A DNA stretch of 64,000 nucleotides, from the IMG/VR virus record IMGVR_UViG_3300018065_000012; one strand, written 5' to 3'. Below are positions 1 through 64,000 of the stretch, piece by piece. Source of the DNA: a virus (lineage: Duplodnaviria > Heunggongvirae > Uroviricota > Caudoviricetes). The position numbers were made by a program, and so were the translations under genes. Each line of letters starts with the position of its first letter. Positions within the stretch are counted from its first letter, which is position 1. The notes under the pieces were generated by a model, which was not told where the DNA came from, did no database searches, and saw only the letters and a program-made list of their open reading frames with translations.

Positions 1-1
1 T

Positions 2-76
2 ACGTTTAATGAGACGTGGAATAAATTGGATTTTGAATCCACCAAGATGGAAGATTACTTGAAGGGGTTGAAATAA
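2..76 (+). CDS. 3' end of upstream gene (partial); C-terminus ...DYLKGLK resembles C-termini of downstream family members
   Basis: Open frame from window edge to TAA at 74-76. Confidence 0.3.
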   Translation, partial: TFNETWNKLDFESTKMEDYLKGLK

Positions 77-135
77 TATTTGAGCAAAAAAATTTGAAAA
101 GTGAAAAGCGGTCTTTGTTACAAGGGTTTGGGAAA

Positions 136-444
136 ATGGATGATAAAGAGATAGCTCAGGAGCTTTTGAGAACTGCTCAATTACTTATTAGCGGTATCCC
201 TTCTGCCGTTGCTAAAAAAAATCTTGCCAAGGCATATGCTTTGAAGATTGAGTCAGCAAAGAGTAAAGCGCCGATGAGACATCAGCAAAGGTTTCACGAC
301 AGATTTCAGAAATTATACGATAAGTTGTCTTCTAAGCATCCAGACGTAGACATGAATTCTGCTGGGTTTTGGGGATCACTTGAAAGGCATGCGAAGAAGT
401 GGTGGGACAGCAGGGGGATGAAAGGGCCATCTGTAGATTGGTAA
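136..444 (+). CDS. small protein, N-terminal ELLK-AK helix family (MDDKEIAQELLRTAQLLIS)
   Basis: ORF 94..444 trimmed to internal ATG preceded by gggaaa SD-like; N-terminal family motif. Confidence 0.55.
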   Translation: MDDKEIAQELLRTAQLLISGIPSAVAKKNLAKAYALKIESAKSKAPMRHQQRFHDRFQKLYDKLSSKHPDVDMNSAGFWGSLERHAKKWWDSRGMKGPSVDW

Positions 445-481
445 AAGTGAAAAGCGTCCTTTTCTTACAGGGATGGGGAAA

Positions 482-754
482 ATGAAGAAAGTGGCTTTTG
501 AGCTTTTGAAGATAGCAAAGCTTATGAACGCTGATGTGCAGGCGCCTTCAGTGCTTAAGAAGGGAACGAAGTTCACAGGCGAGGGAGGTATTGAGTTTGT
601 GGTGAAGGAGATTTGGGTAGGGATTCCTCAGCATAGTTTTACCAGTGACGGAATGACGTGGATAAGTTACAGCTACAAAATGCCAGAAGGTCGTAAGGGA
701 ACTGAGAAGAACACTTTGGAAAATTTCTTGAAGCTTGTTCGGCAGGGGAAGTAA
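482..754 (+). CDS. small protein, ELLK-AK family (MKKVAFELLKIAKLMNA); C-terminus paralogous to 5924..6448
   Basis: N-terminal motif; leader nearly identical to that of 136..444. Confidence 0.6.
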   Translation: MKKVAFELLKIAKLMNADVQAPSVLKKGTKFTGEGGIEFVVKEIWVGIPQHSFTSDGMTWISYSYKMPEGRKGTEKNTLENFLKLVRQGK

Positions 755-755
755 A

Positions 756-1214
756 ATGGAAAATACAAAAATCGCTGGTGAATTATTGAAGTTGGCTGGT
801 CAATTACTTGGGCCGGGAAAGCCGGACGGGACTGGGCCTGTTGGATTGGGTCGTAGGCGCAGGCGGCGAGAGCAGGAATGCGACGAAGACGGTTTTTACG
901 AGCCTATGAGCAATGAAGACGAATGTGAGGAGGCTGTTGCTCAGGAGATTTTGAAGGCTTCAAAGTTAGTAAACGCTACTGACGACAAAACAAAGGCTAA
1001 GATTGCGTTAAGGGCATTATCGAGGGCAACGACGCACATGGATAAGTTGGTTGATGAGTTGCATTATTCTCATCAAGAGTTTCCAGATTTAGGAACAAAG
1101 GGTTCAAGATTGAAAGCAAGACTAAAAAAGATTATGGAGGCTGCAAACAAGGTTCAGACGTTGAGTGCGATGTCTTACAGTGATTTGGAGTCATATTTGA
1201 AGGCGGTGAAGTAA
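756..1214 (+). CDS. small protein, ELLK-AK family (MENTKIAGELLKLAGQLLGPG)
   Basis: ATG at 756 after ggcaggggaag SD; family motif then Gly/Pro/Arg-rich linker. Confidence 0.65.
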   Translation: MENTKIAGELLKLAGQLLGPGKPDGTGPVGLGRRRRRREQECDEDGFYEPMSNEDECEEAVAQEILKASKLVNATDDKTKAKIALRALSRATTHMDKLVDELHYSHQEFPDLGTKGSRLKARLKKIMEAANKVQTLSAMSYSDLESYLKAVK

Positions 1215-1549
1215 TGGAAAACAAAAAAATAGCATCTGAGCTTTTGAAGTTGGCTAAGAGTTTGGTTGGGGTGCGCATAAACAAAAGCAGCATCAAAAAG
1301 AAATTGATGGCCAACGTAGTCAACAAGTTTACGGTAGTAGCTCCAGACGACAAAGAATTTGAATTTTCGACATCTGGGAGTTCAGCGGAAGGAATCAACG
1401 GTTATTTATTCCGCGATAAGACGCCTTGGGTAGAATGGGATTGTTACGACGATGGCGTAAAGAAGGCTTTGGGATTCAGAACAATAAGGATGATTTGGTC
1501 TGTGGCTAAGAACGGCGTATTGAAGCCTTTTGATATTACGTTCAAATAA
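1214..1549 (+). CDS. small protein, ELLK-AK family (MENKKIASELLKLAKSLVG)
   Basis: Family motif; 5' 57 nt ~90% identical to 1561..1617. Confidence 0.7.
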   Translation: MENKKIASELLKLAKSLVGVRINKSSIKKKLMANVVNKFTVVAPDDKEFEFSTSGSSAEGINGYLFRDKTPWVEWDCYDDGVKKALGFRTIRMIWSVAKNGVLKPFDITFK

Positions 1550-1560
1550 GGAAGAGTTCG

Positions 1561-1788
1561 ATGGAAAACGCAAAAATAGCATCTGAGCTTTTGAAGTTAG
1601 CAAAGAGTTTGGTTGGTCAGAAGGACTTGGATGTTCGCAAAGTGAAAGCTATTCGCAAGAAAGTGATAGAGGCTCGGAATGCCATATCGAACTTGAAGGG
1701 TGAGATTTCAAAGTCAGAAATAAACAAGTTGGATTCAGTGATGAAGCAGTTGGACAAGGCTGCTGAAGGTTTGTATTATTTCATATAG
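1561..1788 (+). CDS. small protein, ELLK-AK family (MENAKIASELLKLAKSLVG)
   Basis: Family motif; aggaag SD. Confidence 0.7.
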   Translation: MENAKIASELLKLAKSLVGQKDLDVRKVKAIRKKVIEARNAISNLKGEISKSEINKLDSVMKQLDKAAEGLYYFI

Positions 1789-1798
1789 GATTCTTGAA

Positions 1799-2020
1799 AT
1801 GAATGGAGTCGCTCTTGAACTTTTGAAAGTTGCTAAATTGGTAAAGGCTGGGGCGATTACTGACAAGGCAGAGCGGTTTGTAATGTCTGCTGATCACAGT
1901 TTTTCTTTAGCATTGGAAGGCATAGCAGAAGTCGCTACAAAGGCAAAGAAGCGTTCGATTGCCAATGCGATAACAAAGGCGGCGAAAGACGTACAGCGAT
2001 TGGAAGCGAAGGGGGAGTAA
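1799..2020 (+). CDS. small protein, ELLK-AK family (MNGVALELLKVAKLVKAG)
   Basis: Family motif variant. Confidence 0.6.
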   Translation: MNGVALELLKVAKLVKAGAITDKAERFVMSADHSFSLALEGIAEVATKAKKRSIANAITKAAKDVQRLEAKGE

Positions 2021-2451
2021 TGGAAAACAAAAAAGTCGCTCAAGAGCTTTTGAAGATTTCCAAGCTTTTGTCTGCCGGTTATCAGGATTGGGGTTTGCGT
2101 TGGAGCGAGTTTGACCGCAACGATCGCATAAAGACCAAGCAGAAGTTTTTCAAGGATGAAAAAGCGCGCAAGAAGTTCATTGACAAGCTGGAAAAGAAAG
2201 ATAACTTCAAGGGCGTTGAAAGTTATTCAGACCCAAAGACAGCGAAGGTTTTATCAGGAGCTTACAAAGACGATTTGGAGAAGATAATCGACAATCGTGG
2301 TTTGAAGAGCGTGATTGATACGATTGCGCAAATCTGTCATGACAAAGCGCAGCATGTAAGGGAGAATCAGCAAGACGAGCGTCGGGCGAAGTTGTGGGAA
2401 AAGGACGCAAAGCATTTGGAGCGTGCTCATCTCAAGCTTGAGAATTACTAA
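2020..2451 (+). CDS. small protein, ELLK-AK family (MENKKVAQELLKISKLLSAG)
   Basis: Family motif; ATG overlaps preceding stop (TAATG). Confidence 0.7.
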   Translation: MENKKVAQELLKISKLLSAGYQDWGLRWSEFDRNDRIKTKQKFFKDEKARKKFIDKLEKKDNFKGVESYSDPKTAKVLSGAYKDDLEKIIDNRGLKSVIDTIAQICHDKAQHVRENQQDERRAKLWEKDAKHLERAHLKLENY

Positions 2452-2461
2452 AGGATTTGAA

Positions 2462-2803
2462 ATGAAGAAAGTCGCCGTTGAACTTTTGAAGATGGCTAAG
2501 TTGTTAATCAGTGAAGAGCGTGAGGAGTTGATACAGTTTGCTAAGGACGTACAGAAGAAGTTGGAATCCAAGGCAAGGATGAGGTTTAAGCGTAAGACAG
2601 GAACATCCAGAAAGCCTTTCGTTGGTTTTGAGGTAAAGAATTGGCAGGATGAAGTGATTCCAAATGAAATTCGTGTATTGGTAGCAAAGACGCTTGGAGT
2701 TACGGGAGTGAAGAATTGGGACAATGTAAATTACGGAAATATTACGCCGCAGCGCATTGTTTTGAGAAAAGAGCAATGGGAAAAGGTTTTGAAAAAGCTA
2801 TAG
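2462..2803 (+). CDS. small protein, ELLK-AK family (MKKVAVELLKMAKLLISEE)
   Basis: Family motif at internal ATG of ORF 2423..2803. Confidence 0.65.
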   Translation: MKKVAVELLKMAKLLISEEREELIQFAKDVQKKLESKARMRFKRKTGTSRKPFVGFEVKNWQDEVIPNEIRVLVAKTLGVTGVKNWDNVNYGNITPQRIVLRKEQWEKVLKKL

Positions 2804-2816
2804 GGAGACTTTAGAA

Positions 2817-3353
2817 ATGAAAGACGTTGCGCGTGAGTTGATTATAGCCAAAATCATTCGGCGTACAAAACTAAATGAGGACGGCAGCGCAAGAGTAGAC
2901 AACAAAGGCGTTGCGAAAGAGCTTTTGAAGATAGCCAAACTTTTATCTGCTAAGCGTTACAATGTGATTGACAAAATAGGAGACTGGGAGTTAGCCATTG
3001 AAGTACGTTGGGGAGGTTTAGTTACACCTATCATATTGAAGGGTGGCAAAGAAGTAGATCAGTTAGCTCCCAATATGAGACAACCCGCAGCCAAGAGGGA
3101 GTTCAAGAAGTACGTTCAGAAGCACGGGAGAAGGGCTAAATCTTTTACAAGCAAGGAAGGCAAAAAAGGCGACAGGGTAAGGATTATCAAAAACAAAAAG
3201 CTTGAGAAAGAGATGCCCGGCATAATTGGGATGACTGGCGAGTTTGGCGGATATTCAAGCCGTGGTGCAAGGGTGAAAAACTTGACCAACAAAAGAGGAC
3301 GCGTTAGTTACGGGTTCACAGACGTTCCTTCGGATTCGATTGAGTTTATATAA
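2817..3353 (+). CDS. ELLK-AK family protein with two tandem N-terminal copies of the motif (MKDVARELIIAKII ... GVAKELLKIAKLLSAK)
   Basis: Motif duplicated within the same N-terminus. Confidence 0.65.
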   Translation: MKDVARELIIAKIIRRTKLNEDGSARVDNKGVAKELLKIAKLLSAKRYNVIDKIGDWELAIEVRWGGLVTPIILKGGKEVDQLAPNMRQPAAKREFKKYVQKHGRRAKSFTSKEGKKGDRVRIIKNKKLEKEMPGIIGMTGEFGGYSSRGARVKNLTNKRGRVSYGFTDVPSDSIEFI

Positions 3354-3364
3354 AGGATTTGGAT

Positions 3365-3601
3365 ATGGACAACAAAAAGGTTGCTCAAGAGTTGTTGAAG
3401 ATTGCAAAGGTTTTGAACGGCGCGGCAAGCGTGACGATGATTAACGCTTTGAAACGTTCGCTTGACAATTTGAAGAAGGTACAAAACATCGTAAAAAAAG
3501 ACCCAAAGCGTTATTGGGGAGCTTTGGAAGGACGTTTTGAAGAAATCGAGAAGAATACCAGAGAACTCTTGAAGTATTCTGTAGCGGGAACGAAGAAATG
3601 A
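3365..3601 (+). CDS. small protein, ELLK-AK family (MDNKKVAQELLKIAKVLNG)
   Basis: ATG 3365 with aagga SD 7 nt upstream; ORF table start 3359 is TTG. Confidence 0.65.
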   Translation: MDNKKVAQELLKIAKVLNGAASVTMINALKRSLDNLKKVQNIVKKDPKRYWGALEGRFEEIEKNTRELLKYSVAGTKK

Positions 3602-4677
3602 ATATAGTCACTGAGCTTAAAGTATTGCTTCAAAAACACAAAGCTGATAATTGGAAAAAGCTTTTGTTGGATTCCATTACTGAAGCAAAACAGAAAGCAA
3701 AGTTGGAAGGTTTGAGGGGAGCGGATAAGTTTCCTGTTGGTCTTGAAGGCAAAAATGGTTACTATGCCTATTTGGAAAAACTGGTAAAGTGGATTCCAAG
3801 GGAGAATTACGACGAGGAAGTGCTTTACCATTTGTGCGAATTTTATTGGCTGTTGAACCAGCCACCGGGAAAGAAGTTACAGAAGAGCAAAAGCTTCAAC
3901 AAGTGGATGCGTGATTTTGCAAATCAATGGGGCAGTTTTTTGAACACGGACGAATCTGCAAAAGACTTGCAAACCTTTGTTGATGATCCTGCTTTCAGGG
4001 CTGGCGATTACATGCCCAATCCGAGCGGTTGGAGAACGTTCAATCAATTTTTCGCAAGGGAAATCAAGCCGGGTTTGAGGCCGGTGGCAGGGATGTTTGA
4101 TGACAACATTGTATGTTCGTCTGCTGATTCGACATTCGTGCGGAAGTTCCCGATAGGCGAGGACAACGAAGTCGTCATAAAACTCACGCACAAATACAAA
4201 ATACTGGATTTGCTGGAAGGTAGTCCATATCAGGAGCGCTTCAAGGGTGGGATGTTCTATCATGCATTTTTGGGGCCGAATGATTATCACAGGTTTCGCG
4301 CTCCAGTACGTGGTACGGTTTTGGAGTGTCGCGCAATACAACAGAACGTTTATCTGCAAGTGAAAATCCAAGACGGCAAGTTTTCAGCTCCTGACGGGGC
4401 TGGATACGAGTTCACTCAAACGCGTGGTTTGATTGTATTCGACTCTCCAATTGGATTGGTAGCAGTATTGCCAATCGGAATGGCGCAGGTAAGCAGCGTC
4501 AATATGACGGCAGTGGTCGGGAGCTATCTTAATAAGGGTGAAGAGTTTGGTTACTTTATGTTTGGGGGTTCAGATATCATCATGTTGTTTGAAGAACAAA
4601 GCAACGTAGTGATTTCAGCGGCTCCGGGCGTCCACTACAATTGTGGAATGGCCATTGGCGAAACGGTGAGTGAATAG
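3598..4677 (+). CDS. phosphatidylserine decarboxylase-like (pyruvoyl-dependent) domain protein with a ~150-aa N-terminal extension carrying a weak family-like helix (MNIVTELKVLLQK)
   Basis: FLGPNDYHRFRAPVRGTV matches PSD GPxDYHRxH motif; FGGSDIIMLF resembles the LGST self-cleavage site. Confidence 0.5.
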   Translation: MNIVTELKVLLQKHKADNWKKLLLDSITEAKQKAKLEGLRGADKFPVGLEGKNGYYAYLEKLVKWIPRENYDEEVLYHLCEFYWLLNQPPGKKLQKSKSFNKWMRDFANQWGSFLNTDESAKDLQTFVDDPAFRAGDYMPNPSGWRTFNQFFAREIKPGLRPVAGMFDDNIVCSSADSTFVRKFPIGEDNEVVIKLTHKYKILDLLEGSPYQERFKGGMFYHAFLGPNDYHRFRAPVRGTVLECRAIQQNVYLQVKIQDGKFSAPDGAGYEFTQTRGLIVFDSPIGLVAVLPIGMAQVSSVNMTAVVGSYLNKGEEFGYFMFGGSDIIMLFEEQSNVVISAAPGVHYNCGMAIGETVSE

Positions 4678-4679
4678 CA

Positions 4680-5024
4680 ATGCGCCGAATGGGAGTTGCG
4701 GTACCATCAGAGAACAAAGGCGGCGACTGCTATCGAGCAGCGGGAACATATATTGTCGACAATGCATTTGGTAAAAATGGAGACAAATCATTGGTTCTTG
4801 TGCATGGAGAAGTAACCGGACAAGGGCCAATTGAGGGAGTCAAATACGGTCATGCTTGGGTTGAAAAAGGTGGCATGGTTATTGATAAATCAAACGACAG
4901 AGATATCAAGATGCCAAAAGCATTGTACTATGCATTGGGAAACATAAAGAAAACGGTTCGGTATACGTCGGAAGAAGTATTAGACAAAATAACAACGACA
5001 GAACATTGGGGACCATGGGACTGA
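4680..5024 (+). CDS. hypothetical protein (no family motif)
   Basis: 114-aa ORF tightly packed between neighbours. Confidence 0.5.
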   Translation: MRRMGVAVPSENKGGDCYRAAGTYIVDNAFGKNGDKSLVLVHGEVTGQGPIEGVKYGHAWVEKGGMVIDKSNDRDIKMPKALYYALGNIKKTVRYTSEEVLDKITTTEHWGPWD

Positions 5025-5116
5025 ACATGGCTACGAAAGAAATATTTAACAAGACAAGCAAGAAAAAGCAGCGAGTGCCTTCGCGATTACTTAAAAAACT
5101 TGAGGGGAAGAGAGCT

Positions 5117-5461
5117 ATGGAAAACAAAAAAGTAGCGGCTGAATTATTAAAGGTAGCGAGTCTTTTGTCGGCTGTGGACGTTGAGAAGATTCGTAAAGAC
5201 GCAATGAAGAATTATCAAAACGCTTTACAAAATGCGGTGAGGGCGATAAACAAATACGACCTTCATCGTACAGGGCTTGAGCTTGAATTAGCAAAGCGGT
5301 ATTTCAGAAAGGGCGGTATGGTTTTTGATATTCCAGCGCAAGAGACGTTGCGTCTGGTAGAGAAGGCAATGGCGTCTTTGAAAAAAGCAAGAGGCTTCAA
5401 AAGCAAGTTAGACGCTGAAATAAGCAATACGCGAGATTCTACACAACGAGCAATGCTGTAA
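5117..5461 (+). CDS. small protein, ELLK-AK family (MENKKVAAELLKVASLLSA)
   Basis: Internal ATG of ORF 5006..5461 preceded by ggggaagagagct; family motif. Confidence 0.6.
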   Translation: MENKKVAAELLKVASLLSAVDVEKIRKDAMKNYQNALQNAVRAINKYDLHRTGLELELAKRYFRKGGMVFDIPAQETLRLVEKAMASLKKARGFKSKLDAEISNTRDSTQRAML

Positions 5462-5572
5462 ATTCCTTTAAGGAGATTATGAGGTGGGACGTCAAACTGA
5501 AGCAGGAACGCTGGTTCGTTATGCGCGACAGATTATGGCCTTGGATGAGGAAATGACAGAGCACGAAAGAAG
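5458..5572 (+). repeat. dispersed direct repeat, copy 1 (partner 6859..6972; second segment 5880..5953 pairs with 6974..7047)
   Basis: ~90% identity including stop codon, SD and first 30 codons. Confidence 0.7.
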
Positions 5573-5927
5573 AGTGTTTGCCAAACAACTGTTAGTAGTG
5601 GCAAAACATCTTCAATGGAAGGCTTTACATAAAGCCGGAATAGATTTGAGCGGCGTAGACAAGAAAGCAATGAAGGCAATGGATGACGAATTGGACGTAG
5701 CGTTCAAAAGGGCTGAAGCCCGGAAAGAATTGGTAAATCAGATTCACGACGGGTTAAGTTTATTAGGCGACCTTGCGGAGAATCGTGGAGAAAAGAAATT
5801 AGCCTCAACGGTAAAACATAGTTGGAATCAACTTGAAAAGTTGGGAAAAGGGATACGTAGTGAGTTTGATAGGATTAAGCGGGAACAGTTGAGCGAAGAA
5901 ATCAAAGGCAAAAGGACAAAACAATGA
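5484..5927 (+). CDS. hypothetical protein; variant motif FAKQLLVVAKHL at residue ~32; full-length paralog of remnant 6884..7020
   Basis: GTG start with aaggag SD 7 nt upstream; ends ...EEIKGKRTKQ. Confidence 0.6.
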   Translation: MGRQTEAGTLVRYARQIMALDEEMTEHERRVFAKQLLVVAKHLQWKALHKAGIDLSGVDKKAMKAMDDELDVAFKRAEARKELVNQIHDGLSLLGDLAENRGEKKLASTVKHSWNQLEKLGKGIRSEFDRIKREQLSEEIKGKRTKQ

Positions 5928-6448
5928 GAAACAAAAAGTTAGCGGTTGAATTGGTAAAGGTAGCTAAGTTGTTGCTCGCAGCGGAACTTTCTGACGTAGC
6001 TTACGCTTTGGGAAAAGAATACGCTTATCGCTCAAAGCCTTCCAACAAAGAATATGCCGCGTTTGAAGCAACTCATACAAAGAAGCAAAGCAAGGCGTTG
6101 GATGATGCTGTTGGGCGTTTGGAACGGAAGGGAATCAAGGTCAAGAGTTTGAGTATTGAAGCGAAGAAAGTAAGGGATATTGAAAACCCCGTAGTGATAA
6201 TTTATTTGCCTGATTTGAAAAAAGAAATACCTTTGGAACTGCCAAACAAATTGGAGAAGGGGACGAAGTTTAGAGCAAGGGGTGGAACGAATATTGAAGT
6301 GAAGGGTGTTTGGATTAGCATTTTTCATGCGCGTCCAGAAAAATCATCCCCAAGAATTAAGTACAATTATAAAACGCCAGATGGAAAGTCGGGGACGGAA
6401 GAAAACACGTTGGTGAATTTCATTCGGTTGATCAAGCAAGGAGTTTGA
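5924..6448 (+). CDS. small protein, ELLK-AK family (MRNKKLAVELVKVAKLLLAA); C-terminal GTKF..GG..NTL.NF domain shared with 482..754
   Basis: Family motif; paralog of 7018..7437 at N-terminus. Confidence 0.7.
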   Translation: MRNKKLAVELVKVAKLLLAAELSDVAYALGKEYAYRSKPSNKEYAAFEATHTKKQSKALDDAVGRLERKGIKVKSLSIEAKKVRDIENPVVIIYLPDLKKEIPLELPNKLEKGTKFRARGGTNIEVKGVWISIFHARPEKSSPRIKYNYKTPDGKSGTEENTLVNFIRLIKQGV

Positions 6449-6449
6449 A

Positions 6450-6872
6450 ATGGAAAAGGTCGCTGCTGAACTAATCAAAATAGCAAAAAGCTTGCATAGA
6501 GCAAGAGCAATCTCAAGGTTTGCAAAAATCGATCAGTTTGGTAACGTTAAGATTGTTTGGATTTACCTTTTGCAGCATCAGGATGCTGCTTCGTGGGTTT
6601 GCAGTGACTTGCAAAAATTGGGCAGTATTATTGCAAATGAGAAAAACTCAGTCAAGAAAAAAGTTGAGGACGCTGTAGGAAGGGGAAGGATAGGGAGTAG
6701 TTCCGGTTCTTTGCAGTTGTTGCTTGGTAAGAATGCGCCGCGTTTTGAAGCGTGGATGGATTTTGATTTACAAGACGTTGCCGAAGACAAAGATGATTTG
6801 AAATTCATTGCAGCCGAAGCAATGGATGCAGTAGGAGAGATGAAGTTCAAGAAAGTAAGTAAATTCCTTTAA
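6450..6872 (+). CDS. small protein, ELLK-AK family (MEKVAAELIKIAKSL)
   Basis: Family motif. Confidence 0.65.
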   Translation: MEKVAAELIKIAKSLHRARAISRFAKIDQFGNVKIVWIYLLQHQDAASWVCSDLQKLGSIIANEKNSVKKKVEDAVGRGRIGSSSGSLQLLLGKNAPRFEAWMDFDLQDVAEDKDDLKFIAAEAMDAVGEMKFKKVSKFL

Positions 6873-6883
6873 GGAGAATATGA

Positions 6884-7020
6884 ATGGCACATCAAATTGA
6901 AGCAGGAACGCTGGTTCGTTATGCTCGGCAGATTATGGCATTGGATGAGGAAATGACCGAGCATGAAAGAAGGCGGGAACAGTTGAGTGATGAAATCAAA
7001 GGCAAGAGGACAAAACAATG
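6884..7020 (+). CDS. truncated paralog (45 aa) of 5484..5927 produced by ~306-nt in-frame internal deletion (MAHQIEAGTLVRYARQIMALDEEMTEHERR|REQLSDEIKGKRTKQ)
   Basis: DNA 6859..6972 and 6974..7047 repeat 5458..5572 and 5880..5953; reading frame preserved. Confidence 0.5.
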
Positions 7021-7437
7021 AGAAACAAAAAGTTAGCGGTTGAATTGATCAAGCTTGCAAGAGAACTTGTCGCAGAGGAAGTCGTTGATGATATGATGGG
7101 CAAGGTGGCTGACTTCTTGCATGAAAATCCAAAACCCTCAGATGACGATTTCCACGAATGGGCAGAAAAGGCAGGCGTGGATAAGCATGAAGCTGAAGCA
7201 GCGGCTTACAGGTTGGCAACCTTATTTGTTGAGTTTTGGAAAGACGGTCTTGCAAACAAGGAAGGCTTCAAAGAAGAAGACGCCGACCCTGAAGAATTGA
7301 AAATGGGCATTGAAATTGAGTACGAACATACGCCCAACCCAAAAGTATCAAAGCGTATTGCTTTGGACCATCTTGCAGAAATTTCTGATTATTATACGCG
7401 CCTTAAGAAAATGGAAGAGGAAGCAGGTGTAGAATGA
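7018..7437 (+). CDS. small protein, ELLK-AK family (MRNKKLAVELIKLARELVAEE)
   Basis: Family motif; 5' DNA near-identical to 5924 start. Confidence 0.7.
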   Translation: MRNKKLAVELIKLARELVAEEVVDDMMGKVADFLHENPKPSDDDFHEWAEKAGVDKHEAEAAAYRLATLFVEFWKDGLANKEGFKEEDADPEELKMGIEIEYEHTPNPKVSKRIALDHLAEISDYYTRLKKMEEEAGVE

Positions 7438-7997
7438 AAAAACTCGTGAGAGAACTTTTGAAGATTGCCGAGGTTATCCGTTTTACAAAGTGGAACAAGG
7501 ACGGGAGTATCGAACGAAAAGAAATTTGGGACGAACAAGCGGCAGCAAAAGAAATAGCAAAGGTCTCAAAATTGATTTCTGGCGCGTCGCTTGGACCCGG
7601 TTTCAAAAACACCTATCAAGGCTATGAATTTGTAAGAACCATACGCGCCAATAGAATGGCCAAGGGTAAGATATATGGAATGTCTTACAAGGGCGGCAAC
7701 CAAGGTCAAGACATAATTCGTTTGCTTGGCTATTCCGATGTGACTCCGAAATACGGAGATGGCGGAGTCGTCTTCAATACTTTGAAAGACGTCAAAAAGA
7801 AATATGGCGTGAAGAATATGAGAGAGCTTGAGAAAATCGACGATAAGTTGAACTTGCCATACGGTCACGGAATTTACATGTGGGTTGAAAGTTTGCCAAG
7901 CGGTTCCAAAGGTCCGTGGTATTATCCTTTCAATGGCCGTTGGTCCCGTGGAAGTGGCGCAGAAAAAATTACCTTTTGGGAAGTGAAAAAAGCATAA
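7434..7997 (+). CDS. small protein, ELLK-AK family (MKKLVRELLKIAEVIRF)
   Basis: Family motif; ATGA overlap with upstream gene. Confidence 0.65.
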   Translation: MKKLVRELLKIAEVIRFTKWNKDGSIERKEIWDEQAAAKEIAKVSKLISGASLGPGFKNTYQGYEFVRTIRANRMAKGKIYGMSYKGGNQGQDIIRLLGYSDVTPKYGDGGVVFNTLKDVKKKYGVKNMRELEKIDDKLNLPYGHGIYMWVESLPSGSKGPWYYPFNGRWSRGSGAEKITFWEVKKA

Positions 7998-8019
7998 ACA
8001 TTTAATGGAGCGTTAAATC

Positions 8020-8319
8020 ATGAACGACAAACAACTTGCGCAACGACTGTTAAAATTGGCTGGTTCGCTTTTGGGTCCGGGGATTCCCGATGGAACCGGG
8101 CCGATGGGTGGAACGCCCGAATGTCCAATGAGTAACGCCGTCGAGGAGCCTGTTGAAGCTGATCCCGTTGAGCAGATTCTTGAAAACCAAGAAGAAATCA
8201 TGGAAGAGCTGGATGAAATTGAAGATGTCTTGGACGTTCACCCACCAGAACATCATATGGCGGCTGAGCTGGTAAAGATTGCAAAGGAACTTATCAAAGA
8301 GGGAAAGGACGATGCCTGA
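8020..8319 (+). CDS. ELLK-AK family protein with motif at both ends (N-terminal MNDKQLAQRLLKLAGSLLGPG; C-terminal MAAELVKIAKELIKEGKDDA)
   Basis: Motif at both termini; GPG.PDGTGP linker as in 756..1214. Confidence 0.65.
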   Translation: MNDKQLAQRLLKLAGSLLGPGIPDGTGPMGGTPECPMSNAVEEPVEADPVEQILENQEEIMEELDEIEDVLDVHPPEHHMAAELVKIAKELIKEGKDDA

Positions 8320-8671
8320 ATTTCTCAATCCGTTTCAAGTGAAAGACCTTGGTCGCCCAATGAATTTGCGCGAATTACAACGGGCGCTTCGGCAATCTAT
8401 TGCGGCTGAAGAAGAAGCGGTTCACTTGTATGAAGCTTATGCGGATGCTTCTGAATTGCAATATGTTAAAAAGGTTTTTCAAGACATTGCTGACGAAGAA
8501 AAAGTTCATGTGGGAGAATTTCAAGAATTGTTGAATCGTTTTGATTCAGGGGAACGTGAATTTCTTGAAGAGGGCGCGGACGAAGTTCAAGAGATGTTAT
8601 CTGAAGACGTCATTGCTTCAAGGGTTGCTAAAGCATTCATTGCCGGGCGTGCCGAAGATTTAGAGATTTAG
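8312..8671 (+). CDS. small acidic protein with two E-x-x-H motifs (EEEAVHLYEAY ... DEEKVHVGEF), ferritin/rubrerythrin-like four-helix candidate
   Basis: Paired ExxH motifs ~35 aa apart; ATG overlaps upstream stop. Confidence 0.4.
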   Translation: MPEFLNPFQVKDLGRPMNLRELQRALRQSIAAEEEAVHLYEAYADASELQYVKKVFQDIADEEKVHVGEFQELLNRFDSGEREFLEEGADEVQEMLSEDVIASRVAKAFIAGRAEDLEI

Positions 8672-8717
8672 TTATGGAAGTAATTGAATCCAGAGGAGAA
8701 AAGGTTTGGAGCAAGAA

Positions 8718-9095
8718 ATGAAAATAGCTTCTGAATTGCTAAAGATCGCAAAGCTATTGACGGCTAAATACAAAGTCGAAAAATGGTACTTCATGCGTAT
8801 GCCGCGAGGGAGGATGCGGCAGAAGCAAGTACGTTGGACGTTGTCGGTAGACCTCGATTGGTCTGACGAAGCGCACGGAAAACATCCTTCACAAGATTAT
8901 AAAGAAAAAGAGATGCTTGAAGAAACATACAGGTCAGATAAGTCAACAATAAGAACGTTTGCAAAAATTGGCAGGAACATCATAACGATTCCCGGTGATT
9001 TTGAATTGCGTATGAAATTTGAGATCAAGGTTCCAATGGATAAAACAAACGAAGCAACAAGAAAGCTTGAAGCATTAGGATACAAACGACTATGA
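8718..9095 (+). CDS. small protein, ELLK-AK family (MKIASELLKIAKLLTAK)
   Basis: ATG 8718 with ggag SD; family motif. Confidence 0.65.
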   Translation: MKIASELLKIAKLLTAKYKVEKWYFMRMPRGRMRQKQVRWTLSVDLDWSDEAHGKHPSQDYKEKEMLEETYRSDKSTIRTFAKIGRNIITIPGDFELRMKFEIKVPMDKTNEATRKLEALGYKRL

Positions 9096-10114
9096 ACGTC
9101 TTGAATGAGTTGAAAACAATCAACGCGTTACTTGCCCGTCGGGTAACGGGGGCAAGCGAACGTGAAAAGAATCAAAAGCTGGATAAGATTTATCGTAGCT
9201 TGCCCAACGCAGGATTCTCCGAAAAGATAACTAACAAGGATATTGTTGAATTCACATTGCGAGACGAAAGGGTTGAAATATTACCAGCGACGTACAAACT
9301 CAAAAAGTATCCTGTTGTTTTCTTTTGGGATAGAGACAGACTTCCAAGACAAGATACGCCATTTGATCTCAAGGTTGGTTTCACAGATAAAGAAGGCAAG
9401 GCAAACGGTACTTTTGTTGTCAAGCTTACTTACCGCAACGGAAAGGTTGAACTTTGTCAAGCTTGGAAAGGTGGAGTTGGGCGTTTGCTCAAAGCAATCC
9501 GTGACGAGTATTTTTTCTTTGACGCACGCGCTGGAGAATCGCATTATATAAAACAGAAAAAACTTCAGAATCTTGTAGAAGGATTTTTGAACGTTGTCGC
9601 GAGAAATTTCAACGCATGGTATGGCAGGCAAATTGATAAATACGAAGCGCTGGAAAAGGCAATCGACGGATTACCAAAAACGGAAGTTCAAGAGTTTTTC
9701 AAGAAGAAAAGACAAATTCGAAAGGATGGCTTTTACGTTTATAGATTGTCGGAGAAGGAACTCATCAATGATTTCATGACAGATTTCAATAAGGTTGTTT
9801 CCGGAATCCGTCACGACAAAAGTAAGAATCCATTGAAGTATCAAGCGATGAATTTGGTTCCTTCTGAATTTCACAACATATTGGATAGATTGAGCGACAG
9901 GCAATTGAAAGAATTGATCCCTTCTTTGGTCAAGCACCGGCCAATGAAGATTATTTTGGATAGCAAATCGACGCCACAAGGCCGTCAGACGGGTAGCGCT
10001 TTTTATGTGAACGTTAACCCAAAAGATATGATGGGCGAAGGGAAAGCTTCTGTAAGGCATAAGGGAAACGTGTTTGCTTACCGCCGATGGGACGAATATT
10101 CAAAGGCAATGTAA
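9092..10114 (+). CDS. hypothetical 340-aa protein with weak family-like N-terminal helix (MNVLNELKTINALLARR)
   Basis: Long ORF, ATGA overlap upstream. Confidence 0.6.
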   Translation: MNVLNELKTINALLARRVTGASEREKNQKLDKIYRSLPNAGFSEKITNKDIVEFTLRDERVEILPATYKLKKYPVVFFWDRDRLPRQDTPFDLKVGFTDKEGKANGTFVVKLTYRNGKVELCQAWKGGVGRLLKAIRDEYFFFDARAGESHYIKQKKLQNLVEGFLNVVARNFNAWYGRQIDKYEALEKAIDGLPKTEVQEFFKKKRQIRKDGFYVYRLSEKELINDFMTDFNKVVSGIRHDKSKNPLKYQAMNLVPSEFHNILDRLSDRQLKELIPSLVKHRPMKIILDSKSTPQGRQTGSAFYVNVNPKDMMGEGKASVRHKGNVFAYRRWDEYSKAM

Positions 10115-10539
10115 TGGATATTGACCGTATAGCAGAAAGAATAGTTGTTGCTCAACGCTTCCAAGAGGTTGAAACCGCCTTGAACGGTGTATTGAACAAT
10201 TTGGAGCGTATCCGTTTGTTAGAGAGGGAAACGATCAAATTGCCAACTGCTTCAACGCAGTTTGAAGTTTTGATCGTTCTATTAAAAAAGTTGAAACAGA
10301 TTTCCGGTATGTATGCAGCAAGAAATAAAAACAAACCAGAGTTGAAAGAGTTGGTAAGACAAGCCGGTTGGACTTATGGGGCTTCAAAGAAGGCAGAGAA
10401 GTTGGTCAATGAATTTTTGGCAAAGCGTGATAACTATTATCAACAGGTCAAGAAGTTACGCGAAGGGTTGAACCAACAGGATGAAAGCTTGACCCGCGAA
10501 CTATATGATTTGTTCAGAAGAGTGGAGGCAGGGAAATAA
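10114..10539 (+). CDS. hypothetical coiled-coil protein
   Basis: ATG in TAATG overlap with upstream stop. Confidence 0.5.
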   Translation: MDIDRIAERIVVAQRFQEVETALNGVLNNLERIRLLERETIKLPTASTQFEVLIVLLKKLKQISGMYAARNKNKPELKELVRQAGWTYGASKKAEKLVNEFLAKRDNYYQQVKKLREGLNQQDESLTRELYDLFRRVEAGK

Positions 10540-10650
10540 TGGCGTGGATAGCTTTGACGTTTGTTGTCTTATTTGTTCTTACTGCGACGTCTTTGAACAG
10601 AAAGATAAAGAGAGCAATTGACGATCTTGAAGATTTTTGAGGGGAAAGCA

Positions 10651-11418
10651 ATGGAGCGGATTGCGAAAGAGCTTTTGAAGATTGCGAAACAAATACAGTC
10701 CGGCGCAACAGGTTTTTCCAAATTCGGAAAAGGCACTGACGCCAAAAGAGTGTTTCGCGATTTGCAAGAAGCGGCAAGAAGGGAATATGGCGAGGACCGT
10801 TACAGCGGGACGATCGGCGCTAAGGATAGTTTCAAACTTGTAGCTGAGCCAATGCCCTTGAAGGGCGCACAAGAAGTAGCAAGAAAGATGGGCGACAAGG
10901 CTGATAAATGGGGACCAGCGTTTGGCGTTCCTGTTGTGGGGGAAAGCAAAGGCAGATTGAAGGACGTTAAGAAAGCCGTCAAATCAAAAAGCAGTAGGGA
11001 GGCAGTTGAAGCATTGAATCAAATGCTAAACGAAAGATACAAAGGGTTTGTTTGGGAATGGGAAACCAAACCTAAAGTGGAATTGTTGAAAGGTTCTGCG
11101 ATTACCTTCAAGACGCAGAAAGGGGCAAAGCCAGCGGTTGTTTACAAAACCTTAACGTACAAAGAATATCCTACGTTGAAAGAAGCAGTTGACGCAACAG
11201 AAGCTCATATCAAGACGGCTATTCAAGAAAATTGGCGTTTGCAAAAAGAATATCCAATCACCGCCGAAGTATCAAACGCTACAAGAGTTGCGGCCAAAGT
11301 TACATTTGATTTCAGAAGCAAAGAGGGAAACAAGTATCAAGTAAGTGGTAAAATCAAGGTATCGAAACCAAGCAAGAAAATAATTGGGTATTTTTTCTTT
11401 GGCGAAGCGCCAACGTAA
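10651..11418 (+). CDS. ELLK-AK family protein, 255 aa (MERIAKELLKIAKQIQSG)
   Basis: Internal ATG 10651 preceded by gaggggaaagca. Confidence 0.65.
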   Translation: MERIAKELLKIAKQIQSGATGFSKFGKGTDAKRVFRDLQEAARREYGEDRYSGTIGAKDSFKLVAEPMPLKGAQEVARKMGDKADKWGPAFGVPVVGESKGRLKDVKKAVKSKSSREAVEALNQMLNERYKGFVWEWETKPKVELLKGSAITFKTQKGAKPAVVYKTLTYKEYPTLKEAVDATEAHIKTAIQENWRLQKEYPITAEVSNATRVAAKVTFDFRSKEGNKYQVSGKIKVSKPSKKIIGYFFFGEAPT

Positions 11419-11426
11419 AGGCCGGG

Positions 11427-11597
11427 ATGATGACAAAATTACAGATGAGATCAATTCACGACAAGCTTGACGCAATGGGGAAGCTGTTTAAGAAAACAAG
11501 CGAAACGATTGACGCAAATATACAACGGCTTGAGAAGAACGAAACGAACGACTTGAGCTGCGCGAGCGAACGACTTGAATCTACAACGAAGAAGTAA
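11427..11597 (+). CDS. possible small coiled-coil protein (56 aa)
   Basis: Unlisted ORF filling an otherwise empty gap; no strong SD. Confidence 0.3.
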   Translation: MMTKLQMRSIHDKLDAMGKLFKKTSETIDANIQRLEKNETNDLSCASERLESTTKK

Positions 11598-11609
11598 GGA
11601 GGTTTACTT

Positions 11610-11858
11610 ATGGCGAAGTTTGATTATAGTGCTATGTATGATCCCAAGAATGCATTTCCAAAACGTCTTCCAAATGTATCTTCGGAAGCAGCGGCAGATA
11701 AAGGAGTATTAGTGATTGGGATTCCAAATGATAGTACGGTTGCCGTTGACGATGCGAAGGAATATTGGAATGGTGGAAATTTGATGGCAGTTTATGGAAT
11801 CTCTGTCGACATTGTTTACTATGCGCGTACAGGAAATTTGAATCAATTTTTACCGTAA
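11610..11858 (+). CDS. hypothetical protein
   Basis: Strong SD taaggagg 7 nt upstream. Confidence 0.65.
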   Translation: MAKFDYSAMYDPKNAFPKRLPNVSSEAAADKGVLVIGIPNDSTVAVDDAKEYWNGGNLMAVYGISVDIVYYARTGNLNQFLP

Positions 11859-11859
11859 A

Positions 11860-11910
11860 GGTCATTTAAGGCTCCTGCCCGTCGATTCGCCTTCTCCCTT
11901 CTCCGATGAG
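11860..11910 (+). other. perfect 11-bp GC-rich inverted repeat (ggctcctgccc / gggcaggagcc) with 29-nt loop; possible terminator or RNA/protein-binding structure
   Basis: Seen directly; no U-tract follows. Confidence 0.35.
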
Positions 11911-11942
11911 GGCAGGAGCCTCTCCCCTTTCTGGAGTTTGCT

Positions 11943-12356
11943 GTGAAGACTGTAGCAAAAGAATTATTGAAAGTAGCTAAATTGCTTACAAGCGGAAAAG
12001 TAAGAGTCAGAACGCAGACTCCTGACGTTGAATTGGATGATGTTGAATTGATTCAGCGGGTAAAAAGCTACGGTAAAGACGCACAATCATCTTATGGGTT
12101 GTTCGTAAGAGCACGCGGTTTGAGGCCGAAGATCAACATGAAGAAGTTTAGGGAGATTTGGGATTCAGTATCGCCCAACAAGCATGAAAAAGTGGAAACA
12201 GTTGATTTCAAACCTACGCACAAATCAAAGGATGTTGAAGGTTTGACTATTATGGTGACGCAAGTTGAACCAAATATAGTGCGTTTCATATCAAGTTATG
12301 GCGGTACTGGATCAAGCCCAGCTGGGCTTTTCAAAAGTCAGTACAAAAAAATCTGA
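11943..12356 (+). CDS. small protein, ELLK-AK family, GTG start (VKTVAKELLKVAKLLTSG)
   Basis: Family motif; ggag 8 nt upstream of GTG. Confidence 0.6.
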   Translation: MKTVAKELLKVAKLLTSGKVRVRTQTPDVELDDVELIQRVKSYGKDAQSSYGLFVRARGLRPKINMKKFREIWDSVSPNKHEKVETVDFKPTHKSKDVEGLTIMVTQVEPNIVRFISSYGGTGSSPAGLFKSQYKKI

Positions 12357-12373
12357 ACCCAAGGGAACAGCGA

Positions 12374-12571
12374 ATGGCCGTTGAAGCAACAAGGCAAAAA
12401 ATCTTATTGGAGATCAAAAGGCTACGTCCGGATTTTCCAGATACTACAATCAGACAATGGGTTGATGACTTTTTGAAAGCAGTTAAAAATGCAGATTTGG
12501 AATTGGTAGTAGGCCGGAAGACGAAAACAAAGATTGTACTTCCGAAAAATATTATTAACAGAAGGAGATGA
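12374..12571 (+). CDS. hypothetical small protein
   Basis: aaggga SD 7 nt upstream. Confidence 0.5.
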   Translation: MAVEATRQKILLEIKRLRPDFPDTTIRQWVDDFLKAVKNADLELVVGRKTKTKIVLPKNIINRRR

Positions 12572-12573
12572 AG

Positions 12574-12732
12574 ATGAGAAAAATGAAGCACCCAAGGTGC
12601 AGCCGTGGATTACACGACTATCAGAAAATAAACCAGTACATGAAAGAATGCAAGAACTGCGAGAAGCGCGTAAGAATTGGATTTGATATTCGCAAAAACA
12701 AGATCAGCAATATAGGAAGAAAAAGACGATGA
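12574..12732 (+). CDS. possible 52-aa basic Cys-containing peptide
   Basis: Unlisted ORF with aggag SD 6 nt upstream. Confidence 0.3.
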   Translation: MRKMKHPRCSRGLHDYQKINQYMKECKNCEKRVRIGFDIRKNKISNIGRKRR

Positions 12733-12816
12733 GAAAGAGCGGAAAAGGCAGACGAAAAATAGGTAAGAAGAAACGTCTTGCGAGAAGAAAAGCCCGCAAC
12801 AAGAAATGAGGTAACT

Positions 12817-13323
12817 GTGCCCGAACAGAAACCAAAATCAAAAGAAAACAATACGACGGTACTGACGAAAAGCGGCGTAGTTAAGAAGGTTTTGCTTGCT
12901 GTGATTACCGGCGCTGTCGGAACTGCCTTTGCTGGGATTGTTTGGGTTTGTGGAACGGTTTTGACGCTTCAAAAGGATATGACCACAACGAAAGCGAGTG
13001 TGGAATCAACGGCAAAAATGATTGAGGAACGTTTCAAAGAGCGCCCTGATGATATGGCAATTTGGGAACAGTTGCACAAACATGCAGGAGAGATTAAGGA
13101 ATTGCAAATTAAGGATGCGTTTAAGGACGGACGTTGGGAAGGAATACATAAGAGAAAAATAGAGCACCCTATTCCAGAACCAGATGACGAGGAAGCTATA
13201 GAAAAACCAGAACCAAAAGAAAACGGAGACGATACGAGATCATTTCGAGAAAAACACATGCGTCCTTGGATTCAACAACAGCAAGCAAACGAACCACCGC
13301 TTATGTTGAATAGGAAAAAATGA
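12817..13323 (+). CDS. single-pass membrane protein (TM helix VKKVLLAVITGAVGTAFAGIVWVCGTVL)
   Basis: GTG start after gaggt; hydrophobic segment. Confidence 0.5.
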   Translation: MPEQKPKSKENNTTVLTKSGVVKKVLLAVITGAVGTAFAGIVWVCGTVLTLQKDMTTTKASVESTAKMIEERFKERPDDMAIWEQLHKHAGEIKELQIKDAFKDGRWEGIHKRKIEHPIPEPDDEEAIEKPEPKENGDDTRSFREKHMRPWIQQQQANEPPLMLNRKK

Positions 13324-13344
13324 AAATTATAAAGGATGATCAAA

Positions 13345-13611
13345 ATGAAAAACAAAGGAGTATCGTCGAAACAGGCGTATCACTTGCTCTGTCTCATCAG
13401 GCGAAATTCTTTGAACTTGGGGGGTAAGGAAAAGTTTGCGGTCATAAAGCATTTGGAAAAGATGGCAAAACCATATATAGAAAAACACGTAAGCCATGAA
13501 GAAGTTCAACTTGGAGAATTGTCAAAGCAAATTAGTTACTTGGCGGGGATTGTTCAAAACGTGAGAACGAATCTGGAACAAAAAAATGGAAAAGTCAAAA
13601 CGCATGAATGA
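13345..13611 (+). CDS. hypothetical protein
   Basis: aaagga SD 8 nt upstream of second ATG. Confidence 0.5.
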   Translation: MKNKGVSSKQAYHLLCLIRRNSLNLGGKEKFAVIKHLEKMAKPYIEKHVSHEEVQLGELSKQISYLAGIVQNVRTNLEQKNGKVKTHE

Positions 13612-13828
13612 AAAACAAATTGCTACAAGAATTGCAAAAAGGCTTTTAGCTGATCCCGTAGTTGATAATTACGCAATTGAACTTCAAAAGGCTTCAGACA
13701 AGTTGGAGAATATTTCGAAGAAGGTGCGGTCAAAATCAATAGCTGATTTCAATAAACAGAAAGCAAAACGGTCACTCAAACAATTGAAGCTTGTCCTTGG
13801 ATTATTAACTTCAAATTTCAAGGTGTAA
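13604..13828 (+). CDS. hypothetical small protein with degenerate helix motif (IATRIAKRLLADP)
   Basis: ATGAATGA overlap. Confidence 0.45.
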   Translation: MNEKQIATRIAKRLLADPVVDNYAIELQKASDKLENISKKVRSKSIADFNKQKAKRSLKQLKLVLGLLTSNFKV

Positions 13829-13832
13829 AACG

Positions 13833-14390
13833 ATGCCATTCAAAAGCGTTGAGGAAGCAATAAAGAAACATCCCGGTTTGAAGAAGTATAGTCAGAAGGC
13901 GCAACGGGGTTGGCTCAAGTCGATCAACAGTTGTTTTGCTGGCGGGGGAGACGATGGTAAATGTTTTCCAATTGCTTGGAGCGTAGCAAACAAAGCGGAT
14001 AGCAAGAAAGCCATGGACGAAAAAGATTTTGATGAATGGGTCGTTGACGTGGAGTTCAGAGCAGGGCGGTTTGTAGTTTTCAAAGCAGACACGTTTGCAA
14101 GAGCAGACGAGGTGTACGAAGTTTATCCAAAAGGAAGCAAGAAGAAAATAGCAAGTATAATTTTCAATAACGGAAGAATCAAAATCATGGCAGATGCTTG
14201 GACGTTTACGAGGGAAAACCCTTTGGTCAAAGTTGATAGGGAGATACGAGATCCAAAGCCGATAGATGCGGCTAAGTATTTAGTCAAGCTTTACAAGCTT
14301 TGGGAAATGTACTATACGAAGAGAAAAATTTCAACAGAGTTAATCAAGATAGCAAAGATTCTTATTGGAGAGAACGGCAGTGGAGATTAA
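13833..14390 (+). CDS. hypothetical 185-aa protein carrying the family motif at its C-terminus (ISTELIKIAKILIGENGSGD)
   Basis: C-terminal occurrence of motif. Confidence 0.6.
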   Translation: MPFKSVEEAIKKHPGLKKYSQKAQRGWLKSINSCFAGGGDDGKCFPIAWSVANKADSKKAMDEKDFDEWVVDVEFRAGRFVVFKADTFARADEVYEVYPKGSKKKIASIIFNNGRIKIMADAWTFTRENPLVKVDREIRDPKPIDAAKYLVKLYKLWEMYYTKRKISTELIKIAKILIGENGSGD

Positions 14391-14559
14391 TTACGATGAC
14401 TCGAAATACTGTAATTTATTTGGAGTTGAAAAACGTTGCAGACACTTACATGTGAAACGTGGAAGGTGTAAACGGTTGAAAAAGGATTTGGAAAAAGGAA
14501 TTCTCGGTCTGTGCAGAGTCGTTGAATGCCAAAAGAGAAAATTGAGGGAATACAAATGA
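14365..14559 (+). CDS. possible small Cys-containing protein
   Basis: Overlaps both neighbours; weak. Confidence 0.3.
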   Translation: MERTAVEINYDDSKYCNLFGVEKRCRHLHVKRGRCKRLKKDLEKGILGLCRVVECQKRKLREYK

Positions 14560-14942
14560 AACAGATTGCAAAACAGCTTTTGAAAATTGCCGCTATACTC
14601 GTCAATCCCTTAAATGGAATGAGAAAACAAAAAGCAACAAAAGTTGTAAACAAATTGATGGCAGACGCATCAAAAGGGCTTTTCAGCGATTCATATTGGA
14701 GAGGCGTAAAACAAGTTTGGGAAGCGTTAGACAGAGCAGGAATCCCTTATACGATTATGAGCAACAAGTATACACAGGATAAAGTAACAGGCAACCCCAA
14801 TGCGAAAGAATGGAAGTTTGAAATAGAGTTTGCAAACGAGCGCGGACGCCTTCATAAGCTTTATGGGCGGTTGGTTGCAAGTGGCGCTGGTCCAATTGAT
14901 GATCCTCTTGAACGCTATGATATCACGGTGTATGCTTCATGA
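14556..14942 (+). CDS. small protein, ELLK-AK family (MKQIAKQLLKIAAILVNP)
   Basis: Internal ATG of ORF 14526..14942. Confidence 0.6.
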   Translation: MKQIAKQLLKIAAILVNPLNGMRKQKATKVVNKLMADASKGLFSDSYWRGVKQVWEALDRAGIPYTIMSNKYTQDKVTGNPNAKEWKFEIEFANERGRLHKLYGRLVASGAGPIDDPLERYDITVYAS

Positions 14943-16441
14943 ATGTTTCATCTGAACTTCAAAAAATAGCAACGCTTCTCGTAACTGCGACTCTCGCAGA
15001 AAAAGAATTTGAACGCTTTCTCAAAGTGTTTTTGAAAGGTACGCCTTTTGCGCACAAGGCGTATGCCGTAGGCGGTTACGTCCGTGATGAATTGTTAGGT
15101 TTGGAATCAAAAGACCTTGACGTTGTTGTAGAGATGAAGGGTGGCGCTGAAAAACTTACTAAGTTGATTAAGAAGGAATTGGGCAAAGCAGTTTCTACTC
15201 CGAGGCAATTGGGCGCTGGTTATCCTATTTGGCAGATTGCTTTCAAAGAAGATATTTCTTATGAGGGTAAGACGTATAAAACCAAAGGCGCGGTTCTTGA
15301 ATTTGCCGATACGATGACTGAGAGTTTTCCTGACCCAGAAAGCAGACAACGACAAACTGAATATGGAACGCTTGAGCAGGACGTTAAACGCCGAGATTTT
15401 ACCGTCAACATGTTGATGAAAGATTTGACAAACGGTGAAATCAAAGACTTGACCGGAGTGAGTAAGAATGATTTGAAGAAAGGAATCTTGCGCGGTCATC
15501 CCGGCGTTTCGCTTGATAAGATTTTCATGAACGACCCGTTGCGAATGATACGTTTGATCCGGTTCCAAACGAAATACGGATGGGACATTCCAATGGATGT
15601 GTTACGCATTGTCAAACGCAATGCAAAACGAATTCAAATTGTGTCGCCTGAACGCATTATGGGAGAACTTGAAAAGGTAATGAAATTGGGCAAACTGAAC
15701 AAAGCAATTCGATTAATGAAGATAACAGGTTTACTCAAATATGTACTTCCAGAAGTGGATGAGCTTACAAAAGTCAAGCAGTCGCCGAAGCAACATGCAG
15801 AAGGAAACGTATTCAAACATACTATGATGGTATTGAAAAACGCAAAGCCAACGGTAGAGGCTCAGATGGCGGCGTTGTTGCATGACGTTGGAAAGGCAAA
15901 GACGCAGCAGATATTTGGAAACGGGATTTCATTCCATGGCCATGAAAAAGTGTCTGGTGAAATCGCGGAAGCAATTTTGCGTAGGCTGAAGTTTGACAGT
16001 CGTACGATCAATACTGTTCGCAAATTGGTTGAAAATCATATGCGGCCACATCGAATTGATGATATGATAAAATCAAACAAGGGCGATTCAGCGCGTGTGC
16101 AGAAAGTATTGCGTCGCTTTGTCCGCAAGATTGGTGATGAATCTATTGATGCGTTGATTGACTTGGCAGAGGCGGATGCGATCGGAAAGTTGCCGCCGCA
16201 GAATTATGCTCCCAATCTGAGGCGCATGATTGATGATATCAGAAAGTCTCCGTTACCCGTTTCAAAAAAGCCAGTGTTGGACGGCAAAGAAATTATGCAA
16301 ATACTGAACGTGAAGCCGGGACCGCTTGTTGGGGACGTGTCGCGGTTTCTGATTGAGTTGGAAGAGGACTATGCCGCAAAAGGAAAAGCGTTGAAGAAGG
16401 ACGAAGCAAAGAAACAGGTGCTTGAAAGATATAGTCGTTGA
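14939..16441 (+). CDS. cca: CCA-adding tRNA nucleotidyltransferase with HD domain, fused to a ~28-aa N-terminal family helix (MNVSSELQKIATLLVTATLAEKEFERFLK)
   Basis: AYAVGGYVRDELLG...DLDVVV head-domain motifs of Pol-beta NTase/CCA enzymes; HD region downstream. Confidence 0.75.
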   Translation: MNVSSELQKIATLLVTATLAEKEFERFLKVFLKGTPFAHKAYAVGGYVRDELLGLESKDLDVVVEMKGGAEKLTKLIKKELGKAVSTPRQLGAGYPIWQIAFKEDISYEGKTYKTKGAVLEFADTMTESFPDPESRQRQTEYGTLEQDVKRRDFTVNMLMKDLTNGEIKDLTGVSKNDLKKGILRGHPGVSLDKIFMNDPLRMIRLIRFQTKYGWDIPMDVLRIVKRNAKRIQIVSPERIMGELEKVMKLGKLNKAIRLMKITGLLKYVLPEVDELTKVKQSPKQHAEGNVFKHTMMVLKNAKPTVEAQMAALLHDVGKAKTQQIFGNGISFHGHEKVSGEIAEAILRRLKFDSRTINTVRKLVENHMRPHRIDDMIKSNKGDSARVQKVLRRFVRKIGDESIDALIDLAEADAIGKLPPQNYAPNLRRMIDDIRKSPLPVSKKPVLDGKEIMQILNVKPGPLVGDVSRFLIELEEDYAAKGKALKKDEAKKQVLERYSR

Positions 16442-16786
16442 ATGGTTGTCAATTTCACATCTTGTATCAGGAACGTTTTCAAAGGCATTCATTATGCCAT
16501 TGTTGACGTCGAAGGCACAAAAGGAATCTGTGTTCAAATTCCTGAAAACCATCCATTTCGGCAGCGCGATTCTTCTTTGATTTCTCAGCGCAAGCTTGTG
16601 GCCGAAGGGAATTTTCCACAGTTATCTGCGACGGGATATTGGTTCTGTTTTGAGTGCGATTCTGAATTGCATGATGAGCAGCTTACACAATTATGCCGTG
16701 AAATGATCAATCACGTTCGTCGGCCCTATTGGACGATGTTTAAGCGTGGTATCCGGCGGTTTCTCGCCAATCTAAAACACCTCTAA
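16442..16786 (+). CDS. hypothetical protein
   Basis: 114-aa ORF; weak SD. Confidence 0.4.
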   Translation: MVVNFTSCIRNVFKGIHYAIVDVEGTKGICVQIPENHPFRQRDSSLISQRKLVAEGNFPQLSATGYWFCFECDSELHDEQLTQLCREMINHVRRPYWTMFKRGIRRFLANLKHL

Positions 16787-16820
16787 AATTCACACCGAAT
16801 TTGCAAAAAATCAGCAAAAC

Positions 16821-16842
16821 TTGCTTCTCGGGTTGTATAATA
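16821..16842 (+). promoter_or_regulatory. promoter-like motif TTGCTTCTCGGGTTGTATAATA (site A of GGTTGTATAATA family)
   Basis: Intergenic; TATAAT at 16836-16841; recurs at 23313, 31691, 34431, 59774. Confidence 0.5.
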
Positions 16843-16893
16843 AAATGTAAATGATATGTCCTTTGTTCTGTGTGATTTGCCGAGGAGGAAAAT

Positions 16894-17601
16894 ATGATAA
16901 TGCCCCGCCAGACTCCGTTCCCGGAAGAAATTGATCGGGCTTTGGAATTTGACCCATTGGATACGGTTGAAAAGATCACGGGCAGCTTGGACACTCCCGA
17001 AGGAAGAGGTTTGAGCTTTATTGCTGTAGCGACTTCAGCCGCTGAAAAGCGAAAGCTGCTGTCCAGAAACGATGATTTGTATTACGGCATCAAACTCAAA
17101 GACGCCGAAAGGGTTCTTGAGTCAATGGGTTTTCAGGTTGTCTACAAAGAAGAATTCGAGTGCGAGAACGTACAAGAAGTTTTGGTTGCCAGTTGGCAAG
17201 CGCAGCTTGGAATTCTTTTCGTTTATTCTTCCTTTGCTGAAAGTGGTTTCAACGGGGGAAATTTTTACGCTGCGTGGAAGCCAAACGATTTGATGACATA
17301 TCATTCTTGTACTTCTTCCGGCCAGTTTTACAGGCCAGCAGATATGTCTTGGGAAGATGCGGATGAATACATAAAGAAGAATCCACTTTGGATTGGCGAT
17401 TGGCATTTTGAAGCCGCAAGACATCATATTGAAAAACTCCTCCGAAGGGGTGAATTTGTAATTCAGCGTCCGGAAAAGCAGCGGATTTGGTTGGTCAATT
17501 ATTCAACGGCGCGGATTTTGGAGTATGGTCAATTCGATGCGGTGATTGATGCTAACCTTGCAAAACTGCCTGACGAAGTTAGAAAGGCATTGTGCGTATG
17601 A
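16894..17601 (+). CDS. hypothetical 235-aa protein
   Basis: ggagga SD. Confidence 0.6.
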   Translation: MIMPRQTPFPEEIDRALEFDPLDTVEKITGSLDTPEGRGLSFIAVATSAAEKRKLLSRNDDLYYGIKLKDAERVLESMGFQVVYKEEFECENVQEVLVASWQAQLGILFVYSSFAESGFNGGNFYAAWKPNDLMTYHSCTSSGQFYRPADMSWEDADEYIKKNPLWIGDWHFEAARHHIEKLLRRGEFVIQRPEKQRIWLVNYSTARILEYGQFDAVIDANLAKLPDEVRKALCV

Positions 17602-18107
17602 AAGACGCGGAAAAGAAAATAAACCGTCATTCGATTTACCTCACGGAAAAAGCCGAGGCGCTTGAAAAGGCGATTGATTTTTTCCTTGGAGCAAAGGGTA
17701 AGAAATCTGCAACCATGCGAAGGCTTGTTTTTCTCGCTCAGATTGATTTTTGGAATTGGGAAATAGATGAGTTGATTTTTTCATTTAGCAACTTCAAGAA
17801 GCGGAAGGAAGTATGGGAATCACGGGCGAGTCTTGAAGACGGTTTGAAAGAACACGGTTTTCTTTTACGCGATAAAGCCAAGTGGAAAGCGCGGTGGTGT
17901 TTTTTTGAAAGTGAATATTTGAAGCAGCGCAAGTTGGAACTCAAAGCCCCTACTGAGGCTTTGGAGCGCGTTATTGAGAAATGGAATCGTCTTTTGGGTT
18001 TGTTGGAAAAGAACGTACTTGTTGATGAAGAGTACGTGAAACAGTACAAAGTAAATGCGAAATGCAATTTGACTTGTTTTAGAAAAGAAAGGCCGTTGGT
18101 TAAGTGA
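17598..18107 (+). CDS. hypothetical protein
   Basis: ATG in overlap with upstream stop. Confidence 0.55.
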   Translation: MKDAEKKINRHSIYLTEKAEALEKAIDFFLGAKGKKSATMRRLVFLAQIDFWNWEIDELIFSFSNFKKRKEVWESRASLEDGLKEHGFLLRDKAKWKARWCFFESEYLKQRKLELKAPTEALERVIEKWNRLLGLLEKNVLVDEEYVKQYKVNAKCNLTCFRKERPLVK

Positions 18108-18412
18108 TTTGCGTACGTTGCGGATATTGTTGTAAAGAACTCTGCGTTATCATCGTTGATGATCCAGAGAAAGGTTTGGACGTTAGTAGTCCTGACTGCC
18201 GGGACAATCTTGTCTATCACGGGGGAAATGGAAAACGTTGCAAGCATTTGAGGGGAGACAAAGCCGGAGAATACAGTTGCGCGATTCACGATGAACCGTG
18301 GTACAAAGATACGCCATGCTATTCTCACAGTCAAATAGAACGTTCGCCCGATGATGTTTGTCGCATGGGTGAATACATTTTGAGACAAGAAAATGCAAGT
18401 GCGAATACATAA
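18104..18412 (+). CDS. YkgJ-like CxxCxxCC metal-chelating domain protein (VICVRCGYCC)
   Basis: CxxCGxCC signature; GTG start. Confidence 0.5.
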   Translation: MICVRCGYCCKELCVIIVDDPEKGLDVSSPDCRDNLVYHGGNGKRCKHLRGDKAGEYSCAIHDEPWYKDTPCYSHSQIERSPDDVCRMGEYILRQENASANT

Positions 18413-18605
18413 AAGAGTTTGTGTGAGATGCCATCTGTGTCAAGTTGCTTCAAACAACTTGACAAAAATCAAATACAAAACCTTTTGGATTTGCAAAGTT
18501 CTTAAAGGCGCTTGGGTTGATGAAGAAACTTCGGTGCCGGAAAGATGTCCATACAGGCTCGAACATACGGTAATGGGGGAATCATATGGGGCGCGGTATA
18601 GTTAA
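18393..18605 (+). CDS. possible small Cys-rich protein
   Basis: 70-aa ORF, CxxC pairs. Confidence 0.35.
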   Translation: MQVRIHKRVCVRCHLCQVASNNLTKIKYKTFWICKVLKGAWVDEETSVPERCPYRLEHTVMGESYGARYS

Positions 18606-18936
18606 GTTCACGCATGAAGGCGTTGACTATTTTTGCGAATGGTCAACGGTTGTTGACGCTCCCGTTACCTATTTGCTGACGCTGAAGGAACTGAAAGCGT
18701 ATTACAAAGAGGAATATGGCCGTTACGGGATGCGTGGTTTCAAACTTCGCATGGAACGTGTTATGGAAAAAGGAACGTCCTTTCATATGGACGCTTCTAT
18801 GGAAGAAACTATCAGTTGTAATCGTGCTGGCGATAAAGAAAAACGTTTGACGGCGAAGCAGATCATCAAGAAATATCGTTTGGATATTTTGGAGGAGATG
18901 AATGCCAAAGAAAGGGGACTACCAGATTCCATTTGA
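18586..18936 (+). CDS. hypothetical protein
   Basis: gggggaa SD. Confidence 0.55.
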   Translation: MGRGIVKFTHEGVDYFCEWSTVVDAPVTYLLTLKELKAYYKEEYGRYGMRGFKLRMERVMEKGTSFHMDASMEETISCNRAGDKEKRLTAKQIIKKYRLDILEEMNAKERGLPDSI

Positions 18937-19240
18937 CGAAGATGGAAACCAAATGCACTATGCTGATACGTCCATTTGGAAAGCGAAGGAATGGCGGGAC
19001 AATTGCAAGTTTGAAGATTGCTTGGAGTATATGACTTATTGTCGTGGAAGGAGCGCGACGTATTTCGAGTTTCAGGGAGTTGATATGGATAGGAAGTACA
19101 CGATGTTCTTGAAGGAGTTTGATGCAATAGTCAAAAAGCTTGATAACGGAATGTTGAGCGGCACTTGGACGTTTATCAAGCGTGGGACAAATTACGGGGT
19201 CAAGTTGGTTGAACCGTTTTATTTAACGGAGATTAATTAA
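18902..19240 (+). CDS. hypothetical protein
   Basis: ggagg SD 6 nt upstream. Confidence 0.55.
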   Translation: MPKKGDYQIPFDEDGNQMHYADTSIWKAKEWRDNCKFEDCLEYMTYCRGRSATYFEFQGVDMDRKYTMFLKEFDAIVKKLDNGMLSGTWTFIKRGTNYGVKLVEPFYLTEIN

Positions 19241-19242
19241 CG

Positions 19243-19353
19243 ATGAGAAATCAGGAACCGAGAGAAGACGACGCAGTTGCTCTTGGATTGGGAAGCTTTA
19301 TTGCTATTGGAGTGGTGGCTGGACTTGCCGCCAAAGCGTTGCGAGATTATTGA
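19243..19353 (+). CDS. possible 36-aa hydrophobic peptide (MRNQEPREDDAVALGLGSFIAIGVVAGLAAKALRDY)
   Basis: Unlisted ORF in gap; single TM-like segment. Confidence 0.3.
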   Translation: MRNQEPREDDAVALGLGSFIAIGVVAGLAAKALRDY

Positions 19354-19397
19354 AGGAGGGTTGCTGCTCTGGACTTCCCGCAGGAAGGTAGGTTGAT

Positions 19398-19685
19398 ATG
19401 TCTTTGAAAGAAACAGCAAACTACATTGTCGTTCGTGAAGTGCGTTCAGACATGATTGGCGGAGCAGAGGGTGACGTCAAAACTGCTAATCCGAATTATC
19501 AATTCGCGGTTCAGCAGGTTCTCGTCAAAGAGAACGACGGCAGCAAATGGGAAGCCATTCGTTTCACCTATTACAAGGATGGAAATATGGTTGCCCGGCC
19601 CCCTGTGTTCGACCACGAAGTTGTTCTGAAGACTATCGGAATGGCTGTAAGCGCTGGCATTCTCGTCGGCCTCAAAATAGTTTGA
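19398..19685 (+). CDS. hypothetical protein with C-terminal hydrophobic tail
   Basis: 95-aa ORF. Confidence 0.5.
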   Translation: MSLKETANYIVVREVRSDMIGGAEGDVKTANPNYQFAVQQVLVKENDGSKWEAIRFTYYKDGNMVARPPVFDHEVVLKTIGMAVSAGILVGLKIV

Positions 19686-19760
19686 GGACGTTGGAACGCC
19701 GGATTGACTGACTTTTGAAGCGGATTGTTTGGAGCAGCAACCTGAATTTGAAGGTGACAA

Positions 19761-20648
19761 ATGAAAGTTGATTTGCGCAAGTTAGCTGATAAGAAATTGA
19801 TCCATCCACCGGGGTTTGTGATCAGCAATACTCATTACTTGACGATGATGGGTAGCATCGCTTATGGATGTCATTCTGATTCAAGTGATGTGGACCTTTA
19901 CGGGTTTTGTATCCCGCCCAAGCATATGATCTTTCCGCACATTGCTGGGTATATTCCCAATTTTGGAACGCAGCCGGAGAAATTCAATCAGTGGCAAGAG
20001 CACGGGGTCAAAGACAAAGAGCAAAATACAGAGTTTGACTTTCAGATTTTCAGTATCATCAAGTACTTCAATTTGTTGATGAACAATAACCCAAACGTCA
20101 TTGACTCTTTGTTTGTGCCGCAACGCTGTATCTTGCATTGTACGCAGGTTGGAAGCATCGTGCGGGAGAAACGGAAAATATTCTTGCACAAAGGCAGCTG
20201 GCACCGCTTCAAAAACTACGCTGGCTCGCAGCTCAAGAAGGCGAAGAACAAAGAACCAGAAGGCAAGCGGAAAGAACTCGTAGACAAATACGGATTTGAT
20301 ACGAAGTTTTGTTACAACATCGTCAGGCTGCTTGACGAAATCGAACAGATCATGGCGGAAGGCGATATCAACCTTGAACGCAATCGCGAGCAGCTCAAGG
20401 AAATTCGCCGTGGCGAGTGGTCGTTAGAGCGGATTGAAGAATGGTATGCGACAAAAGAAAAGGATTTGGAGTCGCTTTACACACGTTCCAAGCTTCAGCA
20501 GTTGCCGGATGAAGAGGCAATCAAAGAATTGCTCATGGACTGTCTCGAACATCATTACGGGTCGTTGTCTGAGGCAGTGGTTTCAGAAGGCAAATTGATG
20601 CGTTACATGCGCAGGATTAAGGAACTTTGTGAAAAAGCGGGTGCGTGA
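19761..20648 (+). CDS. Pol-beta superfamily nucleotidyltransferase-fold protein
   Basis: GS-x10-DVDL motif (MMGSIAYGCHSDSSDVDLYGF). Confidence 0.55.
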   Translation: MKVDLRKLADKKLIHPPGFVISNTHYLTMMGSIAYGCHSDSSDVDLYGFCIPPKHMIFPHIAGYIPNFGTQPEKFNQWQEHGVKDKEQNTEFDFQIFSIIKYFNLLMNNNPNVIDSLFVPQRCILHCTQVGSIVREKRKIFLHKGSWHRFKNYAGSQLKKAKNKEPEGKRKELVDKYGFDTKFCYNIVRLLDEIEQIMAEGDINLERNREQLKEIRRGEWSLERIEEWYATKEKDLESLYTRSKLQQLPDEEAIKELLMDCLEHHYGSLSEAVVSEGKLMRYMRRIKELCEKAGA

Positions 20649-20848
20649 TGAGTGAAATGAAATGTGCTGAATGCGGAGAAGTTACTCCAGCGAATGCGCT
20701 TTTTGAAGACTATGTTTGTCAAGAGTGTGGTTTTCGTCTTTGTGCTACATGTTACGAATATCCTGACAATCCTAAAAAATGGGATGAAGATTTAACGCTT
20801 TGTCCATGTTGTGTTGAAGAAATTAAAAGGAAGGTACATGATGAATAG
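20645..20848 (+). CDS. small zinc-ribbon protein (CAEC...CQEC...CATC...CPCC)
   Basis: Four Cys pairs in 67 aa. Confidence 0.5.
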   Translation: MMSEMKCAECGEVTPANALFEDYVCQECGFRLCATCYEYPDNPKKWDEDLTLCPCCVEEIKRKVHDE

Positions 20849-21146
20849 GAAAATAAGAACAGGTTCGCTCCATGACGTGAAGTGGATTGTTGAGCGCGTA
20901 GAAAGAGCATGTCCCAAAAAGGAGGCTCTTTCTATTTTGAACGAGCTTCGATCTGAAATCGACGAGCACATCGAAAGGGTTGGGGAAAAGAAAATCCGAA
21001 AAGGCGCACCAATGCATTTTCGAGCCGACCCTCAATGGCCCGCTGCCGCATGCAGTTATTTCGTTAATGGAGATAACGCGACAACGGTAAGAAAGAACGT
21101 GACATGCAAAAAGTGTCTCCGTTTGTTTGCAGAAGGAAGGGCATGA
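20838..21146 (+). CDS. hypothetical protein
   Basis: aaggaagg SD; ORF table start is TTG further upstream. Confidence 0.5.
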   Translation: MMNRKIRTGSLHDVKWIVERVERACPKKEALSILNELRSEIDEHIERVGEKKIRKGAPMHFRADPQWPAAACSYFVNGDNATTVRKNVTCKKCLRLFAEGRA

Positions 21147-21592
21147 TGGAAGTCATTCACAACAAACCAATTGAGTATTTCGGGATGATGGTACAACCGA
21201 ATGAATACACCATACTCCATTGCGGAGAGTTTTGCGATGACCCATGGAATTTGGCGGTTGATCTTGATACCGTTTATTACCGGCTTTCCAGCAAGGAAGC
21301 AGAAAAGCATTACAAGGATTTGATTGCTTATTACTCAAACGATAATGAAAAGATATGGCCCAACGGAGATGGAATCGTTGCTTTTGGTTTGTACCATCTT
21401 GAAGGCGGTGAAACTCTTTTGGTTTGCATTGATCATGATGGTGGAGTTTTTGCTGATGAACCGTTTGAAGGGGCTGGAATTCCAGCGCCAATAAACGCGG
21501 CATTCCTTTGCCACGCTTCCAAACCGAAAGCAGAGGACGATGAATCGGGATTTTTCAAAGACCTAATCCATTTATTCAAAGGTTGGGAGTGA
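21143..21592 (+). CDS. hypothetical protein
   Basis: aaggaagg SD. Confidence 0.5.
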   Translation: MMEVIHNKPIEYFGMMVQPNEYTILHCGEFCDDPWNLAVDLDTVYYRLSSKEAEKHYKDLIAYYSNDNEKIWPNGDGIVAFGLYHLEGGETLLVCIDHDGGVFADEPFEGAGIPAPINAAFLCHASKPKAEDDESGFFKDLIHLFKGWE

Positions 21593-21611
21593 ACGATGTC
21601 GGTGAGGCTCG

Positions 21612-21860
21612 TTGAAGCAATGTGTCATGGTTGGGCTTTTGGGCCTATCAAAAGGGCTACTGCGCCTACTTCGCGGCATTCTCTTTGGGCGAAGAAACCA
21701 AACTGTGATGAATGGCAAGTTCATAAAGTTCCCGCCGATGCTGGCAGGTGGCTGGACGCTTTACTTGATGAAGCGGGAGTACCGGATTGATCTGTCGACG
21801 GTGCAGGAGGCGCGAAACGTTCGACGCCAACTCAACCGGATGAAATTGTTGGAGAACTGA
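21612..21860 (+). CDS. hypothetical small protein (alternative frame 21596..21790 cannot be excluded)
   Basis: Ends immediately before next gene. Confidence 0.3.
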   Translation: MKQCVMVGLLGLSKGLLRLLRGILFGRRNQTVMNGKFIKFPPMLAGGWTLYLMKREYRIDLSTVQEARNVRRQLNRMKLLEN

Positions 21861-21861
21861 A

Positions 21862-22110
21862 ATGGAAGACCCTTGTAATATGAAAGAAACGTTAGAAGCA
21901 TACGCATCGGCAATTGAAAATGGGTTAGTCGCTCCGGAAGAAGTTGAAAAGGTTCTGAAAGCAGACTTCTCAATGGAAGCAATAGAAAGGCGTAAAAGAT
22001 TTCGCACGCGAGTCAAAAAGGAAATGAAGCATACGCAAAACATTATATTGCCCGATGGTTCTATAATCGCTGTAAAGACAAACAAGAAACCAGAAGGAAG
22101 CGAAGAATGA
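21862..22110 (+). CDS. hypothetical protein
   Basis: ggag SD. Confidence 0.5.
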   Translation: MEDPCNMKETLEAYASAIENGLVAPEEVEKVLKADFSMEAIERRKRFRTRVKKEMKHTQNIILPDGSIIAVKTNKKPEGSEE

Positions 22111-22265
22111 AGTATTCAGTTTCTGTCAATGTCAAAATGATAGTCAACATTGATGCCGAGAATCCAACCGAAGCAGAAGACAAGGCTATTGATTCTGTTG
22201 TAGGAAAAAGAATTGAAGTCAAAAGAGAGGATACTTCAGCGATATGGATGAAACAAGAAAACTGA
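22107..22265 (+). CDS. possible 52-aa protein
   Basis: ATGA overlap with upstream stop. Confidence 0.35.
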   Translation: MKYSVSVNVKMIVNIDAENPTEAEDKAIDSVVGKRIEVKREDTSAIWMKQEN

Positions 22266-22693
22266 GTGCAGTATTGTTGATAGTGGTTTCGTCGTGCTCT
22301 TTAATCGAAGCACGCGGGAGAGAAAAATCATTGTCCGTTGAAGAACATACTCAACGGGCTGAAAAATATCTTGAGAAAAAGAATTGGTGGAAAACACTTT
22401 GGCATTACAACAAAGCGTGGGAAAAACTTTTGAAGGTTGAAAAGAAAGATGAAGCTGAAACGCTTGTGAAGAAAATGAACAAAGTATTTTGGCAAGCAAT
22501 TGAATACAAGATTGAAAACAAGGAGATAACAAATCAAACAGGCGCATTGACGTTCTTGAACAGCAGGATTGCAAAGCGTCAAAAGAAAAAGCTTGACTGT
22601 AAACAGGAATTGGAGATAAAGAAAAAGCTTGAAAACAAAGAGAATGAAAGCGCATTGGAACAGGTCAAGAAAATCTTGAAGGAACTGGAGTGA
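22244..22693 (+). CDS. putative lipoprotein with coiled-coil body (signal peptide + lipobox VVSSC)
   Basis: N-terminal K/R then hydrophobic run then VSSC. Confidence 0.5.
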   Translation: MDETRKLSAVLLIVVSSCSLIEARGREKSLSVEEHTQRAEKYLEKKNWWKTLWHYNKAWEKLLKVEKKDEAETLVKKMNKVFWQAIEYKIENKEITNQTGALTFLNSRIAKRQKKKLDCKQELEIKKKLENKENESALEQVKKILKELE

Positions 22694-23304
22694 TGTTTTT
22701 CATTGGCGACATTCACGGCGAATTTAATACCTACGAAGGTATTATCAAGAAATTGCCGTATTCAATTCAGCTTGGAGATATGGGCGTTGGTTTCGATAGG
22801 CGTGGCGAAGAAATTCTTGCTACACCGTCGCCTCATAAATTCATTCGCGGGAATCACGATGATCCGACGGGTTGCGAAACGTATCCGAATTACTTGGGTA
22901 ATTTTGGGAGCGCCCAACTCAATAAAGAAGTCTGGTTTTTCGTGAGCGGTGCTTATTCCATTGACAAAGACCGGCGTATTCCCGGCGTGAGTTGGTGGAA
23001 AGGCGAAGAGCTTACCTACAGTCAGTTTTCAGATTGCCTTGAGCTTTACGAGGCCAATAGGCCAGATTTCGTTGCTACGCACGAATGCCCGGCGAAAGTA
23101 CTTGGACAGATACGGGCATGTACTTCAGACCATCTGAATCCAACTACGAAGGCGTTTCAGATGATGTTTGAAATTCATCAACCGAAGCTTTGGGTATTTG
23201 CGCATCATCATTATGACAAGGAATTTGATTTTCACGGAACGCACTTCGTTTTGGTGGGGACCAACAGTGTTTTTGATTCGAGCAAATTTTTCACGCAAAA
23301 ATGA
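22690..23304 (+). CDS. calcineurin-like metallophosphoesterase / Ser-Thr phosphatase-like
   Basis: GDIHG, GDMG, RGNHD motifs. Confidence 0.65.
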   Translation: MMFFIGDIHGEFNTYEGIIKKLPYSIQLGDMGVGFDRRGEEILATPSPHKFIRGNHDDPTGCETYPNYLGNFGSAQLNKEVWFFVSGAYSIDKDRRIPGVSWWKGEELTYSQFSDCLELYEANRPDFVATHECPAKVLGQIRACTSDHLNPTTKAFQMMFEIHQPKLWVFAHHHYDKEFDFHGTHFVLVGTNSVFDSSKFFTQK

Positions 23305-23312
23305 GTCGGGAA

Positions 23313-23325
23313 GGTTGTATAATAA
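23313..23325 (+). promoter_or_regulatory. promoter-like motif GGTTGTATAATAA (site C) only 5 nt from the ATG of 23329
   Basis: Same core as 16831, 31699. Confidence 0.4.
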
Positions 23326-23328
23326 AAC

Positions 23329-23973
23329 ATGAACAGGCTACAAAAAGTAGAGACCAAATTGATTCAGCGAAAGGAAGCGTTGCTTCGTTTACAGATCGAA
23401 AACGAGACGTTGGACAAGCAGATCGACGAGCATATACGAAGAATTTCGGATAATATGATCCAGCTTGAGCTTGGGCAAGAGGCTCTGCAATTTCTTGAGG
23501 ATGTCGCAAACTCAAGACGCGGTGAGATGAAAAGCCAAATTGAAAACGTCGTGTCTGAAGCGTTGTCGCTTATTTATGATAACGACTACGGCGTTGAGCT
23601 TGTGTATGATGTTAAGAATAATCGCAGCTTTACAGAAATCAAGCTTTTGAAAAAGACATCGCAAGGAGTTGTACGGCGCACGATGAATGGATTTGGCGGC
23701 GGTGTTAGCGATACGATTTCTGTTCCTTTGCGGTTGCTTGTTTTGTTGGCTTCGCGGCAGACTGACCGTGTTTGTGTTTTGGATGAGCCGTGGAAGCATA
23801 TGGATTTGACTGATCGGATCGATCGTGCTGCTGAATTTATTCATGAAATAGCGCACCGGCTTGATTTGCAAACGGTAATGTGCAGCCATCATGAAGCAAT
23901 GCAGGAAGCGGCTGATGTAGCTTGGCGTTTCTCGGACGACAACGGTACGACTATCGTTGAAAAGATTAAATAG
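23329..23973 (+). CDS. SMC/Rad50/SbcC-like ABC ATPase C-terminal half (coiled coil + signature-like GFGGGVSD + Walker B VLDEP + H-loop SHH); no Walker A
   Basis: Motif order typical of Rad50 C-lobe. Confidence 0.45.
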   Translation: MNRLQKVETKLIQRKEALLRLQIENETLDKQIDEHIRRISDNMIQLELGQEALQFLEDVANSRRGEMKSQIENVVSEALSLIYDNDYGVELVYDVKNNRSFTEIKLLKKTSQGVVRRTMNGFGGGVSDTISVPLRLLVLLASRQTDRVCVLDEPWKHMDLTDRIDRAAEFIHEIAHRLDLQTVMCSHHEAMQEAADVAWRFSDDNGTTIVEKIK

Positions 23974-23984
23974 GGAGATTGAGA

Positions 23985-24479
23985 ATGGCAATCAGGACTG
24001 CTTCTGTGGATGACAAAACAGCAACGCTGATCGACAATGGTGCGCGGCTGGATCAAACGGCGAAGAATGTTGCGTTGGAATTGCAAGGCACAAAAGCAAT
24101 TCTTTGTAATAAGGCCGACTTTGAAGCTGACGAGAAAAGTGTTCGGTTGGAAGGCACAAAAGCTTGTGCGGTGGTATCCAAAAGAATTGCTTATGAATTG
24201 AAGTTGCCTAACGATGAAGCGCAGAAGGAATTTGAAGGTGAACTGTCAAAAGGCAAATTTGCAAACGTCGTCAAGGCAGAAGTGAAGGTCAATGTTTCTA
24301 CAGAGCGGCTTGGGGAGCTTGTCATGCTACTCGATCAAAAGGGTTTTACCTTTGGAAAGAAATTCAAGGTTGATCCGAAGGGTTTCAAAGCATATTGCAA
24401 AGAAGTAGATTCTCCGGAAGTGCTCGCAAATAACGTGAGGGAAGAGGAAACAATGAGCGTGAAATTTGAAATTGAATGA
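23985..24479 (+). CDS. hypothetical protein
   Basis: agggag SD 7 nt upstream. Confidence 0.55.
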   Translation: MAIRTASVDDKTATLIDNGARLDQTAKNVALELQGTKAILCNKADFEADEKSVRLEGTKACAVVSKRIAYELKLPNDEAQKEFEGELSKGKFANVVKAEVKVNVSTERLGELVMLLDQKGFTFGKKFKVDPKGFKAYCKEVDSPEVLANNVREEETMSVKFEIE

Positions 24480-25801
24480 AAGGAAGAAAAATGGCGAGAC
24501 GTAGAGAAAAGAAAATCAATGAACAAGAAAAGACGTACGAAGGTTGTTATGGTCAGCGCGTGAAGTATGATCGACTGCTCTCTTTCATCACGACAAATTT
24601 CGAGCTGAACGACATCAATGAACAAAGTGGTCAGCCGCGTTTTGCCCAGTGTATCTGGGGGCATCCCGGCATCGGGAAAACGGCTTTGGTAAAACAACTC
24701 AAAAACACGCCCGTCGAATGGCGTGGCAAGAAGTATGATGGTTGGGACATCCGCGATGTTCCAATTGCGCAGTTTGAAGAAATGGGCGACCTTCACGGCA
24801 TTCCGATGGACTGCATCCTGATGTACAAAATTGAGGGCAAAGGCCCGGACTCTGAAAGGAAAGAGCAGTGGGTGCCGCAGCGCGAACAGACCGTTGTTGC
24901 CTTCAGGGAAGACGGTTGGCAGATTGATTCCAACGTCACGCCGAGAACGATTATGGCACCGCCTGATTGGGTACCTCTCAAGCCCGGACCTGCCATTTTG
25001 CTTCTGGATGACTTCAACCGCGCCAGCATCCGAATCATCAAGGGCATCATGCAGTTGCTCCAGAACTACGGCATGGTGTCGTGGAAATTGCCTCCCGGTT
25101 GCAATATCGTTTTGACGGGCAACCCTGATGAACAGGATTATCTGGTCACGACAATTGATGCGGCTATTATCACGCGCATCAAACACATCACGCTTCAGGA
25201 AGATGCCAAGCAGTGGGCTGAATGGGCCACGTCGCAGAATCTTGATGCCCGTGGAATTTCGTTTTGTCTCTTTGACCCTGAAATGATGATCGGGAAAGAG
25301 CGCACCAACCCGCGAACGCTGTCTGAGTTTTTCCGGTACATGAAAACCGTTCCAAGCGTTGAAGACCTTGACGGTGGCGGTATCCGCAAAGACGTTTCCG
25401 TTCACGCCCATAGCCTTTTGGACGAAGAAACGGTTGCGGCGTTTTTCGTGTTCTGCACGAGGGATATGGAAGACGTCATTGAACCGGAAGATGTTCTTGA
25501 TGGAAAGAAGAACGTTGCTGACCGCGTAAAGAAATTGATGAAGCGCAAGGAGCCGCGCACGGATATTTTGGGCATCACTTGCGAACGACTTTTTGCTACG
25601 ATGGTTCAGTCTGAAACGGAGCAAACGCCAGCGCGAATCAAAAACTTCCAAAAGTTCGTCACCAACGAAGTTGTTCCTCCGGACATTCGTCACTCATTGT
25701 GCAAACGTCTTTCCAAGCGCACGGAAAACGACGGGCGCAATCAGAAGTGGCTGATTGGGGATGAAAAGCTGCGTGAACAGATTTTGGAGATGCTGCGATG
25801 A
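24476..25801 (+). CDS. MoxR-like AAA+ ATPase
   Basis: Walker A GHPGIGKTALV; Walker B ILLLDDFNRA. Confidence 0.65.
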   Translation: MKGRKMARRREKKINEQEKTYEGCYGQRVKYDRLLSFITTNFELNDINEQSGQPRFAQCIWGHPGIGKTALVKQLKNTPVEWRGKKYDGWDIRDVPIAQFEEMGDLHGIPMDCILMYKIEGKGPDSERKEQWVPQREQTVVAFREDGWQIDSNVTPRTIMAPPDWVPLKPGPAILLLDDFNRASIRIIKGIMQLLQNYGMVSWKLPPGCNIVLTGNPDEQDYLVTTIDAAIITRIKHITLQEDAKQWAEWATSQNLDARGISFCLFDPEMMIGKERTNPRTLSEFFRYMKTVPSVEDLDGGGIRKDVSVHAHSLLDEETVAAFFVFCTRDMEDVIEPEDVLDGKKNVADRVKKLMKRKEPRTDILGITCERLFATMVQSETEQTPARIKNFQKFVTNEVVPPDIRHSLCKRLSKRTENDGRNQKWLIGDEKLREQILEMLR

Positions 25802-25995
25802 GCGAAGGACGTTATCGCTTTGTGGTCGAAGTTTCAAGTTGTTACGAAATTCGCTTGGATGAATACAACGAAGAAAAGGCTCACAAAGAAGCAGTAGAAA
25901 TGTTTAATGAAGATGTGTCTGCAAAACGTCTTCAGTTTAGTACTAACATAATTGAATCCGAAGACTCGCAGACTGGGGACGCTTCGATTCACTAA
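25798..25995 (+). CDS. hypothetical small protein
   Basis: ATGA overlap. Confidence 0.45.
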   Translation: MSEGRYRFVVEVSSCYEIRLDEYNEEKAHKEAVEMFNEDVSAKRLQFSTNIIESEDSQTGDASIH

Positions 25996-26009
25996 TTAGG
26001 GGAAGGGAA

Positions 26010-26441
26010 ATGGATTTGAAAGAAAGGGCGGAAGAGAATTGGCATAAGATTCACGACAGTAGAAGGACGTCTGACGGCCCGAGAGAAATGACGTATGACG
26101 AAGTGTTTGAACATTTCATGAAGCACGTTTGGAATATGATCGACTATTGGGCCAAAGTAGAAAAAGACAGCACCCGTGAAAGGCTTGCCGGTTTTGCTCA
26201 TTCTATGCTTGCAATGCTGGATGGGAGTTCCGTTATGCTTCCGCGTTTCATTGTCGCGCCGGACCCTTGTGCTCCAGAAGATAGGGAATTTTGCAGGGAT
26301 GAAGAAAAATGTAATTGGTATCCTGAGAACAAGAATTGCAACGTGAAATGCGATTTGTCTGGCGGATTACATGAGTTGCTACACCAGCATGACCCGAGAA
26401 GAAAAAAGGAAGACGATGAAGAAAGCGCATCCGAGAGCTAA
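26010..26441 (+). CDS. hypothetical protein
   Basis: ggggaaggga SD. Confidence 0.55.
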   Translation: MDLKERAEENWHKIHDSRRTSDGPREMTYDEVFEHFMKHVWNMIDYWAKVEKDSTRERLAGFAHSMLAMLDGSSVMLPRFIVAPDPCAPEDREFCRDEEKCNWYPENKNCNVKCDLSGGLHELLHQHDPRRKKEDDEESASES

Positions 26442-26868
26442 AAAACAGCCCAAAATGAGGCACTCCGAGGACATAAGGTGGAATAACCTTCGAAGTTGCG
26501 AAAGACTGCTCGGAAAGCCCATAGATTCGTATTTTGGGATTGGCCGCTTTGTCAAAATGGGCGACGGATTTTACGGAATCCGAATGCGCATGTACTGTTG
26601 GTACAGATACGATAAAACAGAGAAAAAGAAATGTAACCGTTGGCAGGTTGCGTATTTACGCAGAGGAGCTGCTGGTCCAGATCACTGTGTTTACAATTAC
26701 AAAGGAAAATTCGTCGGCGATTTGCGAGATCAGGTTTACGTTTGTCCAGATCATAAACGTAGGCACGATGGCGTTTTAGCAAAGATTACTCGTAACAGTA
26801 AGAAGAGAGAAGCAGAAGTTGCAAAGGAAGAAGGCAAAAGGAAAAAGAATGCAAGTAAAAAATCTTAG
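26416..26868 (+). CDS. hypothetical basic Cys-containing protein (start uncertain)
   Basis: ORF 26371..26868 trimmed. Confidence 0.45.
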   Translation: MKKAHPRAKKQPKMRHSEDIRWNNLRSCERLLGKPIDSYFGIGRFVKMGDGFYGIRMRMYCWYRYDKTEKKKCNRWQVAYLRRGAAGPDHCVYNYKGKFVGDLRDQVYVCPDHKRRHDGVLAKITRNSKKREAEVAKEEGKRKKNASKKS

Positions 26869-26904
26869 ATGGGGTGTAGCACGAATTTTGAAAAGGGTTT
26901 AAGA

Positions 26905-27479
26905 ATGAATGCAAAGGAGAATACGGGTGTTCGCAGAGCTACGGAAGTGTGGCTTACTGCGGACACCCACTGAATTTTGGGCACGATAATATCCGAAAAT
27001 ATTGCAACCGTCCTTTTGCGTCGGCGAAAGAAATGGACGAGGCGATTATTGAGAATTGGAACAAAGTCGTCAAAGCGGGAGATATTGTTTGGCACTTGGG
27101 AGATTTTTGTTGGGGCAGATACCCTGCCGATGTTGAGCGTTACCTCAAGCGTTTGAACGGAAATGTTTGTTTGATCTACGGGAACCATGATCGCCAAGCA
27201 GTCAGACGCGCAAATGGATTTTCAGAAAAGCGTGATTTGAGGCGTATCAAGATCAATGATCAAGAAATCATTCTATGTCACTATGCTATGCGGGTTTGGG
27301 ACAAATCTCATTTTGGCTCTTGGCATTGTTACGGACACACTCACGGCACTTTGGAGGAGCCAAAGGATTCACTTTCGTGCGATGTAGGTGTAGATGCTTG
27401 GGATTTCACTCCGGTCTCGTTTGATCAAATCAAAGCTCATCTGTCCACGCGAGAATTCACGCCAATTAACAAACGCTAA
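26905..27479 (+). pseudogene. metallophosphoesterase disrupted by a frameshift: motif I (VWLTADTH) is in one frame ending in TGA at 26971; the rest (FGHDNIRKYCNRPF...GDF...GNHD) continues in the -1 frame
   Basis: Frame A 26905..26973, frame B from GTG 26949; ~5-nt insertion relative to the expected DTHFGH. Confidence 0.5.
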
Positions 27480-27507
27480 ATTTTTTTCTTGATTTTCTTC
27501 CCGAAAA

Positions 27508-27530
27508 CCATATAATAATTTTATATTTGC
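27508..27530 (+). promoter_or_regulatory. AT-rich element CCATATAATAATTTTATATTT (late-motif family member)
   Basis: Shares TTTTATATTT core with 39071, 49135, 55766, 59586, 62758. Confidence 0.4.
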
Positions 27531-27568
27531 GTATTGTTGAGACAAGTATCTCTCTCGACAGAGGAAAT

Positions 27569-28327
27569 ATGAAAACGAAAGTATCGTTGGATACGCTTCA
27601 GGCGTTGTCCTACAATCCACGCCTAATCACCGATATAGAATTGGAACGTCTGAAGGCGTCGATAAAAGAACATACCAAGGCTATTCCCAAGAAGACAAGA
27701 GGCGAAGGTTACCGGCTGACTACCACTGTTACGGTCAACGTCAATGGGAATCGTATTGTTGGCGGACACCAACGAATAAAAGCGTTGAAGTCGTTAGGAC
27801 AGGATTGGATTCACGTCAAAGATATAACTTGGGTAGACGTTAAACCGGATAGCTCTAAAGAAAAGTCTTTGAACATAACGCTCAATAGTGAACGCTATGG
27901 AGGTTTTTGGAATCAGCCAAAGCTTGATGAACTTTTGCGGGGAATCAAAATTGACGATGAAGCGTTATATGAGAAACTTGATTTGCCGTATATTGAACTT
28001 GAAAAAGTAAACGTAGATGTAGCAGAAATGTTGCCGCAGAAGGAACCCGAGAAATCTGGAAAGGACGAGCCAGAGGGGAAACCAGAATTCAACTTAGAAC
28101 CCATTTTTGAAGATGGTCCTGCTTTGGAAGAGCCATTGGAAGAGACAGATGGTAAAGCCGTTGTTCCGTCGGATATGCCGCAACTTTACCCTCTGTCGTA
28201 TGCGGTGACGGCAGAACAACGGCAAAAAATTTTAGCCGCCATCAAAAAGGCGAAAGAAACATATAGTGCGAAAACGAGTGCTGATGCGCTCACGATTGTT
28301 TGCGAACGCTTTAACGATGCGCCTTAA
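27569..28327 (+). CDS. ParB/Srx-like N-terminal domain protein (GGHQR motif), paralog 1
   Basis: VNVNGNRIVGGHQRIKALKSLGQDWIHV; acidic C-terminus. Confidence 0.5.
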   Translation: MKTKVSLDTLQALSYNPRLITDIELERLKASIKEHTKAIPKKTRGEGYRLTTTVTVNVNGNRIVGGHQRIKALKSLGQDWIHVKDITWVDVKPDSSKEKSLNITLNSERYGGFWNQPKLDELLRGIKIDDEALYEKLDLPYIELEKVNVDVAEMLPQKEPEKSGKDEPEGKPEFNLEPIFEDGPALEEPLEETDGKAVVPSDMPQLYPLSYAVTAEQRQKILAAIKKAKETYSAKTSADALTIVCERFNDAP

Positions 28328-28338
28328 CGGAGGAAATT

Positions 28339-29031
28339 ATGAGCACAAAAAAGATTGGCTTGACATCACTCAACGTTGTTGATTACAACCCAAGGATAAT
28401 TGGGAGTGAAGAACTGGAAAACTTAAAAGCTTCAATCAAGGAACACACTGATACCATTCCAGAAGATGAACGTGGTGAGGGCTTTCGATTGACGTCAACG
28501 ATCACCGTGAACAGACAAGGGAATCGTATTATTGGCGGGCACCAACGCATAAAGGCTCTTAAAAATTTGGGTCAGGACTGGATTCATCCTGACGACATCA
28601 CATGGGTTGAGGTTGAACCAAACTCGGCTAAAGAAAAAGCTTTGAACGTAAGCTTAAACAACGACAAAGCCGCTGGGTCGTGGGATAGAACAAAGCTTGA
28701 TGCTATATTGAAGTCTATCAAAGTTGATATGCCGGTCATTTCTGAAAATCTCGGGTTTGACGAAATCCAATTGGAAATGCCTCAAATTGATTCGGGCGAA
28801 ATATCTCAAATTCCAACTACAGAATTGTCAGGAGACTCTTCTGGATCGTCCGACGATGAAAAAGTACAAGGCCCACCTAAACTTGATATTCAAGGCGTTG
28901 ACGACAGAGCAGGACGTTTTTTGCTTACCTACACAACTGATGAAGAGAAAAGCTTTTGGATGAAGCGGTTGGGTATCAAAGGCGATAAGGTCGTCTATGT
29001 TCCTTCAGATGTTGACGAAGTTAACAGGTGA
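28339..29031 (+). CDS. ParB/Srx-like N-terminal domain protein, paralog 2
   Basis: VNRQGNRIIGGHQRIKALKNLGQDWIHP ~60% identical to paralog 1. Confidence 0.5.
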   Translation: MSTKKIGLTSLNVVDYNPRIIGSEELENLKASIKEHTDTIPEDERGEGFRLTSTITVNRQGNRIIGGHQRIKALKNLGQDWIHPDDITWVEVEPNSAKEKALNVSLNNDKAAGSWDRTKLDAILKSIKVDMPVISENLGFDEIQLEMPQIDSGEISQIPTTELSGDSSGSSDDEKVQGPPKLDIQGVDDRAGRFLLTYTTDEEKSFWMKRLGIKGDKVVYVPSDVDEVNR

Positions 29032-29034
29032 TCC

Positions 29035-29805
29035 ATGTATGAAACAAAAAGCGGGAAGAAAGTTTCTATTGTAATCCCATCTAAAGAACGAGCGGAAGCT
29101 GGGACAACTTGGAATTTGTTCCCAGACGCAACGGTATTTGTTCATGAACGCGAATTGGAGGAATACAAAAAGCATTTACCAAATGCAAAAATTGAGACTC
29201 ATACTGAAGATGGCGGGCTTACGCCAATCAGAAATATTATCATGCGAAAGATAAGTATGGGTGATTGGGTAATCCAACTTGATGACGATATAAAGGTCGT
29301 TGGATATTTTACAGCAGATGGTGACAAAAAGAAAAAGGTCAAATGGTCGTCAAAGCAACACATGAACGAATGGTTTAACGCTATTGATCTTGCAGAGAAA
29401 AGTGGATTTTATCTCATTGGAGAATCTCCAACGGCCAATGAATTTTACTATCGTCCAGAGCGTCCGCATTCGATTAACACGTTTGTTGAAGGTCATTGCA
29501 TGATTATCAAGCGTTGCGAATTGATGTTTGATGAAAAATGCAGGGTAAAACAGGATTATGATTATACGCTTCAATGTGCAGTCAGCGGACGTCGGGTTTT
29601 ACGTTTAGATTATCTTTGGTCTGACTACACCTATCGCAAGGCAGCAGGCGGTTGTATGGATACGTGGAAGAAATCCGGATTGGAAGAAGAAGTGTATAAT
29701 TACATGATGAATAAATGGAAAGGTCTTCTTATCCCAAAAAGAAATCGCGCAAGTTCTCCATATGAATTTACGATGAGGGTGCCGAAAGAATGGTCCAACC
29801 AATGA
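29035..29805 (+). CDS. GT-A fold glycosyltransferase-like protein
   Basis: N-terminal KVSIVIPSKERAE and DxD-like QLDDDI. Confidence 0.4.
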   Translation: MYETKSGKKVSIVIPSKERAEAGTTWNLFPDATVFVHERELEEYKKHLPNAKIETHTEDGGLTPIRNIIMRKISMGDWVIQLDDDIKVVGYFTADGDKKKKVKWSSKQHMNEWFNAIDLAEKSGFYLIGESPTANEFYYRPERPHSINTFVEGHCMIIKRCELMFDEKCRVKQDYDYTLQCAVSGRRVLRLDYLWSDYTYRKAAGGCMDTWKKSGLEEEVYNYMMNKWKGLLIPKRNRASSPYEFTMRVPKEWSNQ

Positions 29806-30398
29806 ATTCTGTTTTAGTCATTGCGCCCCATCCTGACGATGCAGAATTAGGTTGCGGGGCAACTATTTCCAAATTAATACGGAATGGCTGTAAGGTATCA
29901 ATATTAACATTGACTGATCGGAGCGAATTTGATATTGAACCAGAAGTTCAAGCGGCTGCAAAAGAACTTGGTTTGGAAGAGAATATAAAGCTTTTGAATT
30001 TTCCTCATCGCGATCTTTGGTCGTCAAGAGCTGGTATCTTGCGCACGTTTGAACGTGCTCGTGATACATTGGATTTAGATGTCGTTTTTACGCCAGCGCC
30101 AGACGACTTACATCAAGACCATCAAGTAAGTTTGGAAGAAGCAAAGCGTGCTTTCAAAGGGACAACGCTTTGGGGTTATGAAATTTTGAGAAGTAATTTC
30201 TCTTTTGCAGCGGATGTGTTTGTTGAGGTAGAGAAGGAAGATGTTGAAAGGAAAGTAAAAGCCATAAAACATTATCATACGCAAGCAAACAAATTGTACT
30301 GTCGCGCAGAAGCGATTTTTGGGCTTGCGCGTGTAAGAGGAGCAATGTGTGGGGCGGTGTTAGCAGAAGGTTTCAAGAATATTTGGCAAGTGCTATAA
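29802..30398 (+). CDS. PIG-L / LmbE family N-acetylglucosaminyl deacetylase
   Basis: VLVIAPHPDDAELGCG (AHPDDE motif). Confidence 0.7.
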   Translation: MNSVLVIAPHPDDAELGCGATISKLIRNGCKVSILTLTDRSEFDIEPEVQAAAKELGLEENIKLLNFPHRDLWSSRAGILRTFERARDTLDLDVVFTPAPDDLHQDHQVSLEEAKRAFKGTTLWGYEILRSNFSFAADVFVEVEKEDVERKVKAIKHYHTQANKLYCRAEAIFGLARVRGAMCGAVLAEGFKNIWQVL

Positions 30399-30407
30399 GG
30401 ACGCGTT

Positions 30408-31658
30408 ATGGATTATTATCAAGCACCAAGGTGGACGTCAGAAATTGCCGATTGCTCGATGCCGATGACGTTTGATCAATATTCAAATTGTTCATATGGC
30501 TGTTTATATTGCTTCAGTACGTTTCAGCGAGCCGTTGGAGACGGGAAAGAAAATTACTTAGCAAAAAGGGTCAAGCCTGTTAAGATTGAAAGCGTAGTTA
30601 AACATTTCTGCGATCCAGAAAAATCTCAATTTGGGCCATTTATTAGAATGGGTAAGACAATGCAATGGGGTTCGTTGTCTGATCCGTTTTGTAATTTTGA
30701 AAAGAAGTATGGCGTTGGATTAGAGTTGTTACGGTTTTTCAAGGCAATAAACTATCCATTGTGCCTTAGCACAAAGGGCGTTTGGTGGCTCGATGATCCT
30801 CGCTATACGGAACTATTCAAAGGTCAAAAGAATTGGAACGTAAAAGTCAGCATCATCATGACAAATGAAGATTTTGTAAAGAAAATTGAGCCGGGAGTTC
30901 CTACGACAAAAGAAAGACTTAAAGCCCTTGAAAAGATTACTGCTTTGAATTGCGGTGGCGCGACTTTGCGATTGCGACCTTTCATTATTGGGATTACGAA
31001 TCACAACAATGGTCATATTGAACTTATCAAAGAATCTGGCAAACGTGGCGCTGGGGCCGTGTCTACAGAATTTTTTTGTTGTGAAAGGCGTTCAATGATT
31101 TTGCGCGAACGTCTAAAAATAATGAGTGAGTGCGCTGGCTTTGATGTTTGGAAATACTATGTAAAGAATTCATACAATCAGGGCTATATGCGTTTGAACA
31201 GAAACACAAAGCGACCTTATGTCGATGAAATGCAAAAGGCGGCACGCGAAGCAGGAATGCGCTTTTATGTAAGTGATGCTCATTTCAAAGAGCGTTGCGA
31301 TAATGGTTCTTGTTGTGGACTGCCTGCTGATTGGCCCGGAAGTTATTCCAAAGGACAATGGTGCGAAGCGTTGATGATTGCAAAGAAACGTGGCTATGTT
31401 ACGTGGGATGATATTGATCCTCACTTGGCTTATGCAGATACGTTCCTTTGGCGTTTGAATATTGGAATGAATCGCGGCTCGGCGGAAAAAGCAGCATCAT
31501 TTGTGAATCATACTTGCAAGGATTATATGCGTTGGTTGTGGAATAATCCAAATGCAGGACAAAGCCCTTACTATATGTACGAAGGAATCTTAAAACCAAG
31601 ACCAGACGCAGATGCGAATGGAAATCTGATCTACGATTACGACTCATCAAAGGCTTGA
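30408..31658 (+). CDS. radical SAM enzyme, SplB / DNA-photolyase-like (COG1533-like)
   Basis: CSYGCLYC = CxxxCxxC; N-terminal context like spore photoproduct lyase family. Confidence 0.6.
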   Translation: MDYYQAPRWTSEIADCSMPMTFDQYSNCSYGCLYCFSTFQRAVGDGKENYLAKRVKPVKIESVVKHFCDPEKSQFGPFIRMGKTMQWGSLSDPFCNFEKKYGVGLELLRFFKAINYPLCLSTKGVWWLDDPRYTELFKGQKNWNVKVSIIMTNEDFVKKIEPGVPTTKERLKALEKITALNCGGATLRLRPFIIGITNHNNGHIELIKESGKRGAGAVSTEFFCCERRSMILRERLKIMSECAGFDVWKYYVKNSYNQGYMRLNRNTKRPYVDEMQKAAREAGMRFYVSDAHFKERCDNGSCCGLPADWPGSYSKGQWCEALMIAKKRGYVTWDDIDPHLAYADTFLWRLNIGMNRGSAEKAASFVNHTCKDYMRWLWNNPNAGQSPYYMYEGILKPRPDADANGNLIYDYDSSKA

Positions 31659-31681
31659 GAGAAACTTTTTTCAAAAAAGTG

Positions 31682-31710
31682 TTGAAAAAATATCTCTGGG
31701 TTGTATAATA
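31682..31710 (+). promoter_or_regulatory. sigma70-like promoter TTGAAA-16nt-TATAAT containing GGTTGTATAATA (site B)
   Basis: Intergenic 31659..31878. Confidence 0.55.
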
Positions 31711-31878
31711 GGACGAGTGGGGCAAGAAAGGAGTCGCCTATGAATTGAAGTGGTGCGTCACTGGCCTTACAGGTGACACGAGTTTTGTTAGCAAACGCAT
31801 TCGTCAATGTTGACAGATACAAAAGCTAACGAATCCGCGACCGATAACAAGGTTGCAAGTGAGCGAAAGGAACAAATC

Positions 31879-32868
31879 ATGTCTGCGAATAAATTTACTG
31901 TTGAAAAACTTGAATCAAAAGTCAACGAAGCAGCTCATATCGTTTTGGGCATTCCCAATTTTATTATCAAAGCCTCAGATGAAGAGCGGAAGAAACTTGC
32001 CGCAAAGCACATCTGGGACAAACTTGGCCTGCTTGGAGTTTACAGGGATGCTGAATCGCATGAGTTGTTAATGGTTGATTGTCCAGAGGGAGAAGCGAGA
32101 CGTGTTTTCTGCGAAACTGGCGGCTCTCCATATCTGCCTGCGGTTCGATTCAGACGTGTCTGGGCTATCCTTACAGAAAGAACCGCGCCCACGACAGACG
32201 TTGCTTATAAGGAATTGAGCAGCGGCTTTGAAAAGTTCAGTCAGGGCTTGAAGGAAACGCTCCGTACGCCGGGACAAATGAAGGACAAGGAACTTGTTGA
32301 AGCTTACGGTCCTGAATGTGAGGTCTCAATCATTGACGAGCTTAAAAGGCGAAGCAATGATCGTCCTTTTGTTGTTTTCAACAACAGAGAAGATGCCGTT
32401 GTGGACGTTGAAACGACGCTCAGAATGTTGCGGGAAGCTCGCCGTGGCCGTACAATGCCTGTCAATTACAAAGTCGCCGACAGTTTGAAGCGGCTTTATC
32501 GTGCTGGCGAATTTCCTGCGATGTTTTATTTTCACTGTCCTTTCCACAAAGATACATTGCTTGTGGATGGATTCTGTGACAAGTCAAAGCAGGTCTGGGA
32601 AGGAATTGATTACGAATGTATGCAGTTTGCCCGCATTGCTCTTGAATTGGAGGAGATCACAAGCAGGACTCCTGATATTCGCCAATTCATTGGTCTTGCT
32701 GTTCAAGGCGGTTTGGAAGGTTTGCGGTTGAACTATCCTCATGTGGCGCTCGTCTTTGATGAGCGGAAGGAAGTTGACTCTCTGCCAAATCTGAAAGTGA
32801 GAATGTCGGATACATCAGGGCGTCAATATGCGGACCCGATGAACCCGAACCAGAAACAGCGTTTCTAA
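31879..32868 (+). CDS. hypothetical 330-aa protein (cluster member)
   Basis: aaggaa SD 6 nt upstream of ATG 31879. Confidence 0.55.
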   Translation: MSANKFTVEKLESKVNEAAHIVLGIPNFIIKASDEERKKLAAKHIWDKLGLLGVYRDAESHELLMVDCPEGEARRVFCETGGSPYLPAVRFRRVWAILTERTAPTTDVAYKELSSGFEKFSQGLKETLRTPGQMKDKELVEAYGPECEVSIIDELKRRSNDRPFVVFNNREDAVVDVETTLRMLREARRGRTMPVNYKVADSLKRLYRAGEFPAMFYFHCPFHKDTLLVDGFCDKSKQVWEGIDYECMQFARIALELEEITSRTPDIRQFIGLAVQGGLEGLRLNYPHVALVFDERKEVDSLPNLKVRMSDTSGRQYADPMNPNQKQRF

Positions 32869-32934
32869 ATCATAAATGTTTGGCCCGTGGGAGGAAACTC
32901 CCACGGGCTGAGCACTTTCTGAAAGGATATAAAA

Positions 32935-34017
32935 ATGGATTACGTAAAAGAACTTGCCAAAGGTGGTTATGTTCATGAAATGGAACATGCCAGCTTCAAG
33001 GCAAGATTGATGAAGGCAGAGCGTCTTGAAGGTGAACAGGTTCACGGTCTCCCTCCCGGTCAACCCATTCCCGTTTTCCCAATTGCCGCATTGCCCGGCG
33101 CACCGGATTCTTGGGTACGCGAAGCAGGGGCGTATGTTTGTCCTATTGATGTCGGATGGGGATTGTGGTTTGATTGGACGATGAATGATGCAATGAACAC
33201 GACAATTGTTCCCAGCGTCAAAGGAATGAATCCTATCACCGGACGCAAGCTTGAAGGTTTGGGGTTGGAGCAGTATGCTGACAAGTGTCCTGTTCATGAC
33301 AAGCCTTTTTCGCATGGCTATTTTTGTGAGGAATGCAACTACTCTTGGCCACCGCAAAATTACGTTTGTCATCCCAATACGCTTTGGTGGGATGGATTCA
33401 GGCAACCGGATGGAACGGTACGGCAATTCTTTTTCACCGATGAAGACAAGCGAGATATTGCCAGTGCGGTAATTGGAAAAGAAAACACCGTACCAGCTTT
33501 TGGTTTTGCATTTTACAAGCCCAAAGTTTCAAGAACGCCACCGCAACGAATCACGCGGGGGTTTAGTGGCTATGGCGGGCAAATGGTTTACACGACAAGC
33601 AACTCGTCGGATCACCAGACGTACGATAGCAGTACAATCTGCCTTTCTGGGGATCAGCTGTCCAAAGGATTGATTGCCCCACAGAGTGTTAACGTTTTTC
33701 ATGTGTCTCAAATTGAAGAGAAGACAAGCGGAAAAGTGAATTGCAATGCTTTGCGGAGTAGTATCAGCGGCCAATCTGAAGCCCCAACGCCAAAGAAAAG
33801 CAAAGACGTCAGTGTTGGCGCAGGAGCGCAGATACGGCAAGATTTATCTCCTGATGATCTCGGGCTTGAAGGATGGCAGGACAAAGCCGGAGGCGTTATC
33901 CGGTTGTACTTCTGCTTTGAAGAGCAATTGAAGGAGATTATCGAAAAGGGTGGCGTCAAGGATTTCATGGTCGCATCGGATAAGGAAGGCTATCTGAAAG
34001 GACTTCCGAAAGGATAG
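32935..34017 (+). CDS. hypothetical 360-aa protein (Cys/His-containing)
   Basis: aaaggatataaaa SD-like. Confidence 0.55.
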   Translation: MDYVKELAKGGYVHEMEHASFKARLMKAERLEGEQVHGLPPGQPIPVFPIAALPGAPDSWVREAGAYVCPIDVGWGLWFDWTMNDAMNTTIVPSVKGMNPITGRKLEGLGLEQYADKCPVHDKPFSHGYFCEECNYSWPPQNYVCHPNTLWWDGFRQPDGTVRQFFFTDEDKRDIASAVIGKENTVPAFGFAFYKPKVSRTPPQRITRGFSGYGGQMVYTTSNSSDHQTYDSSTICLSGDQLSKGLIAPQSVNVFHVSQIEEKTSGKVNCNALRSSISGQSEAPTPKKSKDVSVGAGAQIRQDLSPDDLGLEGWQDKAGGVIRLYFCFEEQLKEIIEKGGVKDFMVASDKEGYLKGLPKG

Positions 34018-34356
34018 GTGAAAAGCATGAATATATTATGTCCAACGTGCCACGGGAAAGGGGCTATCCCCGACCCGAAGAATAATGGGATGGTAATGTG
34101 CTATTGCGGCCCAAACGGGGAAAGGTGTCCAGAGGTCATGTGCCAGACGTGCAGTGGCTCGGGATGGGTCGTAAAAGACGAGCGAGAGCGCCCGACCTGT
34201 CGACACCCGCTACCTCCGCCAAAGTGTCCCAAATGCAGAGATACGGGTCAAATTGCAAAATCAGATTGGAACGGTTGGCGAATGGAAAGATGTGATTGCG
34301 GAGCGGAACCACCGATTTTGCGCTTTTCATGCTCTTCATCGACTTCAGCTTTTTAA
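34018..34356 (+). CDS. DnaJ-type CxxCxGxG zinc-finger repeat protein
   Basis: CPTCHGKG, CQTCSGSG, CPKCRDTG repeats. Confidence 0.55.
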   Translation: MKSMNILCPTCHGKGAIPDPKNNGMVMCYCGPNGERCPEVMCQTCSGSGWVVKDERERPTCRHPLPPPKCPKCRDTGQIAKSDWNGWRMERCDCGAEPPILRFSCSSSTSAF

Positions 34357-34371
34357 GCTGGATTTTTCTAA

Positions 34372-34413
34372 ATATGGGTCGTGTCTAAAAAATGACGCGG
34401 CCCATATTTTTTT
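34372..34413 (+). terminator. rho-independent terminator (12-bp stem with two G-U pairs, 12-nt loop, T7 tract)
   Basis: atatgggtcgtg...cgcggcccatat ttttttt. Confidence 0.65.
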
Positions 34414-34421
34414 GATAAATT

Positions 34422-34442
34422 TTGCTTCTTCGATTGTATAAT
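34422..34442 (+). promoter_or_regulatory. promoter-like motif TTGCTTCTTCGATTGTATAAT (site D)
   Basis: Nearly identical architecture to 16821..16842. Confidence 0.5.
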
Positions 34443-34462
34443 TAGTAAACGCGGAGCATGTT

Positions 34463-34783
34463 ATGAAAAACCCATCGGAAGAAGATTGGTCAGAATTGTA
34501 TGGTCGGAAGTTCGAGCATAACGAAATCCGAGAGGCTTGTGACATCTTCGATCTTCTCCGGTATTTCTGCGAAGACAAACCAGAGATGCTTCCATCGTTC
34601 GTCCGAGAAAACATGAAACTGGGGCATCGTCTTTTCATGGCGATGAACCTCGAACCAGATGACCTTGGGGTTTTGGTCTTGAGAGAAGAGGACGATAGAA
34701 TAGTCCACGTCATCAAAGAACGCTGCGCAGAACTCAACAGACAAAAACAGGGACGCAGCAATATCATATTACCGGGAGAATGA
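34463..34783 (+). CDS. hypothetical protein
   Basis: gcggag SD. Confidence 0.55.
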   Translation: MKNPSEEDWSELYGRKFEHNEIREACDIFDLLRYFCEDKPEMLPSFVRENMKLGHRLFMAMNLEPDDLGVLVLREEDDRIVHVIKERCAELNRQKQGRSNIILPGE

Positions 34784-35997
34784 CAGTGGTAAAGAAATCA
34801 AGCATCAACTCGCAAAAAGAAGTAATGATGGGGATTGTCGATCTCATTCGCCACAAGATTTTCTATGGTCACATCTTACAACAGCTCACCAAAGTCTACG
34901 GCGCTGCAAAATACGGAATTCCAACGATGGGCGTTGGAAAGCAGCAGAATGAACTGTTGATTAAGCTTTACGTCAATGAAGAATTTATCAAGCATATATT
35001 TGAAATTGCGAAGACCGAAGAGCAAGCCCATACATTCCTTCAGGGCGTCTTGGAACATGAAACGCTTCATATCATTTTTGACCATATCAAGATGGAATTT
35101 AGCGACCCCGTGCGCGGGAATGTCGCTTGCGACCTTGCTGTGAACAGTCATATCAACCATTCAAACTTGACGCCGGGAGCCTGTTTGCCGGACAAATACA
35201 ATCTTGAATCTGGCAAGGGCGCATTCTGGTATTACACGCATCTAAAAGACAATCAGCAATACAAAAAGCAATGCAAGCAAGGAGCTTTTGGCGCTGGTGG
35301 GATGATGGAGGAAGTTGGTTCCCACGAAATGTGGAAAACAGCAGCTCAAGACCCTCTACTTCAAGAATTTTGCAAAGACATCGTTTCCAAGGCAAGAGAT
35401 TTGTGCAATCAGGATTACGGAGACGTTCCCGGAGAAGTAATTTCACAAGTTGATATGCTATTGGGGAAGAAAAAGGCGATCATTCCTTGGAACAAGGTTT
35501 TGAGAACGTTTGCAGCAAGCGCAACGGAAAGCAACTTGGACTACACGGTGAAACGGGTCAGCAAACGCTTCGGGACGCGTCCGGGAACGCGCAAGGAAGA
35601 CGTTTTGAATCTGGCTGTTGCGGTTGACACTTCAGGGTCAATCAGCGATGATCAGCTGAAGTTGTTTTTCAACGAGGTCAAATGGATTTGGAAAAATGGT
35701 GCAATTGTAACTATGTATGAGGCTGATTGCAAAATTTGTCGTGTGTACGAATTCAAGGGTAAGTTCAAAGGCGAAGTTCATGGGCGAGGTGGTACTGATC
35801 TTGAACCAGTTTTGGTTGCAACTGAACGTCGGTTTGATGCATTAATCTATTTCACAGACTTCTATGCCCCCAATATCAACACTCGTTATCGCATTCCTAC
35901 GCTTTGGGTTTTGACGACTGAGTTGGAACGTGACGAATTTCCTTACAAATGGGGAAGGTTCGTCAAGATAGACTCTGGCAAGCCGGAGCTTGTCTAA
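34780..35997 (+). CDS. VWA domain protein with N-terminal putative HExxH metallopeptidase region
   Basis: LEHETLHIIFDH; MIDAS VAVDTSGSISD; GGTDLEPVL. Confidence 0.6.
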   Translation: MTVVKKSSINSQKEVMMGIVDLIRHKIFYGHILQQLTKVYGAAKYGIPTMGVGKQQNELLIKLYVNEEFIKHIFEIAKTEEQAHTFLQGVLEHETLHIIFDHIKMEFSDPVRGNVACDLAVNSHINHSNLTPGACLPDKYNLESGKGAFWYYTHLKDNQQYKKQCKQGAFGAGGMMEEVGSHEMWKTAAQDPLLQEFCKDIVSKARDLCNQDYGDVPGEVISQVDMLLGKKKAIIPWNKVLRTFAASATESNLDYTVKRVSKRFGTRPGTRKEDVLNLAVAVDTSGSISDDQLKLFFNEVKWIWKNGAIVTMYEADCKICRVYEFKGKFKGEVHGRGGTDLEPVLVATERRFDALIYFTDFYAPNINTRYRIPTLWVLTTELERDEFPYKWGRFVKIDSGKPELV

Positions 35998-36011
35998 ATC
36001 TGGAGGAAATT

Positions 36012-36356
36012 ATGAGGACGCTTTTAGTTGTTACAGATAGTACAATCAAAAATCATGAAGGGGAAGAGTATGATGATTACATCGTTGTGAAAGCAATCCC
36101 CTCACAAGAAGAAATGCCCGCTATCGCAAATGAAATCCGAAATAAGATTCGGGGCATTGTCATTGATGCGCAGAAAGAAAATGAAGGAGAGGCTCAAGTC
36201 AAGATTGAAGTTGACGCTACGCCGCCCTATGATGTTATTTTAGTGAGTCTCGTTGACACAATGGGGCAAGAAGAAAAATTGAACGTCGTTCTGCCTGAGC
36301 GGTTGGACCGTGGCGGAAACAAAGAAAAACTTATCATCGAATCCGAGGAGGGATGA
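36012..36356 (+). CDS. hypothetical acidic protein
   Basis: ggagg SD. Confidence 0.55.
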   Translation: MRTLLVVTDSTIKNHEGEEYDDYIVVKAIPSQEEMPAIANEIRNKIRGIVIDAQKENEGEAQVKIEVDATPPYDVILVSLVDTMGQEEKLNVVLPERLDRGGNKEKLIIESEEG

Positions 36357-36357
36357 A

Positions 36358-36852
36358 ATGCCCAAAGACCCTGACAGTTTTGTAAATTCAGATGTTACAG
36401 ACGCTATGGAGAAAATGGTGGAATCTTTTCCAAACCTTTTTTCTGGGTTTGACGTTAGCAAGGTTTCAAGCGTCCACACAAAAGGAAAGAGCAGCAACAG
36501 AAGGCCACTTAGCTTAAGGGCTGTACGTTATCCTTTCAGCATTTGGATGGATCAAACGTATATTATAGAAGTTGCGAACGACACATGGCAGGAGATGGAT
36601 CAGAAACGGAAAAACTTAGCGGTATTTCACATCATGTGCGCGATTCCCGAAGGAGCCTTTGATCCAGAAGGCAATCATTATCGCCAAATCAAAAGGCCCG
36701 ATTACGAATTGTACGAAGCAGAATTTTTGGCTGCTGGCGGAATTCCCAATTGGATGGAAAACGACAAAGCCCAAGACCCAATGGAAATTCCCGAAGATGA
36801 CGTTATACGCAATCCCGTAACGGTTGAGGACGTCGCGAACGTCGGTGTTTGA
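36358..36852 (+). CDS. hypothetical protein
   Basis: gaggaggg SD. Confidence 0.55.
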   Translation: MPKDPDSFVNSDVTDAMEKMVESFPNLFSGFDVSKVSSVHTKGKSSNRRPLSLRAVRYPFSIWMDQTYIIEVANDTWQEMDQKRKNLAVFHIMCAIPEGAFDPEGNHYRQIKRPDYELYEAEFLAAGGIPNWMENDKAQDPMEIPEDDVIRNPVTVEDVANVGV

Positions 36853-37511
36853 TGAAGAGGACCACCGACGAGATTTTTGCAATGTCGCCAGAGCAGCGAC
36901 GGCGATTGAGACTCGATTTCAAAAAAGGTTCATACAATAAGCCAAGGAAGAAGTTTGCAGACGATGAGCTTATTGAATGGGCGACGTCTCGTGGTGTAAA
37001 ATCCATGAGGCAATTAGATAGAGCACGCGAGCAAGGCGATCCCAATAGACATAATTTTGAACGGGCTTTCGGAAGCTGGGAAAATTTCAAGCGAATAGCC
37101 TATCCAGAAGATTACAAGCCAAATTTGCTCAACACAATCCCTAAAGATGCAAAGTACATGGCGCAGCTTTTGATCCAGTATAACGTCTGGACGGCAGAGA
37201 AATACCGTAGAGCAAGAAAAGCATATCCTGAAATATTCCCATCCATCAACAAAGTATATTTCAATTTTAGAGGTTGGTCGGATTTGGTCATTGTCGCCAA
37301 GAGTCTTTCAATGGAGAAAACAATTGACCGTTATCTTGAGTTGAAAAACAAACTTGGCCGGTGGCCGACAGTAGCAGAAAGCAGAGAGAGAATGATAGAA
37401 CTGAGGCCACTTATTGATATCCATAAAAGCAAGAAAGCAGTCGATGGTTTTCTTGAAAGTATGGAGAGAAAAGCAAATGCAAACGGAAGAGAAGGTTCGG
37501 GAACGGTTTGA
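36849..37511 (+). CDS. hypothetical protein
   Basis: ATGA overlap. Confidence 0.55.
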   Translation: MMKRTTDEIFAMSPEQRRRLRLDFKKGSYNKPRKKFADDELIEWATSRGVKSMRQLDRAREQGDPNRHNFERAFGSWENFKRIAYPEDYKPNLLNTIPKDAKYMAQLLIQYNVWTAEKYRRARKAYPEIFPSINKVYFNFRGWSDLVIVAKSLSMEKTIDRYLELKNKLGRWPTVAESRERMIELRPLIDIHKSKKAVDGFLESMERKANANGREGSGTV

Positions 37512-37914
37512 TGAGTTGTACGAGCGAGAGTTACGCAAGAAAAAGAAGGAATTTTTGTCTTGCGATTATAGGAACTGTCGATATAATACGCGGTACAAAG
37601 TAAAAGGCAACGGGTTTATCGGTTTTTGTCTCAATCCAAAAATTCTTTCTAAGACGAAGCATTCCATGCGAATTTGTAATGATGCGGAAAGTGCAAAAGC
37701 TTGTTCTGAATATCAATGCTTACATATAGAAGAATCAATCACACGTAAGTTTCATGATGAACTAAAAAGCCCTTCGATTTGCGGCAAAAAATATCCAAAG
37801 CTTGCAGTGCTGCTTTGGTTTTTGCAGCAAATACCCAACGAAGGACAGAGCAGGTGGGAACGCTTTCAATATCATTTGAGGGAATGCTTTTGGTCGTTAT
37901 TTACAAAAAGATAA
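37477..37914 (+). CDS. hypothetical Cys-rich protein
   Basis: gagag SD. Confidence 0.5.
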   Translation: MQTEEKVRERFDELYERELRKKKKEFLSCDYRNCRYNTRYKVKGNGFIGFCLNPKILSKTKHSMRICNDAESAKACSEYQCLHIEESITRKFHDELKSPSICGKKYPKLAVLLWFLQQIPNEGQSRWERFQYHLRECFWSLFTKR

Positions 37915-38544
37915 ATGGCTAAACGTCAATGGTATTGTTTTCTCCTTGACGGGCAAAAAACCCGTGGCTTGGAAGACCTTGAGTCTTTTTTGTTCAAGGA
38001 AATGGGGCGGGTGTTTGCAGATGATTTTTGCGATTTGATACTTCCCGGCGAACGGATGGCTGATGATTGTTTCAAGATTCAATCGGAAAGCTATTTTTTT
38101 GTCAAGTGTTCCAATTATCAAAACCATACAGATGAAATCAAAAACAGTTCTGTAGTTTCTATTGTTTTGCCTTCCGTAGAGAATCCTTCTCCAGTTGCGT
38201 ATTCTTCAATTTCGCGTTTTGAGCGGACTACAAAGTGGAGAATCAAAAGCAAAGATGATGTCTCCATAGGAGATTTGGTTCGAGTCAAAGCAGGGTTTTT
38301 GAAAAACCTGTTTGGGATTGTGGTAAAGAAGAATGGGAAAAACAGTTACAATGTTTTCTTTCGTCTTTATACGCGGCAATTTGTAGAAAGTTTGCGGCAA
38401 GTAAATTTAGAAATTTGCGATTGCCTTTGGAATTATGTTCAATTCCCAGTTGTGGAAAAAGGGAAAAAATTGACAGAAAACATGATTTCAACTGCAATTG
38501 ATATTGGAGATAGGAGAAAAATCTGTGCGAATAAAATACGTTAG
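37915..38544 (+). CDS. KOW-domain protein (NusG/Spt5-like; putative transcription antitermination/elongation factor)
   Basis: IGDLVRVKAGFLKNLFGIVVKKNGKNSYNVFF resembles KOW. Confidence 0.4.
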   Translation: MAKRQWYCFLLDGQKTRGLEDLESFLFKEMGRVFADDFCDLILPGERMADDCFKIQSESYFFVKCSNYQNHTDEIKNSSVVSIVLPSVENPSPVAYSSISRFERTTKWRIKSKDDVSIGDLVRVKAGFLKNLFGIVVKKNGKNSYNVFFRLYTRQFVESLRQVNLEICDCLWNYVQFPVVEKGKKLTENMISTAIDIGDRRKICANKIR

Positions 38545-39073
38545 CGACTACATTGAGCAACCGAGAAAGGTTCGTTCAAGCAGAAGTTTTCATTTTGACA
38601 TCGATGAAATTACAAGTAATCGCTCGATTTTTAATCTTTTGAACGATAAAGACAGGGACATTTTGTATCTCATTTTCGTTTCAAAAAAGAAGCAGAAGGA
38701 AGTACAGAGAGTCCTAAAGCGAAGTCAACCATCGCTTTGCTATGATATACGTCGTATCAGAGAACGGATTCAATTCATCGCATATTTGAGACAAGCCTTC
38801 GATATTTTCACAAACTTCATTGAGCAAAGAAATCGCAAGTATGATCCTCAAACAATAGAAATTCTTGTTTTGATGTATTACACCACTTCCTTTACCTTGA
38901 CCGCAAGGGTTCTTGGTCTGTCGCAAATCTTTGTAAGAGGCTTATTTGACAAAGCATTGCGACGAATGAGAAGGCTGAAACACTGGGAAGCATACGAGAT
39001 TTTTTCCGCAGTTCGACGTAACAAGAACAAGGTCAAGCGTGTCTACAAAGATCACACGGTCTGGAAATCGTAA
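38525..39073 (+). CDS. protein with two sigma-70 region-4-like HTH repeats; putative late-gene transcriptional activator
   Basis: DRDILYLIFVSKKKQKEVQRVLKRSQPSLCYDIRRIRERI and IEILVLMYYTTSFTLTARVLGLSQIFVRGLFDKALRRMRR. Confidence 0.45.
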   Translation: MRIKYVSDYIEQPRKVRSSRSFHFDIDEITSNRSIFNLLNDKDRDILYLIFVSKKKQKEVQRVLKRSQPSLCYDIRRIRERIQFIAYLRQAFDIFTNFIEQRNRKYDPQTIEILVLMYYTTSFTLTARVLGLSQIFVRGLFDKALRRMRRLKHWEAYEIFSAVRRNKNKVKRVYKDHTVWKS

Positions 39074-39090
39074 AAATTTTTTTATATTTT
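39071..39090 (+). promoter_or_regulatory. late-promoter-like element TAAAAATTTTTTTATATTTT
   Basis: Immediately downstream of the sigma-R4-like gene, upstream of head module. Confidence 0.45.
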
Positions 39091-39140
39091 AAGGTTATAT
39101 AGACAGGCTGTGGTTCTGACTTAGCGGAGGGAACGTACTC

Positions 39141-39395
39141 ATGAGAGACTTTTTCGATGACTTCGTTTGGCACAGCGCAATTGGAATCGATCAAAGCGTT
39201 GATGGTCATAAACGATTTTATACCAGAGTGCCAAACACAAAGAATGCTCGCAATATGTTTATCTCAACAGACGATAGCAAGCTTTTGATTCATCGGACAA
39301 CGCAGGCGCTTTGGCGCGTTAGTGAAGATGGTCAGCATATCGAACCCATTTTCGATACCGACGTACTTACGGAAGATGAGTTGAACGGTGGATGA
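39141..39395 (+). CDS. hypothetical protein
   Basis: ggaggg SD. Confidence 0.55.
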   Translation: MRDFFDDFVWHSAIGIDQSVDGHKRFYTRVPNTKNARNMFISTDDSKLLIHRTTQALWRVSEDGQHIEPIFDTDVLTEDELNGG

Positions 39396-39445
39396 GTTGG
39401 AATTGTTTTTGTCGGCACTCAAGAAAATCTCTTAGGAGAAGTAAA

Positions 39446-40699
39446 ATGGACCTCAGATCATCGATGGAAGATGTTTCACTGACCAATCTAAAATGGTTGA
39501 ACGACCCAGAGACGTATCGTCCGAAGGGTGGCAAGGACATAGACAAGAAAGACGATCTTGAGATCGAGTGGAATAGCTCGGTGTATATTCCTGCCGACAA
39601 GCGTCCTCCAACGACTATCAAGGATGAGATGGATATTGAGTTGCCTTGGCGTAGCGCAGAAGCGTGCGTTGAAGCAGCGCGTGTTTTGATGAATCAGGGT
39701 ATCATGGGAAAAGCATTGTTGTTTCAATTGCGCTCCAGATTCTTGGAAGAGACAATTGCGAATGTCGTTCCTGAATTAAGACAGCTTTTGGATTTTGAAG
39801 GAATCATTGGGTGTGTTGCTGTTGATTTGCGCGGGGATGAAAAGCTTCATGTGAATAGAATCAAGGCTGCTTCAACGTCTCCATTCAAGAAGTTCATCAA
39901 GTTTGTTCTGATGACGCCGGAACAGGTTTCAGGATCAAGTCATGTTGAACGCCGTTTCTCCACGAACACGACAATGAAAAAAGGCTCAATTGATGATCTG
40001 CTCAGCAGCAAAGATGAAACGACAGAAATCCAAATAGTTTACAAGCCATTGAATATGCCCGTCTTGCTCGCTGCCGGTCCTCATGAAGAATTGATTGACG
40101 AAGACTATCTTGGAGATTCTGTGGTCGATCTTTCCAATGCTGGTTATTTGAGCGAAGATGAAGCAGAAGAAATCAAAGCACAGGAAGGGACGCCGATCAA
40201 AAGGCTGAAAAAAGCTTTTCAGCGCGCAGTTGAAAACCGGGTCAAAGCGCAAAAGGAAAAACAGTTTTCAAGCTTGAAAGCAAAAGATCACGCAAAAGAT
40301 TATACGATGGAACGTTCTGAAATGGATGTTCAGTTTGGAAACGATCCAAAACCTGAATTGAAGGGAGTTCAACTTACTGATAAGCGCAGTCCTTTTGAGG
40401 CGAAAATGACGTTGGAATCGACAGATCAGCAAGTTGAAGAAATGGAACATGTTCCAACGCTGGGATTGTTTGATGTTGACGAACCTATCGTGCAAAAGGC
40501 AGCACAAGAGGTAAACGAGTTTGTTCCTCAATTGGAAATTGAGTTGTCTAATTCTGCAATACTTGACGAAATAGACCCTTCGCAGCATCTGGCAAAAGAA
40601 TTTGAAGGGACCGATAAGATTGATTTGGACAAGATCAAAAAGCCGCAGGACTTGGATTTTGAACTGGGTGACGCAAACTTTGATATTGGTAAGGTGTAA
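39446..40699 (+). CDS. hypothetical acidic 418-aa protein
   Basis: aggag SD 7 nt upstream. Confidence 0.55.
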   Translation: MDLRSSMEDVSLTNLKWLNDPETYRPKGGKDIDKKDDLEIEWNSSVYIPADKRPPTTIKDEMDIELPWRSAEACVEAARVLMNQGIMGKALLFQLRSRFLEETIANVVPELRQLLDFEGIIGCVAVDLRGDEKLHVNRIKAASTSPFKKFIKFVLMTPEQVSGSSHVERRFSTNTTMKKGSIDDLLSSKDETTEIQIVYKPLNMPVLLAAGPHEELIDEDYLGDSVVDLSNAGYLSEDEAEEIKAQEGTPIKRLKKAFQRAVENRVKAQKEKQFSSLKAKDHAKDYTMERSEMDVQFGNDPKPELKGVQLTDKRSPFEAKMTLESTDQQVEEMEHVPTLGLFDVDEPIVQKAAQEVNEFVPQLEIELSNSAILDEIDPSQHLAKEFEGTDKIDLDKIKKPQDLDFELGDANFDIGKV

Positions 40700-40701
40700 T
40701 C

Positions 40702-41301
40702 ATGGAAGACGAATTTGATCAAGCCGATCAAGACTCAGGCGCTACGCAAGTTCCAGCGAAGGTAGTCGATGCAGGTGGGAATGGCGGAAACGGTGGGAAT
40801 GGCGTTGGCCTCGCTGCTCATCCTACGACGATGATGGAACACCGTGCGGAACTGATTAAGCAGTATCATGGTGGTTCCGAAGGGCTTGCGGACAAACTTG
40901 GGAAGCAGGGCAAGAACAACATGGAGTCTTTGATTCTTGCTCTTGTCGATGAGATCATCAAAGAAGGCGATCATCTTTTGGGTAATGAGCTTCTTGCCGG
41001 GGAGCAAGGGGCATTGAGAGATTCTTCAGTCATTTCGGCGAAGCGTGCGGAAGTTTTGGAAAAGGCAATCAAAGCAGCTCAAACCAAAATGGCATTTGAC
41101 CGAGAGCATGGTATTGATGTAGATAGCCCAGCGATGCGAGTTGTGTTCAAGTTCTTTATGAAGAAGGTGAAAGAAACGTTTGCTTATTTGCAATATACTG
41201 ATGAAGTAGCTGATACGTTTTTCCGCACGCTTCGCGATTCTATGAATGTTTGGGACAAAGAACTAAAGGCCGAAATTGAAGATATGGAAGTGTTAGGCTG
41301 A
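40702..41301 (+). CDS. terminase small subunit candidate (by position)
   Basis: 199-aa gene immediately upstream of terL; Gly/Asn-rich N-terminus. Confidence 0.35.
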   Translation: MEDEFDQADQDSGATQVPAKVVDAGGNGGNGGNGVGLAAHPTTMMEHRAELIKQYHGGSEGLADKLGKQGKNNMESLILALVDEIIKEGDHLLGNELLAGEQGALRDSSVISAKRAEVLEKAIKAAQTKMAFDREHGIDVDSPAMRVVFKFFMKKVKETFAYLQYTDEVADTFFRTLRDSMNVWDKELKAEIEDMEVLG

Positions 41302-41302
41302 T

Positions 41303-43117
41303 ATGGCCCGTTATAAGAAGCGTAAAAACGCTAATATTTTCGATAGCCTGACTGATGAATTCCTTTCTGGCAACACAACTGACGTCGTTGATATAATAAC
41401 GTTTGTTGAATCCCCGTGGGGGTTGAATTTTCGTTTATATCCGGCTCAGCGTTTTGTCTTGAAAGCTTATTATGGTGTTCCATTGGACGATAAGAACCGG
41501 ATCATTGAAGTTCCAGACACCATCAACGACAAAATCCTTTTTACTTTTACCGAAACAGAGTTCTTGAATTTTCTTTATGAAGAAGGAATGTGCAATACTA
41601 ACACGGTTGCTGGAAAGAAATTTACAGAACTGATTTTGGTAGTTGGAAGACGCGGTGGAAAGTCTTCATTGGCTTCTTGCATTTCTTGCTATGAACTTTA
41701 CAAGCTTGTAAAACGGGGCGACCCGTCTATTTATTATGACTTCCCATCTGGGACAAATATTTGCGTTACCAACGTTGCGCCAACGGATGATCAAGCCGGA
41801 ATCGTTTTTGACATGGTTCAAAAGCAGGCTTTGAATTGTCCGTTCTTGAGAGACCGTTCAGTTAACCAGACGTTGACGTATTTCAATCTTCAAACAGACG
41901 CAGACAAGTCAGGCTTTTCAAAACGGAAACATGCAAGTCTAACTTGTCTGGCGGGTGGATGTTCGTCAAATAGTTTGCGCGGTAGAAACAACATTGTAAT
42001 CATCATGGATGAAATGGCGTTCTTTATTGACAACCAAGGACGCTTTTCAGGCAGTGAAGTTTATAAAGCTTTGAAGCCGTCGACAGCTTCTTTCAAAGGC
42101 GATGGCAAAGTGGTCTGTATCAGTTCTCCTTACGCAAAGTACGGTGCATTTTGGGATTTGTATAACGATAGCGTGCACGACCCCGTTCACACTATTATGT
42201 TCCAAATGTACAGCGCGATGATGAACCCAACGGTTGATTCGTCTTTGCTTAGGGCAGAGCGCAAACGAGACAAGATTGGATTCACCACAGAATATGAAGC
42301 AAAATTCAGCGACAAAGTGACATCATGGGTCGAGGATGAAGACCAGTACAGAGCTTGTGTGGTTCCCGGAAAAGTACGTCCAGAAAAAGGCGAAACAGGC
42401 GTTAGCTACTTCATGGGTATTGACCTTGGATTGAAGAATGATGGAACTGGAATTGCTATTGCTCATAAGGATGTAAAAAGCAAAAAGATTGTTGTTGACT
42501 GGGCCAATGTTTGGTATTCAAAATCATCAGATGTTTGGGAAGTTGAAAAGACAATTTATAAAGATTGCCGCCGGTTTGCAAATGTAGACATTATTCCAGT
42601 AGCTAAAATCGTAGAAGAAGTTGTCCGGCTCAATCGATGGTTTCCAATCAAGAGTGGATGGTTTGACCAGCACGAAGGGTTTGGATTACTTGAACAGCTT
42701 CACAATGCTGGGTTGAAACAGTTCTACATGAAGCAGGTGACTGATCAATTGAATGATCAGATTTATGAGCTTTGGAAAAGCTTGTACATCGATGGTCTTT
42801 TTGAAGTTTACGATGACGACCTTATGACCAGTGAAGTTTTGTTTTTGGAAGCAGAACGAAAGTCCAAAAAGAAAATTCAAGTACGTGCTCCAAACAAACG
42901 CGGAGCACATGATGATATTTCAGATGCAGTTTCCCGTGCTATTTGGGAAGCGTACAGTGCTTTCAAACAGCAAGGTAATAATATTGTGCTTGGTCGAACA
43001 ACAAACATCTCAGCTGTGCAAACGTCAACAATGAATCGTTTTCGTATGGGCAGAGAAAAAGTACATGGTACTGTTACTACGCGGAAAATTCCTAAAGTTA
43101 GGACGCGATATCGTTGA
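41303..43117 (+). CDS. terL: terminase large subunit
   Basis: Walker A VGRRGGKSS; Walker B IVIIMDEMA; nuclease-domain GIDLGLKNDGTGIAIA. Confidence 0.85.
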   Translation: MARYKKRKNANIFDSLTDEFLSGNTTDVVDIITFVESPWGLNFRLYPAQRFVLKAYYGVPLDDKNRIIEVPDTINDKILFTFTETEFLNFLYEEGMCNTNTVAGKKFTELILVVGRRGGKSSLASCISCYELYKLVKRGDPSIYYDFPSGTNICVTNVAPTDDQAGIVFDMVQKQALNCPFLRDRSVNQTLTYFNLQTDADKSGFSKRKHASLTCLAGGCSSNSLRGRNNIVIIMDEMAFFIDNQGRFSGSEVYKALKPSTASFKGDGKVVCISSPYAKYGAFWDLYNDSVHDPVHTIMFQMYSAMMNPTVDSSLLRAERKRDKIGFTTEYEAKFSDKVTSWVEDEDQYRACVVPGKVRPEKGETGVSYFMGIDLGLKNDGTGIAIAHKDVKSKKIVVDWANVWYSKSSDVWEVEKTIYKDCRRFANVDIIPVAKIVEEVVRLNRWFPIKSGWFDQHEGFGLLEQLHNAGLKQFYMKQVTDQLNDQIYELWKSLYIDGLFEVYDDDLMTSEVLFLEAERKSKKKIQVRAPNKRGAHDDISDAVSRAIWEAYSAFKQQGNNIVLGRTTNISAVQTSTMNRFRMGREKVHGTVTTRKIPKVRTRYR

Positions 43118-43137
43118 CACTCACAAGGAGTGAAATT

Positions 43138-43650
43138 ATGAGCAAGCATGCAAATTTGAAAAGTGGAAATTTGTCGCGTGTTATTTCTGCTGCAAAGGAA
43201 CTGGACGACAAAGAAAAGATCGAAAAGGAGAGAGCAAAAAGAGAAGGCAAGCATTCAGAACTTGATGATTTGCCTCCGGGTCATCCAATGCGCTTGATGG
43301 TTGAAGAAGCAAAAAAGCGTTTTGAAAAACGATCAGAAGAAGAGAAAGAGCAAAAAGAAACAACGAAGAGAAGAAAAGCCAGAAAAGCAAAAAGCGCAGA
43401 TAAACAAGCAAAAGAGAGAGAAGCGCAGCAACGTGAAGCTTTTGTAAAACACAAGAAAGCTGCGGCAGAATTGAACAAAGGGATTGATGATTTAGCGATG
43501 AATATTGAGCGGTTTGGAAAGGTTTTGGATAACAACTGCAAAGATTTGATTGGCGCGTCACGAACCAAGGCCGTAAGGATAAAAAGGATTTTGTTAGCAG
43601 CGCATCGTGGTTTGACAACTTCAAAAATAAGTGCCAAACGTGCGGAATAG
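43138..43650 (+). CDS. hypothetical Lys/Glu-rich coiled-coil protein
   Basis: aaggag SD. Confidence 0.5.
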   Translation: MSKHANLKSGNLSRVISAAKELDDKEKIEKERAKREGKHSELDDLPPGHPMRLMVEEAKKRFEKRSEEEKEQKETTKRRKARKAKSADKQAKEREAQQREAFVKHKKAAAELNKGIDDLAMNIERFGKVLDNNCKDLIGASRTKAVRIKRILLAAHRGLTTSKISAKRAE

Positions 43651-43685
43651 TCTGCATGAAAATATAGAATCTCTTGGAGACAATT

Positions 43686-45638
43686 ATGGCAAAGAAAAAA
43701 GCATCGACAAAAAAGAAAGCAACGCGTAAACGGACGGCGAGTAAAACTAAAGACGCTGTGAGATTTGGTTTGCCTTCTCCCGGTCTTAGTAAAGGCCCAG
43801 TGGACAAGGCAAAAGCCAGAGCCGTTGCGAGAATGGAAAAGAAAGCCCGTGTTGCGAAAATTGCAACAAGCGCAATGGCTGGACGTGGACGCGAAGCCGG
43901 AATGATGATGGATACGACATCCATGTCAGGCGGCATTTGGGGCAGCTTGTCGTTGGATGCCTATCATACGAGTTACGCAAGCGGCAACACAATGTATGGT
44001 GGTGGAGTACGAGATATCCCAACGTATTTCATCATGATGAATCAGCAGAACGGCGGTGTACTGTATTGGCCCGTAAGCTTGCGCGAGAAGTATGAGTGGT
44101 ACAGATATTTTGCAAGAACAGATGCATACGTTGGCCGTGCTTTGGAATTGCTCTCCGACTTGCCGATGAGCAAGCTTTCTTTGACCGTTCCAAAGCTCAA
44201 AGACCCAAATTTGAGAGAAGAGATTCATTCTTTTTATACCTATATGTGCGAACGCATTAACTTGTTCCAAAGGCTTCAAGAAATCCTTTGGGAATACAAC
44301 ATGATTGGTAATGTGTTTGCGTTTCACGAATGGGATGAAAAACGCGACATGTGGAGCAAGATTGTTTTGCTTCCGCCAGAAGAAATCAATTGTTTCACAT
44401 ATCCATTCAGCGATAATGCGCGTATTGAATATCGTCCTGAAAAGCTAATGGAGATTATCAAGAAGTCCAGAGAAATGCCAGAGGCTCTTGAGGGCAACGA
44501 ATTCTTAAAACAGATTATGGAGCACATTCCTGAAGATGTAGTTGATATGGTCACCAATCAAGATTGTATCGTAATGGATAGCGACCCTTATGCTGGCGGA
44601 GAGGTCGGGTCCTTCACTAATCATTTTGCGCGACGCAAAAGTCCTTATATGGACTTGGGAGCATCGGTGCTGGAGCGTGTATTGGTTCCAATGCTCCAGA
44701 AAGAGAATTACCGCTATACGCAACTTGCTTTGGCAACGCGCAACATGACGCCGAAAAATAAGATCAGTGCGCCCAATTTGAATAATGACGAGATCAATGA
44801 ACTGCGCGAACAAATTGACTTGTCTTACATGGACCCCGATTATAGCGTTGTAACTAACTATGATTGGGAGTGGGAAATGATGGGGGCAGAATCGCGGCTG
44901 CTTGATTTGTCTGGCGAATATGAAAACATCGAGAATCAAGTGTTTGCTGGGCTGGGCGTAACGCGAGAACTTTTGACGGGCGAGGGAACTTACAGCGGCA
45001 ACCGGATTACAGTTGAAATTTTGAATACGGTTTTCATGCTTGTCCGCGAAACGCTTCAAGAGTACGTCGAGAAGCAATTGTTCAAACCTGTTGCCGATAA
45101 GAAGGGATGGTATTCAGAAGACAAAAATGGAATTCGGAAATATTGGTATCCGCGTTTGAGTTTCAATCGTCTCAGCATTCGGGACAATCAGGAAGTCTTT
45201 GAGAATCTGTTTCAGTTGTATCAAAAGGGTTCGTTGCCGATTGAGGTATTGTTTGAACTTTACAATTTGGACAGCGATACGATCAATGATCAGATTAAAC
45301 GGGAACTGTTTACCGTTAAAGACCCGACGTTCAATCGGACGATTGAGAACGTTAATGATGAAGTTGGACGTCAGCTTGCTGAGCGTTCTGACATTGTTGA
45401 AAAGGTTGGAAAGTATCTTGGACTCAAAGTTAAACCGCCGCAGGAAGAAGGCGCGGGTGGAATGGGTGGCGAAGCGTTTGGTGAAGAGTTTGGCGCTGGC
45501 GGAGAAGGTTCAGAAGAGGATCAAATCGTCGAAGAGACGGCTGACGCTGTTGCTGAAGAAATGCCAGCAGATTCAACCGAGGAAGAAGTCAAGGAAGTCG
45601 TTAGTGACCTTAGCTTAGCTGCGAGTGAGAAAAAATGA
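43686..45638 (+). CDS. portal protein
   Basis: 650-aa protein directly after terL; basic N-terminus, acidic C-tail. Confidence 0.6.
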   Translation: MAKKKASTKKKATRKRTASKTKDAVRFGLPSPGLSKGPVDKAKARAVARMEKKARVAKIATSAMAGRGREAGMMMDTTSMSGGIWGSLSLDAYHTSYASGNTMYGGGVRDIPTYFIMMNQQNGGVLYWPVSLREKYEWYRYFARTDAYVGRALELLSDLPMSKLSLTVPKLKDPNLREEIHSFYTYMCERINLFQRLQEILWEYNMIGNVFAFHEWDEKRDMWSKIVLLPPEEINCFTYPFSDNARIEYRPEKLMEIIKKSREMPEALEGNEFLKQIMEHIPEDVVDMVTNQDCIVMDSDPYAGGEVGSFTNHFARRKSPYMDLGASVLERVLVPMLQKENYRYTQLALATRNMTPKNKISAPNLNNDEINELREQIDLSYMDPDYSVVTNYDWEWEMMGAESRLLDLSGEYENIENQVFAGLGVTRELLTGEGTYSGNRITVEILNTVFMLVRETLQEYVEKQLFKPVADKKGWYSEDKNGIRKYWYPRLSFNRLSIRDNQEVFENLFQLYQKGSLPIEVLFELYNLDSDTINDQIKRELFTVKDPTFNRTIENVNDEVGRQLAERSDIVEKVGKYLGLKVKPPQEEGAGGMGGEAFGEEFGAGGEGSEEDQIVEETADAVAEEMPADSTEEEVKEVVSDLSLAASEKK

Positions 45639-47941
45639 ATGCTCTAATAAAGCTTGCAATGATTGAAACCAAAGCGTTCGATAAACAAGCTGTGATCGAA
45701 CAAGTCTTTGACAGATATGATATGAACAATCTTGTCATTGCGGCTGATGACGATACTATTGATTGGGATGCAAAAGTCACTGAAGAAAATCTTGATGAGT
45801 ATATTCAAAAGTTCAAAAAGCTTTTTGATTCAGGCCATCCTCAGAAGGATGAAACACTATCACCAGAGGAACAGAATCAAGAGGAAGTGGTTCAGGAATC
45901 CAAAGGTGAAAGCGTCAATGAAATTGATGAAATTAAGGCCGCAATTGAAGAGCTGAAATCAAAAGAAGACAAACAGCTTCGATTGATGGAAAACGTTGTT
46001 GATATGGTGATGACGCTTTTGCGGACAAAACCGCCGCGTAAGCGGAAGGAAAAACAAGCTTCAGCAAAAGCTATTGCTGATGAATATATTCGCATTGCAA
46101 AATCATTTGTTGCAGGCTGGAAGAAGACTAATACGAAAAACAAAGAAGGGTTGCCCGGCTGGAAAGACGAAAGCACGGGTGATGTGCGTTATCAAGAAAA
46201 TAGACCCGGAGAAATGCCAAAAGAAAAATCGCCAAAGAAAGAAGAACCAGAGGCTAAAAAACCAGAAGAGGAAAAAACAACGCCAAAGGCGTTGGACAAA
46301 CCTATTCCAAAATGGTTTGACAAGGACAACCCGCTCGATTCAAAGAACAAGGAGCAAATGAAGGGACGGGGTTTTACAGAAATCGCCGCAACCGATGAAC
46401 CAGAAACCGTAGTATCAGAAGATACAGTTGTTGTCAGTACAAAAACAGGCAAGCATTATCGTTTCGGAGATTTGCCAAAGTCGGTACAAGATCGCATGTC
46501 AAATCGCGCAAAGGAAGGCGACTTGATGCGTGCACCTTCTGCAAAAAAAGAAGCTCCTGCGGAAGAACCAAAGAAGGATAAAGAGGAAGTAAAGCAGTCG
46601 TTGCTGAACGTTTTGAAGTCAGTTCCAGAAGGCGAAGACAAAGAGAAAAACATACAAACGATAAAGGATGTTGCAGATAGACTTAACGTCGATTTGGAAA
46701 AGCCTATAGAAAAAGAACCAGAAAAGGAACAGGAAGCGGAGCTTGAACCTGAGAAGAAAGAAGTTACTCCAGAACCAAAAGAAGAGGTAAAGAAAGAAGA
46801 AGAGAAAAAGGTTGTTCCAGAAGAACCAAAATTGGAAGAGGAGAAAGAGGAAGTTGTCCCAGAAGAACCAAAGTTAGAAAAAGAAGAGGAAAAAGAACCT
46901 GAAGAAAAACCGTTGGACATAAAACAAATCGATAGAGAATTCAAAGCGCGACCAATGTCTGGATTCCTTTCGAGAATGTTTAAAGGAATTGGATATAGCG
47001 GAGATTGGGAGAAGAAAAAACGCTCAATGACCAAGAGTGATTTTGCTAAGCTTGATCAAGCGGAAACAGAAGCGGTTGATGAAGATGGAAAAGTTGATGC
47101 AAGGAAATTTTCTGAAAACGTAGCAAAAGCCCTTGGGCTTAAGAAAAAGTCGAAGGAAGCACCAAAGAAAACAATCGAAAAAGTAATGAAGAAACCTTCA
47201 CCTTCGCTAAGCAAACAGCACGAGAAGATGATGGATTCAATATCAAAGACAATGGGGAAATCTCCTGCTGAAATCGAAAAATTGCTCAAAGAAGAACTTA
47301 ATGAAATGGACATTAGCAGAACAAAGAAAAAGAGAATCTTGAGAGATATTGATTCTGTCAGGGAACTTTATCAAGGTCTGTTTAGCGATGCAACGGGCAA
47401 AGTAGCATCAGCCGCAATGGTGAGTCGTATCGCTTCTTATTTTCTTGGTCAGGACGCTGAACCAAAAGAAGAAAAGATCAGCCCAGAATTGGCGGAAAAA
47501 GTTACAAAGCGTGTGATGGAAAAACTTCAAGAAAAGAAAGGGCCGGAAGAAAAGACAGAAGCGCCAGAAGAAACTGAGGAAGAAGAAGTAGAAAAGGAAA
47601 AAGAGACTGAAGAGGAAACGCCACCATCAGAAGAACCAGCAGAAGGTGGAAGTGGCGAATTTGACGAAGACCCAGACTCTTTGGTTATTGCTTGTATCCG
47701 CGAAGCAACGCAGGGGATGCAATTGAAGCGCAAAGATAAAGACATGATGGATGATACGGGTGGCGGGTCGTACAAAAAAAGCGAACCAAAAGAAAAGCCT
47801 CCTCGCTATGATTTGAAGAAACCGTGGAGCAAGAAAAAGAAAAAGCCTTCGGATTTGGATGAAGACGTTGATAAAGACAAAGACTTGAAAGCGCAAGAAC
47901 TGGCAGAGAAAGTCGCATTGAGTTTCATGGGAGCAGAATGA
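45635..47941 (+). CDS. 768-aa Lys/Glu-rich low-complexity head-module protein with tandem repeats
   Basis: Translationally coupled to portal; repeats VVPEEPKLEEEKEE x2. Confidence 0.6.
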   Translation: MNALIKLAMIETKAFDKQAVIEQVFDRYDMNNLVIAADDDTIDWDAKVTEENLDEYIQKFKKLFDSGHPQKDETLSPEEQNQEEVVQESKGESVNEIDEIKAAIEELKSKEDKQLRLMENVVDMVMTLLRTKPPRKRKEKQASAKAIADEYIRIAKSFVAGWKKTNTKNKEGLPGWKDESTGDVRYQENRPGEMPKEKSPKKEEPEAKKPEEEKTTPKALDKPIPKWFDKDNPLDSKNKEQMKGRGFTEIAATDEPETVVSEDTVVVSTKTGKHYRFGDLPKSVQDRMSNRAKEGDLMRAPSAKKEAPAEEPKKDKEEVKQSLLNVLKSVPEGEDKEKNIQTIKDVADRLNVDLEKPIEKEPEKEQEAELEPEKKEVTPEPKEEVKKEEEKKVVPEEPKLEEEKEEVVPEEPKLEKEEEKEPEEKPLDIKQIDREFKARPMSGFLSRMFKGIGYSGDWEKKKRSMTKSDFAKLDQAETEAVDEDGKVDARKFSENVAKALGLKKKSKEAPKKTIEKVMKKPSPSLSKQHEKMMDSISKTMGKSPAEIEKLLKEELNEMDISRTKKKRILRDIDSVRELYQGLFSDATGKVASAAMVSRIASYFLGQDAEPKEEKISPELAEKVTKRVMEKLQEKKGPEEKTEAPEETEEEEVEKEKETEEETPPSEEPAEGGSGEFDEDPDSLVIACIREATQGMQLKRKDKDMMDDTGGGSYKKSEPKEKPPRYDLKKPWSKKKKKPSDLDEDVDKDKDLKAQELAEKVALSFMGAE
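46811..46897 (+). repeat. tandem ~43-nt coding repeat x2
   Basis: gttgttccagaagaaccaaaattggaagag... repeated. Confidence 0.6.
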
Positions 47942-48210
47942 TGGATATGAAAAGGATGGCAGATATGGCAGAAAGAATTGCTCAACCAACGGGTGGAGAA
48001 GATAACCCAGCCTTATCACAGATTGATGAGGCAATTGACAAGATGTTGGTTTCAATCAAAGCGATTGAAGAACAATTGCCCAATGTTGAAACGGCGAGTA
48101 AGGCAGAGGAAGACGCAAAGGCAAAGATCAAGGATTTGTTTGAAACTGCCATCAACCCTTATGTTGCCGATGTTTTGGAAGCGTTAGATGTCTTTGTTGG
48201 GGAAGAATAA
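47938..48210 (+). CDS. hypothetical acidic protein
   Basis: ATGA overlap. Confidence 0.5.
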   Translation: MMDMKRMADMAERIAQPTGGEDNPALSQIDEAIDKMLVSIKAIEEQLPNVETASKAEEDAKAKIKDLFETAINPYVADVLEALDVFVGEE

Positions 48211-48410
48211 TGAACATTGAGAGAATTGCATTTCTTGCTGTTCGAGATGTGCAAAGAAAAATACTTGATGGTTACAAGAGAGGCTGGGATACTAAAAAGC
48301 TAATGAAGTCTTTGCGGTATGAAGATGCAGACTTAGTTGGTGAAGTGTGGAGTGATTTGAAGAAAAAAGGCAAGTTGCCAAAGACGGCTAAATTATGTCT
48401 GATCCATTAA
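48210..48410 (+). CDS. hypothetical small protein
   Basis: TAATG overlap. Confidence 0.45.
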   Translation: MNIERIAFLAVRDVQRKILDGYKRGWDTKKLMKSLRYEDADLVGEVWSDLKKKGKLPKTAKLCLIH

Positions 48411-48742
48411 GCTTTCCGTATCCAACAATGGGAACCGTCCGCAGGGAACCGGGGCAAGGTTGCGGGTCGTGCGTCCACCGTAAGTATTGTCAGGCGTTTT
48501 ATTGGTTTTATAGAAACGCTCAGTTCCCAAGCAGGACTGGAAAAGCTGGAGAGGAACTCGACACGCATCTTGGAATCCAATGTAACTCGTGGTCCAATGA
48601 TCCTGCTCAAAGGATTACAACTTGGAATCAAGCAGACTTAGATTATAATGAGCATTGGGGAGAGACTGACCCGATTCTGATTGAACCGTTCAGTAGCGGT
48701 ATTGATGACCCTGTAACCGCCAGCGATAGGGATCAAAGCTAA
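48395..48742 (+). CDS. hypothetical protein
   Basis: 115-aa ORF. Confidence 0.45.
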   Translation: MSDPLSFPYPTMGTVRREPGQGCGSCVHRKYCQAFYWFYRNAQFPSRTGKAGEELDTHLGIQCNSWSNDPAQRITTWNQADLDYNEHWGETDPILIEPFSSGIDDPVTASDRDQS

Positions 48743-49131
48743 TGCCTCTTGATATGCGCCGGTTGTTAAACCGACGAGATTTTATTGAAAAGCAAAAGAC
48801 GAAGTCGAGAGTTCAACGACGCGGAAAAAGGCGTTTCCGCGAGTTGGTAGGTCTTCGTAGCATACGGCTGGTCATCCGCGAAAGCGCTGCTGGGCGCAAA
48901 TATATGATGATAACATACAAAAAAACAACAACAGGAAAGATCAAAAAGTACAAAGTTGCACCGTATTCGTTTCGCTACAAGCGACCAAAAAGTGGTGGGC
49001 ACCGAAAAATGCTGTTTGCATTTGATATCAAGGATCAACATATTAAAGGCTTTTATGTTAGGAACATACGTGGCGTTGAAAGAACAGACAGCTCTTTCCG
49101 ACCCAAATGGACGGTTGAGATTCGTTTGTAA
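48742..49131 (+). CDS. hypothetical basic protein
   Basis: TAATG overlap. Confidence 0.5.
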   Translation: MPLDMRRLLNRRDFIEKQKTKSRVQRRGKRRFRELVGLRSIRLVIRESAAGRKYMMITYKKTTTGKIKKYKVAPYSFRYKRPKSGGHRKMLFAFDIKDQHIKGFYVRNIRGVERTDSSFRPKWTVEIRL

Positions 49132-49134
49132 TTT

Positions 49135-49157
49135 TGCAATAATTCTTTTATATTTTT
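49135..49157 (+). promoter_or_regulatory. late-promoter-like element TGCAATAATTCTTTTATATTTTT
   Basis: Intergenic, upstream of 49201. Confidence 0.45.
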
Positions 49158-49200
49158 CAATTGATAGAAAGCATTGTACATATATTCGGGAGAGCGACAG

Positions 49201-50439
49201 ATGAGAACAAGACGCGGAGCAAGCTTTTATCGCAGTGAATTGGCCCGTATGTTGGCCCAATTCTATCCCGGTGCATTGGTTGGGCCATTGACCGTAAGCA
49301 GTCCGGGCGATTCTATTGCTGGAATCGTTAAGTCGGTAAACCCTGCTGAGAACAAAGTTTATGTTGCTTGGAACGGTGGCGCGGTCAAACAGCACGACCC
49401 TGATGAAATTGCTTTGCGCGTTTTCCCCGTTGATTTGGGAGCGGGCACAAAATCTGTCGACACAATGTCTGAAGCTGCGTCAGAGCCTTCTGCGGATGAT
49501 GCGCAAGTAGAAGCTAAGAAAAAACTTGCGTCAAGAAGGGGTAGATTCGCAGTTTCTTGGGTGAAGACAAAAACAAAGAACAAGGAGGGTCTTCCGGGTT
49601 GGAAAGACAAAGACACAGGCGAAGTGCGCTATCAGAAAGAACAGCCCGGCGAAGAAAAAGCTCCAAAAAAAGAAAAACCGAAAGTAGATGTCAAAAAGGT
49701 AAAGGAACAAGTAAAAGAACAGATTGGTGGCAAGTTTGATTCTAAAGAAGGCAGAAAATCAACTGCCAAGTCTGCGATGAAAGGAATGTTTGAAAAACAC
49801 GGGATAAGTAATCCTGAGTTCAAAGCGAGCACAACAGATATCTCAACGGTTATTCGTGGAAAGGGTAAAGCTGCGGATGGTTCAGATGTCGAGATTGAAC
49901 TTGAAGTCAATAGTGGGAAAAAGAAAAAAGGCGTTGTCGGATTTGCTTACATCAAAAAGCCAGATGGCTCATTTGCTGGTTCGGAGGAGGACATCTACAA
50001 AGCTGATTTGAGCAAAGAAGGCTTTGATGAAGTTGTCAAGAAGGTAACTGCTGATTTAGACAAGCACTTGAGGGGAAAGAAATCGAGCGTTGGCCGTCGA
50101 ATGGCCATGATCAAATTCATGGGCGACGAAGACACCCATGGAATCGATGAGCCTGTTTCCGGAGGTACTGATGTAATGCGCGTTTTAGCGCGTAAGCTCA
50201 GTGTTGAAGCCTTGGAGTACTCTCAGAACCAAAAAGGCCGCAGAATGGCCGTTTATCACCGTATGCGTGGCCGTATTTATCGCCGAACGAAATTTGAAAG
50301 AGAAAACGATACCTTGGTCTGCCCGCGTTGCCGACCAGATTTGGTTGAGATGGAAAAGCAGCCATTTGTACGTGGTATGGGGATTTGGGTTTGTCCAAAA
50401 TGTGGATGGAAAATTACGACTGATAAAGTTATTGATTAA
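49201..50439 (+). CDS. hypothetical head-module protein with C-terminal CxxC...CxxC zinc ribbon; shares a ~30-aa motif with 45635..47941
   Basis: gggagag SD; CPRCRPD...CPKCGWK. Confidence 0.6.
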   Translation: MRTRRGASFYRSELARMLAQFYPGALVGPLTVSSPGDSIAGIVKSVNPAENKVYVAWNGGAVKQHDPDEIALRVFPVDLGAGTKSVDTMSEAASEPSADDAQVEAKKKLASRRGRFAVSWVKTKTKNKEGLPGWKDKDTGEVRYQKEQPGEEKAPKKEKPKVDVKKVKEQVKEQIGGKFDSKEGRKSTAKSAMKGMFEKHGISNPEFKASTTDISTVIRGKGKAADGSDVEIELEVNSGKKKKGVVGFAYIKKPDGSFAGSEEDIYKADLSKEGFDEVVKKVTADLDKHLRGKKSSVGRRMAMIKFMGDEDTHGIDEPVSGGTDVMRVLARKLSVEALEYSQNQKGRRMAVYHRMRGRIYRRTKFERENDTLVCPRCRPDLVEMEKQPFVRGMGIWVCPKCGWKITTDKVID

Positions 50440-50468
50440 GGTTCGAACCTTTTAAGGAGGTATGTGAA

Positions 50469-50738
50469 ATGGCAGCGACTGATCAGCAAAAGAAGGCATA
50501 TCAAACGGTAATCGCTGGACGCGTCCGCGAGGACGAATTGCTTGCGTTCTATGGCGGGAACTACAGTGCGTTTGCGCCGGGCATTTTCAATGCCAACCGC
50601 ACGGGCGGCAGCGTCGTACAACCAGTGCTCTACAAAGAGCACCTCAAGACGGAATATGTCGGCAAAATTCGCAGCTCTACCGGAGATGCGATTGTTGAAG
50701 CCTATGATCAAGGCAGCAACAATAACGGCACTCGGTAA
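50469..50738 (+). CDS. hypothetical GC-rich small protein
   Basis: aaggagg SD; GC ~52%. Confidence 0.55.
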   Translation: MAATDQQKKAYQTVIAGRVREDELLAFYGGNYSAFAPGIFNANRTGGSVVQPVLYKEHLKTEYVGKIRSSTGDAIVEAYDQGSNNNGTR

Positions 50739-50813
50739 GGGAAAAGGACGTTTGATGTACGTCAAGCTTTGTGCGTGAAGCAAGGCTTGGCGTACGTCAG
50801 CGTGTAGGCAAAT

Positions 50814-51011
50814 ATGGCCAATCCATATTTGAATACGCCGCCAACGAAGCTAAAGAAGCTTGTTGAAAAAGAAAAGAATGCCAAGAAAAAGAAACAGATG
50901 CGGGATGCTCTGAACGCTTGGCGTCTTGTCGTTCCCGGTCCGTTTTCAATTGGACGCAGAAAACTTGCGAAAGAACTTTTGTCAATAGCCAACCTGTTGC
51001 TTGGGGAATAA
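50814..51011 (+). CDS. small basic protein ending in the family motif (RRKLAKELLSIANLLLGE)
   Basis: C-terminal motif. Confidence 0.5.
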   Translation: MANPYLNTPPTKLKKLVEKEKNAKKKKQMRDALNAWRLVVPGPFSIGRRKLAKELLSIANLLLGE

Positions 51012-51015
51012 GATC

Positions 51016-51231
51016 ATGGCCTATTCAAAAAAATATGCAGAAGGAAACGGCAACTTGGGTCGCGATGGAGAACTTGCATTCTTCAAAGAAAATACTTCTG
51101 CTTTGCCGACAGGATTGGTGACGCCACGCAGTATTGTTGGCCCACGAACTGTATCTTTAGAAATTGAAGAGCCGGGAGACATCATTACGCGGGTGAACCC
51201 TGCGAATCCACCCGAATTGAAGAAGGCGTAG
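51016..51231 (+). CDS. hypothetical small protein
   Basis: ORF 51001..51231 trimmed. Confidence 0.45.
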   Translation: MAYSKKYAEGNGNLGRDGELAFFKENTSALPTGLVTPRSIVGPRTVSLEIEEPGDIITRVNPANPPELKKA

Positions 51232-51233
51232 TC

Positions 51234-51431
51234 ATGATCAAAAAATTACAGGGCTTGAAAACATACATCTGTGTTTTTTTCATCATCGTTTCTGCGGTGT
51301 TGAATTACCTTGGAATCATCGATCCTGTAACGCATAAGACGCTGTTGACGATTCTTGGTGGTCTTGCTTTAGCGGCAATCAAGGCAGGTCATAATCGGAT
51401 TGAAAAAAGGGCGAGGGAGTTAAAAAAATGA
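51234..51431 (+). CDS. small membrane protein (two hydrophobic segments)
   Basis: YICVFFIIVSAVLNYLGII and LLTILGGLALAAI. Confidence 0.5.
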   Translation: MIKKLQGLKTYICVFFIIVSAVLNYLGIIDPVTHKTLLTILGGLALAAIKAGHNRIEKRARELKK

Positions 51432-51868
51432 AAGAAGATGTCAAACTCGCTTGCGAAATGTTAAAGCTTGCAAAAGAGCTTCTATCAGCAAAAAATAAAG
51501 CTGGTGATTTTCCAGCTGTGAGAAAAATTATCAACAATCTTAGGTCGGACAACGGCGAACCTGCTATTGCTACAAAAACAGTTATCAAAAAAAGATATTT
51601 ACCTTTATTCAAAAAAGCAGAGCAACCTGCTGCAAAATATAAAAACATGAACCTCGGAAAGTTTGCCAAAAAATTCAATATTGATTTTGGCGAAGACGTT
51701 GATGTTAATAGTAGCGTGTTTGAAGTTTTTGCTGCTGGCGATGATGTAATGCAAAAACAAATTCTCAAAGCCGATAAAAGCTTGAAACCAGTGAACACAA
51801 TTCTTAATGCAGCGTTCGAATATCCTGAGAGAGTTTTTGTACTTGAAAAAACAAGTGAAGATTGGTAA
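51428..51868 (+). CDS. ELLK-AK family protein (MKEDVKLACEMLKLAKELLSAKNKAGD)
   Basis: Family motif variant. Confidence 0.55.
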   Translation: MKEDVKLACEMLKLAKELLSAKNKAGDFPAVRKIINNLRSDNGEPAIATKTVIKKRYLPLFKKAEQPAAKYKNMNLGKFAKKFNIDFGEDVDVNSSVFEVFAAGDDVMQKQILKADKSLKPVNTILNAAFEYPERVFVLEKTSEDW

Positions 51869-51887
51869 TCAATAAGGAGACAAGATC

Positions 51888-52250
51888 ATGGCGGTAACGA
51901 CAGTAGACAATTGGGAATATGCACAATGGGTGTATATCATCGGACGCTCGTTGCGTTTCAATACGCCATCTGGAGCTGAGGAAACGGCTGCTCAAACGTT
52001 CGTGACCAATGAACTTGCCAAACGTACATGGTTGGTTCAGGAAAACGACAAGAAAAAGGCAGTTGCGGGTCAGAACAACAACAAAGAGTATCTTGGCGAG
52101 ATGGTCGCTCTCATCGGTAGCGACATGAAGAACAAGATTCCGCTGCTTGATAGTACAGAAAAAGGTTATTGCGACACGCTATTTGCAGCGACTGGCAACC
52201 GTCGTTATGGCGATAAAGGCAACATCGGTGGCTCAGACGTCAATCCGTAA
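51888..52250 (+). CDS. hypothetical protein
   Basis: aaggag SD. Confidence 0.55.
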   Translation: MAVTTVDNWEYAQWVYIIGRSLRFNTPSGAEETAAQTFVTNELAKRTWLVQENDKKKAVAGQNNNKEYLGEMVALIGSDMKNKIPLLDSTEKGYCDTLFAATGNRRYGDKGNIGGSDVNP

Positions 52251-52262
52251 AGGAGCAATATT

Positions 52263-53228
52263 GTGAGACGCCAAGCAAGACGGTTTGATATTACGTTGCC
52301 GATTGCTCAGGTTTTGAGTGATCCTCAAAAGCAATGGGACAAGTTAACGCGTGGGCGTTTGCGCGTTGCCACAAATAGGAAGCTGTCCGTGGATTGGGAT
52401 GAGTATTCACAGGACAGATATTTGTTTGTTCATTCCACCATTGTAAGCAGCGTCAAAGTTGCTTCAAACGGTTACTACATCGATCCGCCATGCGATGAAT
52501 TAATCAACAACAATGGGAATGGTTGGGCAACGCCTGTCTTGATGTCAACGTTTCGGACTTTCATTGGTAAGAACAATTACCTTGAGCATGTGCAGATTCC
52601 CGCGTTATCAAAAGGTAAAATATTAGACGCTATTTCACGCCCTGTCGTATTTGCCGGGCGCAACGGCGACAAGGCTGATGTTGTTTACATCGACATTCTG
52701 GTCGCTGTTGATCGTAAGCATACAGATGTTATTGAACGAATTGAAAACGGGGAACTCAATGCAATGTCGATGGGTTGTTTGGCCCACTGGGTTACATGCA
52801 GTAAATGTGGGAAACAGATCGATGACAACATGAGGAATTGTAAGCATCTTGATAACGAAATGATGACCTATTTCGTTGATGATAAAGGCGTCAGGCGCAT
52901 TGTCGCTGAACTTTGCGGGCGTATGGTTAAGAACAAAAAGACGGGTAAGCTTGAAGCTGATCCGAAGTCCGTTGAGTTTATTGAAGCCAGCTGGGTCGAA
53001 AAACCAGCATTCAAAGGCGCAGTGCTCAATCACTTCGTTTCTGATGTCGACAAGCGCATCGCGAAAGTATTGCAGTTTGACCAGCTTCAGGACGCAGTGG
53101 ATGATTTGTTCAAGTTGCGCGTTGCTGACCGTTCTGGCATGATGATCATTCGCTTGGCAAGGGAAGAATTGCTGCTGCGGAGGGAACGAAATATAGTAGA
53201 TCGGCTGGCACAGGGATTTTTGAACTGA
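52263..53228 (+). CDS. prohead protease candidate (HK97 gp4 / S78-like)
   Basis: YLFVHSTIV (His motif) and ELNAMSMGC (GxSxG-like Ser motif); GTG start with aggag SD. Confidence 0.4.
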   Translation: MRRQARRFDITLPIAQVLSDPQKQWDKLTRGRLRVATNRKLSVDWDEYSQDRYLFVHSTIVSSVKVASNGYYIDPPCDELINNNGNGWATPVLMSTFRTFIGKNNYLEHVQIPALSKGKILDAISRPVVFAGRNGDKADVVYIDILVAVDRKHTDVIERIENGELNAMSMGCLAHWVTCSKCGKQIDDNMRNCKHLDNEMMTYFVDDKGVRRIVAELCGRMVKNKKTGKLEADPKSVEFIEASWVEKPAFKGAVLNHFVSDVDKRIAKVLQFDQLQDAVDDLFKLRVADRSGMMIIRLAREELLLRRERNIVDRLAQGFLN

Positions 53229-53237
53229 GGAAAGCAA

Positions 53238-53639
53238 ATGAACGAAGAACGACTTGTTCGCAGTTTGATGAGACTTTCAAAGAAGCTATTCCGAGAGAAG
53301 AATCGGGTAGCGGGCATTCTTAAAATTTCTCCAGTATTGATGACCGCTGCTAAGAATTTGAAAAAGGTTTGTGGAAAATATTCAGGGCTTGGAACTGGCG
53401 ATACTTCATCCGATGAGGCCATTGTTGATTACATCGGAAAAGAATTGCCAATAAATAAAGACAATCCATTCAAGCTTCTCGACGATGATTATAAAGGCAA
53501 GTTCACTATTGCGATTGCAACAAAAGATATTATGAAAGCATTGAAGGCAATCAATAATATTTTGGTCAAGGCCGACCTTGAGACAAGAGTTGAAAAACAA
53601 ATTGCCGAAGAAGTTTACGAAGTAGTCCATTGGTCGTAA
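53238..53639 (+). CDS. family-like protein (MNEERLVRSLMRLSKKLFRE)
   Basis: Degenerate motif. Confidence 0.5.
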   Translation: MNEERLVRSLMRLSKKLFREKNRVAGILKISPVLMTAAKNLKKVCGKYSGLGTGDTSSDEAIVDYIGKELPINKDNPFKLLDDDYKGKFTIAIATKDIMKALKAINNILVKADLETRVEKQIAEEVYEVVHWS

Positions 53640-53646
53640 GGGAAAG

Positions 53647-53940
53647 ATGATGAAAAAGCTTGCTGCGGAGTTGATCAGAATTGCCAAGCTTGTTGTTGCC
53701 AATAGTATCTTTGTGATTCATGTTACAGGAGATAAGAAAGAACCTGCGGATGAATACAAGGTAGCACTAAGCGTTCATGACAATCCAAGGCTTGGGTTTC
53801 AAATTCTGAAAAAGGGGATAAAGAAGAATCAAGCAGAAGCTTTTGCAAAGCAGATGAAAACGCCAGAAGAAAGCTTGCTCCGTTTTGAGGAGACAGGTTA
53901 CGGTCACAAACGTAAGTACAAAAAGGTAAATCGGTTTTGA
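53647..53940 (+). CDS. small protein, ELLK-AK family (MMKKLAAELIRIAKLVVANS)
   Basis: Family motif. Confidence 0.6.
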   Translation: MMKKLAAELIRIAKLVVANSIFVIHVTGDKKEPADEYKVALSVHDNPRLGFQILKKGIKKNQAEAFAKQMKTPEESLLRFEETGYGHKRKYKKVNRF

Positions 53941-53955
53941 GTTACGGGGAGCATA

Positions 53956-54702
53956 ATGCGTCGAAAAATTGCTATACCGTGGCTTGCCGACCTTGACGTT
54001 TTGTGCAAAAGAGAAGAAGACCCTTACAGCTTCGATATGGAAGTTGAAAAGATAGACACAGGAAAGCTCCCGCCCAAATATGAACGCGCACTCAAAAAGT
54101 TTTTCCACACAGACGACAAAGCAAGGATACTTCAAAAGGCTTGGAAGGGGAATAAGGTTCCTGTTTTCTGCCCTGCTTGTAATAGTGTCGAATTGGTTGA
54201 TAAAGACAAAGGCAAATCAGTTCGAAAAATTGGAAGGCGCATGCGCGGCAAAGCTGGAAACGTTCTTTTTGATATCCTGCGCAGCCCAATGATTGATGAA
54301 CCGACGAAGAAATATATGTCTGACCGCGTAAGGCGATTTGACAAAACACGTAGACAGCGGGATGATTTATCGCCGGGTCATCAAAAGCTTTTGTACAAGA
54401 AAAAGAAGTACCGCAAACCTTTGACAAAAGATGTCGATGTGGAAATCATAGAAAGCCCTCATGCGGTTTACCGGCGTAAATTGCGCGACATTGATATCAA
54501 TAGAATGGTCAATCAGATTACTGAAGAATTGGCTTGCAATCTTGACCCACAAGCCCCAGCCTGTCCCGTGCGCAGAAGGAAGCGAAAACCTAAGTTGAAG
54601 GATTTTGATGAACATATAAAAGGCCCAGCAGGAACGGCGGTTGTTGAATACGACTTGACAGAAAACCCAGCAGATGCGTTTATCATAACTCAATGGAAGT
54701 GA
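53956..54702 (+). CDS. hypothetical basic protein
   Basis: gggag SD. Confidence 0.55.
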   Translation: MRRKIAIPWLADLDVLCKREEDPYSFDMEVEKIDTGKLPPKYERALKKFFHTDDKARILQKAWKGNKVPVFCPACNSVELVDKDKGKSVRKIGRRMRGKAGNVLFDILRSPMIDEPTKKYMSDRVRRFDKTRRQRDDLSPGHQKLLYKKKKYRKPLTKDVDVEIIESPHAVYRRKLRDIDINRMVNQITEELACNLDPQAPACPVRRRKRKPKLKDFDEHIKGPAGTAVVEYDLTENPADAFIITQWK

Positions 54703-54737
54703 TTTATGAACGACAAATTTCCAAAGGGTAAATTAAA

Positions 54738-55307
54738 ATGAAGTTGGATACGTTGAAGGGCGTCGTTAAGGTTGACAAAAGAATAAACGATAAGCAACAC
54801 AAACGAATGATTGAAGTTTTGTGGCGTAATCCAGAAATCTTGAGGCGCGCATTATCGCTTCCTTTTATATGGATAAGAACAATGGAGTACGTATTTGATC
54901 CGGCCACTCAAGAAAAAATAGACCTTGTCTTCCAAGATAAGTATAATGAGTATCGAGCTGAACCAGATACTGTTTGCTTTGTTGTTGAGCTGAAGAGCGA
55001 CACGGCTGATCATGAAGTCATTGGGCAATTGAAAAAAGCCGTTCAAACGATGCAAAAAAAAGGCAAAAAAATTGGGCATTGGCATAAGACGGTTGGAATT
55101 TCTATTGCGAAGGGATATACAAATTCTGGTTTGAAGTTGTTATGGGAGGAAGGTTATCGGGCTTTTCAGTGGATTGATTCTGGGAAAGAAGTACGTTTGA
55201 AGGAATTAAGCGATCCAACTATCATACCTAAAAAACAACCAGAAACAAGCACGTTGAGCAAGTCGCTTCTTCAGCGGCTGAAGGCGGTGTCAAAAAATAC
55301 GGATTAA
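54738..55307 (+). CDS. hypothetical protein with possible PD-(D/E)xK nuclease core (IDLVF...VVELKSD)
   Basis: D...E.K spacing. Confidence 0.4.
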   Translation: MKLDTLKGVVKVDKRINDKQHKRMIEVLWRNPEILRRALSLPFIWIRTMEYVFDPATQEKIDLVFQDKYNEYRAEPDTVCFVVELKSDTADHEVIGQLKKAVQTMQKKGKKIGHWHKTVGISIAKGYTNSGLKLLWEEGYRAFQWIDSGKEVRLKELSDPTIIPKKQPETSTLSKSLLQRLKAVSKNTD

Positions 55308-55660
55308 CGTCTTGCCAAGATATTTTTGATTGCTTCGTCAAGTAGTGCAGGAATATAGATTCCAGTCAGGTAATAAATTTCAGGAATCAAACTCAAATCT
55401 CGGATAAAGTGAATCCCATTTTCCCAATTCGCAATACGCTGCCAATTGTATTTTTCAGTATCAGTTGCTGTTTGTGTAAGTTTCTTTTTCTTTTTTAGTT
55501 TCAGGAAACGAGCCAGCTCTGTACGTTTTAAGCCTTTTTTGATGCGTGCTTTTTTGAGCAATTTTCCAAATTCTTTTTTGATTGTTGATGAACGAATTTT
55601 GACATGTAACGACTCATCATTCTTCGGGCCAACGATTGACACTTTCAGTTTCTTTGACAT
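55304..55660 (-). CDS. XRE-family helix-turn-helix protein (only minus-strand gene)
   Basis: LKKARIKKGLKRTELARFL ... QRIANWENG matches HTH_XRE pattern; ggaga SD. Confidence 0.5.
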   Translation of the reverse strand: MSKKLKVSIVGPKNDESLHVKIRSSTIKKEFGKLLKKARIKKGLKRTELARFLKLKKKKKLTQTATDTEKYNWQRIANWENGIHFIRDLSLIPEIYYLTGIYIPALLDEAIKNILARR

Positions 55661-55765
55661 TTTTTGTATCTCCAAACTATCAGTGTAATTTATATGGAAA
55701 ACATATTGTTTTGTCCTTAAAACATTATACCACTGAGCGTTAAGTTTTTGTTAAAAAAACAAGAA

Positions 55766-55785
55766 CTTTTTTATATTTTATTTTA
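55766..55785 (+). promoter_or_regulatory. late-promoter-like element ACTTTTTTATATTTTATTTT in divergent intergenic region
   Basis: Upstream of acidic protein/scaffold operon. Confidence 0.45.
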
Positions 55786-55907
55786 ACATGAACGACCTTC
55801 TATGGTTGTTCTTCGACCTACCCATATGTTGATGATGTAAGCTGGCGCTCCAAGGCGTCCGTCTGTCATCGGAGCTTTACATAAGTCATTGAGAAAGGAG
55901 AGATTAA

Positions 55908-56615
55908 ATGAGCAGAAGTCTCGAAGATGAAATCCAAGCCCTTGAAAAAAGGTTGGGCACGGATGAAAGTCGTGAGGCTGAATCGCTCACGGCTGAGGAC
56001 GAGCTGAGAAAAGAAATTGCCCAGCTTGAGGATGATTTACTCGAAGATGAGATTATCGAAGATGATATTATAGAAGATGACGACATTGGCGACGAAGTAT
56101 TGGACGAAGAAGTCGCTATGGCACCGATGGCTGCTGATGCGGACGCTGAACTGGAAAAAGAGGCAGAAAAAATTGAGAGCGAGGATGAAAAAGTGATTAA
56201 AGATAGCAATGAAGAAGTAACAGACGTCAATGATTATGGAAATGAAGACCTTAACACAAAAGTTTCACGTCAACTCCTTCAACTCGCAGCAGCAATTACA
56301 AACCCCGTAGAAGATGGATTTATTGATCAGGACTTTGATGAAGTTGAAAAGCTTTTCAACGTCCAAGATGAGACAGATTCAGGCCCAGACGGGGATGTCC
56401 TTCCGGTTGTTGATAAGAACACAGATGTAGATGAATCAGACGTTGGTTACACTGCACGCCTGAAAGAAGCATCTTATCGACTTGACCGTGTTTGTAATTA
56501 CCTTGAAAAGAAGGGCGGCAAGTGGATTAAGGTTGCTTTCCGTTTGGACAAGCTGAACAACGTGATTGATGGCGAGAGAGAAAGAGTTGCTAAGCGCATT
56601 GCGTCGCGTGGCTAA
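55908..56615 (+). CDS. acidic head-assembly protein
   Basis: agagattaa SD-like; Asp/Glu-rich. Confidence 0.55.
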   Translation: MSRSLEDEIQALEKRLGTDESREAESLTAEDELRKEIAQLEDDLLEDEIIEDDIIEDDDIGDEVLDEEVAMAPMAADADAELEKEAEKIESEDEKVIKDSNEEVTDVNDYGNEDLNTKVSRQLLQLAAAITNPVEDGFIDQDFDEVEKLFNVQDETDSGPDGDVLPVVDKNTDVDESDVGYTARLKEASYRLDRVCNYLEKKGGKWIKVAFRLDKLNNVIDGERERVAKRIASRG

Positions 56616-56649
56616 TTATTAACAGGTACTGATAAGGAGGATAAAAAGA

Positions 56650-57864
56650 ATGGAAAAAAGGATTCGGCTTACTGATCCACGGCACCCGCGCAATCGCGCT
56701 GCGGCTAAGGCGGAACCTTATCCGGGCATGGTTGGACAACCTGATCGTAAGTTCCAACCAGACGACAAGTACGAAAATTACGTCGAAGTTCCCGGTTGGG
56801 AAACGCAAGAGTTGCCCACGGACATTGACGACAAGCGCGACGAGATTGGTTTTCCGGTAATGAAGAAAGCTACAGTCGCGAAGGTCCGTAGCGCTGCTCA
56901 AAAAGCGGTCCGTGCTGCTATTCTATTCCTTGGCGACAAATCACCGGAAAGCGTTGTTGAAGCGCAAGCCCGTGATTTTATGCGCCTTGGGAACAAAGGG
57001 CTTGATTTGGCTCTGAGTCGTTATCAAGAAACGGCGAAGTTCTATGCTCAGAAGGAAGAGGACGACACCGTTGCGGATGACGATTTCATTGAGAAGAAAA
57101 AGGAAGAGTCAGAAGCAAAGTCTCCAGAAGAAGCAAAAAAGAACATCGAAAACAGCAATATGCCTGAAGCTTTGAAAGAACAGGCGCTCAAGAAGGTTGA
57201 TGAAGAAGGCAAAAAGAAGAAAAAAGCTCTTCAACTGATTGCTGAAGCCAATGCTCTTCTCTCGGAAGATGAAGAGGCTCAGGACGAAGAGGAAGAAGCT
57301 TGCACGAAAAAGTCAGAAGATGAAGAAGTAAAAGAGGAAGCTCAGGACGAAGAGGAAGAAGCTTGCACAAAAAAGTCAGATGATAATCAAGATGAAGAGT
57401 CTGACGAGGACAAAGATATAGGAGCAAAGAAATCAGAGGACGAAGAAGTAAAAGAAGAAGTTCAGGAAGAAGAGACTGAGAAGAAAAAGTCAGATGATGA
57501 TGACGATGATGACGACGATAAAGAAGAAGTGGTTGTGGAAGAAACTGTTGAGGCAAAGAAGAGCGGCGATGCTGAGCTGGACATTGAGATGAGCGCAGCC
57601 GATGAGGGTTTGGAAGAAAGCCCGTCCGAAGACAAGCTGCTTGCTTCGCTTTACGAGGCTCAGGAAGAGGAACCTGAGAAAAAGGAAGAGGCTCAGGAAG
57701 AAGAGAAAGAAGAAGCACAAGATGAAGAAGAGCCAGAGAAGAAAAAGAAGGCTGGAGTCAAAAAGCTTGGCGGTCAGCCCAGAGTTGCTTCTTCTGGAAA
57801 TCCTCTCGATCTTTCGAGTTTGTGGAACAGTGCGCCTGATATCAATGAACTGTGGGATAAGTAA
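56650..57864 (+). CDS. scaffolding protein candidate (acidic, tandem repeats)
   Basis: Position upstream of decoration and MCP; repeats EDEEVKEEAQDEEEEACTKKS. Confidence 0.55.
   Translation: MEKRIRLTDPRHPRNRAAAKAEPYPGMVGQPDRKFQPDDKYENYVEVPGWETQELPTDIDDKRDEIGFPVMKKATVAKVRSAAQKAVRAAILFLGDKSPESVVEAQARDFMRLGNKGLDLALSRYQETAKFYAQKEEDDTVADDDFIEKKKEESEAKSPEEAKKNIENSNMPEALKEQALKKVDEEGKKKKKALQLIAEANALLSEDEEAQDEEEEACTKKSEDEEVKEEAQDEEEEACTKKSDDNQDEESDEDKDIGAKKSEDEEVKEEVQEEETEKKKSDDDDDDDDDKEEVVVEETVEAKKSGDAELDIEMSAADEGLEESPSEDKLLASLYEAQEEEPEKKEEAQEEEKEEAQDEEEPEKKKKAGVKKLGGQPRVASSGNPLDLSSLWNSAPDINELWDK
57277..57392 (+). repeat. tandem ~63-nt coding repeat x2 (plus a degenerate third copy near 57430)
   Basis: gctcaggacgaagaggaagaagcttgcac... 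Confidence 0.6.
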
Positions 57865-57926
57865 CTTAGGGTTGGCGTCCCCGAAGGACGTTTACAATAT
57901 AGGGAATTTTGAAAGGAGATTGAGTT

Positions 57927-58433
57927 ATGCTCACGATTCTAATTCGCACTCAGCTCAACTCGATTCCTGTTCTCGCTGATGTTTGCTTCACAAAAGCGAA
58001 CTATGGCGTGAACACGAATACGACGTTGTCTGTCAACACTCCGCGCGGTGTGTTGGGCGGCTCTATTGCTGCGATCAGTGCGGGTAACGACTACACGGTT
58101 GTTCCGGGTCATGTTGACCTTGAACCCGTGGGTCTGTTCGTCAACGATGCAGCTGGCGCGGCGTTCGAGAATGCTCCGGCGGTTGCGTCTGGCAAGGTTG
58201 CGGTCATCAAGGGCCAGCCCTCTGTCGAAGTTGACGTGTACGAAACCCGCAACCAAGCTGGCACTGCCGATCTGAGCTATGCCGTCGGAAACTTGCTCTA
58301 TTCTTCGGCTCAGGGATTCCTGACCAAAGAAAAGCCTTCCGATGTCGGTGGCTCGATTGATACCATTATTGGTATCACAACCAAGGCACCGTCCACGGCA
58401 AGCCCAACCATCGGTCTTGACATGCGCATCTAA
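57927..58433 (+). CDS. head decoration-like protein (Gly/Ala/Val-rich)
   Basis: Lambda-like order scaffold - decoration - MCP; aggag SD. Confidence 0.4.
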   Translation: MLTILIRTQLNSIPVLADVCFTKANYGVNTNTTLSVNTPRGVLGGSIAAISAGNDYTVVPGHVDLEPVGLFVNDAAGAAFENAPAVASGKVAVIKGQPSVEVDVYETRNQAGTADLSYAVGNLLYSSAQGFLTKEKPSDVGGSIDTIIGITTKAPSTASPTIGLDMRI

Positions 58434-58644
58434 ACGCATGACGCGGAACACGCTATGTTCCCCAGCGTGTAATAAATCGGGGTTTAGATAAGGGTGTTGC
58501 GAAGTAAGGAGAGATTTGATTGTTCCCAATCGCTCATTCAATGCAGAACAACATCCTTGAGTGGTCTACAAGGCCGCTCAAAAAAGAACGTTGGAAGCTT
58601 ACGGTCAGCGTTGACCACTTCCATTTTGATAAAGGAGAATGAAC

Positions 58645-59508
58645 ATGGCCCAGTTGGACAATCAGACCAAGCAGGAAATCATCAGTCAGTACATCAAGAC
58701 TGCCGCTGGTCGCCAACGCTTGGCCGCGTCCATGATTCAACCCCTCCGCCGTCGTAGGGATTACTCGTCTGTTGGCCGCAAGGCTTTCTATGTCGAGCAA
58801 CTTCCCGATGGTGCGCTTCCTCTTTACGACAAAGATCCAAATATCACGGCCTACGTCGTTGGAGAAGAGGGGGAGAACATTGTCGCAGTCGCCAAGCCAA
58901 AGCGCGTGATGTTCCCGCTGTTCGAGATTGCTTCGAACCCTGAAATCCAGCTGACCGAGATCAAGCAGCGTCGTTTCGATCTGATCGAGCGTTCTCTTGA
59001 CCTCGCGAAAGCGGAAATTCAGGCCGAAGAAGACCGTAAGGTTTTCGCAGTGATGAACGCACTTTCGGCAGACCCCACCAACCCCAACCCCGCTATCCCC
59101 GTCACGGGCAACCTGACGGCCAATGCGCTTGCAGATGCTTTTGCAAATATTGAGCGTACGGATATGCGCGTGGCCAACGTGTTCTTGAATGCTAAGGACT
59201 ACGCTGACCTCCGCAAGTGGGATCGGGACACCTTGGACATCGAAACTCAGGCCGTCTTGCTCAAGACTGGTCTGATGGCGACGGTCTGGGGTGCAAAACT
59301 CATCGTCAGTCGTATCGTGCCGGAAGGCACCGTTTACGTCTGTGGTGAGCCTGAGTTCTTCGGTAGAATCCCCGTCCGTACCGAACTCACCGTGCTGTCC
59401 GCTGATGATCCGAAAAACCGTCTTATTGGTTTCTCGGTGTTCGAGAACATCGGCATTGGTGCGTACAACCCGTACGCATTGCAGGTGCTCACCATCACGC
59501 GTACGTAA
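58645..59508 (+). CDS. major capsid protein candidate
   Basis: aaggag SD 7 nt upstream; GC-rich codon usage; followed by strong terminator. Confidence 0.5.
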   Translation: MAQLDNQTKQEIISQYIKTAAGRQRLAASMIQPLRRRRDYSSVGRKAFYVEQLPDGALPLYDKDPNITAYVVGEEGENIVAVAKPKRVMFPLFEIASNPEIQLTEIKQRRFDLIERSLDLAKAEIQAEEDRKVFAVMNALSADPTNPNPAIPVTGNLTANALADAFANIERTDMRVANVFLNAKDYADLRKWDRDTLDIETQAVLLKTGLMATVWGAKLIVSRIVPEGTVYVCGEPEFFGRIPVRTELTVLSADDPKNRLIGFSVFENIGIGAYNPYALQVLTITRT

Positions 59509-59545
59509 AAGCGCAGTGTAGTTGTGGGACAACCAACCCAAGTAG

Positions 59546-59580
59546 AAAAAGCCTCGGCTTTGCCGAGGCTTTTTTCTTTT
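59546..59580. terminator. bidirectional rho-independent terminator (A-tract, 8-bp GC stem gcctcggc/gccgaggc, T-tract)
   Basis: Seen directly. Confidence 0.85.
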
Positions 59581-59585
59581 CCACT

Positions 59586-59604
59586 TGCATAATTTTTTTA
59601 TATT
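59586..59604 (+). promoter_or_regulatory. late-promoter-like element TGCATAATTTTTTTATATT
   Basis: Same 19-mer at 62758. Confidence 0.45.
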
Positions 59605-59773
59605 CGTTCATTAAGTAGGAGCATTGTCCTTGGCGATATCATCGGAGAAAACGAAAGCAGGCCATCGGATAGTGATCGTCATTTGCTGCGATTTTTGATC
59701 AATGCTTTATGAACGTTAGAATGGCCCATAGATGGGCTTTATGAATTTTTTATTTTTCCATCAAAACTTTGTC

Positions 59774-59790
59774 TTGACGGGACTATAATA
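59774..59790 (+). promoter_or_regulatory. promoter-like motif TTGACGGGACTATAATA (site E)
   Basis: Relative of GGTTGTATAATA family, ~350 nt upstream of nrdD. Confidence 0.4.
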
Positions 59791-60138
59791 AATTATGAGC
59801 GCATGCTTCAACAGTTGGCGGATGCAAGTTGTCACTTCCTGTCCGGTAAATAACAAACAACAAACCAAGAAAACAAACCAAAACCGAGACAGATTTTTCA
59901 ATACAACAAGCATTGTTCCACTGTTCTTGCTTGGCGAAAAGTAATCTTGAAAAAGTTTGCGCTGGTAACTCTACGCATTGCGTTGGGTTACAAAAGCGGT
60001 TTGGAAAAACTTTCGCTCGAAGACGCATAATTCTTTTATAGTCGCCAATCTGATGAGTCCAAACTTTTGGCGAAGGCAATCAGATGATATTGAACACGCC
60101 AATTCACACCTGCAAATCATACGAGAAGGAGGAAGTTT

Positions 60139-62151
60139 ATGTCGCCGCACGAGAAGCGCAAAGGTTGGCATATCAGGCAATCTTTTTCAGACGACTTTGT
60201 GGACTTGATGCACAAGTTGGAGAAAAAGTACGGCGACAAGATTTTTGCAATCCAAGGTATCGCGAACGATCACCTCGATCTGGTGCAGTTCAGCAGAAGT
60301 TTCTTTGCAAAGTCGGCCAGTAACGTAGCAGATGTAAGCGTTGACGGCAACGCCAACGTTACTGAAAAGAACATCATGCAATATAACTATGAAGCGGGAA
60401 AGGCTCTTATGAAACTTAATAGCCTTTACCTTCTTTACAAATGGGTCAAAAAATTCTGGAAAAGAGAAGTAGCAGCCGAAGCATTGGAAAAGGTCGTCAA
60501 CGGCGAGTTGTTCGTTAACGACCTTGTTCATTTCGGGATGCCGTATTGCTATGCCTTTGATCTCCGGAGCCTTCTGACTGAAGGGATGAATTTTTACAAA
60601 GGCAATATGCCGATCAATCCGCCAAAACGCAGTGACTCTTTCTTTGCCTTGCTTATCCAGACGACGGCGTATATCAGCAACCAGATTCTTGGAGCGGCTT
60701 CATATCCTGATTTTTTTGTCGTTTTGGATTGGTTCTATCGCAAGGAAATGGGCGAGGATTATTCTGACCAGTTGAATGATAAGACAATATGGAAAAGAAT
60801 CAAAAACCAATTCCAAAATCTTGTCTTCAGTTTCAACTTTCCCTTTCGCGGAAATCAAAGTGCCTTCACCAATTTGTCGGTGATGGACGAGGGTTTTTTG
60901 CAGCAACTTTTTGGCAAAGGAGCTTACACCTATCCAGATGGTACTGATCCCAAACTGGAAAGTGTTTTGAAATTATCGAAAAAGTTCTTTGAGTACTATG
61001 CTGAAATCAACGGCAAGGAAGGAATCTTTACATTCCCCGTTATGACATTGGCAATCAGTATTGACAAAGATACTGGAAAATATATTGATCCAGAATTTGT
61101 AGATTGGGCGGCAAAAGCAAATTGCAGTAAAGCGATGGCAAACATTTTCCAGAGTGTTCCAAATTCGTTTTCAAGCTGTTGCCGGTTAAAAAGTGAATTT
61201 CAGATTGACGAAGTGGGTGCAGATGGTTATCAAAACAGTTTTGGCGTTGGTGGTCTTTCGATTGGAAGTCATCGCGTTGCAGGTTTGAATCTTCCGCGTA
61301 TTGCGATTTTGGAGAAAGAGAACCCAAATATCCTTGAAGAAGACATTGAGTTGTTGCATAAAATCCTTTTGGCGCATCGGCGTTTAATCCAGCATCATAT
61401 TGACAACAAAGCGCTCCCGCTATATGAGACGGGCTGGATTCATTTGAAAAAGCAGTACAGTACGATTGGGTTTGTTGGCGGATATGAATATGTTGTCAAC
61501 AAGGGCTTGAATATTAAGTCTGATGAAGGTATAAAAGCCTTGACTGATGTCTTGACTTTTGTTGAATCGAAAATTGGCCATTGGCAACGGGAAGAGAAAG
61601 AGGACGGGAACATTTACAATATTGAGCAAATCCCTGCTGAGTCCATGGCGGTGAGGCTTGCGAAAATTGATCATATTTCTGGGCACAACCCGAAAAATTT
61701 CAAGCTTTACTCCAACCAGTATATTCCATTGATTGAAGATGCGAGTATTTACGACAGGTTTCGGATTCAGGGTAATATCGATGCGTTGACTTCCGGCGGT
61801 GCGATTTTGCACTTGAATATTGACGATGAAAAACCGCTGAGCGCAAAGCAATTTCGCAAAGTAATCGAACATGCGAAAAATTCTGGCACTGTTTATTTTG
61901 CTGTGAATTATGCTTACAGTGAATGCGAGAAAAAACACTATGTTGTCGGAAAGCGTAAGAAATGCCCCGTTTGTAAAGCAAAGATTACTCAGCAATATAC
62001 CCGTGTTGTTGGTTTTGTGACGCCGGTGAGAAGCTGGAATTCCGTTCGGCGTGATTATGAATATGAAAATCGAGTGTTTTACTCGAATGAAAACGCAGTC
62101 AATGGAACGTCAAAGAAGAAAATCCTCAAACCTCAACCAGCGAGTGTATGA
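60139..62151 (+). CDS. nrdD: anaerobic ribonucleoside-triphosphate reductase, class III
   Basis: aaggagga SD; C-terminal CPVCKAK zinc ribbon and glycyl-radical-like TRVVGFV. Confidence 0.8.
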   Translation: MSPHEKRKGWHIRQSFSDDFVDLMHKLEKKYGDKIFAIQGIANDHLDLVQFSRSFFAKSASNVADVSVDGNANVTEKNIMQYNYEAGKALMKLNSLYLLYKWVKKFWKREVAAEALEKVVNGELFVNDLVHFGMPYCYAFDLRSLLTEGMNFYKGNMPINPPKRSDSFFALLIQTTAYISNQILGAASYPDFFVVLDWFYRKEMGEDYSDQLNDKTIWKRIKNQFQNLVFSFNFPFRGNQSAFTNLSVMDEGFLQQLFGKGAYTYPDGTDPKLESVLKLSKKFFEYYAEINGKEGIFTFPVMTLAISIDKDTGKYIDPEFVDWAAKANCSKAMANIFQSVPNSFSSCCRLKSEFQIDEVGADGYQNSFGVGGLSIGSHRVAGLNLPRIAILEKENPNILEEDIELLHKILLAHRRLIQHHIDNKALPLYETGWIHLKKQYSTIGFVGGYEYVVNKGLNIKSDEGIKALTDVLTFVESKIGHWQREEKEDGNIYNIEQIPAESMAVRLAKIDHISGHNPKNFKLYSNQYIPLIEDASIYDRFRIQGNIDALTSGGAILHLNIDDEKPLSAKQFRKVIEHAKNSGTVYFAVNYAYSECEKKHYVVGKRKKCPVCKAKITQQYTRVVGFVTPVRSWNSVRRDYEYENRVFYSNENAVNGTSKKKILKPQPASV

Positions 62152-62152
62152 T

Positions 62153-62755
62153 ATGCAAATTGCAAGTTTTGTTCGCGATTCGTTTCAAGAGTTTGAAGAT
62201 CATCATTCTCTGGTCCTATTCTGTAAAGGCTGCAATTTTTCCTGCCCAGAATGCTACAACTTGAAAAGTCTCGAACAACCGCCTATCGGGACAGCGGTAA
62301 ACATTATCAAAGCGGAAATAACGCCCATGCACGACGCTGTGGTTTTTCTTGGAGGCGAACCTACCATATGGAGCAATGGCTTGCTAAAAGCCGCCGTTTT
62401 TGCCAAGAGAAGCATGGATTTGAGCGTCAAAGTTTTTACGAATGGATTCCAACCAGACGTGGTTGAAAGGTTGATTGCTGCCGAAGTTGTAGACGCTTTT
62501 AGTGTCGATTTTAAGTGCCTTGAAGCAGTAAAGGAAGTCATTGGAGTCGATATTTCAGCAGAAAAATACATTTCCACAGTCACTGACACAATCAACATAA
62601 TTCGTGATTCAAACATCCCAATTGAACTGCGTACAACTTCATTTAAGTCGGTGCGTAATATGGACTTACTCAAATCTCATGTTGGAAATACTTTTCCAAA
62701 TGTGCGTCATATCATTCAAGAAGATTTCTCTCCGATGCTTGAGAATGTCCTGTAG
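62153..62755 (+). CDS. nrdG: anaerobic RNR activating protein (radical SAM)
   Basis: CKGCNFSCPEC (CxxxCxxC) near N-terminus. Confidence 0.75.
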   Translation: MQIASFVRDSFQEFEDHHSLVLFCKGCNFSCPECYNLKSLEQPPIGTAVNIIKAEITPMHDAVVFLGGEPTIWSNGLLKAAVFAKRSMDLSVKVFTNGFQPDVVERLIAAEVVDAFSVDFKCLEAVKEVIGVDISAEKYISTVTDTINIIRDSNIPIELRTTSFKSVRNMDLLKSHVGNTFPNVRHIIQEDFSPMLENVL

Positions 62756-62757
62756 AA

Positions 62758-62778
62758 TGCATAATTTTTTTATATTTA
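62758..62778 (+). promoter_or_regulatory. late-promoter-like element TGCATAATTTTTTTATATTTA
   Basis: Identical core to 59586. Confidence 0.45.
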
Positions 62779-62850
62779 TCTATTTAATGACAAGCTATCC
62801 GTATATGATGGTATCGTTAGTTGATGCCCCAATGGGGCAAGGAGGCAGTT

Positions 62851-63114
62851 ATGGCAGGCCCAACAGAACCAACTTATCGGGCTAATCCAACGGACAAGCA
62901 GCAGAAGGACATTGAGGACGCGGAATTTGATAGCACCATTCCCGTGATGGATGATGACAAAACCAAGAACATCGGAAATCCACTTGGCGCTGGTCAGAAC
63001 ATGGTTCAAGGCGACGAGGGCCAAATCACTTATCATGACGACAAATATGGTTATGATATGAGTGAATTGGTTGGCCGCAAACGGAATGGTTGGACCAAAT
63101 GGCGCGGACAGTAA
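62851..63114 (+). CDS. hypothetical protein
   Basis: aaggagg SD. Confidence 0.55.
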   Translation: MAGPTEPTYRANPTDKQQKDIEDAEFDSTIPVMDDDKTKNIGNPLGAGQNMVQGDEGQITYHDDKYGYDMSELVGRKRNGWTKWRGQ

Positions 63115-63117
63115 ACG

Positions 63118-63516
63118 ATGTTCGTTTTGCCCAATTCTGAAACCGACGTCTACGGTATGGACCCGATCAATTTTTTCAAACGGGGCGATGAAGTTGCGTA
63201 CCGTGGCGTTGACTTGACAACGTTTTCTGGCGTCGTAACTTTTGTTGATAAGCCGATTCGGAAAATTCATGTTTCGTGGATGGGCAATATCAAACAACAC
63301 GACCCGGAAGAACTGGTTTTGTTCCCGTTTGGTACTGATCAAAAGAATATGGCAGAACGGTATCTGGAACAAACGGTAGGTGAGATAAGCCGTAGAAAAG
63401 AAAGAATGGGTTCAGATAGAAGCTACAAAGAGTCTTTTACCAAAGATGTTTTTCAACGTAAGATGTCGCTTGAGTTGGCGTTAGTTGCAAAGATGATTGA
63501 TGATATGAACTATTGA
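63118..63516 (+). CDS. hypothetical protein
   Basis: 132-aa ORF. Confidence 0.5.
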   Translation: MFVLPNSETDVYGMDPINFFKRGDEVAYRGVDLTTFSGVVTFVDKPIRKIHVSWMGNIKQHDPEELVLFPFGTDQKNMAERYLEQTVGEISRRKERMGSDRSYKESFTKDVFQRKMSLELALVAKMIDDMNY

Positions 63517-63529
63517 AAAGGAGATTGCT

Positions 63530-64000
63530 ATGAGAACAGTTTTGGTTGTGGCGTTTTTAATTTCATCGGTACTTATGATTGGTTGTGAAGCTCCCAATTT
63601 GGGCGGTTTGAATGTTCAAGGTTCTGCAATCAATGGTGGTGGTCAAGTGACCGTTGCTGCTATTCTTGACAACCGGCCTATATCAGATGTCCCCAAGGAC
63701 ATCGCACAAATCAAGGAGATTGTAAAAGAGATTCGTAAGTTCCTTGAAACGGGAAAAGTTTCTGACCTGACAATGGGCGAATTCAAAAACGCAATTGACA
63801 AACTCATTCCAGTTCAGTACCGGCCATACTTCAACGGTATTCTCGCAGCAGTGAGTAATATCACCGTTCCAACGGACAAGATTGGACCGGACAATCTATA
63901 TCGTATTAAAGAAGCCTTGGACGGCATTGACTATCGCGTGAACCGTTATAACATCGACTACCATCCCCCCATGACGGAACTTCAAGAACGGGGCTTTGGG
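63530..64000 (+). CDS. putative lipoprotein (partial, runs off window)
   Basis: aaaggag SD; signal peptide with LMIGC lipobox. Confidence 0.45.
   Translation, partial: MRTVLVVAFLISSVLMIGCEAPNLGGLNVQGSAINGGGQVTVAAILDNRPISDVPKDIAQIKEIVKEIRKFLETGKVSDLTMGEFKNAIDKLIPVQYRPYFNGILAAVSNITVPTDKIGPDNLYRIKEALDGIDYRVNRYNIDYHPPMTELQERGFG

What the first reader, a model, noticed from the sequence alone, without database searches (positions are those of the whole stretch)
136..16441. Tandem array of ~28 paralogous small genes sharing an N-terminal (M)ENKK[IV]AxELLK[IL]AKxL helix with unrelated C-terminal bodies
Members, by protein N-terminus: MDDKEIAQELLRTAQLL, MKKVAFELLKIAKLM, MENTKIAGELLKLAGQLL, MENKKIASELLKLAKSLVG, MENAKIASELLKLAKSLVG, MNGVALELLKVAKLV, MENKKVAQELLKISKLL, MKKVAVELLKMAKLL, MDNKKVAQELLKIAKVL, MENKKVAAELLKVASLL, MRNKKLAVELVKVAKLL, MEKVAAELIKIAKSL, MRNKKLAVELIKLAREL, MKKLVRELLKIAEVI, MNDKQLAQRLLKLAGSLL, MKIASELLKIAKLL, MERIAKELLKIAKQI, VKTVAKELLKVAKLL, MKQIAKQLLKIAAIL, and others. 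After about 20 residues the proteins diverge completely and range from 60 to 500 aa. Several have a Gly or GPG.PDGTGP linker right after the helix. Some 5' ends are near-identical at the DNA level (1214-1270 vs 1561-1617), others only at the protein level. That pattern fits a birth-and-death family under diversifying selection on the C-terminal part with purifying selection on the helix. I do not recognise this family from known phage protein families.
Basis: seen in the sequence. Interest (0 to 1): 0.9.

Follow-up and report, generated by a model that had tools for sequence, protein, structure and literature searches.

The report
Shared helix tag on jumbo-phage proteins
An uncultured jumbo phage carries a 16-kb run of genes in which 22 otherwise unrelated, mostly small and basic proteins share one strictly conserved 18-residue helix, most likely an address tag that loads them into the virus head, like the phage T4 capsid-targeting sequence on a much larger scale.

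Summary
Twenty-two of 36 genes in window 136-16441 carry the motif M-[DEN]-N-K-K-[VIL]-A-x-E-L-[LVI]-K-[ILV]-A-K-x-L. There are 26 matches of at least 15 bits against none in 30 shuffles. Synonymous codons vary, so selection acts on the peptide. The protein bodies are unrelated.

The window is part of a jumbo phage of at least 338 kb. The same tag occurs on 117 complete ORFs in 34 related loci and on 52 proteins among 1.84 billion representatives. No Pfam or PHROG family covers it.

Four findings link the tag to head assembly:
- Tagged genes flank the prohead protease in this phage and its relatives.
- Orthologues of array genes lie inside the head module of relatives: CCA-adding enzyme, DUF5661, a ferritin-like protein and two proteins of unknown function.
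- The protease has the T4 gp21/assemblin fold.
- The tag contains [VIL]-A-x-E, which fits the cleavage logo of such proteases. Its Glu sits at residue 9 in 69 of 100 cases; the T4 equivalent is at residue 10.

Array proteins are basic, like T4 internal proteins.

My best reading, at about 50% confidence, is a portable head-targeting helix. Packaging and cleavage are not shown. This is a shared module on non-homologous bodies, spread by recombination within the tag-coding DNA.

The parts
136..444 (+). tagged gene, 102 aa (MDDKEIAQELLRTAQLL)
   Evidence: PSSM 31.8 bits at residue 4; RBS
482..754 (+). tagged gene, 90 aa; C-terminal domain shared with 5924-6448
   Evidence: 40.0 bits; BLASTP 46% identity over 65 aa with 5924-6448
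756..1214 (+). tagged adaptor-type gene, 152 aa: tag, GPGKPDGTGP, then a second weaker tag
   Evidence: 32.5 and 14.4 bits; GPG motif
1214..1549 (+). tagged gene, 111 aa
   Evidence: 40.5 bits; its 57-nt tag is 93% identical to that of 1561
1561..1788 (+). tagged gene, 75 aa
   Evidence: 37.3 bits
1799..2020 (+). tagged gene, 73 aa (= P0001, seen on 11 contigs, the longest 338 kb)
   Evidence: 30.4 bits
2020..2451 (+). tagged gene, 143 aa
   Evidence: 39.1 bits
2462..2803 (+). tagged gene, 113 aa
   Evidence: 41.8 bits
2817..3353 (+). tagged gene, 178 aa; degenerate N-terminal copy plus a strong copy at residue 30
   Evidence: 40.5 and 6.3 bits
3365..3601 (+). tagged gene, 78 aa
   Evidence: 42.3 bits
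3598..4677 (+). untagged gene inside the array: phosphatidylserine decarboxylase
   Evidence: Pfam PS_Dcarbxylase 5.6e-40; no tag
5117..5461 (+). tagged gene, 114 aa
   Evidence: 38.2 bits
5484..5964 (+). source copy of a segmental duplication: gene 5484-5927 plus the first 41 nt of the next gene's tag
   Evidence: 5485-5572 matches 6885-6972 at 91% and 5879-5964 matches 6973-7058 at 92%
5924..6448 (+). tagged gene, 174 aa
   Evidence: 37.6 bits
6450..6872 (+). tagged gene, 140 aa
   Evidence: 39.1 bits
6884..7021 (+). 45-aa deletion remnant of a copy of 5484-5927
7018..7437 (+). tagged DUF5661 protein, 139 aa
   Evidence: 33.9 bits; Pfam DUF5661 5.2e-15; orthologue between TerL and portal in L002
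7434..7997 (+). tagged gene, 187 aa, with a second degenerate copy
   Evidence: 26.2 bits
8020..8319 (+). adaptor-type gene, 99 aa: tag, GPGIPDGTGP, acidic linker, C-terminal tag
   Evidence: 29.8 and 35.2 bits; AlphaFold2 gives helix 3-18, coil 19-50, helices 51-70 and 76-97
8312..8671 (+). rubrerythrin/EncFtn-like ferritin-fold protein. It is untagged here but directly tagged in relatives.
   Evidence: Pfam Rubrerythrin 1.7e-10; N-terminal tag in L066; tag after the domain in L127
8718..9095 (+). tagged gene, 125 aa
   Evidence: 40.7 bits
10651..11418 (+). tagged gene, 255 aa
   Evidence: 32.0 bits; tagged orthologue inside the head module of L004
11943..12356 (+). tagged gene, 137 aa (GTG start)
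   Evidence: 38.4 bits
13833..14390 (+). gene of 185 aa with the tag at its C-terminus
   Evidence: 31.1 bits at residue 164
14556..14942 (+). tagged gene, 128 aa
   Evidence: 33.1 bits; the orthologue sits immediately upstream of the protease in L125/L008, but no tag of 12 bits or more was found on it
14939..16441 (+). CCA-adding enzyme/poly(A) polymerase family protein with an HD domain and a weaker N-terminal tag; last gene of the array
   Evidence: Pfam PolyA_pol 9.5e-20 starting at residue 41, plus HD; tag 17.8 bits; orthologues carry a tag of 20-28 bits in L091, L002, L010 and L127, and those of L002, L005 and L010 lie near TerL and the portal
41303..43117 (+). terminase large subunit
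   Evidence: phrog_9 3.6e-18
43674..45638 (+). portal protein
   Evidence: phrog_16240 3e-26
45635..47941 (+). 768-aa K/E-rich protein after the portal, with an internal tag-like helix (AKAIADEYIRIAKSFVAG)
   Evidence: 13.0 bits at nt 46067
50814..51011 (+). 65-aa head-module ORF with a C-terminal tag
   Evidence: 24.1 bits
51428..51868 (+). 146-aa head-module protein with an N-terminal tag
   Evidence: 19.5 bits; tagged ORFs occupy this region in L001, L123 and L125
52263..53228 (+). prohead maturation protease with the T4 gp21/herpesvirus assemblin fold
53647..53940 (+). 97-aa head-module protein with a strong N-terminal tag
   Evidence: 36.0 bits; counterpart at L125:12581, 34.7 bits
55908..57864 (+). 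two acidic scaffold-like proteins (235 and 404 aa) between the protease and the major capsid protein
   Evidence: composition and position; conserved in L123 and L125; weak tag-like helix at nt 56256, 8.9 bits
58654..59505 (+). major capsid protein, 283 aa (TTG start)
   Evidence: phrog_2522 major head protein 2.8e-53; 92.6% identical to the L125 protein

Best explanation
The motif is a portable amphipathic helix of about 18 residues followed by a small-residue or flexible linker. I propose that it works as a head-targeting (encapsidation) tag. During prohead assembly it would dock a varied set of cargo proteins onto a shared partner in the scaffold/core or on the inner face of the shell. The cargo would then be enclosed with the DNA and probably delivered into the next host cell. 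The cargo comprises small basic proteins plus enzymes such as a CCA-adding enzyme and DUF5661 here, and TopIB, a ferritin-like protein, a J-domain protein and a Zeta-type kinase in relatives. The gp21/assemblin-type prohead protease may cut the tag after its conserved Glu ([VIL]-A-x-E, then L-L-K) and so release the cargo from the core.

Shown:
- the tag exists and is conserved at the protein level;
- it is modular, sitting on unrelated bodies;
- tagged genes are linked to head genes;
- the protease has the gp21/assemblin fold;
- the array proteins are basic.

Inferred: docking to a head component, encapsidation, cleavage and ejection.

The array grows and changes membership by recombination within the tag-coding DNA.
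For: 1. Modularity. One tag sits on non-homologous bodies. It is N-terminal in 100, C-terminal in 7 and internal in 10 of 117 complete tagged ORFs from 34 loci. It is predicted as a helix followed by coil. The Pfam domain of the CCA enzyme starts only at residue 41.

2. Link to head genes.
- In the window, the only tags outside the array lie between the portal and the capsid gene, on both sides of the protease.
- Relatives keep tagged ORFs next to the protease (L123 has four directly upstream; L125 has one on each side). They also have them directly after the capsid gene (L016) or after TerL (L004 and L006).
- Orthologues of five array genes lie inside the head module of relatives. The CCA enzyme (tag degenerate in L005) and 10651 keep the tag. 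The DUF5661 orthologue has only a degenerate tag and the 14556 orthologue has none detected.

4. Array proteins are basic. Their median pI is 9.7, against 6.4 and 8.1 for neighbouring genes (Mann-Whitney p = 3e-4). T4 IPII and IPIII have pI 9.3 and 9.5.

5. Precedent. In T4, diverse basic internal proteins share only a 10-19-residue capsid targeting sequence that binds the core and is removed by gp21 (PMC9026906, PMC3012670).

6. Some cargo types match domains discussed for proteins thought to be packaged in phage heads, such as metallopeptidases (PMC5512222). HExxH motifs were seen by eye in two tagged proteins, and a Zeta-toxin kinase domain in one.
Against: - There is no direct evidence that any tagged protein is in a virion. 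This is an uncultured phage with no proteomics.
- Conservation runs about 10 residues beyond the putative cleavage Glu. The T4 capsid targeting sequence lies wholly upstream of its cut.
- [VIL]-A-x-E is absent from the scaffold-like proteins and from the capsid protein (0 sites). The specificity of this protease therefore has no independent support.
- The tag also works, or at least persists, at internal and C-terminal positions.
- The main array lies 25 kb from the head module, among small genes of the kind often expressed early. No shared promoter motif was found.
- Some relatives with a similar capsid protein or TerL have no tags near their head genes (L003, L116, L126) or only a degenerate one (L005).
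- Jumbo phages often insert unrelated genes between structural genes, so linkage is only suggestive.
Confidence: 0.5

Rival explanations
1. The helix is a docking tag for a hub that is not the capsid. Candidates are a phage-built compartment or condensate, a chaperone or protease, or a host complex. The tag would bring many phage proteins to one place or one regulator inside the infected cell.
For: The strictly conserved Ala7, Glu9, Leu10, Lys12 and Ala14 point to one specific protein partner, but they do not say which. The array sits in a long run of small genes typical of host-takeover regions. The tagged enzymes (TopIB, CCA-adding enzyme, J-domain protein) would be useful in the cytoplasm.
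Against: It does not explain why tagged genes repeatedly sit beside the protease, portal, TerL and capsid genes in many relatives. It also does not explain the fit to the P4-P1 logo of gp21-family proteases or the fixed position of the Glu. No compartment or hub gene was identified in the window.
Confidence: 0.2
2. The helix is a self-association (coiled-coil) module. It would dimerise or oligomerise small basic, perhaps DNA-binding, proteins and a few enzymes, with no targeting role.
For: Ala at heptad spacing sits in the centre of a Leu/Ile face. That pattern is typical of tight helix-helix packing (my own knowledge). Some proteins carry two or three copies. Most tagged proteins are basic.
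Against: A generic oligomerisation helix would not need near-identical sequence on more than 100 unrelated proteins across divergent phages. AlphaFold2 did not pack the two tags of 8020-8319 together with confidence (pTM 0.34). This reading is compatible with the best explanation if core proteins carry the same helix, since tagged proteins exist in the head module.
Confidence: 0.12
3. The helix is an in-plane membrane anchor that takes the proteins to the host inner membrane.
For: It is a cationic amphipathic helix with KK at its start and Lys on the polar face. A membrane-lipid enzyme (phosphatidylserine decarboxylase) lies in the array.
Against: Membrane-binding helices tolerate sequence change and favour bulky aromatic residues (my own knowledge). 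Here two Ala, one Glu and one Leu are nearly invariant. The phosphatidylserine decarboxylase itself is untagged. The link to head genes is left unexplained.
Confidence: 0.08
4. The similarity is only a remnant of common ancestry or of repeated DNA (a recombination or regulatory element in the 5' coding region), with no function for the peptide.
For: Tag-coding DNA does act as a recombination junction or conversion tract.
Against: Mean nucleotide identity over the tag is only 56% and synonymous codons are mixed, while the residues stay fixed. The peptide is conserved in phages whose TerL is only about 50% identical. The bodies are not homologous.
Confidence: 0.04

Closest known systems
Phage T4 capsid targeting sequence (CTS) on internal proteins IPI/IPII/IPIII and Alt
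   Same: A short N-terminal peptide is shared by otherwise unrelated, small, basic proteins. The genes are adjacent. The phage has a gp21/assemblin-fold prohead protease. A Glu sits about 9-10 residues from the N-terminus, preceded by a hydrophobic residue and Ala. The cargo set varies between related phages (PMC9026906, PMC3012670).
   Different: There is no sequence similarity: T4 MKTYQEFIAE scores -10 and -4 bits with the tag PSSM. The tag here is about twice as long and is conserved beyond the Glu. It also occurs at C-termini and internally. T4 has four known CTS-bearing proteins, while this phage has 22 tagged genes in one array and relatives have about 20. Packaging and cleavage are proven in T4 and unproven here.
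phiKZ/SPN3US giant-phage ejection and inner-body proteins processed at A/S/G-X-E (for example SPN3US gp53 and gp54, which share an identical 15-residue N-terminus)
   Same: These are giant phages with a gp21-type protease. The cleavage logo is A-X-E with Val at P4. Paralogues share N-termini, and many proteins are packaged in the head (PMC5694885, PMC10052503).
   Different: Most of those propeptides exceed 100 residues and the proteins are true paralogues. Here an 18-residue tag sits on non-homologous bodies. TerL of this phage is not close to phiKZ-like phages.
Encapsulin cargo-loading peptides
   Same: A short terminal peptide plus a flexible linker directs unrelated cargo into a protein shell. 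A ferritin-like (EncFtn-like) protein is among the tagged cargo.
   Different: Encapsulins have no portal, terminase or DNA, and their peptides are usually C-terminal and not this helix (my own knowledge). This is a true tailed phage with TerL, portal and protease.
Bacterial microcompartment encapsulation peptides
   Same: An amphipathic helix of about 18 residues at the N-terminus, sometimes the C-terminus, joined by a linker to diverse enzymes (my own knowledge).
   Different: Those helices are conserved in pattern rather than in sequence, and they bind BMC shell proteins. No such shell genes were seen in the proteins scanned here.
Polyvalent and MuF-fused phage effectors, and the phage P1 Dar system
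   Same: The same idea applies: effectors such as peptidases and nucleic-acid enzymes are carried in the head and injected with the DNA (PMC5512222).
   Different: Those systems join effectors to a structural domain or into one giant polypeptide. Here each effector is a separate small gene with a common short tag.

Membership tests
T4-type capsid targeting sequence / internal protein system | Short N-terminal peptide shared by otherwise unrelated proteins | tested here: met
   22 tagged genes with unrelated bodies; 100 of 117 tagged ORFs have the tag at the N-terminus
T4-type capsid targeting sequence / internal protein system | Phage encodes a gp21/assemblin-fold prohead protease | tested here: met
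T4-type capsid targeting sequence / internal protein system | Tag ends in a protease site (P1 Glu near residue 10) and is removed during maturation | tested here: inconclusive
   [VIL]-A-x-E is nearly invariant and its Glu is at residue 9 in 69 of 100 tags. But conservation continues past the Glu, the scaffold-like and capsid proteins have no [VIL]AxE site, and cleavage itself cannot be tested here.
T4-type capsid targeting sequence / internal protein system | Cargo are small basic proteins | tested here: met
   Median pI 9.7 and median length about 120 aa; T4 IPII and IPIII have pI 9.3 and 9.5
T4-type capsid targeting sequence / internal protein system | Tagged proteins are physically present in the prohead core and virion | not testable with these tools
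   Uncultured phage; no proteomics available
T4-type capsid targeting sequence / internal protein system | Sequence homology to the T4 CTS (MKTYQEFIAE) | tested here: not met
   Tag PSSM scores -10.3 (IPII) and -3.6 (IPIII)
phiKZ/SPN3US inner-body or ejection protein families | Paralogous bodies with long propeptides (over 100 aa) cut at A/S/G-X-E | tested here: not met
   Bodies are not homologous and the tag is 18 residues. Only the A-x-E motif is shared.
Encapsulin cargo-loading system | Terminal targeting peptide plus linker on cargo, including ferritin-like cargo | tested here: met
   The rubrerythrin/EncFtn-like protein is tagged in L066 and L127. The helix-then-coil arrangement is seen.
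Encapsulin cargo-loading system | Shell without portal, terminase or DNA packaging | tested here: not met
   TerL, portal, protease and capsid protein are all present
Bacterial microcompartment encapsulation peptides | BMC shell protein genes in the locus | not tested
   No BMC domain appeared among the proteins scanned with Pfam, but not every ORF of the window was scanned.
Any described Pfam or PHROG family covering the tag | Significant match of a library profile to the tag region | tested here: not met
   No Pfam or PHROG match to the tag in more than 60 tagged proteins

The most novel reading that the evidence does not exclude
A whole clade of uncultured jumbo phages uses one sequence-defined 18-residue helix as a universal address label. 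With it, each phage loads 20 or more different proteins into its capsid for co-injection with the DNA. These include small basic effectors, a tRNA CCA-adding enzyme, a type IB topoisomerase, a ferritin-like protein and a Zeta-type kinase. New cargo is recruited simply by recombination at the tag-coding DNA. If so, this would be the largest and most modular virion cargo-loading system known in phages, and a ready-made handle for packaging foreign proteins.
Probability: 0.4. Interest if true: 0.85.

Novelty: new variant of a known kind. Interest (0 to 1): 0.72.

Why it matters
If the tag is a head-targeting signal, it marks a whole set of proteins that a jumbo phage delivers with its DNA. That is exactly the class of proteins, such as anti-defence and host-takeover factors, that is hardest to recognise in uncultured phages. 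One short motif would then annotate well over 100 ORFs of unknown function already seen in the loci and databases searched here. It would show that the T4 capsid-targeting principle arose independently and can grow to more than 20 cargo genes per genome. It would also offer a compact peptide for loading foreign proteins into large capsids. Even if the partner is not the capsid, a strictly conserved docking helix on about 20 unrelated proteins per genome points to an unknown hub in jumbo-phage infection.

Tried and rejected
- Megablast of 1-20000 against INPHARED phages found nothing. tblastn with a 21-aa consensus also found nothing, because the query is too short for the database size.
A 42-aa profile returned only the window's own 73-aa protein.
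- The nearest cultured or complete relatives are Tunturiibacter phage Tunturi_5 (TerL 28%) and the huge phage LR745208 (TerL 32%, capsid protein 71%). Neither has tags near its head genes, even with a sensitive HMM. No proteomic proxy is therefore available.
- Sigma-70 promoter and terminator scans of the array were at chance level. A k-mer search found no motif shared by array and head-gene intergenic regions.
- [VIL]AxE is not enriched in the scaffold-like, portal or capsid proteins, so the cleavage idea has no independent support.
- Pfam and PHROGs gave nothing for nearly all array bodies.
- AlphaFold2 on the two-tag adaptor 8020-8319 gave confident helices but no confident tertiary packing. 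It says nothing on whether tags pair.
- An RNA- or DNA-level explanation is rejected on codon diversity.
- A secretion signal or ClpX-type degron was considered but could not be tested here. It would not explain the copies at internal and C-terminal positions.
- My first greedy gene call put long minus-strand ORFs at 57.9-59.5 kb. Comparison with relatives showed that the + strand there encodes the capsid protein.

Full report
Listing ORFs in 1-18000 and scanning all six frames with a loose pattern showed the motif only on the + strand, in all three frames, almost always just after an ATG. A position-specific scoring matrix (PSSM) built from 23 instances gave 26 matches of at least 15 bits in the window. 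Thirty dinucleotide-preserving shuffles gave none, with a maximum of 12.8 bits. Leave-one-out scores are 12.4-39.8 bits.

Of 36 genes between 136 and 16441, 22 carry a tag of at least 17.8 bits. Plausible ribosome-binding sites precede the starts. After residue 22 the proteins are unrelated by BLASTP, except 482-754 with 5924-6448, and 5484-5927 with its deletion copy 6884-7021. The near-identical 5' ends (1214-1269 and 1561-1616, 93%) and the GPGxPDGTGP linkers are as described.

The array is a discrete block. The 8.2 kb upstream, recovered from an ENA contig as L117, holds small genes without the tag, apart from a degenerate copy just before the window. There is no match of 8 bits or more between 16.4 and 46 kb.

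**2. At what level is it conserved?**
At the invariant Ala, Leu, Glu and Lys positions the codons are mixed: GCT/GCG/GCA/GCC, CTT/TTG/TTA/CTG, and GAG 11 against GAA 10. Mean nucleotide identity over the tag is 56%. Third-position identity at identical residues is 0.44. Selection therefore acts on the peptide, not on an RNA or DNA element.

From 118 distinct tags the consensus is M-[DN]-N-K-K-[VI]-A-x-E-L-[LV]-K-[ILV]-A-K-x-L-[VT]-[AGS]. This is an amphipathic helix with two Ala at heptad spacing in the centre of a Leu/Ile face, followed by small residues. AlphaFold2 on 8020-8319 gives a helix at 3-18, coil at 19-50, and a second tag helix at 76-97. It gives no confident packing (pTM 0.34).

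**3. What genome is this?**
The window encodes:
- TerL, portal, a head-maturation protease and an anaerobic ribonucleotide reductase;
- a major capsid protein at 58654-59505 (phrog_2522, 2.8e-53);
- phosphatidylserine decarboxylase, DUF5661, a rubrerythrin/EncFtn-like protein and a CCA-adding/poly(A) polymerase-HD enzyme.

Identical proteins occur on contigs up to 338 kb, so this is an uncultured jumbo phage. It has no close relative among deposited phages. The nearest by TerL are a 485-kb metagenomic phage (32%) and Tunturiibacter phage Tunturi_5 (28%).

**4. How widespread is the tag?**
- TerL relatives in IMG/VR (48-70% identity, contigs up to 253 kb) carry N-terminal tags near their head genes.
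- A degenerate DNA pattern found multi-copy contigs in IMG/VR and JGI metagenomes.
- A 30-position profile searched against 1.84 billion representative proteins found 52 with E of 1e-3 or better. In 38 of them the best match starts within the first 8 residues, and some carry two or three copies.
- Over all sequence fetched I count 117 complete tagged ORFs in 34 loci. The tag is N-terminal in 100, C-terminal in 7 and internal in 10. Median length is 119 aa.
- L127, a 38-kb JGI contig, holds a syntenic array of 20 tagged genes in 14.5 kb. Like the window's array, it contains a rubrerythrin-like gene, DUF5661 and a GPGxPDGTGP adaptor, and it ends with the tagged CCA enzyme. Most other members differ.
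- No Pfam or PHROG model matches the tag.

**5. Context: the tag goes with head genes.**
Outside the array, the window's only tags lie between the portal and the capsid gene:
- a 65-aa ORF with a C-terminal tag (50814-51011);
- a 146-aa protein (51428-51868) upstream of the protease;
- a 97-aa protein (53647-53940) just downstream of it;
- weaker helix copies inside the 768-aa protein after the portal and inside an acidic scaffold-like protein.

Comparative maps show a conserved order: p435, p199, TerL, p178, portal, p768..., p421..., protease..., acidic proteins, p164, capsid protein. Tagged ORFs appear at several positions within it. L123 has four directly upstream of the protease and L125 has one on each side. 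L016 has three directly after the capsid gene.

Orthologues of five window array genes lie inside this head module in relatives:
- the CCA enzyme in L002, L005 and L010 (tagged in L002 and L010, degenerate in L005);
- 10651-11418 in L004, tagged;
- 14556-14942 immediately upstream of the protease in L125, with no tag detected;
- DUF5661 between TerL and the portal in L002, with only a degenerate tag.

The rubrerythrin-like protein is directly tagged in L066 and L127, both of them tag arrays. In L006 the gene after TerL is a tagged type IB topoisomerase (Pfam 4e-30).

**6. The protease and the Glu.**

In the tag, P4 is V, I or L in 113 of 118, P3 is Ala in 113 and P1 is Glu in 109. The Glu is at residue 9 in 69 of 100 N-terminal tags. 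In T4 IPII and IPIII (MKTYQEFIAE) it is at residue 10.

This is a fit, not a proof. [VIL]AxE is absent from the scaffold-like and capsid proteins, and the tag stays conserved for 10 residues after the Glu.

**7. The cargo.**
Array proteins are markedly basic. Median pI is 9.7 and 72% are above 9. This compares with a median of 6.4 for 35 other window genes and 8.1 for 18 upstream genes (Mann-Whitney p = 3e-4). Thirty-nine database hits from other phages have a median pI of 9.2. T4 IPII and IPIII have pI 9.3 and 9.5 and are described as basic, DNA-associated proteins present at about 300 copies per head (PMC9026906).

Recognisable tagged domains are few: CCA-adding enzyme, DUF5661, ferritin-like, TopIB, DnaJ, Zeta-toxin/AAA_33 kinase with a C-terminal tag, and WYL_2. 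Two tagged proteins contain HExxH motifs, seen by eye only. Peptidases and nucleic-acid enzymes are among the domains proposed for head-packaged effectors (PMC5512222).

**8. How the array evolves.**
Identity between 1214 and 1561 is 87-100% over exactly the 57-nt tag and random on both sides. A duplicated block, 5484-5964 copied to 6884-7058, has an internal deletion. It begins at a gene start and ends 41 nt into the next gene's tag. The window gene 4680-5024 is untagged, but its counterpart in a relative begins MDQIATELLKIAKSL. The rubrerythrin-like protein has the tag at the N-terminus, after the domain, or on a separate upstream adaptor in three different phages. Together these point to the tag-coding DNA acting as a recombination or gene-conversion junction that moves the tag between bodies. 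They do not point to divergence of one ancestral gene.

**9. Most likely mechanism and its rivals.**
The best-supported reading, at about 0.5, is a head-targeting docking helix. It would bind a common partner in the prohead (scaffold/core, or the shell interior), so that tagged proteins are enclosed. The gp21-type protease may cut at the Glu to free them, and they leave with the DNA at infection. Shown: the existence, conservation and modularity of the tag, the linkage to head genes, the protease fold and the basic cargo. Inferred: docking, packaging, cleavage and ejection.

Rivals:
- a tag for a hub other than the capsid (0.2);
- a self-association helix (0.12). This is compatible with the main model if core proteins carry the same helix;
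- a membrane anchor (0.08);
- no peptide function (0.04), largely excluded by the codon data.

**10. Comparison with what is known, and novelty.**
In working principle the closest system is the T4 capsid targeting sequence with its internal proteins. The defining features that could be tested are met, except sequence homology, which is absent. Cleavage is inconclusive and virion presence is untestable.

It differs from the known system in several ways:
- the tag is twice as long, and its conserved helix continues past the Glu;
- it also occurs at C-terminal and internal positions, and adaptor proteins carry a tag at each end;
- the scale is different, at about 20 genes per genome in one array;
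- the cargo includes enzymes.

Encapsulin and microcompartment targeting peptides are analogies only. I rate it a new variant of a known kind. The tag family itself appears undescribed. A full-text search for five heptamer and octamer tag strings found no paper.

Noticed in passing
window 58654-59505; L125:15864-16718; L116:34473-35336: The major capsid protein is far more conserved than the rest of the head module. It is 92.6% identical to relatives whose TerL, portal and protease are 55-61% identical, and 71% identical to the LR745208 protein although TerL there is only 32% identical.
   Followed up: partly
L006:8333-11500 (also split TerL matches in L008 and L010): TerL of a relative is a 1055-aa ORF with an intein-like insertion. 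It has a LAGLIDADG-type motif (LLGYLLGDGG) and ends in ...SHN before the C-terminal TerL part.
   Followed up: no
window 45635-47941 (residues ~160-185) and 49174-50439 (residues ~128-155): Two head-module proteins share a short module, W-[KV]-K-T-x-T-K-N-K-E-G-L-P-G-W-K-D..G.V-R-Y-Q, followed by K/E-rich low-complexity sequence. Similar W/G-rich stretches follow the tag in some database hits (P0123, P0144, P0172).
   Followed up: no
L013:21224, L016:1274, L001:14905; proteins P0131, P0143, P0144: A second recurrent module, [ED]-F-P-[ST]-x-D-A-x-x-K-Y-[LM]-K-E-H-P-x-A-[DN]-x-x-x-H-x-V, often follows the tag directly in relatives. It has no Pfam match.
   Followed up: partly
window 756-1214 and 8020-8319; P0125, P0128, P0141, P0147, P0155: A subfamily has the tag (with Gly in place of the second Lys), then G-P-G-x-P-D-G-T-G-P, a Cys, an acidic linker and a second tag at or near the C-terminus. 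The two ends may let it bridge two partners. The PDGTGP stretch resembles DUF5320-type proteins from memory; Pfam gave no match.
   Followed up: partly
window 11859-11942: One of the few intergenic gaps in the array holds a perfect 12-bp inverted repeat (AGGCTCCTGCCC...GGGCAGGAGCCT) without a T-run.
   Followed up: no
window 16787-16893, 31659-31806, 34357-34779: The 9-mer TTGTATAAT, which looks like an extended -10 element, occurs in three intergenic gaps outside the array.
   Followed up: no
window 57939-59541, minus strand: Long minus-strand ORFs (200 and 335 aa) overlap the capsid and p164 genes in a region of 50% GC. They are spurious: the + strand encodes proteins conserved in relatives.
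   Followed up: yes
window 4680-5024: This untagged 114-aa protein has conserved Cys and His residues (GDCY...HGEV...HAWV). Its counterpart in a relative carries the tag (MDQIATELLKIAKSLTGSSGDCYEV...). It may be a Cys-His peptidase-like fold.
   Followed up: no
L127:13128-13733 and L109:4058 (241 aa): Two tagged proteins in relatives have motifs reminiscent of ADP-ribosyltransferase or Tpt1-like folds (YHGT / YVGTY ... [IV]YL[ST]). Pfam gave no significant match. If real, this would parallel T4 Alt.
   Followed up: partly

Follow-up and report, generated by a model that had tools for sequence, protein, structure and literature searches.

We have identified a predicted amphipathic helix, some 19 residues long and portable, that many unrelated and mostly basic proteins of an uncultivated phage-G-like jumbo phage have in common. 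The phage encodes TerL, a portal, an HK97-type capsid protein and a prohead protease of assemblin fold. As judged from sequence and gene position, this tag is probably a new docking signal, with the loading of cargo into the phage head as its likely use. Two tagged ORFs stand next to each other on the same strand in the window (the whole stretch of 64,000 nucleotides that was analysed), each preceded by a Shine-Dalgarno-like sequence:

1214-1549 (+): tagged ORF, 111 aa (MENKKIASELLKLAKSLVG...), the tag being residues 1-19; tag HMM 30.8 bits
1561-1788 (+): tagged ORF, 75 aa (MENAKIASELLKLAKSLVG...); tag HMM 28.4 bits; repeat family D1

The tag DNA of the second ORF is 93% identical to that of the first, while the remainder of the two genes is unrelated. 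For the 111-aa ORF, a single-sequence AF2 model, used solely for this purpose, predicted a helix at residues 2-16 with low confidence (pLDDT 47). A search of a 5.8-billion-protein index for homologues of this ORF and of a further tagged ORF, 10648-11418, returned the queries themselves only, and tblastn with the 111-aa ORF and the consensus tag found no match in 50,697 phage records.

Including these two, the window contains 25 tag sites with the consensus M-(D/E)-N-K-K-[IVL]-A-x-E-L-L-K-[IVL]-A-K-x-L-x-[ASG], numbered below from the first [IVL]. A 19-residue HMM made from 18 copies gave 25 matches of 10.9-33.8 bits, exclusively on the + strand, the top unrelated match reaching 4.3 bits. A motif regex likewise matched 21 times on the + strand and 0 times on the - strand of the window, and the back-translated DNA pattern of A-x-E-L-L-K-x-A-K matched 10 times against 0.00 expected from 100 shuffles. 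Conservation at the successive positions is [IVL] 24/25, Ala 23/25, Glu 23/25, Leu 24/25, L/I/V 25/25 and Lys 22/25; A2, E4, L5, K7 and A9 are retained in at least 88% of the window copies, and the best-conserved residues are A2, L5, A9 and L12. An earlier note on this DNA had described [IVL]-A-x-E followed by LLK at the N-terminus of nearly all members, and [IVL]-A-x-E is indeed present in 23 of the 25 window tags. Its placement at residues 6-9 is correct for proteins starting M-x-N-K-K, but not for M-K-K starters, where it occupies residues 4-7, nor for the internal copies (at 927 and 2901) and C-terminal copies (at 8251, 14322 and 50955). On a helix, V1-A2-L5-L6-I8-A9-L12 would form a hydrophobic face with an Ala/Leu a-d heptad core; the hydrophobic moment (muH) is about 0.5, the net charge about +3, and aromatic residues are absent.

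Most of the tagged genes lie in one array at the start of the window:

136-444 (+): tagged ORF, 102 aa (MDDKEIAQELLRTAQLLISG); tag HMM 26.2 bits
482-754 (+): tagged ORF, 90 aa, 32.6 bits; C-terminal domain common to 5924-6448 (tail similarity E 3e-18)
756-1214 (+): tagged ORF, 152 aa, with N-terminal tag (25.6 bits), GPG-PDGTGP linker (810-851) and weak second tag at 927-977 (7.0 bits)
1799-2020 (+): tagged ORF, 73 aa, 23.7 bits
2020-2451 (+): tagged ORF, 143 aa, 33.0 bits
2462-2803 (+): tagged ORF, 113 aa, 29.5 bits
2817-3353 (+): ORF, 178 aa, with degenerate N-terminal tag (6.2 bits) and strong internal tag at 2901-2951 (28.2 bits)
3365-3601 (+): tagged ORF, 78 aa, 33.8 bits
3598-4677 (+): phosphatidylserine-decarboxylase-like (PSD-like) enzyme, 359 aa (PF02666, E 5.6e-40), with variant N-terminus MNIVTELKVLLQKH, a variant tag seen by eye only
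5117-5461 (+): tagged ORF, 114 aa, 20.9 bits
5924-6448 (+): tagged ORF, 174 aa, 23.0 bits
6450-6872 (+): tagged ORF, 140 aa, 27.9 bits
6885-7058 (+): copy of 5485-5572 and 5879-5964 (91-92% identity; repeat families D4 and D5) that arose by segmental duplication and carries an internal deletion
7018-7437 (+): tagged ORF, 139 aa, 22.7 bits, with C-terminal DUF5661 (PF18905, E 5.2e-15)
7434-7997 (+): tagged ORF, 187 aa, 24.6 bits, with a weak second copy near 7545
8020-8319 (+): acidic ORF, 99 aa, with N-terminal tag (25.1 bits), PDGTGP linker and C-terminal tag at 8251-8304 (12.4 bits)
8312-8671 (+): ferritin-like gene (Rubrerythrin / EncFtn-like; PF02915 E 1.7e-10, PF22277 E 2.2e-4), without tag, within the array
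8718-9095 (+): tagged ORF, 125 aa, 29.8 bits
10648-11418 (+): tagged ORF, 256 aa, 27.0 bits
11943-12356 (+): tagged ORF, 137 aa, GTG start, 27.1 bits
13833-14390 (+): ORF, 185 aa, with C-terminal tag at 14322-14369 (13.4 bits)
14556-14942 (+): tagged ORF, 128 aa, Glu4 replaced by Gln, 10.9 bits
14939-16441 (+): CCA-adding / poly(A)-polymerase-type nucleotidyltransferase with HD domain, 500 aa (PF01743, PF12627, PF01966), with degenerate N-terminal tag (MNVSSELQKIATLLV)

Some tag-bearing proteins have two tags, the second copy being weaker in places (e.g., 7.0 bits at 927-977), as is the degenerate N-terminal copy of 6.2 bits at 2817. The degenerate tag of the CCA-type enzyme has a counterpart in an orthologue (L022:11398-12897, 62% identity), which starts NMIAKELIKIARLLL and whose tag scores 17 bits. 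A promoter-like motif (ATAATTTTTTTATATT) was observed upstream of array genes, head genes, nrdD and others; because nrdD and other genes have it too, it is uninformative on timing.

What the carriers have in common is the tag. Beyond residue 24, 230 of 231 sequence pairs are unrelated and 1 is clearly similar, such that the tagged proteins are no paralogous family in the usual sense, and the Pfam domains begin well past the tag, at residue 77 in the case of DUF5661 and at residue 41 in that of the CCA enzyme. The conserved residues are encoded by varied synonymous codons, Ala2 using all four Ala codons and Leu5 five Leu codons, and hence selection acts on the tag peptide. Furthermore, the array has been reshuffled by recombination ending inside the tag: the duplicate at 6885-7058 terminates within the tag of the following gene. 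With the tag removed, the median pI of the tagged proteins is 9.6, as compared to 6.5 for 40 untagged neighbours (p = 7e-4).

Outside the array region, i.e., beyond 16.5 kb, three further tags are found, all of them at most 1.3 kb from the prohead protease and on both sides of it. The relevant features of the head module are:

43674-45638 (+): portal protein (phrog_16240, E 3e-26)
50814-51011 (+): 65-aa ORF with C-terminal tag at 50955-51008, 13.1 bits
51428-51868 (+): tagged ORF, 146 aa, 13.6 bits, lying 0.4 kb before the protease
52263-53228 (+): prohead (head maturation) protease of assemblin fold, with a conserved basic C-terminal helix
53238-53639 (+): 133-aa ORF directly after the protease, with degenerate tag (MNEERLVRSLMRLSKKLF), seen by eye
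53647-53940 (+): tagged ORF, 97 aa, 22.4 bits, lying 0.4 kb past the protease
55908-56615 (+): candidate scaffolding protein, 235 aa, on the basis of position, coiled-coil-like acidic sequence and pI (4.1)
56650-57864 (+): very acidic head-module protein, 404 aa, pI 4.4, kept in relatives
58639-59508 (+): major capsid protein (MCP) of HK97 type, without delta domain (phrog_2522, E 4.3e-54)

The capsid protein is 70% identical to that of LR745208 and 38% identical to gp27 of phage G. Family searches with the scaffold candidate gave no match, and scanning it with the tag HMM, C-terminus included, gave none either. We also considered that the tag might mimic the C-terminal helix of the protease (VLRVARxELxRRRRE...ERVA), an idea that was rejected on a profile-profile hhalign probability of 0.4%. 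Among the protease matches, fusions of a prohead protease to ferritin/Dps were found (ranks 17 and 34).

The tag is spread clade-wide. When 1.84 billion representatives were searched with its profile, 79 protein clusters matched at E<=1e-3, all of them from uncultivated phages. The match begins within the first 8 residues in 61 of the 79, and the same tag opens many ORFs on IMG/VR contigs. Pfam and PHROGs returned no family for the tag in the window members or in 74 tag-bearing proteins from elsewhere, and the strings ELLKIAK, ELLKLAK, ELLKVAK and ELLRIAK appear in no paper of the searched literature; the tag is new to all three. In bacterial and archaeal genomes there are at least 120 matches to the tag pattern, but those listed are single, internal, never N-terminal and at chance level, and for this reason a cellular origin, or membership in a known cellular family, was dropped. 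The MCP relatives inspected, LR745208, Tunturi_5 and phage G, all lack the tag in their head modules, so that no carrier is known in culture; this also implies that head assembly is possible without the tag. Genes for three head proteins, one Cys-rich with 115 aa, one acidic with 90 aa (47938-48210) and the acidic one of 404 aa, are missing from tag-free relatives such as LR745208. Phage G displays a recurrent N-terminal motif of its own.

The linkage to the head module extends to the relatives, where 6 of 8 protease-centred loci carry head-module tags (>= 8 bits). In L033, four to five tagged ORFs lie directly upstream of the protease and a 56-aa ORF analogous to 50814-51011 follows it; in L159, the ORF positioned like 53238-53639 has a tag of 12.6 bits, and L161 has weaker copies in its head module. 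Two array genes of the window are found in the head module of other phages: the orthologue of 10648-11418 in another huge phage (L158:6326-7120; 34% identity, E 2e-37) sits between portal and protease, and the tagged DUF5661 gene is part of the head module of L161. In Vibrio phage VPs20, moreover, the head-maturation protease (DUF2213/phrog_530), whose gene adjoins that of the capsid protein, carries DUF5661 as a fused domain.

It thus is tempting to propose that many cargo proteins in one clade of uncultivated, phage-G-like huge phages bear a docking helix. Within the procapsid, the tag would bind either to the acidic core of scaffold or to the inside of the shell, the tagged proteins would be packaged in the head, and they would exit with the DNA, following the capsid-targeting logic of T4. 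From position and analogy, we regard recruitment to the assembling procapsid, packaging and later ejection as the most likely reading, though evenly balanced between true and false. The pI of the scaffold candidates (4.1-4.4), as opposed to the basic tagged proteins, speaks for head cargo. Against it we count that some 40 kb separate the head genes from the main array, which is set amid small ORFs resembling an early-gene region, that the CCA-adding and PSD-like enzymes, both with degenerate tags, would normally be cytoplasmic, that the MCP relatives named above build heads with no tag in the head module, that neither the protease helix nor the scaffold candidate resembles the tag, and that at least 25 packaged cargo species would be unusual. 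A fuller version, to which we give somewhat less credence, would have a clade-wide 19-residue address label by which dozens of unrelated proteins enter the capsid and are injected together with the DNA, with recombination within the tag swapping cargo between array and head module. The cargo would comprise small basic proteins, the DUF5661 protein, the CCA-adding tRNA nucleotidyltransferase and, possibly, lipid enzymes and ferritin-like proteins. Such a system would parallel the capsid-targeting sequence (CTS) and internal proteins of T4, but with an origin of its own and on a much larger scale.

The earlier note had gone further in one respect, reading the N-terminus as a T4/phiKZ-style propeptide that targets proteins to the prohead and is cut by the protease after [IVL]-A-x-E, leaving mature N-termini at LLK. 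The frequency of this motif in the window, the presence of an assemblin-fold protease gene among the tagged genes, and the cleavage by SPN3US gp245 after A-X-E with Val preferred at P4 (PMC10052503), which V-A-x-E fits, are all in line with such a model. However, of 24 tags from relatives that were fetched without using the tag, 8 have Arg or Lys in place of Glu4, which is replaced in some window copies as well (LAQRLL, IAKQLL). The note's own caveat that conservation extends 8-10 residues past the cleavage point is borne out, since the information content stays high for 10 residues after Glu4 (L5, L6, K7, A9, L12) and drops only after position 14, with A2, L5, A9 and L12 straddling the proposed cut as one helix. 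P3 is Ala instead of the L/I of T4 gp21 sites (PMC9026906), C-terminal and internal copies occur, and the protease, which looked HK97/S78-like to the note, groups with phage G/HK97-type enzymes: among the best 50 BFVD matches, its nearest relatives are phage G gp19, Pupper, phiRSL1, PaBG and COG3740/HK97-type enzymes, which are not known to be Glu-specific. The sequence data therefore argue against the tag being cut off behind Glu4, a step that docking would not need, and we consider the complete propeptide model improbable, while its capsid-targeting half keeps circumstantial support from the head-module linkage and the basic cargo.

A stronger competitor, though one that we still consider unlikely, is that the helix serves docking or oligomerisation at a hub other than the capsid. 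This might be a host protein, a factory or other assembly built by the phage in the cytoplasm, or the tagged proteins themselves, which would then hetero-oligomerise with one another. Heptad Ala/Leu cores are typically seen where helices pack against each other, the main array resembles an early or accessory region, variant tags occur on the CCA-adding and PSD-like enzymes, and two-tag proteins are what one would expect of cross-linking adaptors; yet this leaves unexplained why tags adjoin the prohead protease, here and in relatives, and why DUF5661 is found within a head-maturation protease elsewhere. Very improbable, in our view, is a cationic amphipathic helix tethering proteins to the inner membrane, as its hydrophobic moment, its charge and the lipid enzyme homologue in the array might suggest, because A2, E4, K7 and A9 are strongly conserved across divergent phages where membrane anchors usually keep amphipathicity only, the aromatic residues that often anchor such helices are missing, and the PSD-like protein's copy is just degenerate. 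Finally, the repeat might act chiefly at the nucleic-acid level, DNA or RNA, by marking the boundaries of recombination cassettes or by promoting expression from gene starts, with the peptide a by-product. The segmental duplication that terminates within a tag and the near-identical tag DNA of the genes at 1214 and 1561 with their unrelated remainders would be consistent with this, and the A-rich codons 2-5 (N-K-K) could aid translation initiation. But most copies share just 61-80% DNA identity, their residues being kept through synonymous changes, the peptide is retained in phages of differing codon usage, with K -> R in GC-richer relatives, and copies are also C-terminal and internal, such that we give this explanation next to no weight.

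If the tag is a capsid-loading signal, as we favor, the packaged and ejected proteome of many uncultivated huge phages would likely be readable from sequence, with about 25 candidate first-minute effectors per genome, among which there may be anti-defence proteins and an enzyme of tRNA repair. The T-even strategy of giving diverse cargo proteins a common address peptide would then have arisen independently and on a far larger scale, and a short transferable peptide would be at hand to load foreign proteins into HK97-type capsids. Should its destination not be the capsid, the tag would still represent a highly conserved module for sorting or docking that has not been described before.

The closest parallel to head-cargo docking is found in phage T4, whose internal proteins are diverse and basic with only a CTS in common (PMC3012670, PMC9026906), the CTS being the 10-residue peptide MKTYQEFIAE that ends in an L/I-x-E cleavage site (PMC9026906). 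As with T4 IPI, IPII and IPIII, a short N-terminal peptide is the sole common element of diverse small basic proteins, the genes are located at some distance from the head genes in a variable part of the genome, as they are in T-even phages, and an assemblin-fold prohead protease goes along with an acidic scaffold core. In contrast, our tag has about 19 residues and a different sequence in which only A and E are shared, P3 is Ala in 23 of 25 tags with a hydrophobic residue at P4, and conservation runs well past Glu, beyond any removed propeptide. Each genome has at least 25 carriers instead of about 3, and the lineage is unrelated (phage-G-like, with an HK97-type MCP lacking the delta domain). 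With phiKZ and SPN3US the likeness lies in V-A-x-E, which at the level of sequence fits (S/A/G)-x-E with the Val preference at P4 in the gp245 cleavage logo (PMC10052503), and in the fact that all are jumbo phages, of which the phiKZ/SPN3US group packages many proteins. Their propeptides, however, are mostly 111-254 residues long with no single common short tag, and P1' is preferentially Ser there and Leu here. The Glu is not invariant in our tags, [IVL]-A-x-E declining from 23/25 in the window to 16/24 in relatives, and no phiKZ-like protease (gp175/gp245 orthologue) was among the best 50 BFVD matches of the protease.

A further comparison concerns encapsulins, in which short terminal cargo-loading peptides dock unrelated cargo, including ferritin-like proteins, inside an HK97-fold shell. 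This resonates with the ferritin/EncFtn-like gene within the tag array. Encapsulin peptides are typically C-terminal, extended and rich in Gly, Ser and Leu, whereas our tag is mostly N-terminal (61/79 clusters), predicted to be helical, amphipathic and of a different consensus; encapsulins moreover contain neither DNA nor a protease. Lastly, the DUF2213-DUF5661 protein of VPs20 and the protease-ferritin/Dps fusions involve the same domain types, DUF5661 and ferritin-like, that are found in our array, and in both cases an accessory domain would reach the interior of the procapsid. While the link is covalent in those fusions, a separate docking tag would let many cargos use one mechanism.

The tag, a 19-residue conserved helix with an [IVL]-A-x-E-L-L-K core that mostly begins otherwise unrelated small proteins, is most likely an N-terminal docking module, new and not described before, of which a clade of uncultivated huge phages makes wide use. 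The earlier note had recognized its conserved start, [IVL]-A-x-E followed by LLK, at 1214-1788, where two adjacent genes lie:

1214-1549, + strand: tagged ORF of 111 aa, N-terminus MENKKIASELLKLAKSLVG
1561-1788, + strand: tagged ORF of 75 aa, N-terminus MENAKIASELLKLAKSLVG

The observation is confirmed by counts across the window. A motif regular expression matched the window 21 times on the + strand and never on the − strand, and an HMM of 19 residues, trained on 18 copies, found 25 sites, all on the + strand, at 10.9-33.8 bits (top unrelated match, 4.3 bits), plus two second copies that score lower (7.0 and 6.2 bits), inside ORFs already carrying a tag. Back-translated A-x-E-L-L-K-x-A-K occurred 10 times in the window DNA, as compared to 0.00 expected from 100 shuffles. 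Coding in the window is entirely on the + strand, GC skew is positive over its whole length, and the − strand ORFs overlapping 1214-1788 are short and have no gene-like features. Of the 25 sites, 20 fall within 1-12.4 kb, two within 14.3-14.6 kb and three within 50.9-53.7 kb; the run of tagged ORFs at the start of the window (the array) extends by one more gene past its upstream edge (L001:8573, MEKIAREILEIANRIAASG).

The window consensus is M-(D/E)-N-K-K-[IVL]1-A2-x-E4-L5-L6-K7-[IVL]8-A9-K10-x-L12-x-[ASG]14, in which A2, E4, L5, K7 and A9 are each present in at least 22 of the 25 copies, and information content falls to background beyond position 14. The pattern is that of an amphipathic helix (computed mean hydrophobic moment ~0.5, net charge +3) whose heptad a/d-like positions 2, 5, 9 and 12 are filled by Ala and Leu; a single-sequence AF2 model of 1214-1549, of low confidence, places a helix at residues 2-16.

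Judged by sequence, the tagged proteins do not form a family of paralogues: comparison of 22 of them past residue 24 gave, out of 231 pairs, one with clear similarity (482-754 and 5924-6448, E 3e-18) and two that were marginal. Known domains start well downstream of the tag, and the array includes enzymes:

3598-4677, + strand: phosphatidylserine-decarboxylase-like (PSD-like) enzyme with a degenerate N-terminus similar to that of 14939-16441
7018-7437, + strand: tagged ORF with DUF5661 from residue 77 (Pfam domain search)
8312-8671, + strand: ferritin-like (Rubrerythrin / EncFtn-like) gene overlapping the end of the doubly tagged 8020-8319
14939-16441, + strand: CCA-adding/HD nucleotidyltransferase, head domain from residue 41 (domain search), degenerate tag

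The nucleotidyltransferase tag is clear in an orthologue of 62% identity; its N-terminus in the window and that of the PSD-like enzyme both have the form MN(I/V)xxEL. Computed without the tag, the median pI of the tagged proteins is 9.6 (19/22 above 8), as against 6.5 for 40 untagged neighbours (p = 7e-4). In one subfamily (window 810-851 and 8074-8112; proteins P0126, P0127, P0145, P0146, P0155) the tag runs directly into L-L-G-P-G-x-P-D-G-T-G-P-x-G, followed by a stretch that is acidic or rich in Arg and, in many cases, by another tag. Its PDGTGP motif resembles DUF5320, which Pfam did not report for these proteins. A recurrent cargo of other contigs (L006, L012, L024) places F-P-T-x-E-A-M-x-x-Y-L-K-x-H-P-x-A-D-K-S-K-H after the tag (P0131, P0138, P0154, P0190, P0198).

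Cargo exchange is seen in a duplication: 6885-7058 copies 5485-5572 joined to 5879-5964 at 91-92% identity, with an internal deletion of ~306 nt and a 45-aa remnant ORF at 6884-7021. The duplicate stops inside the tag of the next gene, and the cargo differs after the two copies. Likewise, 1214 and 1561 have 93% DNA identity in their tags, but no relation in the remainder of the genes. The tag thus also serves as a recombination junction for cargo exchange.

Searched with the tag profile, 1.84 billion cluster representatives yielded 79 proteins at E<=1e-3, with the best match starting within the first 8 residues in 61 and two or three copies in some; the 10 that were looked up came from metagenomes. 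On several IMG/VR contigs many ORFs begin with the tag. Pfam and PHROGs hold no model of it, and a literature text search found its motif strings in no paper. Bacterial and archaeal genomes totalling 596 Gb gave at least 120 matches to the pattern; among the matches listed, all were single, at chance level and none N-terminal.

The second site of the tag is the head module, the block from portal to capsid. The genes identified in and around it are:

41303-43117, + strand: TerL (family search)
43674-45638, + strand: portal (family search)
52263-53228, + strand: head-maturation protease (family search)
53238-53639, + strand: degenerate-tag ORF directly after the protease
58639-59508, + strand: HK97-type major capsid protein, MCP (family search)
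60139-62151, + strand: NrdD (family search)

The contig spans at least 338 kb, and its MCP is 70% identical to that of the uncultured 485-kb phage LR745208, 49% to that of the Tunturiibacter jumbo phage Tunturi_5 and 38% to Bacillus phage G gp27. The head modules of these three lack the tag (in LR745208, ELLKIAK was not found in the 20 kb flanking the MCP on each side), which limits it to a subclade. In LR745208 a small head-module ORF (L163:18719-19123) begins MTTLRSKLIRLAHENPALRPQLLPLL, another helix-like N-terminus. Two proteins of the window, a K/E-rich one of 768 aa that follows the portal and a Zn-ribbon one of 421 aa in the head module, have in common the module W-(K/V)-K-T-x-T-K-N-K-E-G-L-P-G-W-K-D-x-x-T-G-x-V-R-Y-Q (46067-46195, 49543-49635), preceded in the former by a weak tag-like helix, KAIADEYIRIAKSFVAG. 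Intergenic regions (27519, 39080, 49146, 55769, 59596, 62768; L001:7840) contain a promoter-like, AT-rich motif, (C/A)ATAATTTTTTTATATT; the genes downstream of it include head genes 49174 and 55908, the one located two genes ahead of the array, nrdD and others.

All three tags beyond 16.5 kb, outside the array region, are no farther than 1.3 kb from the protease gene (50814-51011, 51428-51868, 53647-53940), for which a rough post hoc estimate of chance is (2.9/47.5)^3, ~2e-4. The pattern recurs in relatives' loci fetched by protease homology only. In L033 the protease is immediately preceded by four to five tagged ORFs and immediately followed by a small ORF whose tag is C-terminal; L035, L157, L158, L159 and L160 carry tags of at least 8 bits within the portal-to-capsid block, and copies in L161 are weaker. 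The L158 orthologue of array gene 10648-11418 (34% identity, E 2e-37) is tagged and located between portal and protease, and in L161 the tagged DUF5661 gene sits in the head module. Gp14 of Vibrio phage VPs20, a DUF2213/phrog_530 head-maturation protease whose gene adjoins the capsid gene, itself contains DUF5661, and structural neighbours of the protease in BFVD include protease-ferritin/Dps fusions (ranks 17 and 34). The scaffold candidate has a pI of 4.1 and a conserved 404-aa protein one of 4.4. In some relatives the prohead protease (762 aa; PF05203/PF14890) and TerL (LAGLIDADG) are interrupted by inteins or homing endonucleases (L035:9947-12235; P0034; L158:626-3706; L161:1-905).

The tag had also been read as a capsid-targeting propeptide cut by the prohead protease after [IVL]-A-x-E. 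Its V-A-x-E does match the cleavage logo of SPN3US gp245, A-X-E with Val favoured at P4 (PMC10052503), whereas the T4 rule does not fit, the P3 residue being Ala (PMC9026906). In 24 tags from loci chosen independently of the tag, Glu4 is found in 16 and Arg or Lys in 8, whereas 21 retain A2, 23 retain L5 and all 24 retain A9; some window copies have Arg or Gln at this position. The helix stays conserved 10 residues past the putative cut, as the earlier note had itself cautioned, and copies occur at C-termini (8251, 14322, 50955) and internally (927, 2901). Such cleavage is therefore improbable; Glu4 is more likely part of the recognition surface or a helix stabiliser than a P1 residue, and a cut at some other position is conceivable. 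The protease C-terminus (53115-53228; alignments A1, A4) has an invariant R-V-A-D in a low-confidence linker, then a conserved basic helix, GMxVLRVARxELxRRRRE...ERVA, which together could be an autoprocessing site plus capsid-targeting tail; this helix has no profile similarity to the tag.

A role purely as nucleic acid is contradicted by synonymous variation: A2 is encoded by four Ala codons and L5 by five Leu codons, and DNA identity among copies is mostly 61-80%; selection therefore acts on the peptide. A membrane-binding helix would agree with the charge and amphipathicity, but not with the conservation of specific residues. Docking to a non-capsid hub would account for the heptad core, for an array that looks early and for the enzymes among the carriers, yet it explains neither the linkage to protease and head module nor the DUF5661-protease fusion.

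Many head-module proteins of phage G (L031, NC_023719 3289-44131; gp5, gp9, gp10, gp12, gp13, gp17, gp20, gp38) begin with another recurrent motif, M-(K/S)-R-L-(I/K)-K-K (e.g., MKRLIKKAS, LKRLIKKSN, MSKKISRLKKTAL), which by analogy may be an address tag in a cultivated phage. Gp20 directly follows the protease gp19, the position of 53238-53639 in the window.

The best-supported function of the tag is capsid cargo loading, to which we give about an even chance and whose functional steps we infer throughout. The internal proteins of T4 are diverse and basic, with only the capsid targeting sequence (CTS) in common, which steers them into the scaffolding core (PMC3012670, PMC9026906); the tagged proteins are likewise diverse basic proteins with one common short peptide.

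Follow-up and report, generated by a model that had tools for sequence, protein, structure and literature searches.

A phage gene resembling phosphatidylserine decarboxylase probably encodes a soluble decarboxylase of small amino acid-type substrates

What would a phage gain from a gene that resembles a phosphatidylserine decarboxylase (PSD)? We addressed this question for one open reading frame (ORF) in a 64,000-nucleotide stretch of phage DNA, here called the window. A first-pass annotation had recognized a PSD-like pyruvoyl domain in the C-terminal part of the product and proposed that it could remodel host membrane lipids or that its self-cleaving module could have been co-opted. We favor another reading, in which the protein is probably a soluble, cytoplasmic, pyruvoyl-dependent decarboxylase of bacterial origin, likely acting on a free or small amino acid-type substrate and not on membrane phosphatidylserine. 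Because it is built like the soluble enzymes PsiD and Ao-ADC1 and not like the membrane lipid enzyme, it would probably make an amine from a small molecule rather than remodel lipids.

The gene and its surroundings

The ORF has the sequence features of a real gene encoding a predicted PSD-superfamily pyruvoyl decarboxylase proenzyme:

3598..4677, plus strand: PSD-superfamily pyruvoyl decarboxylase ORF, complete, 359 amino acids followed by a TAG stop codon

The gene is packed inside the operon that carries the phage's array of N-terminal-helix genes. Its ATG shares nucleotides with the stop codon of the preceding array gene (ATGA), and only 2 nt separate its own stop codon from the start of the next gene. 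Its GC and GC3 contents are unremarkable, falling among the values of the other genes of this phage, and a recent transfer was rejected on these grounds. A scan for promoters and terminators across 1 to 12 kb returned nothing exceeding the shuffled expectation.

The N terminus had been described as beginning with a weak family-like helix, which would make the gene a member of the array. We built an HMM from 20 array helices, which share the helix M-E-N-K-K-V-A-x-E-L-L-K-I-A-K-x-L. Whereas 21 array ORFs scored E values of 1e-6 to 1e-10, the decarboxylase ORF gave no reported hit, even when filters were switched off (--max) and E values up to 1000 were allowed. The first helix of the decarboxylase (IV.EL..LL..H..W..LL) also occurs in bacterial homologues and, judged from this comparison, is ancestral to the bacterial family and not array derived. 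Membership of this helix in the array family was therefore rejected.

No functional partner emerged from the neighboring genes. The downstream 114-amino-acid ORF (4680-5024) had no match in Pfam, NCBIfam, or PHROG, and although 13 further IMG/VR contigs contain it, the contigs found with the decarboxylase gene include none of them (0/13); it was rejected as a partner on both counts. The remaining candidates were rejected because none of 32 window proteins (1 to 17.6 kb) sought in other phage loci carrying the decarboxylase was present there (0/32). Farther along the window, at 27.5 to 31.7 kb, lies a DNA-modification-like cluster with two ParB-like ORFs, a TET-associated glycosyltransferase, a PIG-L deacetylase, and a radical SAM enzyme.

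An intact catalytic core and a predicted processing site

The C-terminal part of the protein is a PSD-type catalytic domain, as first proposed, and both motifs behind that proposal were located (FLGPNDYHRFRAPVRGTV at residues 224 to 241 and MFGGSDIIMLF at residues 321 to 331). The match to the PS_Dcarbxylase profile is far beyond chance (137.6 bits against a cut-off of 22) and covers profile positions 1 to 197 of 198. The AF2 model of the 359-residue protein has a pLDDT of 90.1 and a pTM of 0.86. The features of the core are as follows:

4039..4659, plus strand: PS_Dcarbxylase (PF02666) catalytic beta-rich domain, residues 148 to 354 (Pfam E=5.6e-40; AF2 model)
4126..4128, plus strand: Asp177, processing-triad acid, aligned with position 90 of E. 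coli PSD and with PsiD Glu242 (residue roles, PMC7952604 and PMC11929908)
4282..4290, plus strand: Asp229-Tyr230-His231 of the LGPNDYHR signature, equivalents of E. coli PSD Asp142 and His144, PsiD His296, and Ao-ADC1 His332
4564..4572, plus strand: Gly323-Gly324-Ser325, predicted serinolysis site, invariant in 121 sequences
4570..4674, plus strand: predicted alpha chain of 35 residues (SDIIMLFEEQSNVVISAAPGVHYNCGMAIGETVSE), deduced from the predicted cleavage site

The GGS motif does occupy the PSD autoprocessing position: HMMER aligns its serine to the cleavage serine of PsiD and Ao-ADC1, and the beta chains of both enzymes in the PDB terminate at the GG aligned with G323-G324. At the sequence level, G324-S325, D177, D229, and H231 align with G253-S254, D90, D142, and H144 of E. 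coli PSD, where we take position 90 to be Asp90. The catalytic Ser/His/Asp context (D177, D229, H231, and S325) is intact. Across 46 close relatives, D177, H222, D229, H231, G323, G324, and S325 are unchanged. Among all 121 family sequences, H231, G323, G324, and S325 do not vary, D229 is invariant or nearly so, and position 177 carries Asp in 119 sequences and Glu in the other 2.

By analogy with the family, the proenzyme would cleave itself between Gly324 and Ser325 through His231 and Asp177/Asp229. Residues 1 to 324 would form the beta chain, and Ser325 would be converted into the pyruvoyl cofactor at the alpha chain's N terminus. The substrate's free alpha-amino group would then condense with the pyruvoyl carbonyl to a Schiff base, after which CO2 would be lost and the amine released. 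The predicted alpha chain is shorter than that of E. coli PSD, which is presumably 69 residues long in a protein of 322 residues.

An architecture shared with soluble amino acid decarboxylases

The first-pass annotation had regarded the N-terminal 150 amino acids as unrelated to the core, a view that did not survive comparison with homologues:

3598..4032, plus strand: hydrophilic all-helical N-terminal domain, residues 1 to 145, homologous to the PsiD/Ao-ADC1 N-domain; putative divergent PSDC (PF12588)

Homologues, among them bacterial sequences with 50 to 59% identity, align over 99% of the protein's length. The family profile runs in one stretch through the N-domains of both fungal enzymes (residues 7 to 341 with Ao-ADC1, E=1.6e-22; residues 45 to 340 with PsiD, E=3.6e-26), whereas its alignment with E. 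coli PSD is confined to the core. A conserved FYWLLxQPxG motif occupies residues 82 to 91, and Pfam PSDC matches residues 82 to 126 weakly (E=4e-4; 21.0 bits against a cut-off of 23.4). The same profile matches 15 of the 46 close relatives at E<=0.01 (best, 1.1e-6), and precomputed PF12588 matches are on record for several relatives (64 to 76% identity). The N-domain is hydrophilic (mean KD, -0.78 over 145 residues). The top 19-residue hydropathy falls in the conserved beta core, and there is no transmembrane segment outside the core; we infer a soluble protein.

A helical N-terminal domain packed on a PSD core is common to the phage protein, PsiD, and Ao-ADC1. Ao-ADC1, a pyruvoyl-dependent arginine decarboxylase from Aspergillus oryzae (PDB 9JER, 9JF5, and 9JFN), combines an N-terminal helix region with a PF02666 domain and has no PSD activity (PMC12904898). 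It is the best PDB match of the phage protein by phmmer (E=2.5e-14), and the two share the GGS site, the histidine (His332, aligned with phage His231), an N-domain W..P.GR motif, and a loop motif P-D-x-A-G. However, Ao-ADC1 is fungal, identity is only 19 to 23%, the phage protein is ∼120 residues shorter, and the core signature is DSYH in Ao-ADC1 versus DYHR in the phage protein.

PsiD, which decarboxylates L-tryptophan in Psilocybe cubensis (PDB 8X4Q and 8ZIA), is 18 to 21% identical to the phage protein. It shares the architecture, the GGS(S) self-cleavage motif (FGGS at 322 to 325 in the phage protein), the His296 equivalent, and Phe at the position of PSD Tyr137, with F224 aligned to PsiD F289 and to a Phe of Ao-ADC1. 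Its triad acid is Glu242, in contrast to Asp177 of the phage protein, which is Asp as in PSD. The PsiD indole contacts L112, P114, V292, Y338, L339, and T374 correspond in the alignment to D72, E74, P227, G267, A268, and A296 (PMC11929908). Since these contacts are not conserved, the pocket of the phage protein would not be PsiD-like, and their replacement indicates that the gene is not an orthologue of PsiD or Ao-ADC1. These two structural neighbors use Trp and Arg, respectively. Mapped by alignment at 18 to 25% identity rather than from coordinates, the residues that align to the PsiD pocket loops (F224, L225, D266, Y270, F272, Q274, R276, M295, Q297, V298, S299, S300, and K313) are invariant or nearly so in phage and bacterial sequences.

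Bacterial relatives and phage distribution

By sequence, the phage gene belongs to a large bacterial branch with the PsiD/Ao-ADC1-type two-domain architecture. Bacterial homologues occur in at least 557 stretches of a species-level genome collection. Those with a PSDC-like N-domain come from "Candidatus Scalindua," Desulfobacteraceae, Melioribacteraceae, Draconibacterium, gut Porphyromonadaceae, and Muribaculaceae; their homology to the phage protein is full length (41 to 59% identity), and the catalytic and pocket-lining residues are identical. The nearest bacterial relatives differ by an N-terminal extension of 30 to 60 residues and a ∼15-residue insert (PPEAYTPRDKHSKDKPN-like), both missing from the phage clade. 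We found no bacterial or phage enzyme of this branch in the literature.

The shorter phage-type sequences (355 to 388 amino acids) form one clade nested among those of Scalindua, Desulfobacteraceae, and Melioribacteraceae. The clade includes sequences on IMG/VR contigs of 145, 173, 398, and 416 kb. An ancestor of this huge-phage lineage (145- to 416-kb contigs) probably acquired the gene from bacteria once, after which it would have been retained as a stand-alone accessory metabolic gene. In contrast to the bacterial PSDC-like proteins, the phage copies have no conserved neighbors. No two contexts were alike; among them were a tRNA array, regions with HNH and sigma-factor genes, and PARP/ClpP regions. 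The earlier remark that a PSD-like enzyme is unusual in a phage agrees with its scarcity in reference sets: no PHROG family matches it, BFVD holds PSDs from giant eukaryotic viruses only, and INPHARED gave just six matches (26 to 28% identity over the catalytic part). Where annotated, the INPHARED matches are called phosphatidylserine decarboxylase or psd, and two of the six records are Salmonella genome sequences.

ORF clustering over 82 bacterial loci recovered a single conserved context, a transporter operon of gut Bacteroidales. At eight loci, a GadC-like APC antiporter (626 bits against TIGR03813; cut-off, 650) lies downstream of a homologue that is 44% identical and has unchanged active-site residues, and most of the eight also have an MFS transporter and a DcaP-type porin downstream. 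This linkage is confined to one distant clade (44% identity). The loci of the closest bacterial relatives had no informative neighbors, the gene there standing alone or adjoining a second paralogue.

Comparison with canonical PSD

An alternative that we regard as unlikely is that the protein is a genuine decarboxylase of phosphatidylserine, or of a related aminolipid head group, with which the phage raises phosphatidylethanolamine or remodels host membranes. It draws on the PF02666 match and on the classical core signature, with equivalents of Asp90, Asp142, His144, and Ser254; LGPNDYHR, with both Asp residues, resembles canonical PSDs more than it does PsiD (LNVTAYHR) or Ao-ADC1 (LSADSYH). 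E. coli Psd (PDB 6L06 and 7CNW-7CNZ) has the same PF02666 core and Asp/Asp-His-Ser processing residues, an LSPxDYHR-type signature, and a Gly-Ser serinolysis that yields the pyruvoyl group, which is predicted here (PMC7952604). Moreover, databases label the bacterial homologues "phosphatidylserine decarboxylase," psd has been listed among ocean viral auxiliary metabolic genes, albeit at negligible abundance (PMC11360552), and an N-terminal signal or membrane anchor occurs in ∼11 of 121 bacterial relatives, so that some members may act on a membrane-proximal substrate. Sequence E values are similar for all three solved enzymes (PSD, PsiD, and Ao-ADC1).

The determinants of lipid binding, however, are absent. 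In E. coli PSD, Tyr137 and Ser166 hold the lipid phosphate, and three amphipathic helices at the N terminus attach the enzyme to the membrane; position 137 is Tyr or Arg across PSDs, and a Y137F/S166A double mutant is strongly impaired (PMC7952604). The corresponding positions in the phage protein are as follows:

4267..4269, plus strand: Phe224, where E. coli PSD has the phosphate-binding Tyr137 (alignment; PMC7952604)
4354..4356, plus strand: Leu253, at the site of the second phosphate ligand, Ser166 of E. coli PSD (alignment; PMC7952604)

As placed by alignment, not coordinates, residue 224 is Phe in 117 of 121 sequences, and residue 253, which does not vary among the 46 close relatives, is Leu in 103 of the 121. 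In a superposition on 6L06, only the core of the phage protein fits: the amphipathic helices and acyl-chain surface of PSD are missing, and the 145-residue hydrophilic, PsiD-like helical domain stands in their place. The cleavage motif also differs (LGST in E. coli, FGGSD here). Every NCBIfam PSD or archaetidylserine decarboxylase equivalog cut-off was missed, by ∼1.6- to 9-fold (bits/cut-off, 107.1/371, 81.2/307, 69.5/111.75, 51.4/285, 24.4/230, and 22.7/183). The scanned window ORFs included neither pssA nor any other lipid gene, the structurally closest enzymes are soluble, and the antiporter operon indicates a soluble substrate in the gut Bacteroidales that carry it. Membership among canonical PSDs was thus rejected on four tests (NCBIfam cut-offs, missing membrane helices, replaced phosphate ligands, and bacterial antiporter context), and membrane lipid remodeling becomes the less likely function.

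Other readings

It is very improbable that decarboxylation is irrelevant, either because the self-cleaving module was co-opted (for instance, to switch on the maturation of a protein that is delivered along with array products) or because the gene is a decaying passenger. Translational packing within the array and the lack of a conserved metabolic partner in any phage examined would fit co-option. Yet conservation takes in the entire active-site shell, reaching beyond the cleavage site to the residues aligned with the PsiD pocket loops; the array helix is absent from the decarboxylase; other phages with the gene have no helix gene array; and phage homologues down to 60% identity keep an intact, full-length ORF.

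Some phages use PLP decarboxylases in thymidine hypermodification, and a pyruvoyl counterpart could act on an amino acid whose side chain tethers it to a macromolecule or nucleotide, such as a serine or glutamate adduct decarboxylated in DNA hypermodification. The superfamily can accommodate tethered amino acids, given that the serine on which PSD acts is attached by its side-chain oxygen, and the window does contain the DNA-modification-like cluster; we nonetheless give this reading very little credence, because the cluster is ∼23 kb from the gene and unlinked to it in every other phage examined, the widespread bacterial homologues occur without such clusters, and the gut Bacteroidales operon points to a free amino acid.

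Substrate and significance

For the soluble amino acid-type decarboxylase that we favor, the gut Bacteroidales context points to an acidic amino acid as a candidate substrate, for example glutamate (yielding GABA), since the operon pairs a GadC-like antiporter with a dicarboxylate-type porin. A bolder and tentative extension, which we hold to be rather unlikely, is that the whole bacterial and phage "PSD" branch is an unrecognized class of pyruvoyl decarboxylases whose substrate would be some free amino acid besides Trp and Arg (for example glutamate, converted to GABA), by which huge phages would reprogram host amine, pH, or osmolyte pools. As the enzyme is small, cofactor-free, and predicted to activate itself, it should be easy to test.

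If the favored reading is true, the annotation "phosphatidylserine decarboxylase" is probably wrong about the substrate for N-domain-bearing proteins across a very wide range of bacteria. These proteins would form a prokaryotic third branch beside the recently discovered soluble PSD-like amino acid decarboxylases PsiD and Ao-ADC1. For the phage, the gene would be one further acquired metabolic gene and no new principle, and a huge-phage lineage would have an accessory metabolic gene for an amine-forming enzyme.

A PSD-superfamily gene with a complete catalytic core

The window is densely coding on the + strand, with positive GC skew throughout, and the decarboxylase gene is tightly packed within it. 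Its ATG shares bases with the preceding gene's stop codon (ATGA), and 2 bases separate its TAG from the start of the following gene.

3598-4677, + strand, decarboxylase ORF, 359 aa
4680-5024, ORF directly 3' of the decarboxylase, 114 aa

Pfam PS_Dcarbxylase (PF02666) matched residues 148-354 at E=5.6e-40 and was covered essentially end to end, which places the assignment to the phosphatidylserine decarboxylase (PSD) superfamily far beyond chance. The PSD-like domain proposed in a first-pass annotation was thereby borne out, and both motifs that it quoted lie in the product: FLGPNDYHRFRAPVRGTV (residues 224-241) and MFGGSDIIMLF (residues 321-331).

The Ser/His/Asp context of the superfamily is also present. 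No variation was seen among 46 full-length relatives (alignment A1) at D177, H222, D229, H231, G323, G324, and S325. When the comparison was widened to 121 family sequences, H231, G323, G324, and S325 remained invariant, and residue 177 was Asp in 119 and Glu in the other 2. We took residue equivalences from HMMER alignments to solved structures and residue roles from the literature (PMC7952604, PMC11929908, PMC12904898). H231 aligned with His144 of Escherichia coli PSD, His296 of the Psilocybe cubensis L-tryptophan decarboxylase PsiD, and His332 of the Aspergillus oryzae pyruvoyl-dependent arginine decarboxylase Ao-ADC1; D229 aligned with E. coli Asp142, D177 with the position of E. coli Asp90 and with PsiD Glu242, and S325 with the pyruvoyl-forming Ser. 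PsiD and Ao-ADC1 have deposited beta chains that stop exactly at the aligned GG, and self-cleavage, as predicted from the sequence, would yield a 324-residue beta chain and a 35-residue alpha chain.

The N-terminal domain belongs to the enzyme family

The first-pass annotation had described the N-terminal 150 residues as unrelated. This does not hold: a homology search found 2,776 relatives, and almost all of the best 120 span 98-99% of the query, including proteins named phosphatidylserine decarboxylase at ∼55% identity from Candidatus Scalindua, Desulfobacterales, and Draconibacterium. A species-level genome collection yielded at least 557 related stretches, spread over many phyla. The A1 profile runs through the N-domain, aligning in a single piece with Ao-ADC1 (profile 7-341, chain residues 84-462, E=1.6e-22) and with PsiD (profile 45-340, E=3.6e-26); with E. 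coli PSD, the core alone aligned (143-318). Pfam PSDC (PF12588) fell just below threshold at residues 82-126 and was matched at E<=0.01 by 15 of the 46 relatives. A confident AlphaFold2 model built from A1 (pLDDT, 90.1; pTM, 0.86) places a beta-rich core behind an all-helical N-domain.

The gene's start had also been likened to the helix shared by the surrounding array. This ∼18-residue helix opens at least 21 of the window's + strand ORFs (consensus, M-[ED]-N-K-K-[VI]-A-x-E-L-L-K-[IL]-A-K-x-L), and the bodies behind it are unrelated (mean column identity, 17%). An HMM made from 20 copies scored array ORFs at E values of 1e-6 to 1e-10.

94-14942 and 53647-53940, + strand, array-helix genes (HMM)
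51428-51868, weaker array-helix match (HMM)
13833-14390, weaker array-helix match, C-terminus (HMM)
50814-51011, weaker array-helix match, C-terminus (HMM)

With its filters disabled and a limit of E<=1000, this HMM still gave no match to the decarboxylase ORF, and the array helix was not found in the other phage loci carrying the enzyme. The opening helix, MNIVTELKVLLQKHKADNWKKLLLDSI, recurs in bacterial homologues (e.g., PEEIVGALKHILRDHKGWEELLEKSL; A1 consensus, IV.EL..LL..H.GW..LL); the resemblance is ancestral to the enzyme family.

Scanned array members had no Pfam or PHROG match. The A-x-E inside the helix may resemble the prohead-protease and capsid-targeting motifs of T4 and phiKZ-like phages. 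Two more IMG/VR contigs, 66 and 78 kb long, have the array leader seven times within ∼6 kb (L108 and L109, 2354-8400). ORF 8020-8319 carries the helix at its N-terminus and a weaker second copy at its C-terminus (HHMAAELVKIAKELI), and it overlaps ORF 8279-8671, which has a rubrerythrin/EncFtn-like ferritin fold (PF02915, E=1.7e-10; PF22277, 2e-4, below cut-off). The two could be a single frameshifted gene, and an encapsulin-cargo-like ferritin beside a possible targeting helix is suggestive.

A probable soluble decarboxylase rather than a lipid enzyme

The reading we favor, with some reserve, is a pyruvoyl decarboxylase that is soluble and activates itself, built like PsiD and Ao-ADC1; it would belong to a large, uncharacterised bacterial branch, be carried by a lineage of huge phages as a stand-alone accessory metabolic gene, and act on a free amino acid or similar small molecule. 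Remodeling of membrane lipids by a phosphatidylserine enzyme, as first proposed, is unlikely on present evidence. In favor of a lipid role, the core signature LGPNDYHR and both Asp residues are closer to classical PSDs than to PsiD or Ao-ADC1, about 11 of the 121 bacterial relatives have an N-terminal anchor or signal peptide, and the branch is uncharacterised throughout. Against this, all six NCBIfam PSD and archaetidylserine decarboxylase equivalogs scored below their curated cut-offs (e.g., 107 versus 371 bits). In E. coli PSD, three N-terminal amphipathic helices attach the enzyme to the membrane and hold the acyl chains. Tyr137, a position that is Tyr or Arg in PSDs generally, binds the lipid phosphate together with Ser166, and changing both (Y137F/S166A) strongly impairs the enzyme (PMC7952604). 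The phage enzyme instead has Phe224 and Leu253 at these two positions. Neither varies among the 46 close relatives, and of the 121 family sequences 117 have the Phe and 103 the Leu; PsiD and Ao-ADC1 share the Phe. The N-domain of the phage enzyme is hydrophilic (mean hydropathy, -0.78), and strong hydrophobicity over 19 residues occurs only in a conserved core strand.

Candidate substrates

We clustered neighboring ORFs from 82 bacterial loci and found one recurrent neighborhood, in eight gut Bacteroidales loci (L046, L054, L056, L057, L069, L076, L078, and L082; Porphyromonadaceae, Muribaculaceae, and Bacteroides sp. CAG:927). Downstream of the homologue lie an APC transporter (8/8), an MFS transporter (7/8), and an outer-membrane porin matching DcaP (5/8); L057 has two antiporter copies. 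The APC transporter scored 626 bits against the GadC glutamine/GABA antiporter model (cut-off, 650), with Glu/GABA and Tyr/tyramine antiporters next best. Amino-acid decarboxylation systems classically pair the decarboxylase with a neighboring precursor/product antiporter, and these loci may represent an unrecognised pyruvoyl amino-acid decarboxylase/antiporter system.

By alignment, the PsiD-pocket-loop positions are identical in the gut clade, other bacteria, and the phage clade (including F224, L225, D229, D266, G269, Y270, F272, Q274, R276, M295, Q297, V298, S299, S300, and K313), which suggests a shared or similar substrate. Tryptophan is unlikely because the indole contacts of PsiD (L112, P114, V292, Y338, L339, and T374; PMC11929908) are replaced by D72, E74, P227, G267, A268, and A296. 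Glutamate is the best guess from context; arginine would be a candidate by structural analogy. The enzyme and Ao-ADC1 have the loop motif P-D-x-A-G-x-[ED]-x-[TS]-Q in common.

Two bacterial loci each hold two paralogues of the family within ∼5 kb: L004 (Draconibacterium, 8001-16700), beside a radical SAM/SPASM-TPR protein, a 31-aa ORF, Peptidase_C69, LysM, and two DUF2589 proteins, and L005 (Candidatus Scalindua, 8001-17290), beside collagen-repeat, DNase_II, and RebB proteins.

Phage setting and origin

The exact protein is present on contigs of up to 338 kb, with close relatives on IMG/VR contigs of 145, 173, 398, and 416 kb and also on 313- and 398-kb contigs. The last two neighborhoods look phage-like, with small ORFs that are densely packed and lack annotation, HNH endonucleases, sigma factors, PARP, ClpP, and ribosomal protein S21. 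In a neighbor-joining tree, indicative only as a distance tree without support values, the short versions (355-388 aa) form a single clade nested in a bacterial group with Scalindua, Desulfobacteraceae, Melioribacteraceae, and Draconibacterium. This fits one acquisition followed by long retention. Divergence within the phage clade reaches ∼60% identity with every catalytic residue kept, and the gene's composition (GC, 0.448; GC3, 0.494) is inside the phage's own range (0.431 ± 0.024 and 0.452 ± 0.053).

Among the phage loci compared, we found no conserved neighbor. On the 398-kb (L007, 1-17000) and 173-kb (L008, 1-17400) IMG/VR contigs, the homologue is a lone opposite-strand gene within an array of 30-38 tRNA genes (30 in L007, 36 in L008); L008 has two overlapping tmRNA predictions besides, and its ORF list is identical to that of L009, from the 416-kb contig. 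No tRNA genes were found in the window, which encodes two nucleotidyltransferases.

14939-16441, CCA-adding/poly(A) polymerase-type nucleotidyltransferase with HD domain (PF01743, PF12627, PF01966)
19761-20648, RlaP RNA-repair-pathway nucleotidyltransferase (PF10127)

The 114-aa ORF had no Pfam, NCBIfam, or PHROG match. Its relatives (36-50% identity) occur on 13 IMG/VR contigs of 4-365 kb, none among those found carrying the decarboxylase. Its conserved residues, Cys in GDCY and His in HGEV and YGHAW, point tentatively to a small hydrolase. A separate cluster at 27527-31658 resembles DNA modification, with two ParB-like ORFs (PHROG ParB-like/DNA methyltransferase N-terminal matches, no Pfam match), a TET-associated glycosyltransferase TAGT (PF20691, E=1.4e-12), a PIG-L family deacetylase (E=9e-18), and a radical SAM protein, and suggests glycosyl-type hypermodification of the phage DNA.

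The gene is missing from reference phage collections: no PHROG family matched the decarboxylase, and BFVD contained only giant-eukaryotic-virus PSDs. INPHARED gave six matches at 26-28% identity in the catalytic part, named phosphatidylserine decarboxylase or psd where annotated; Salmonella genome sequences account for two of the records. In a survey of auxiliary metabolic genes from ocean viruses, psd comes up only as being of negligible abundance (PMC11360552). The interest of the phage gene lies mainly in its branch, which is probably mis-annotated and would be cheap to test.
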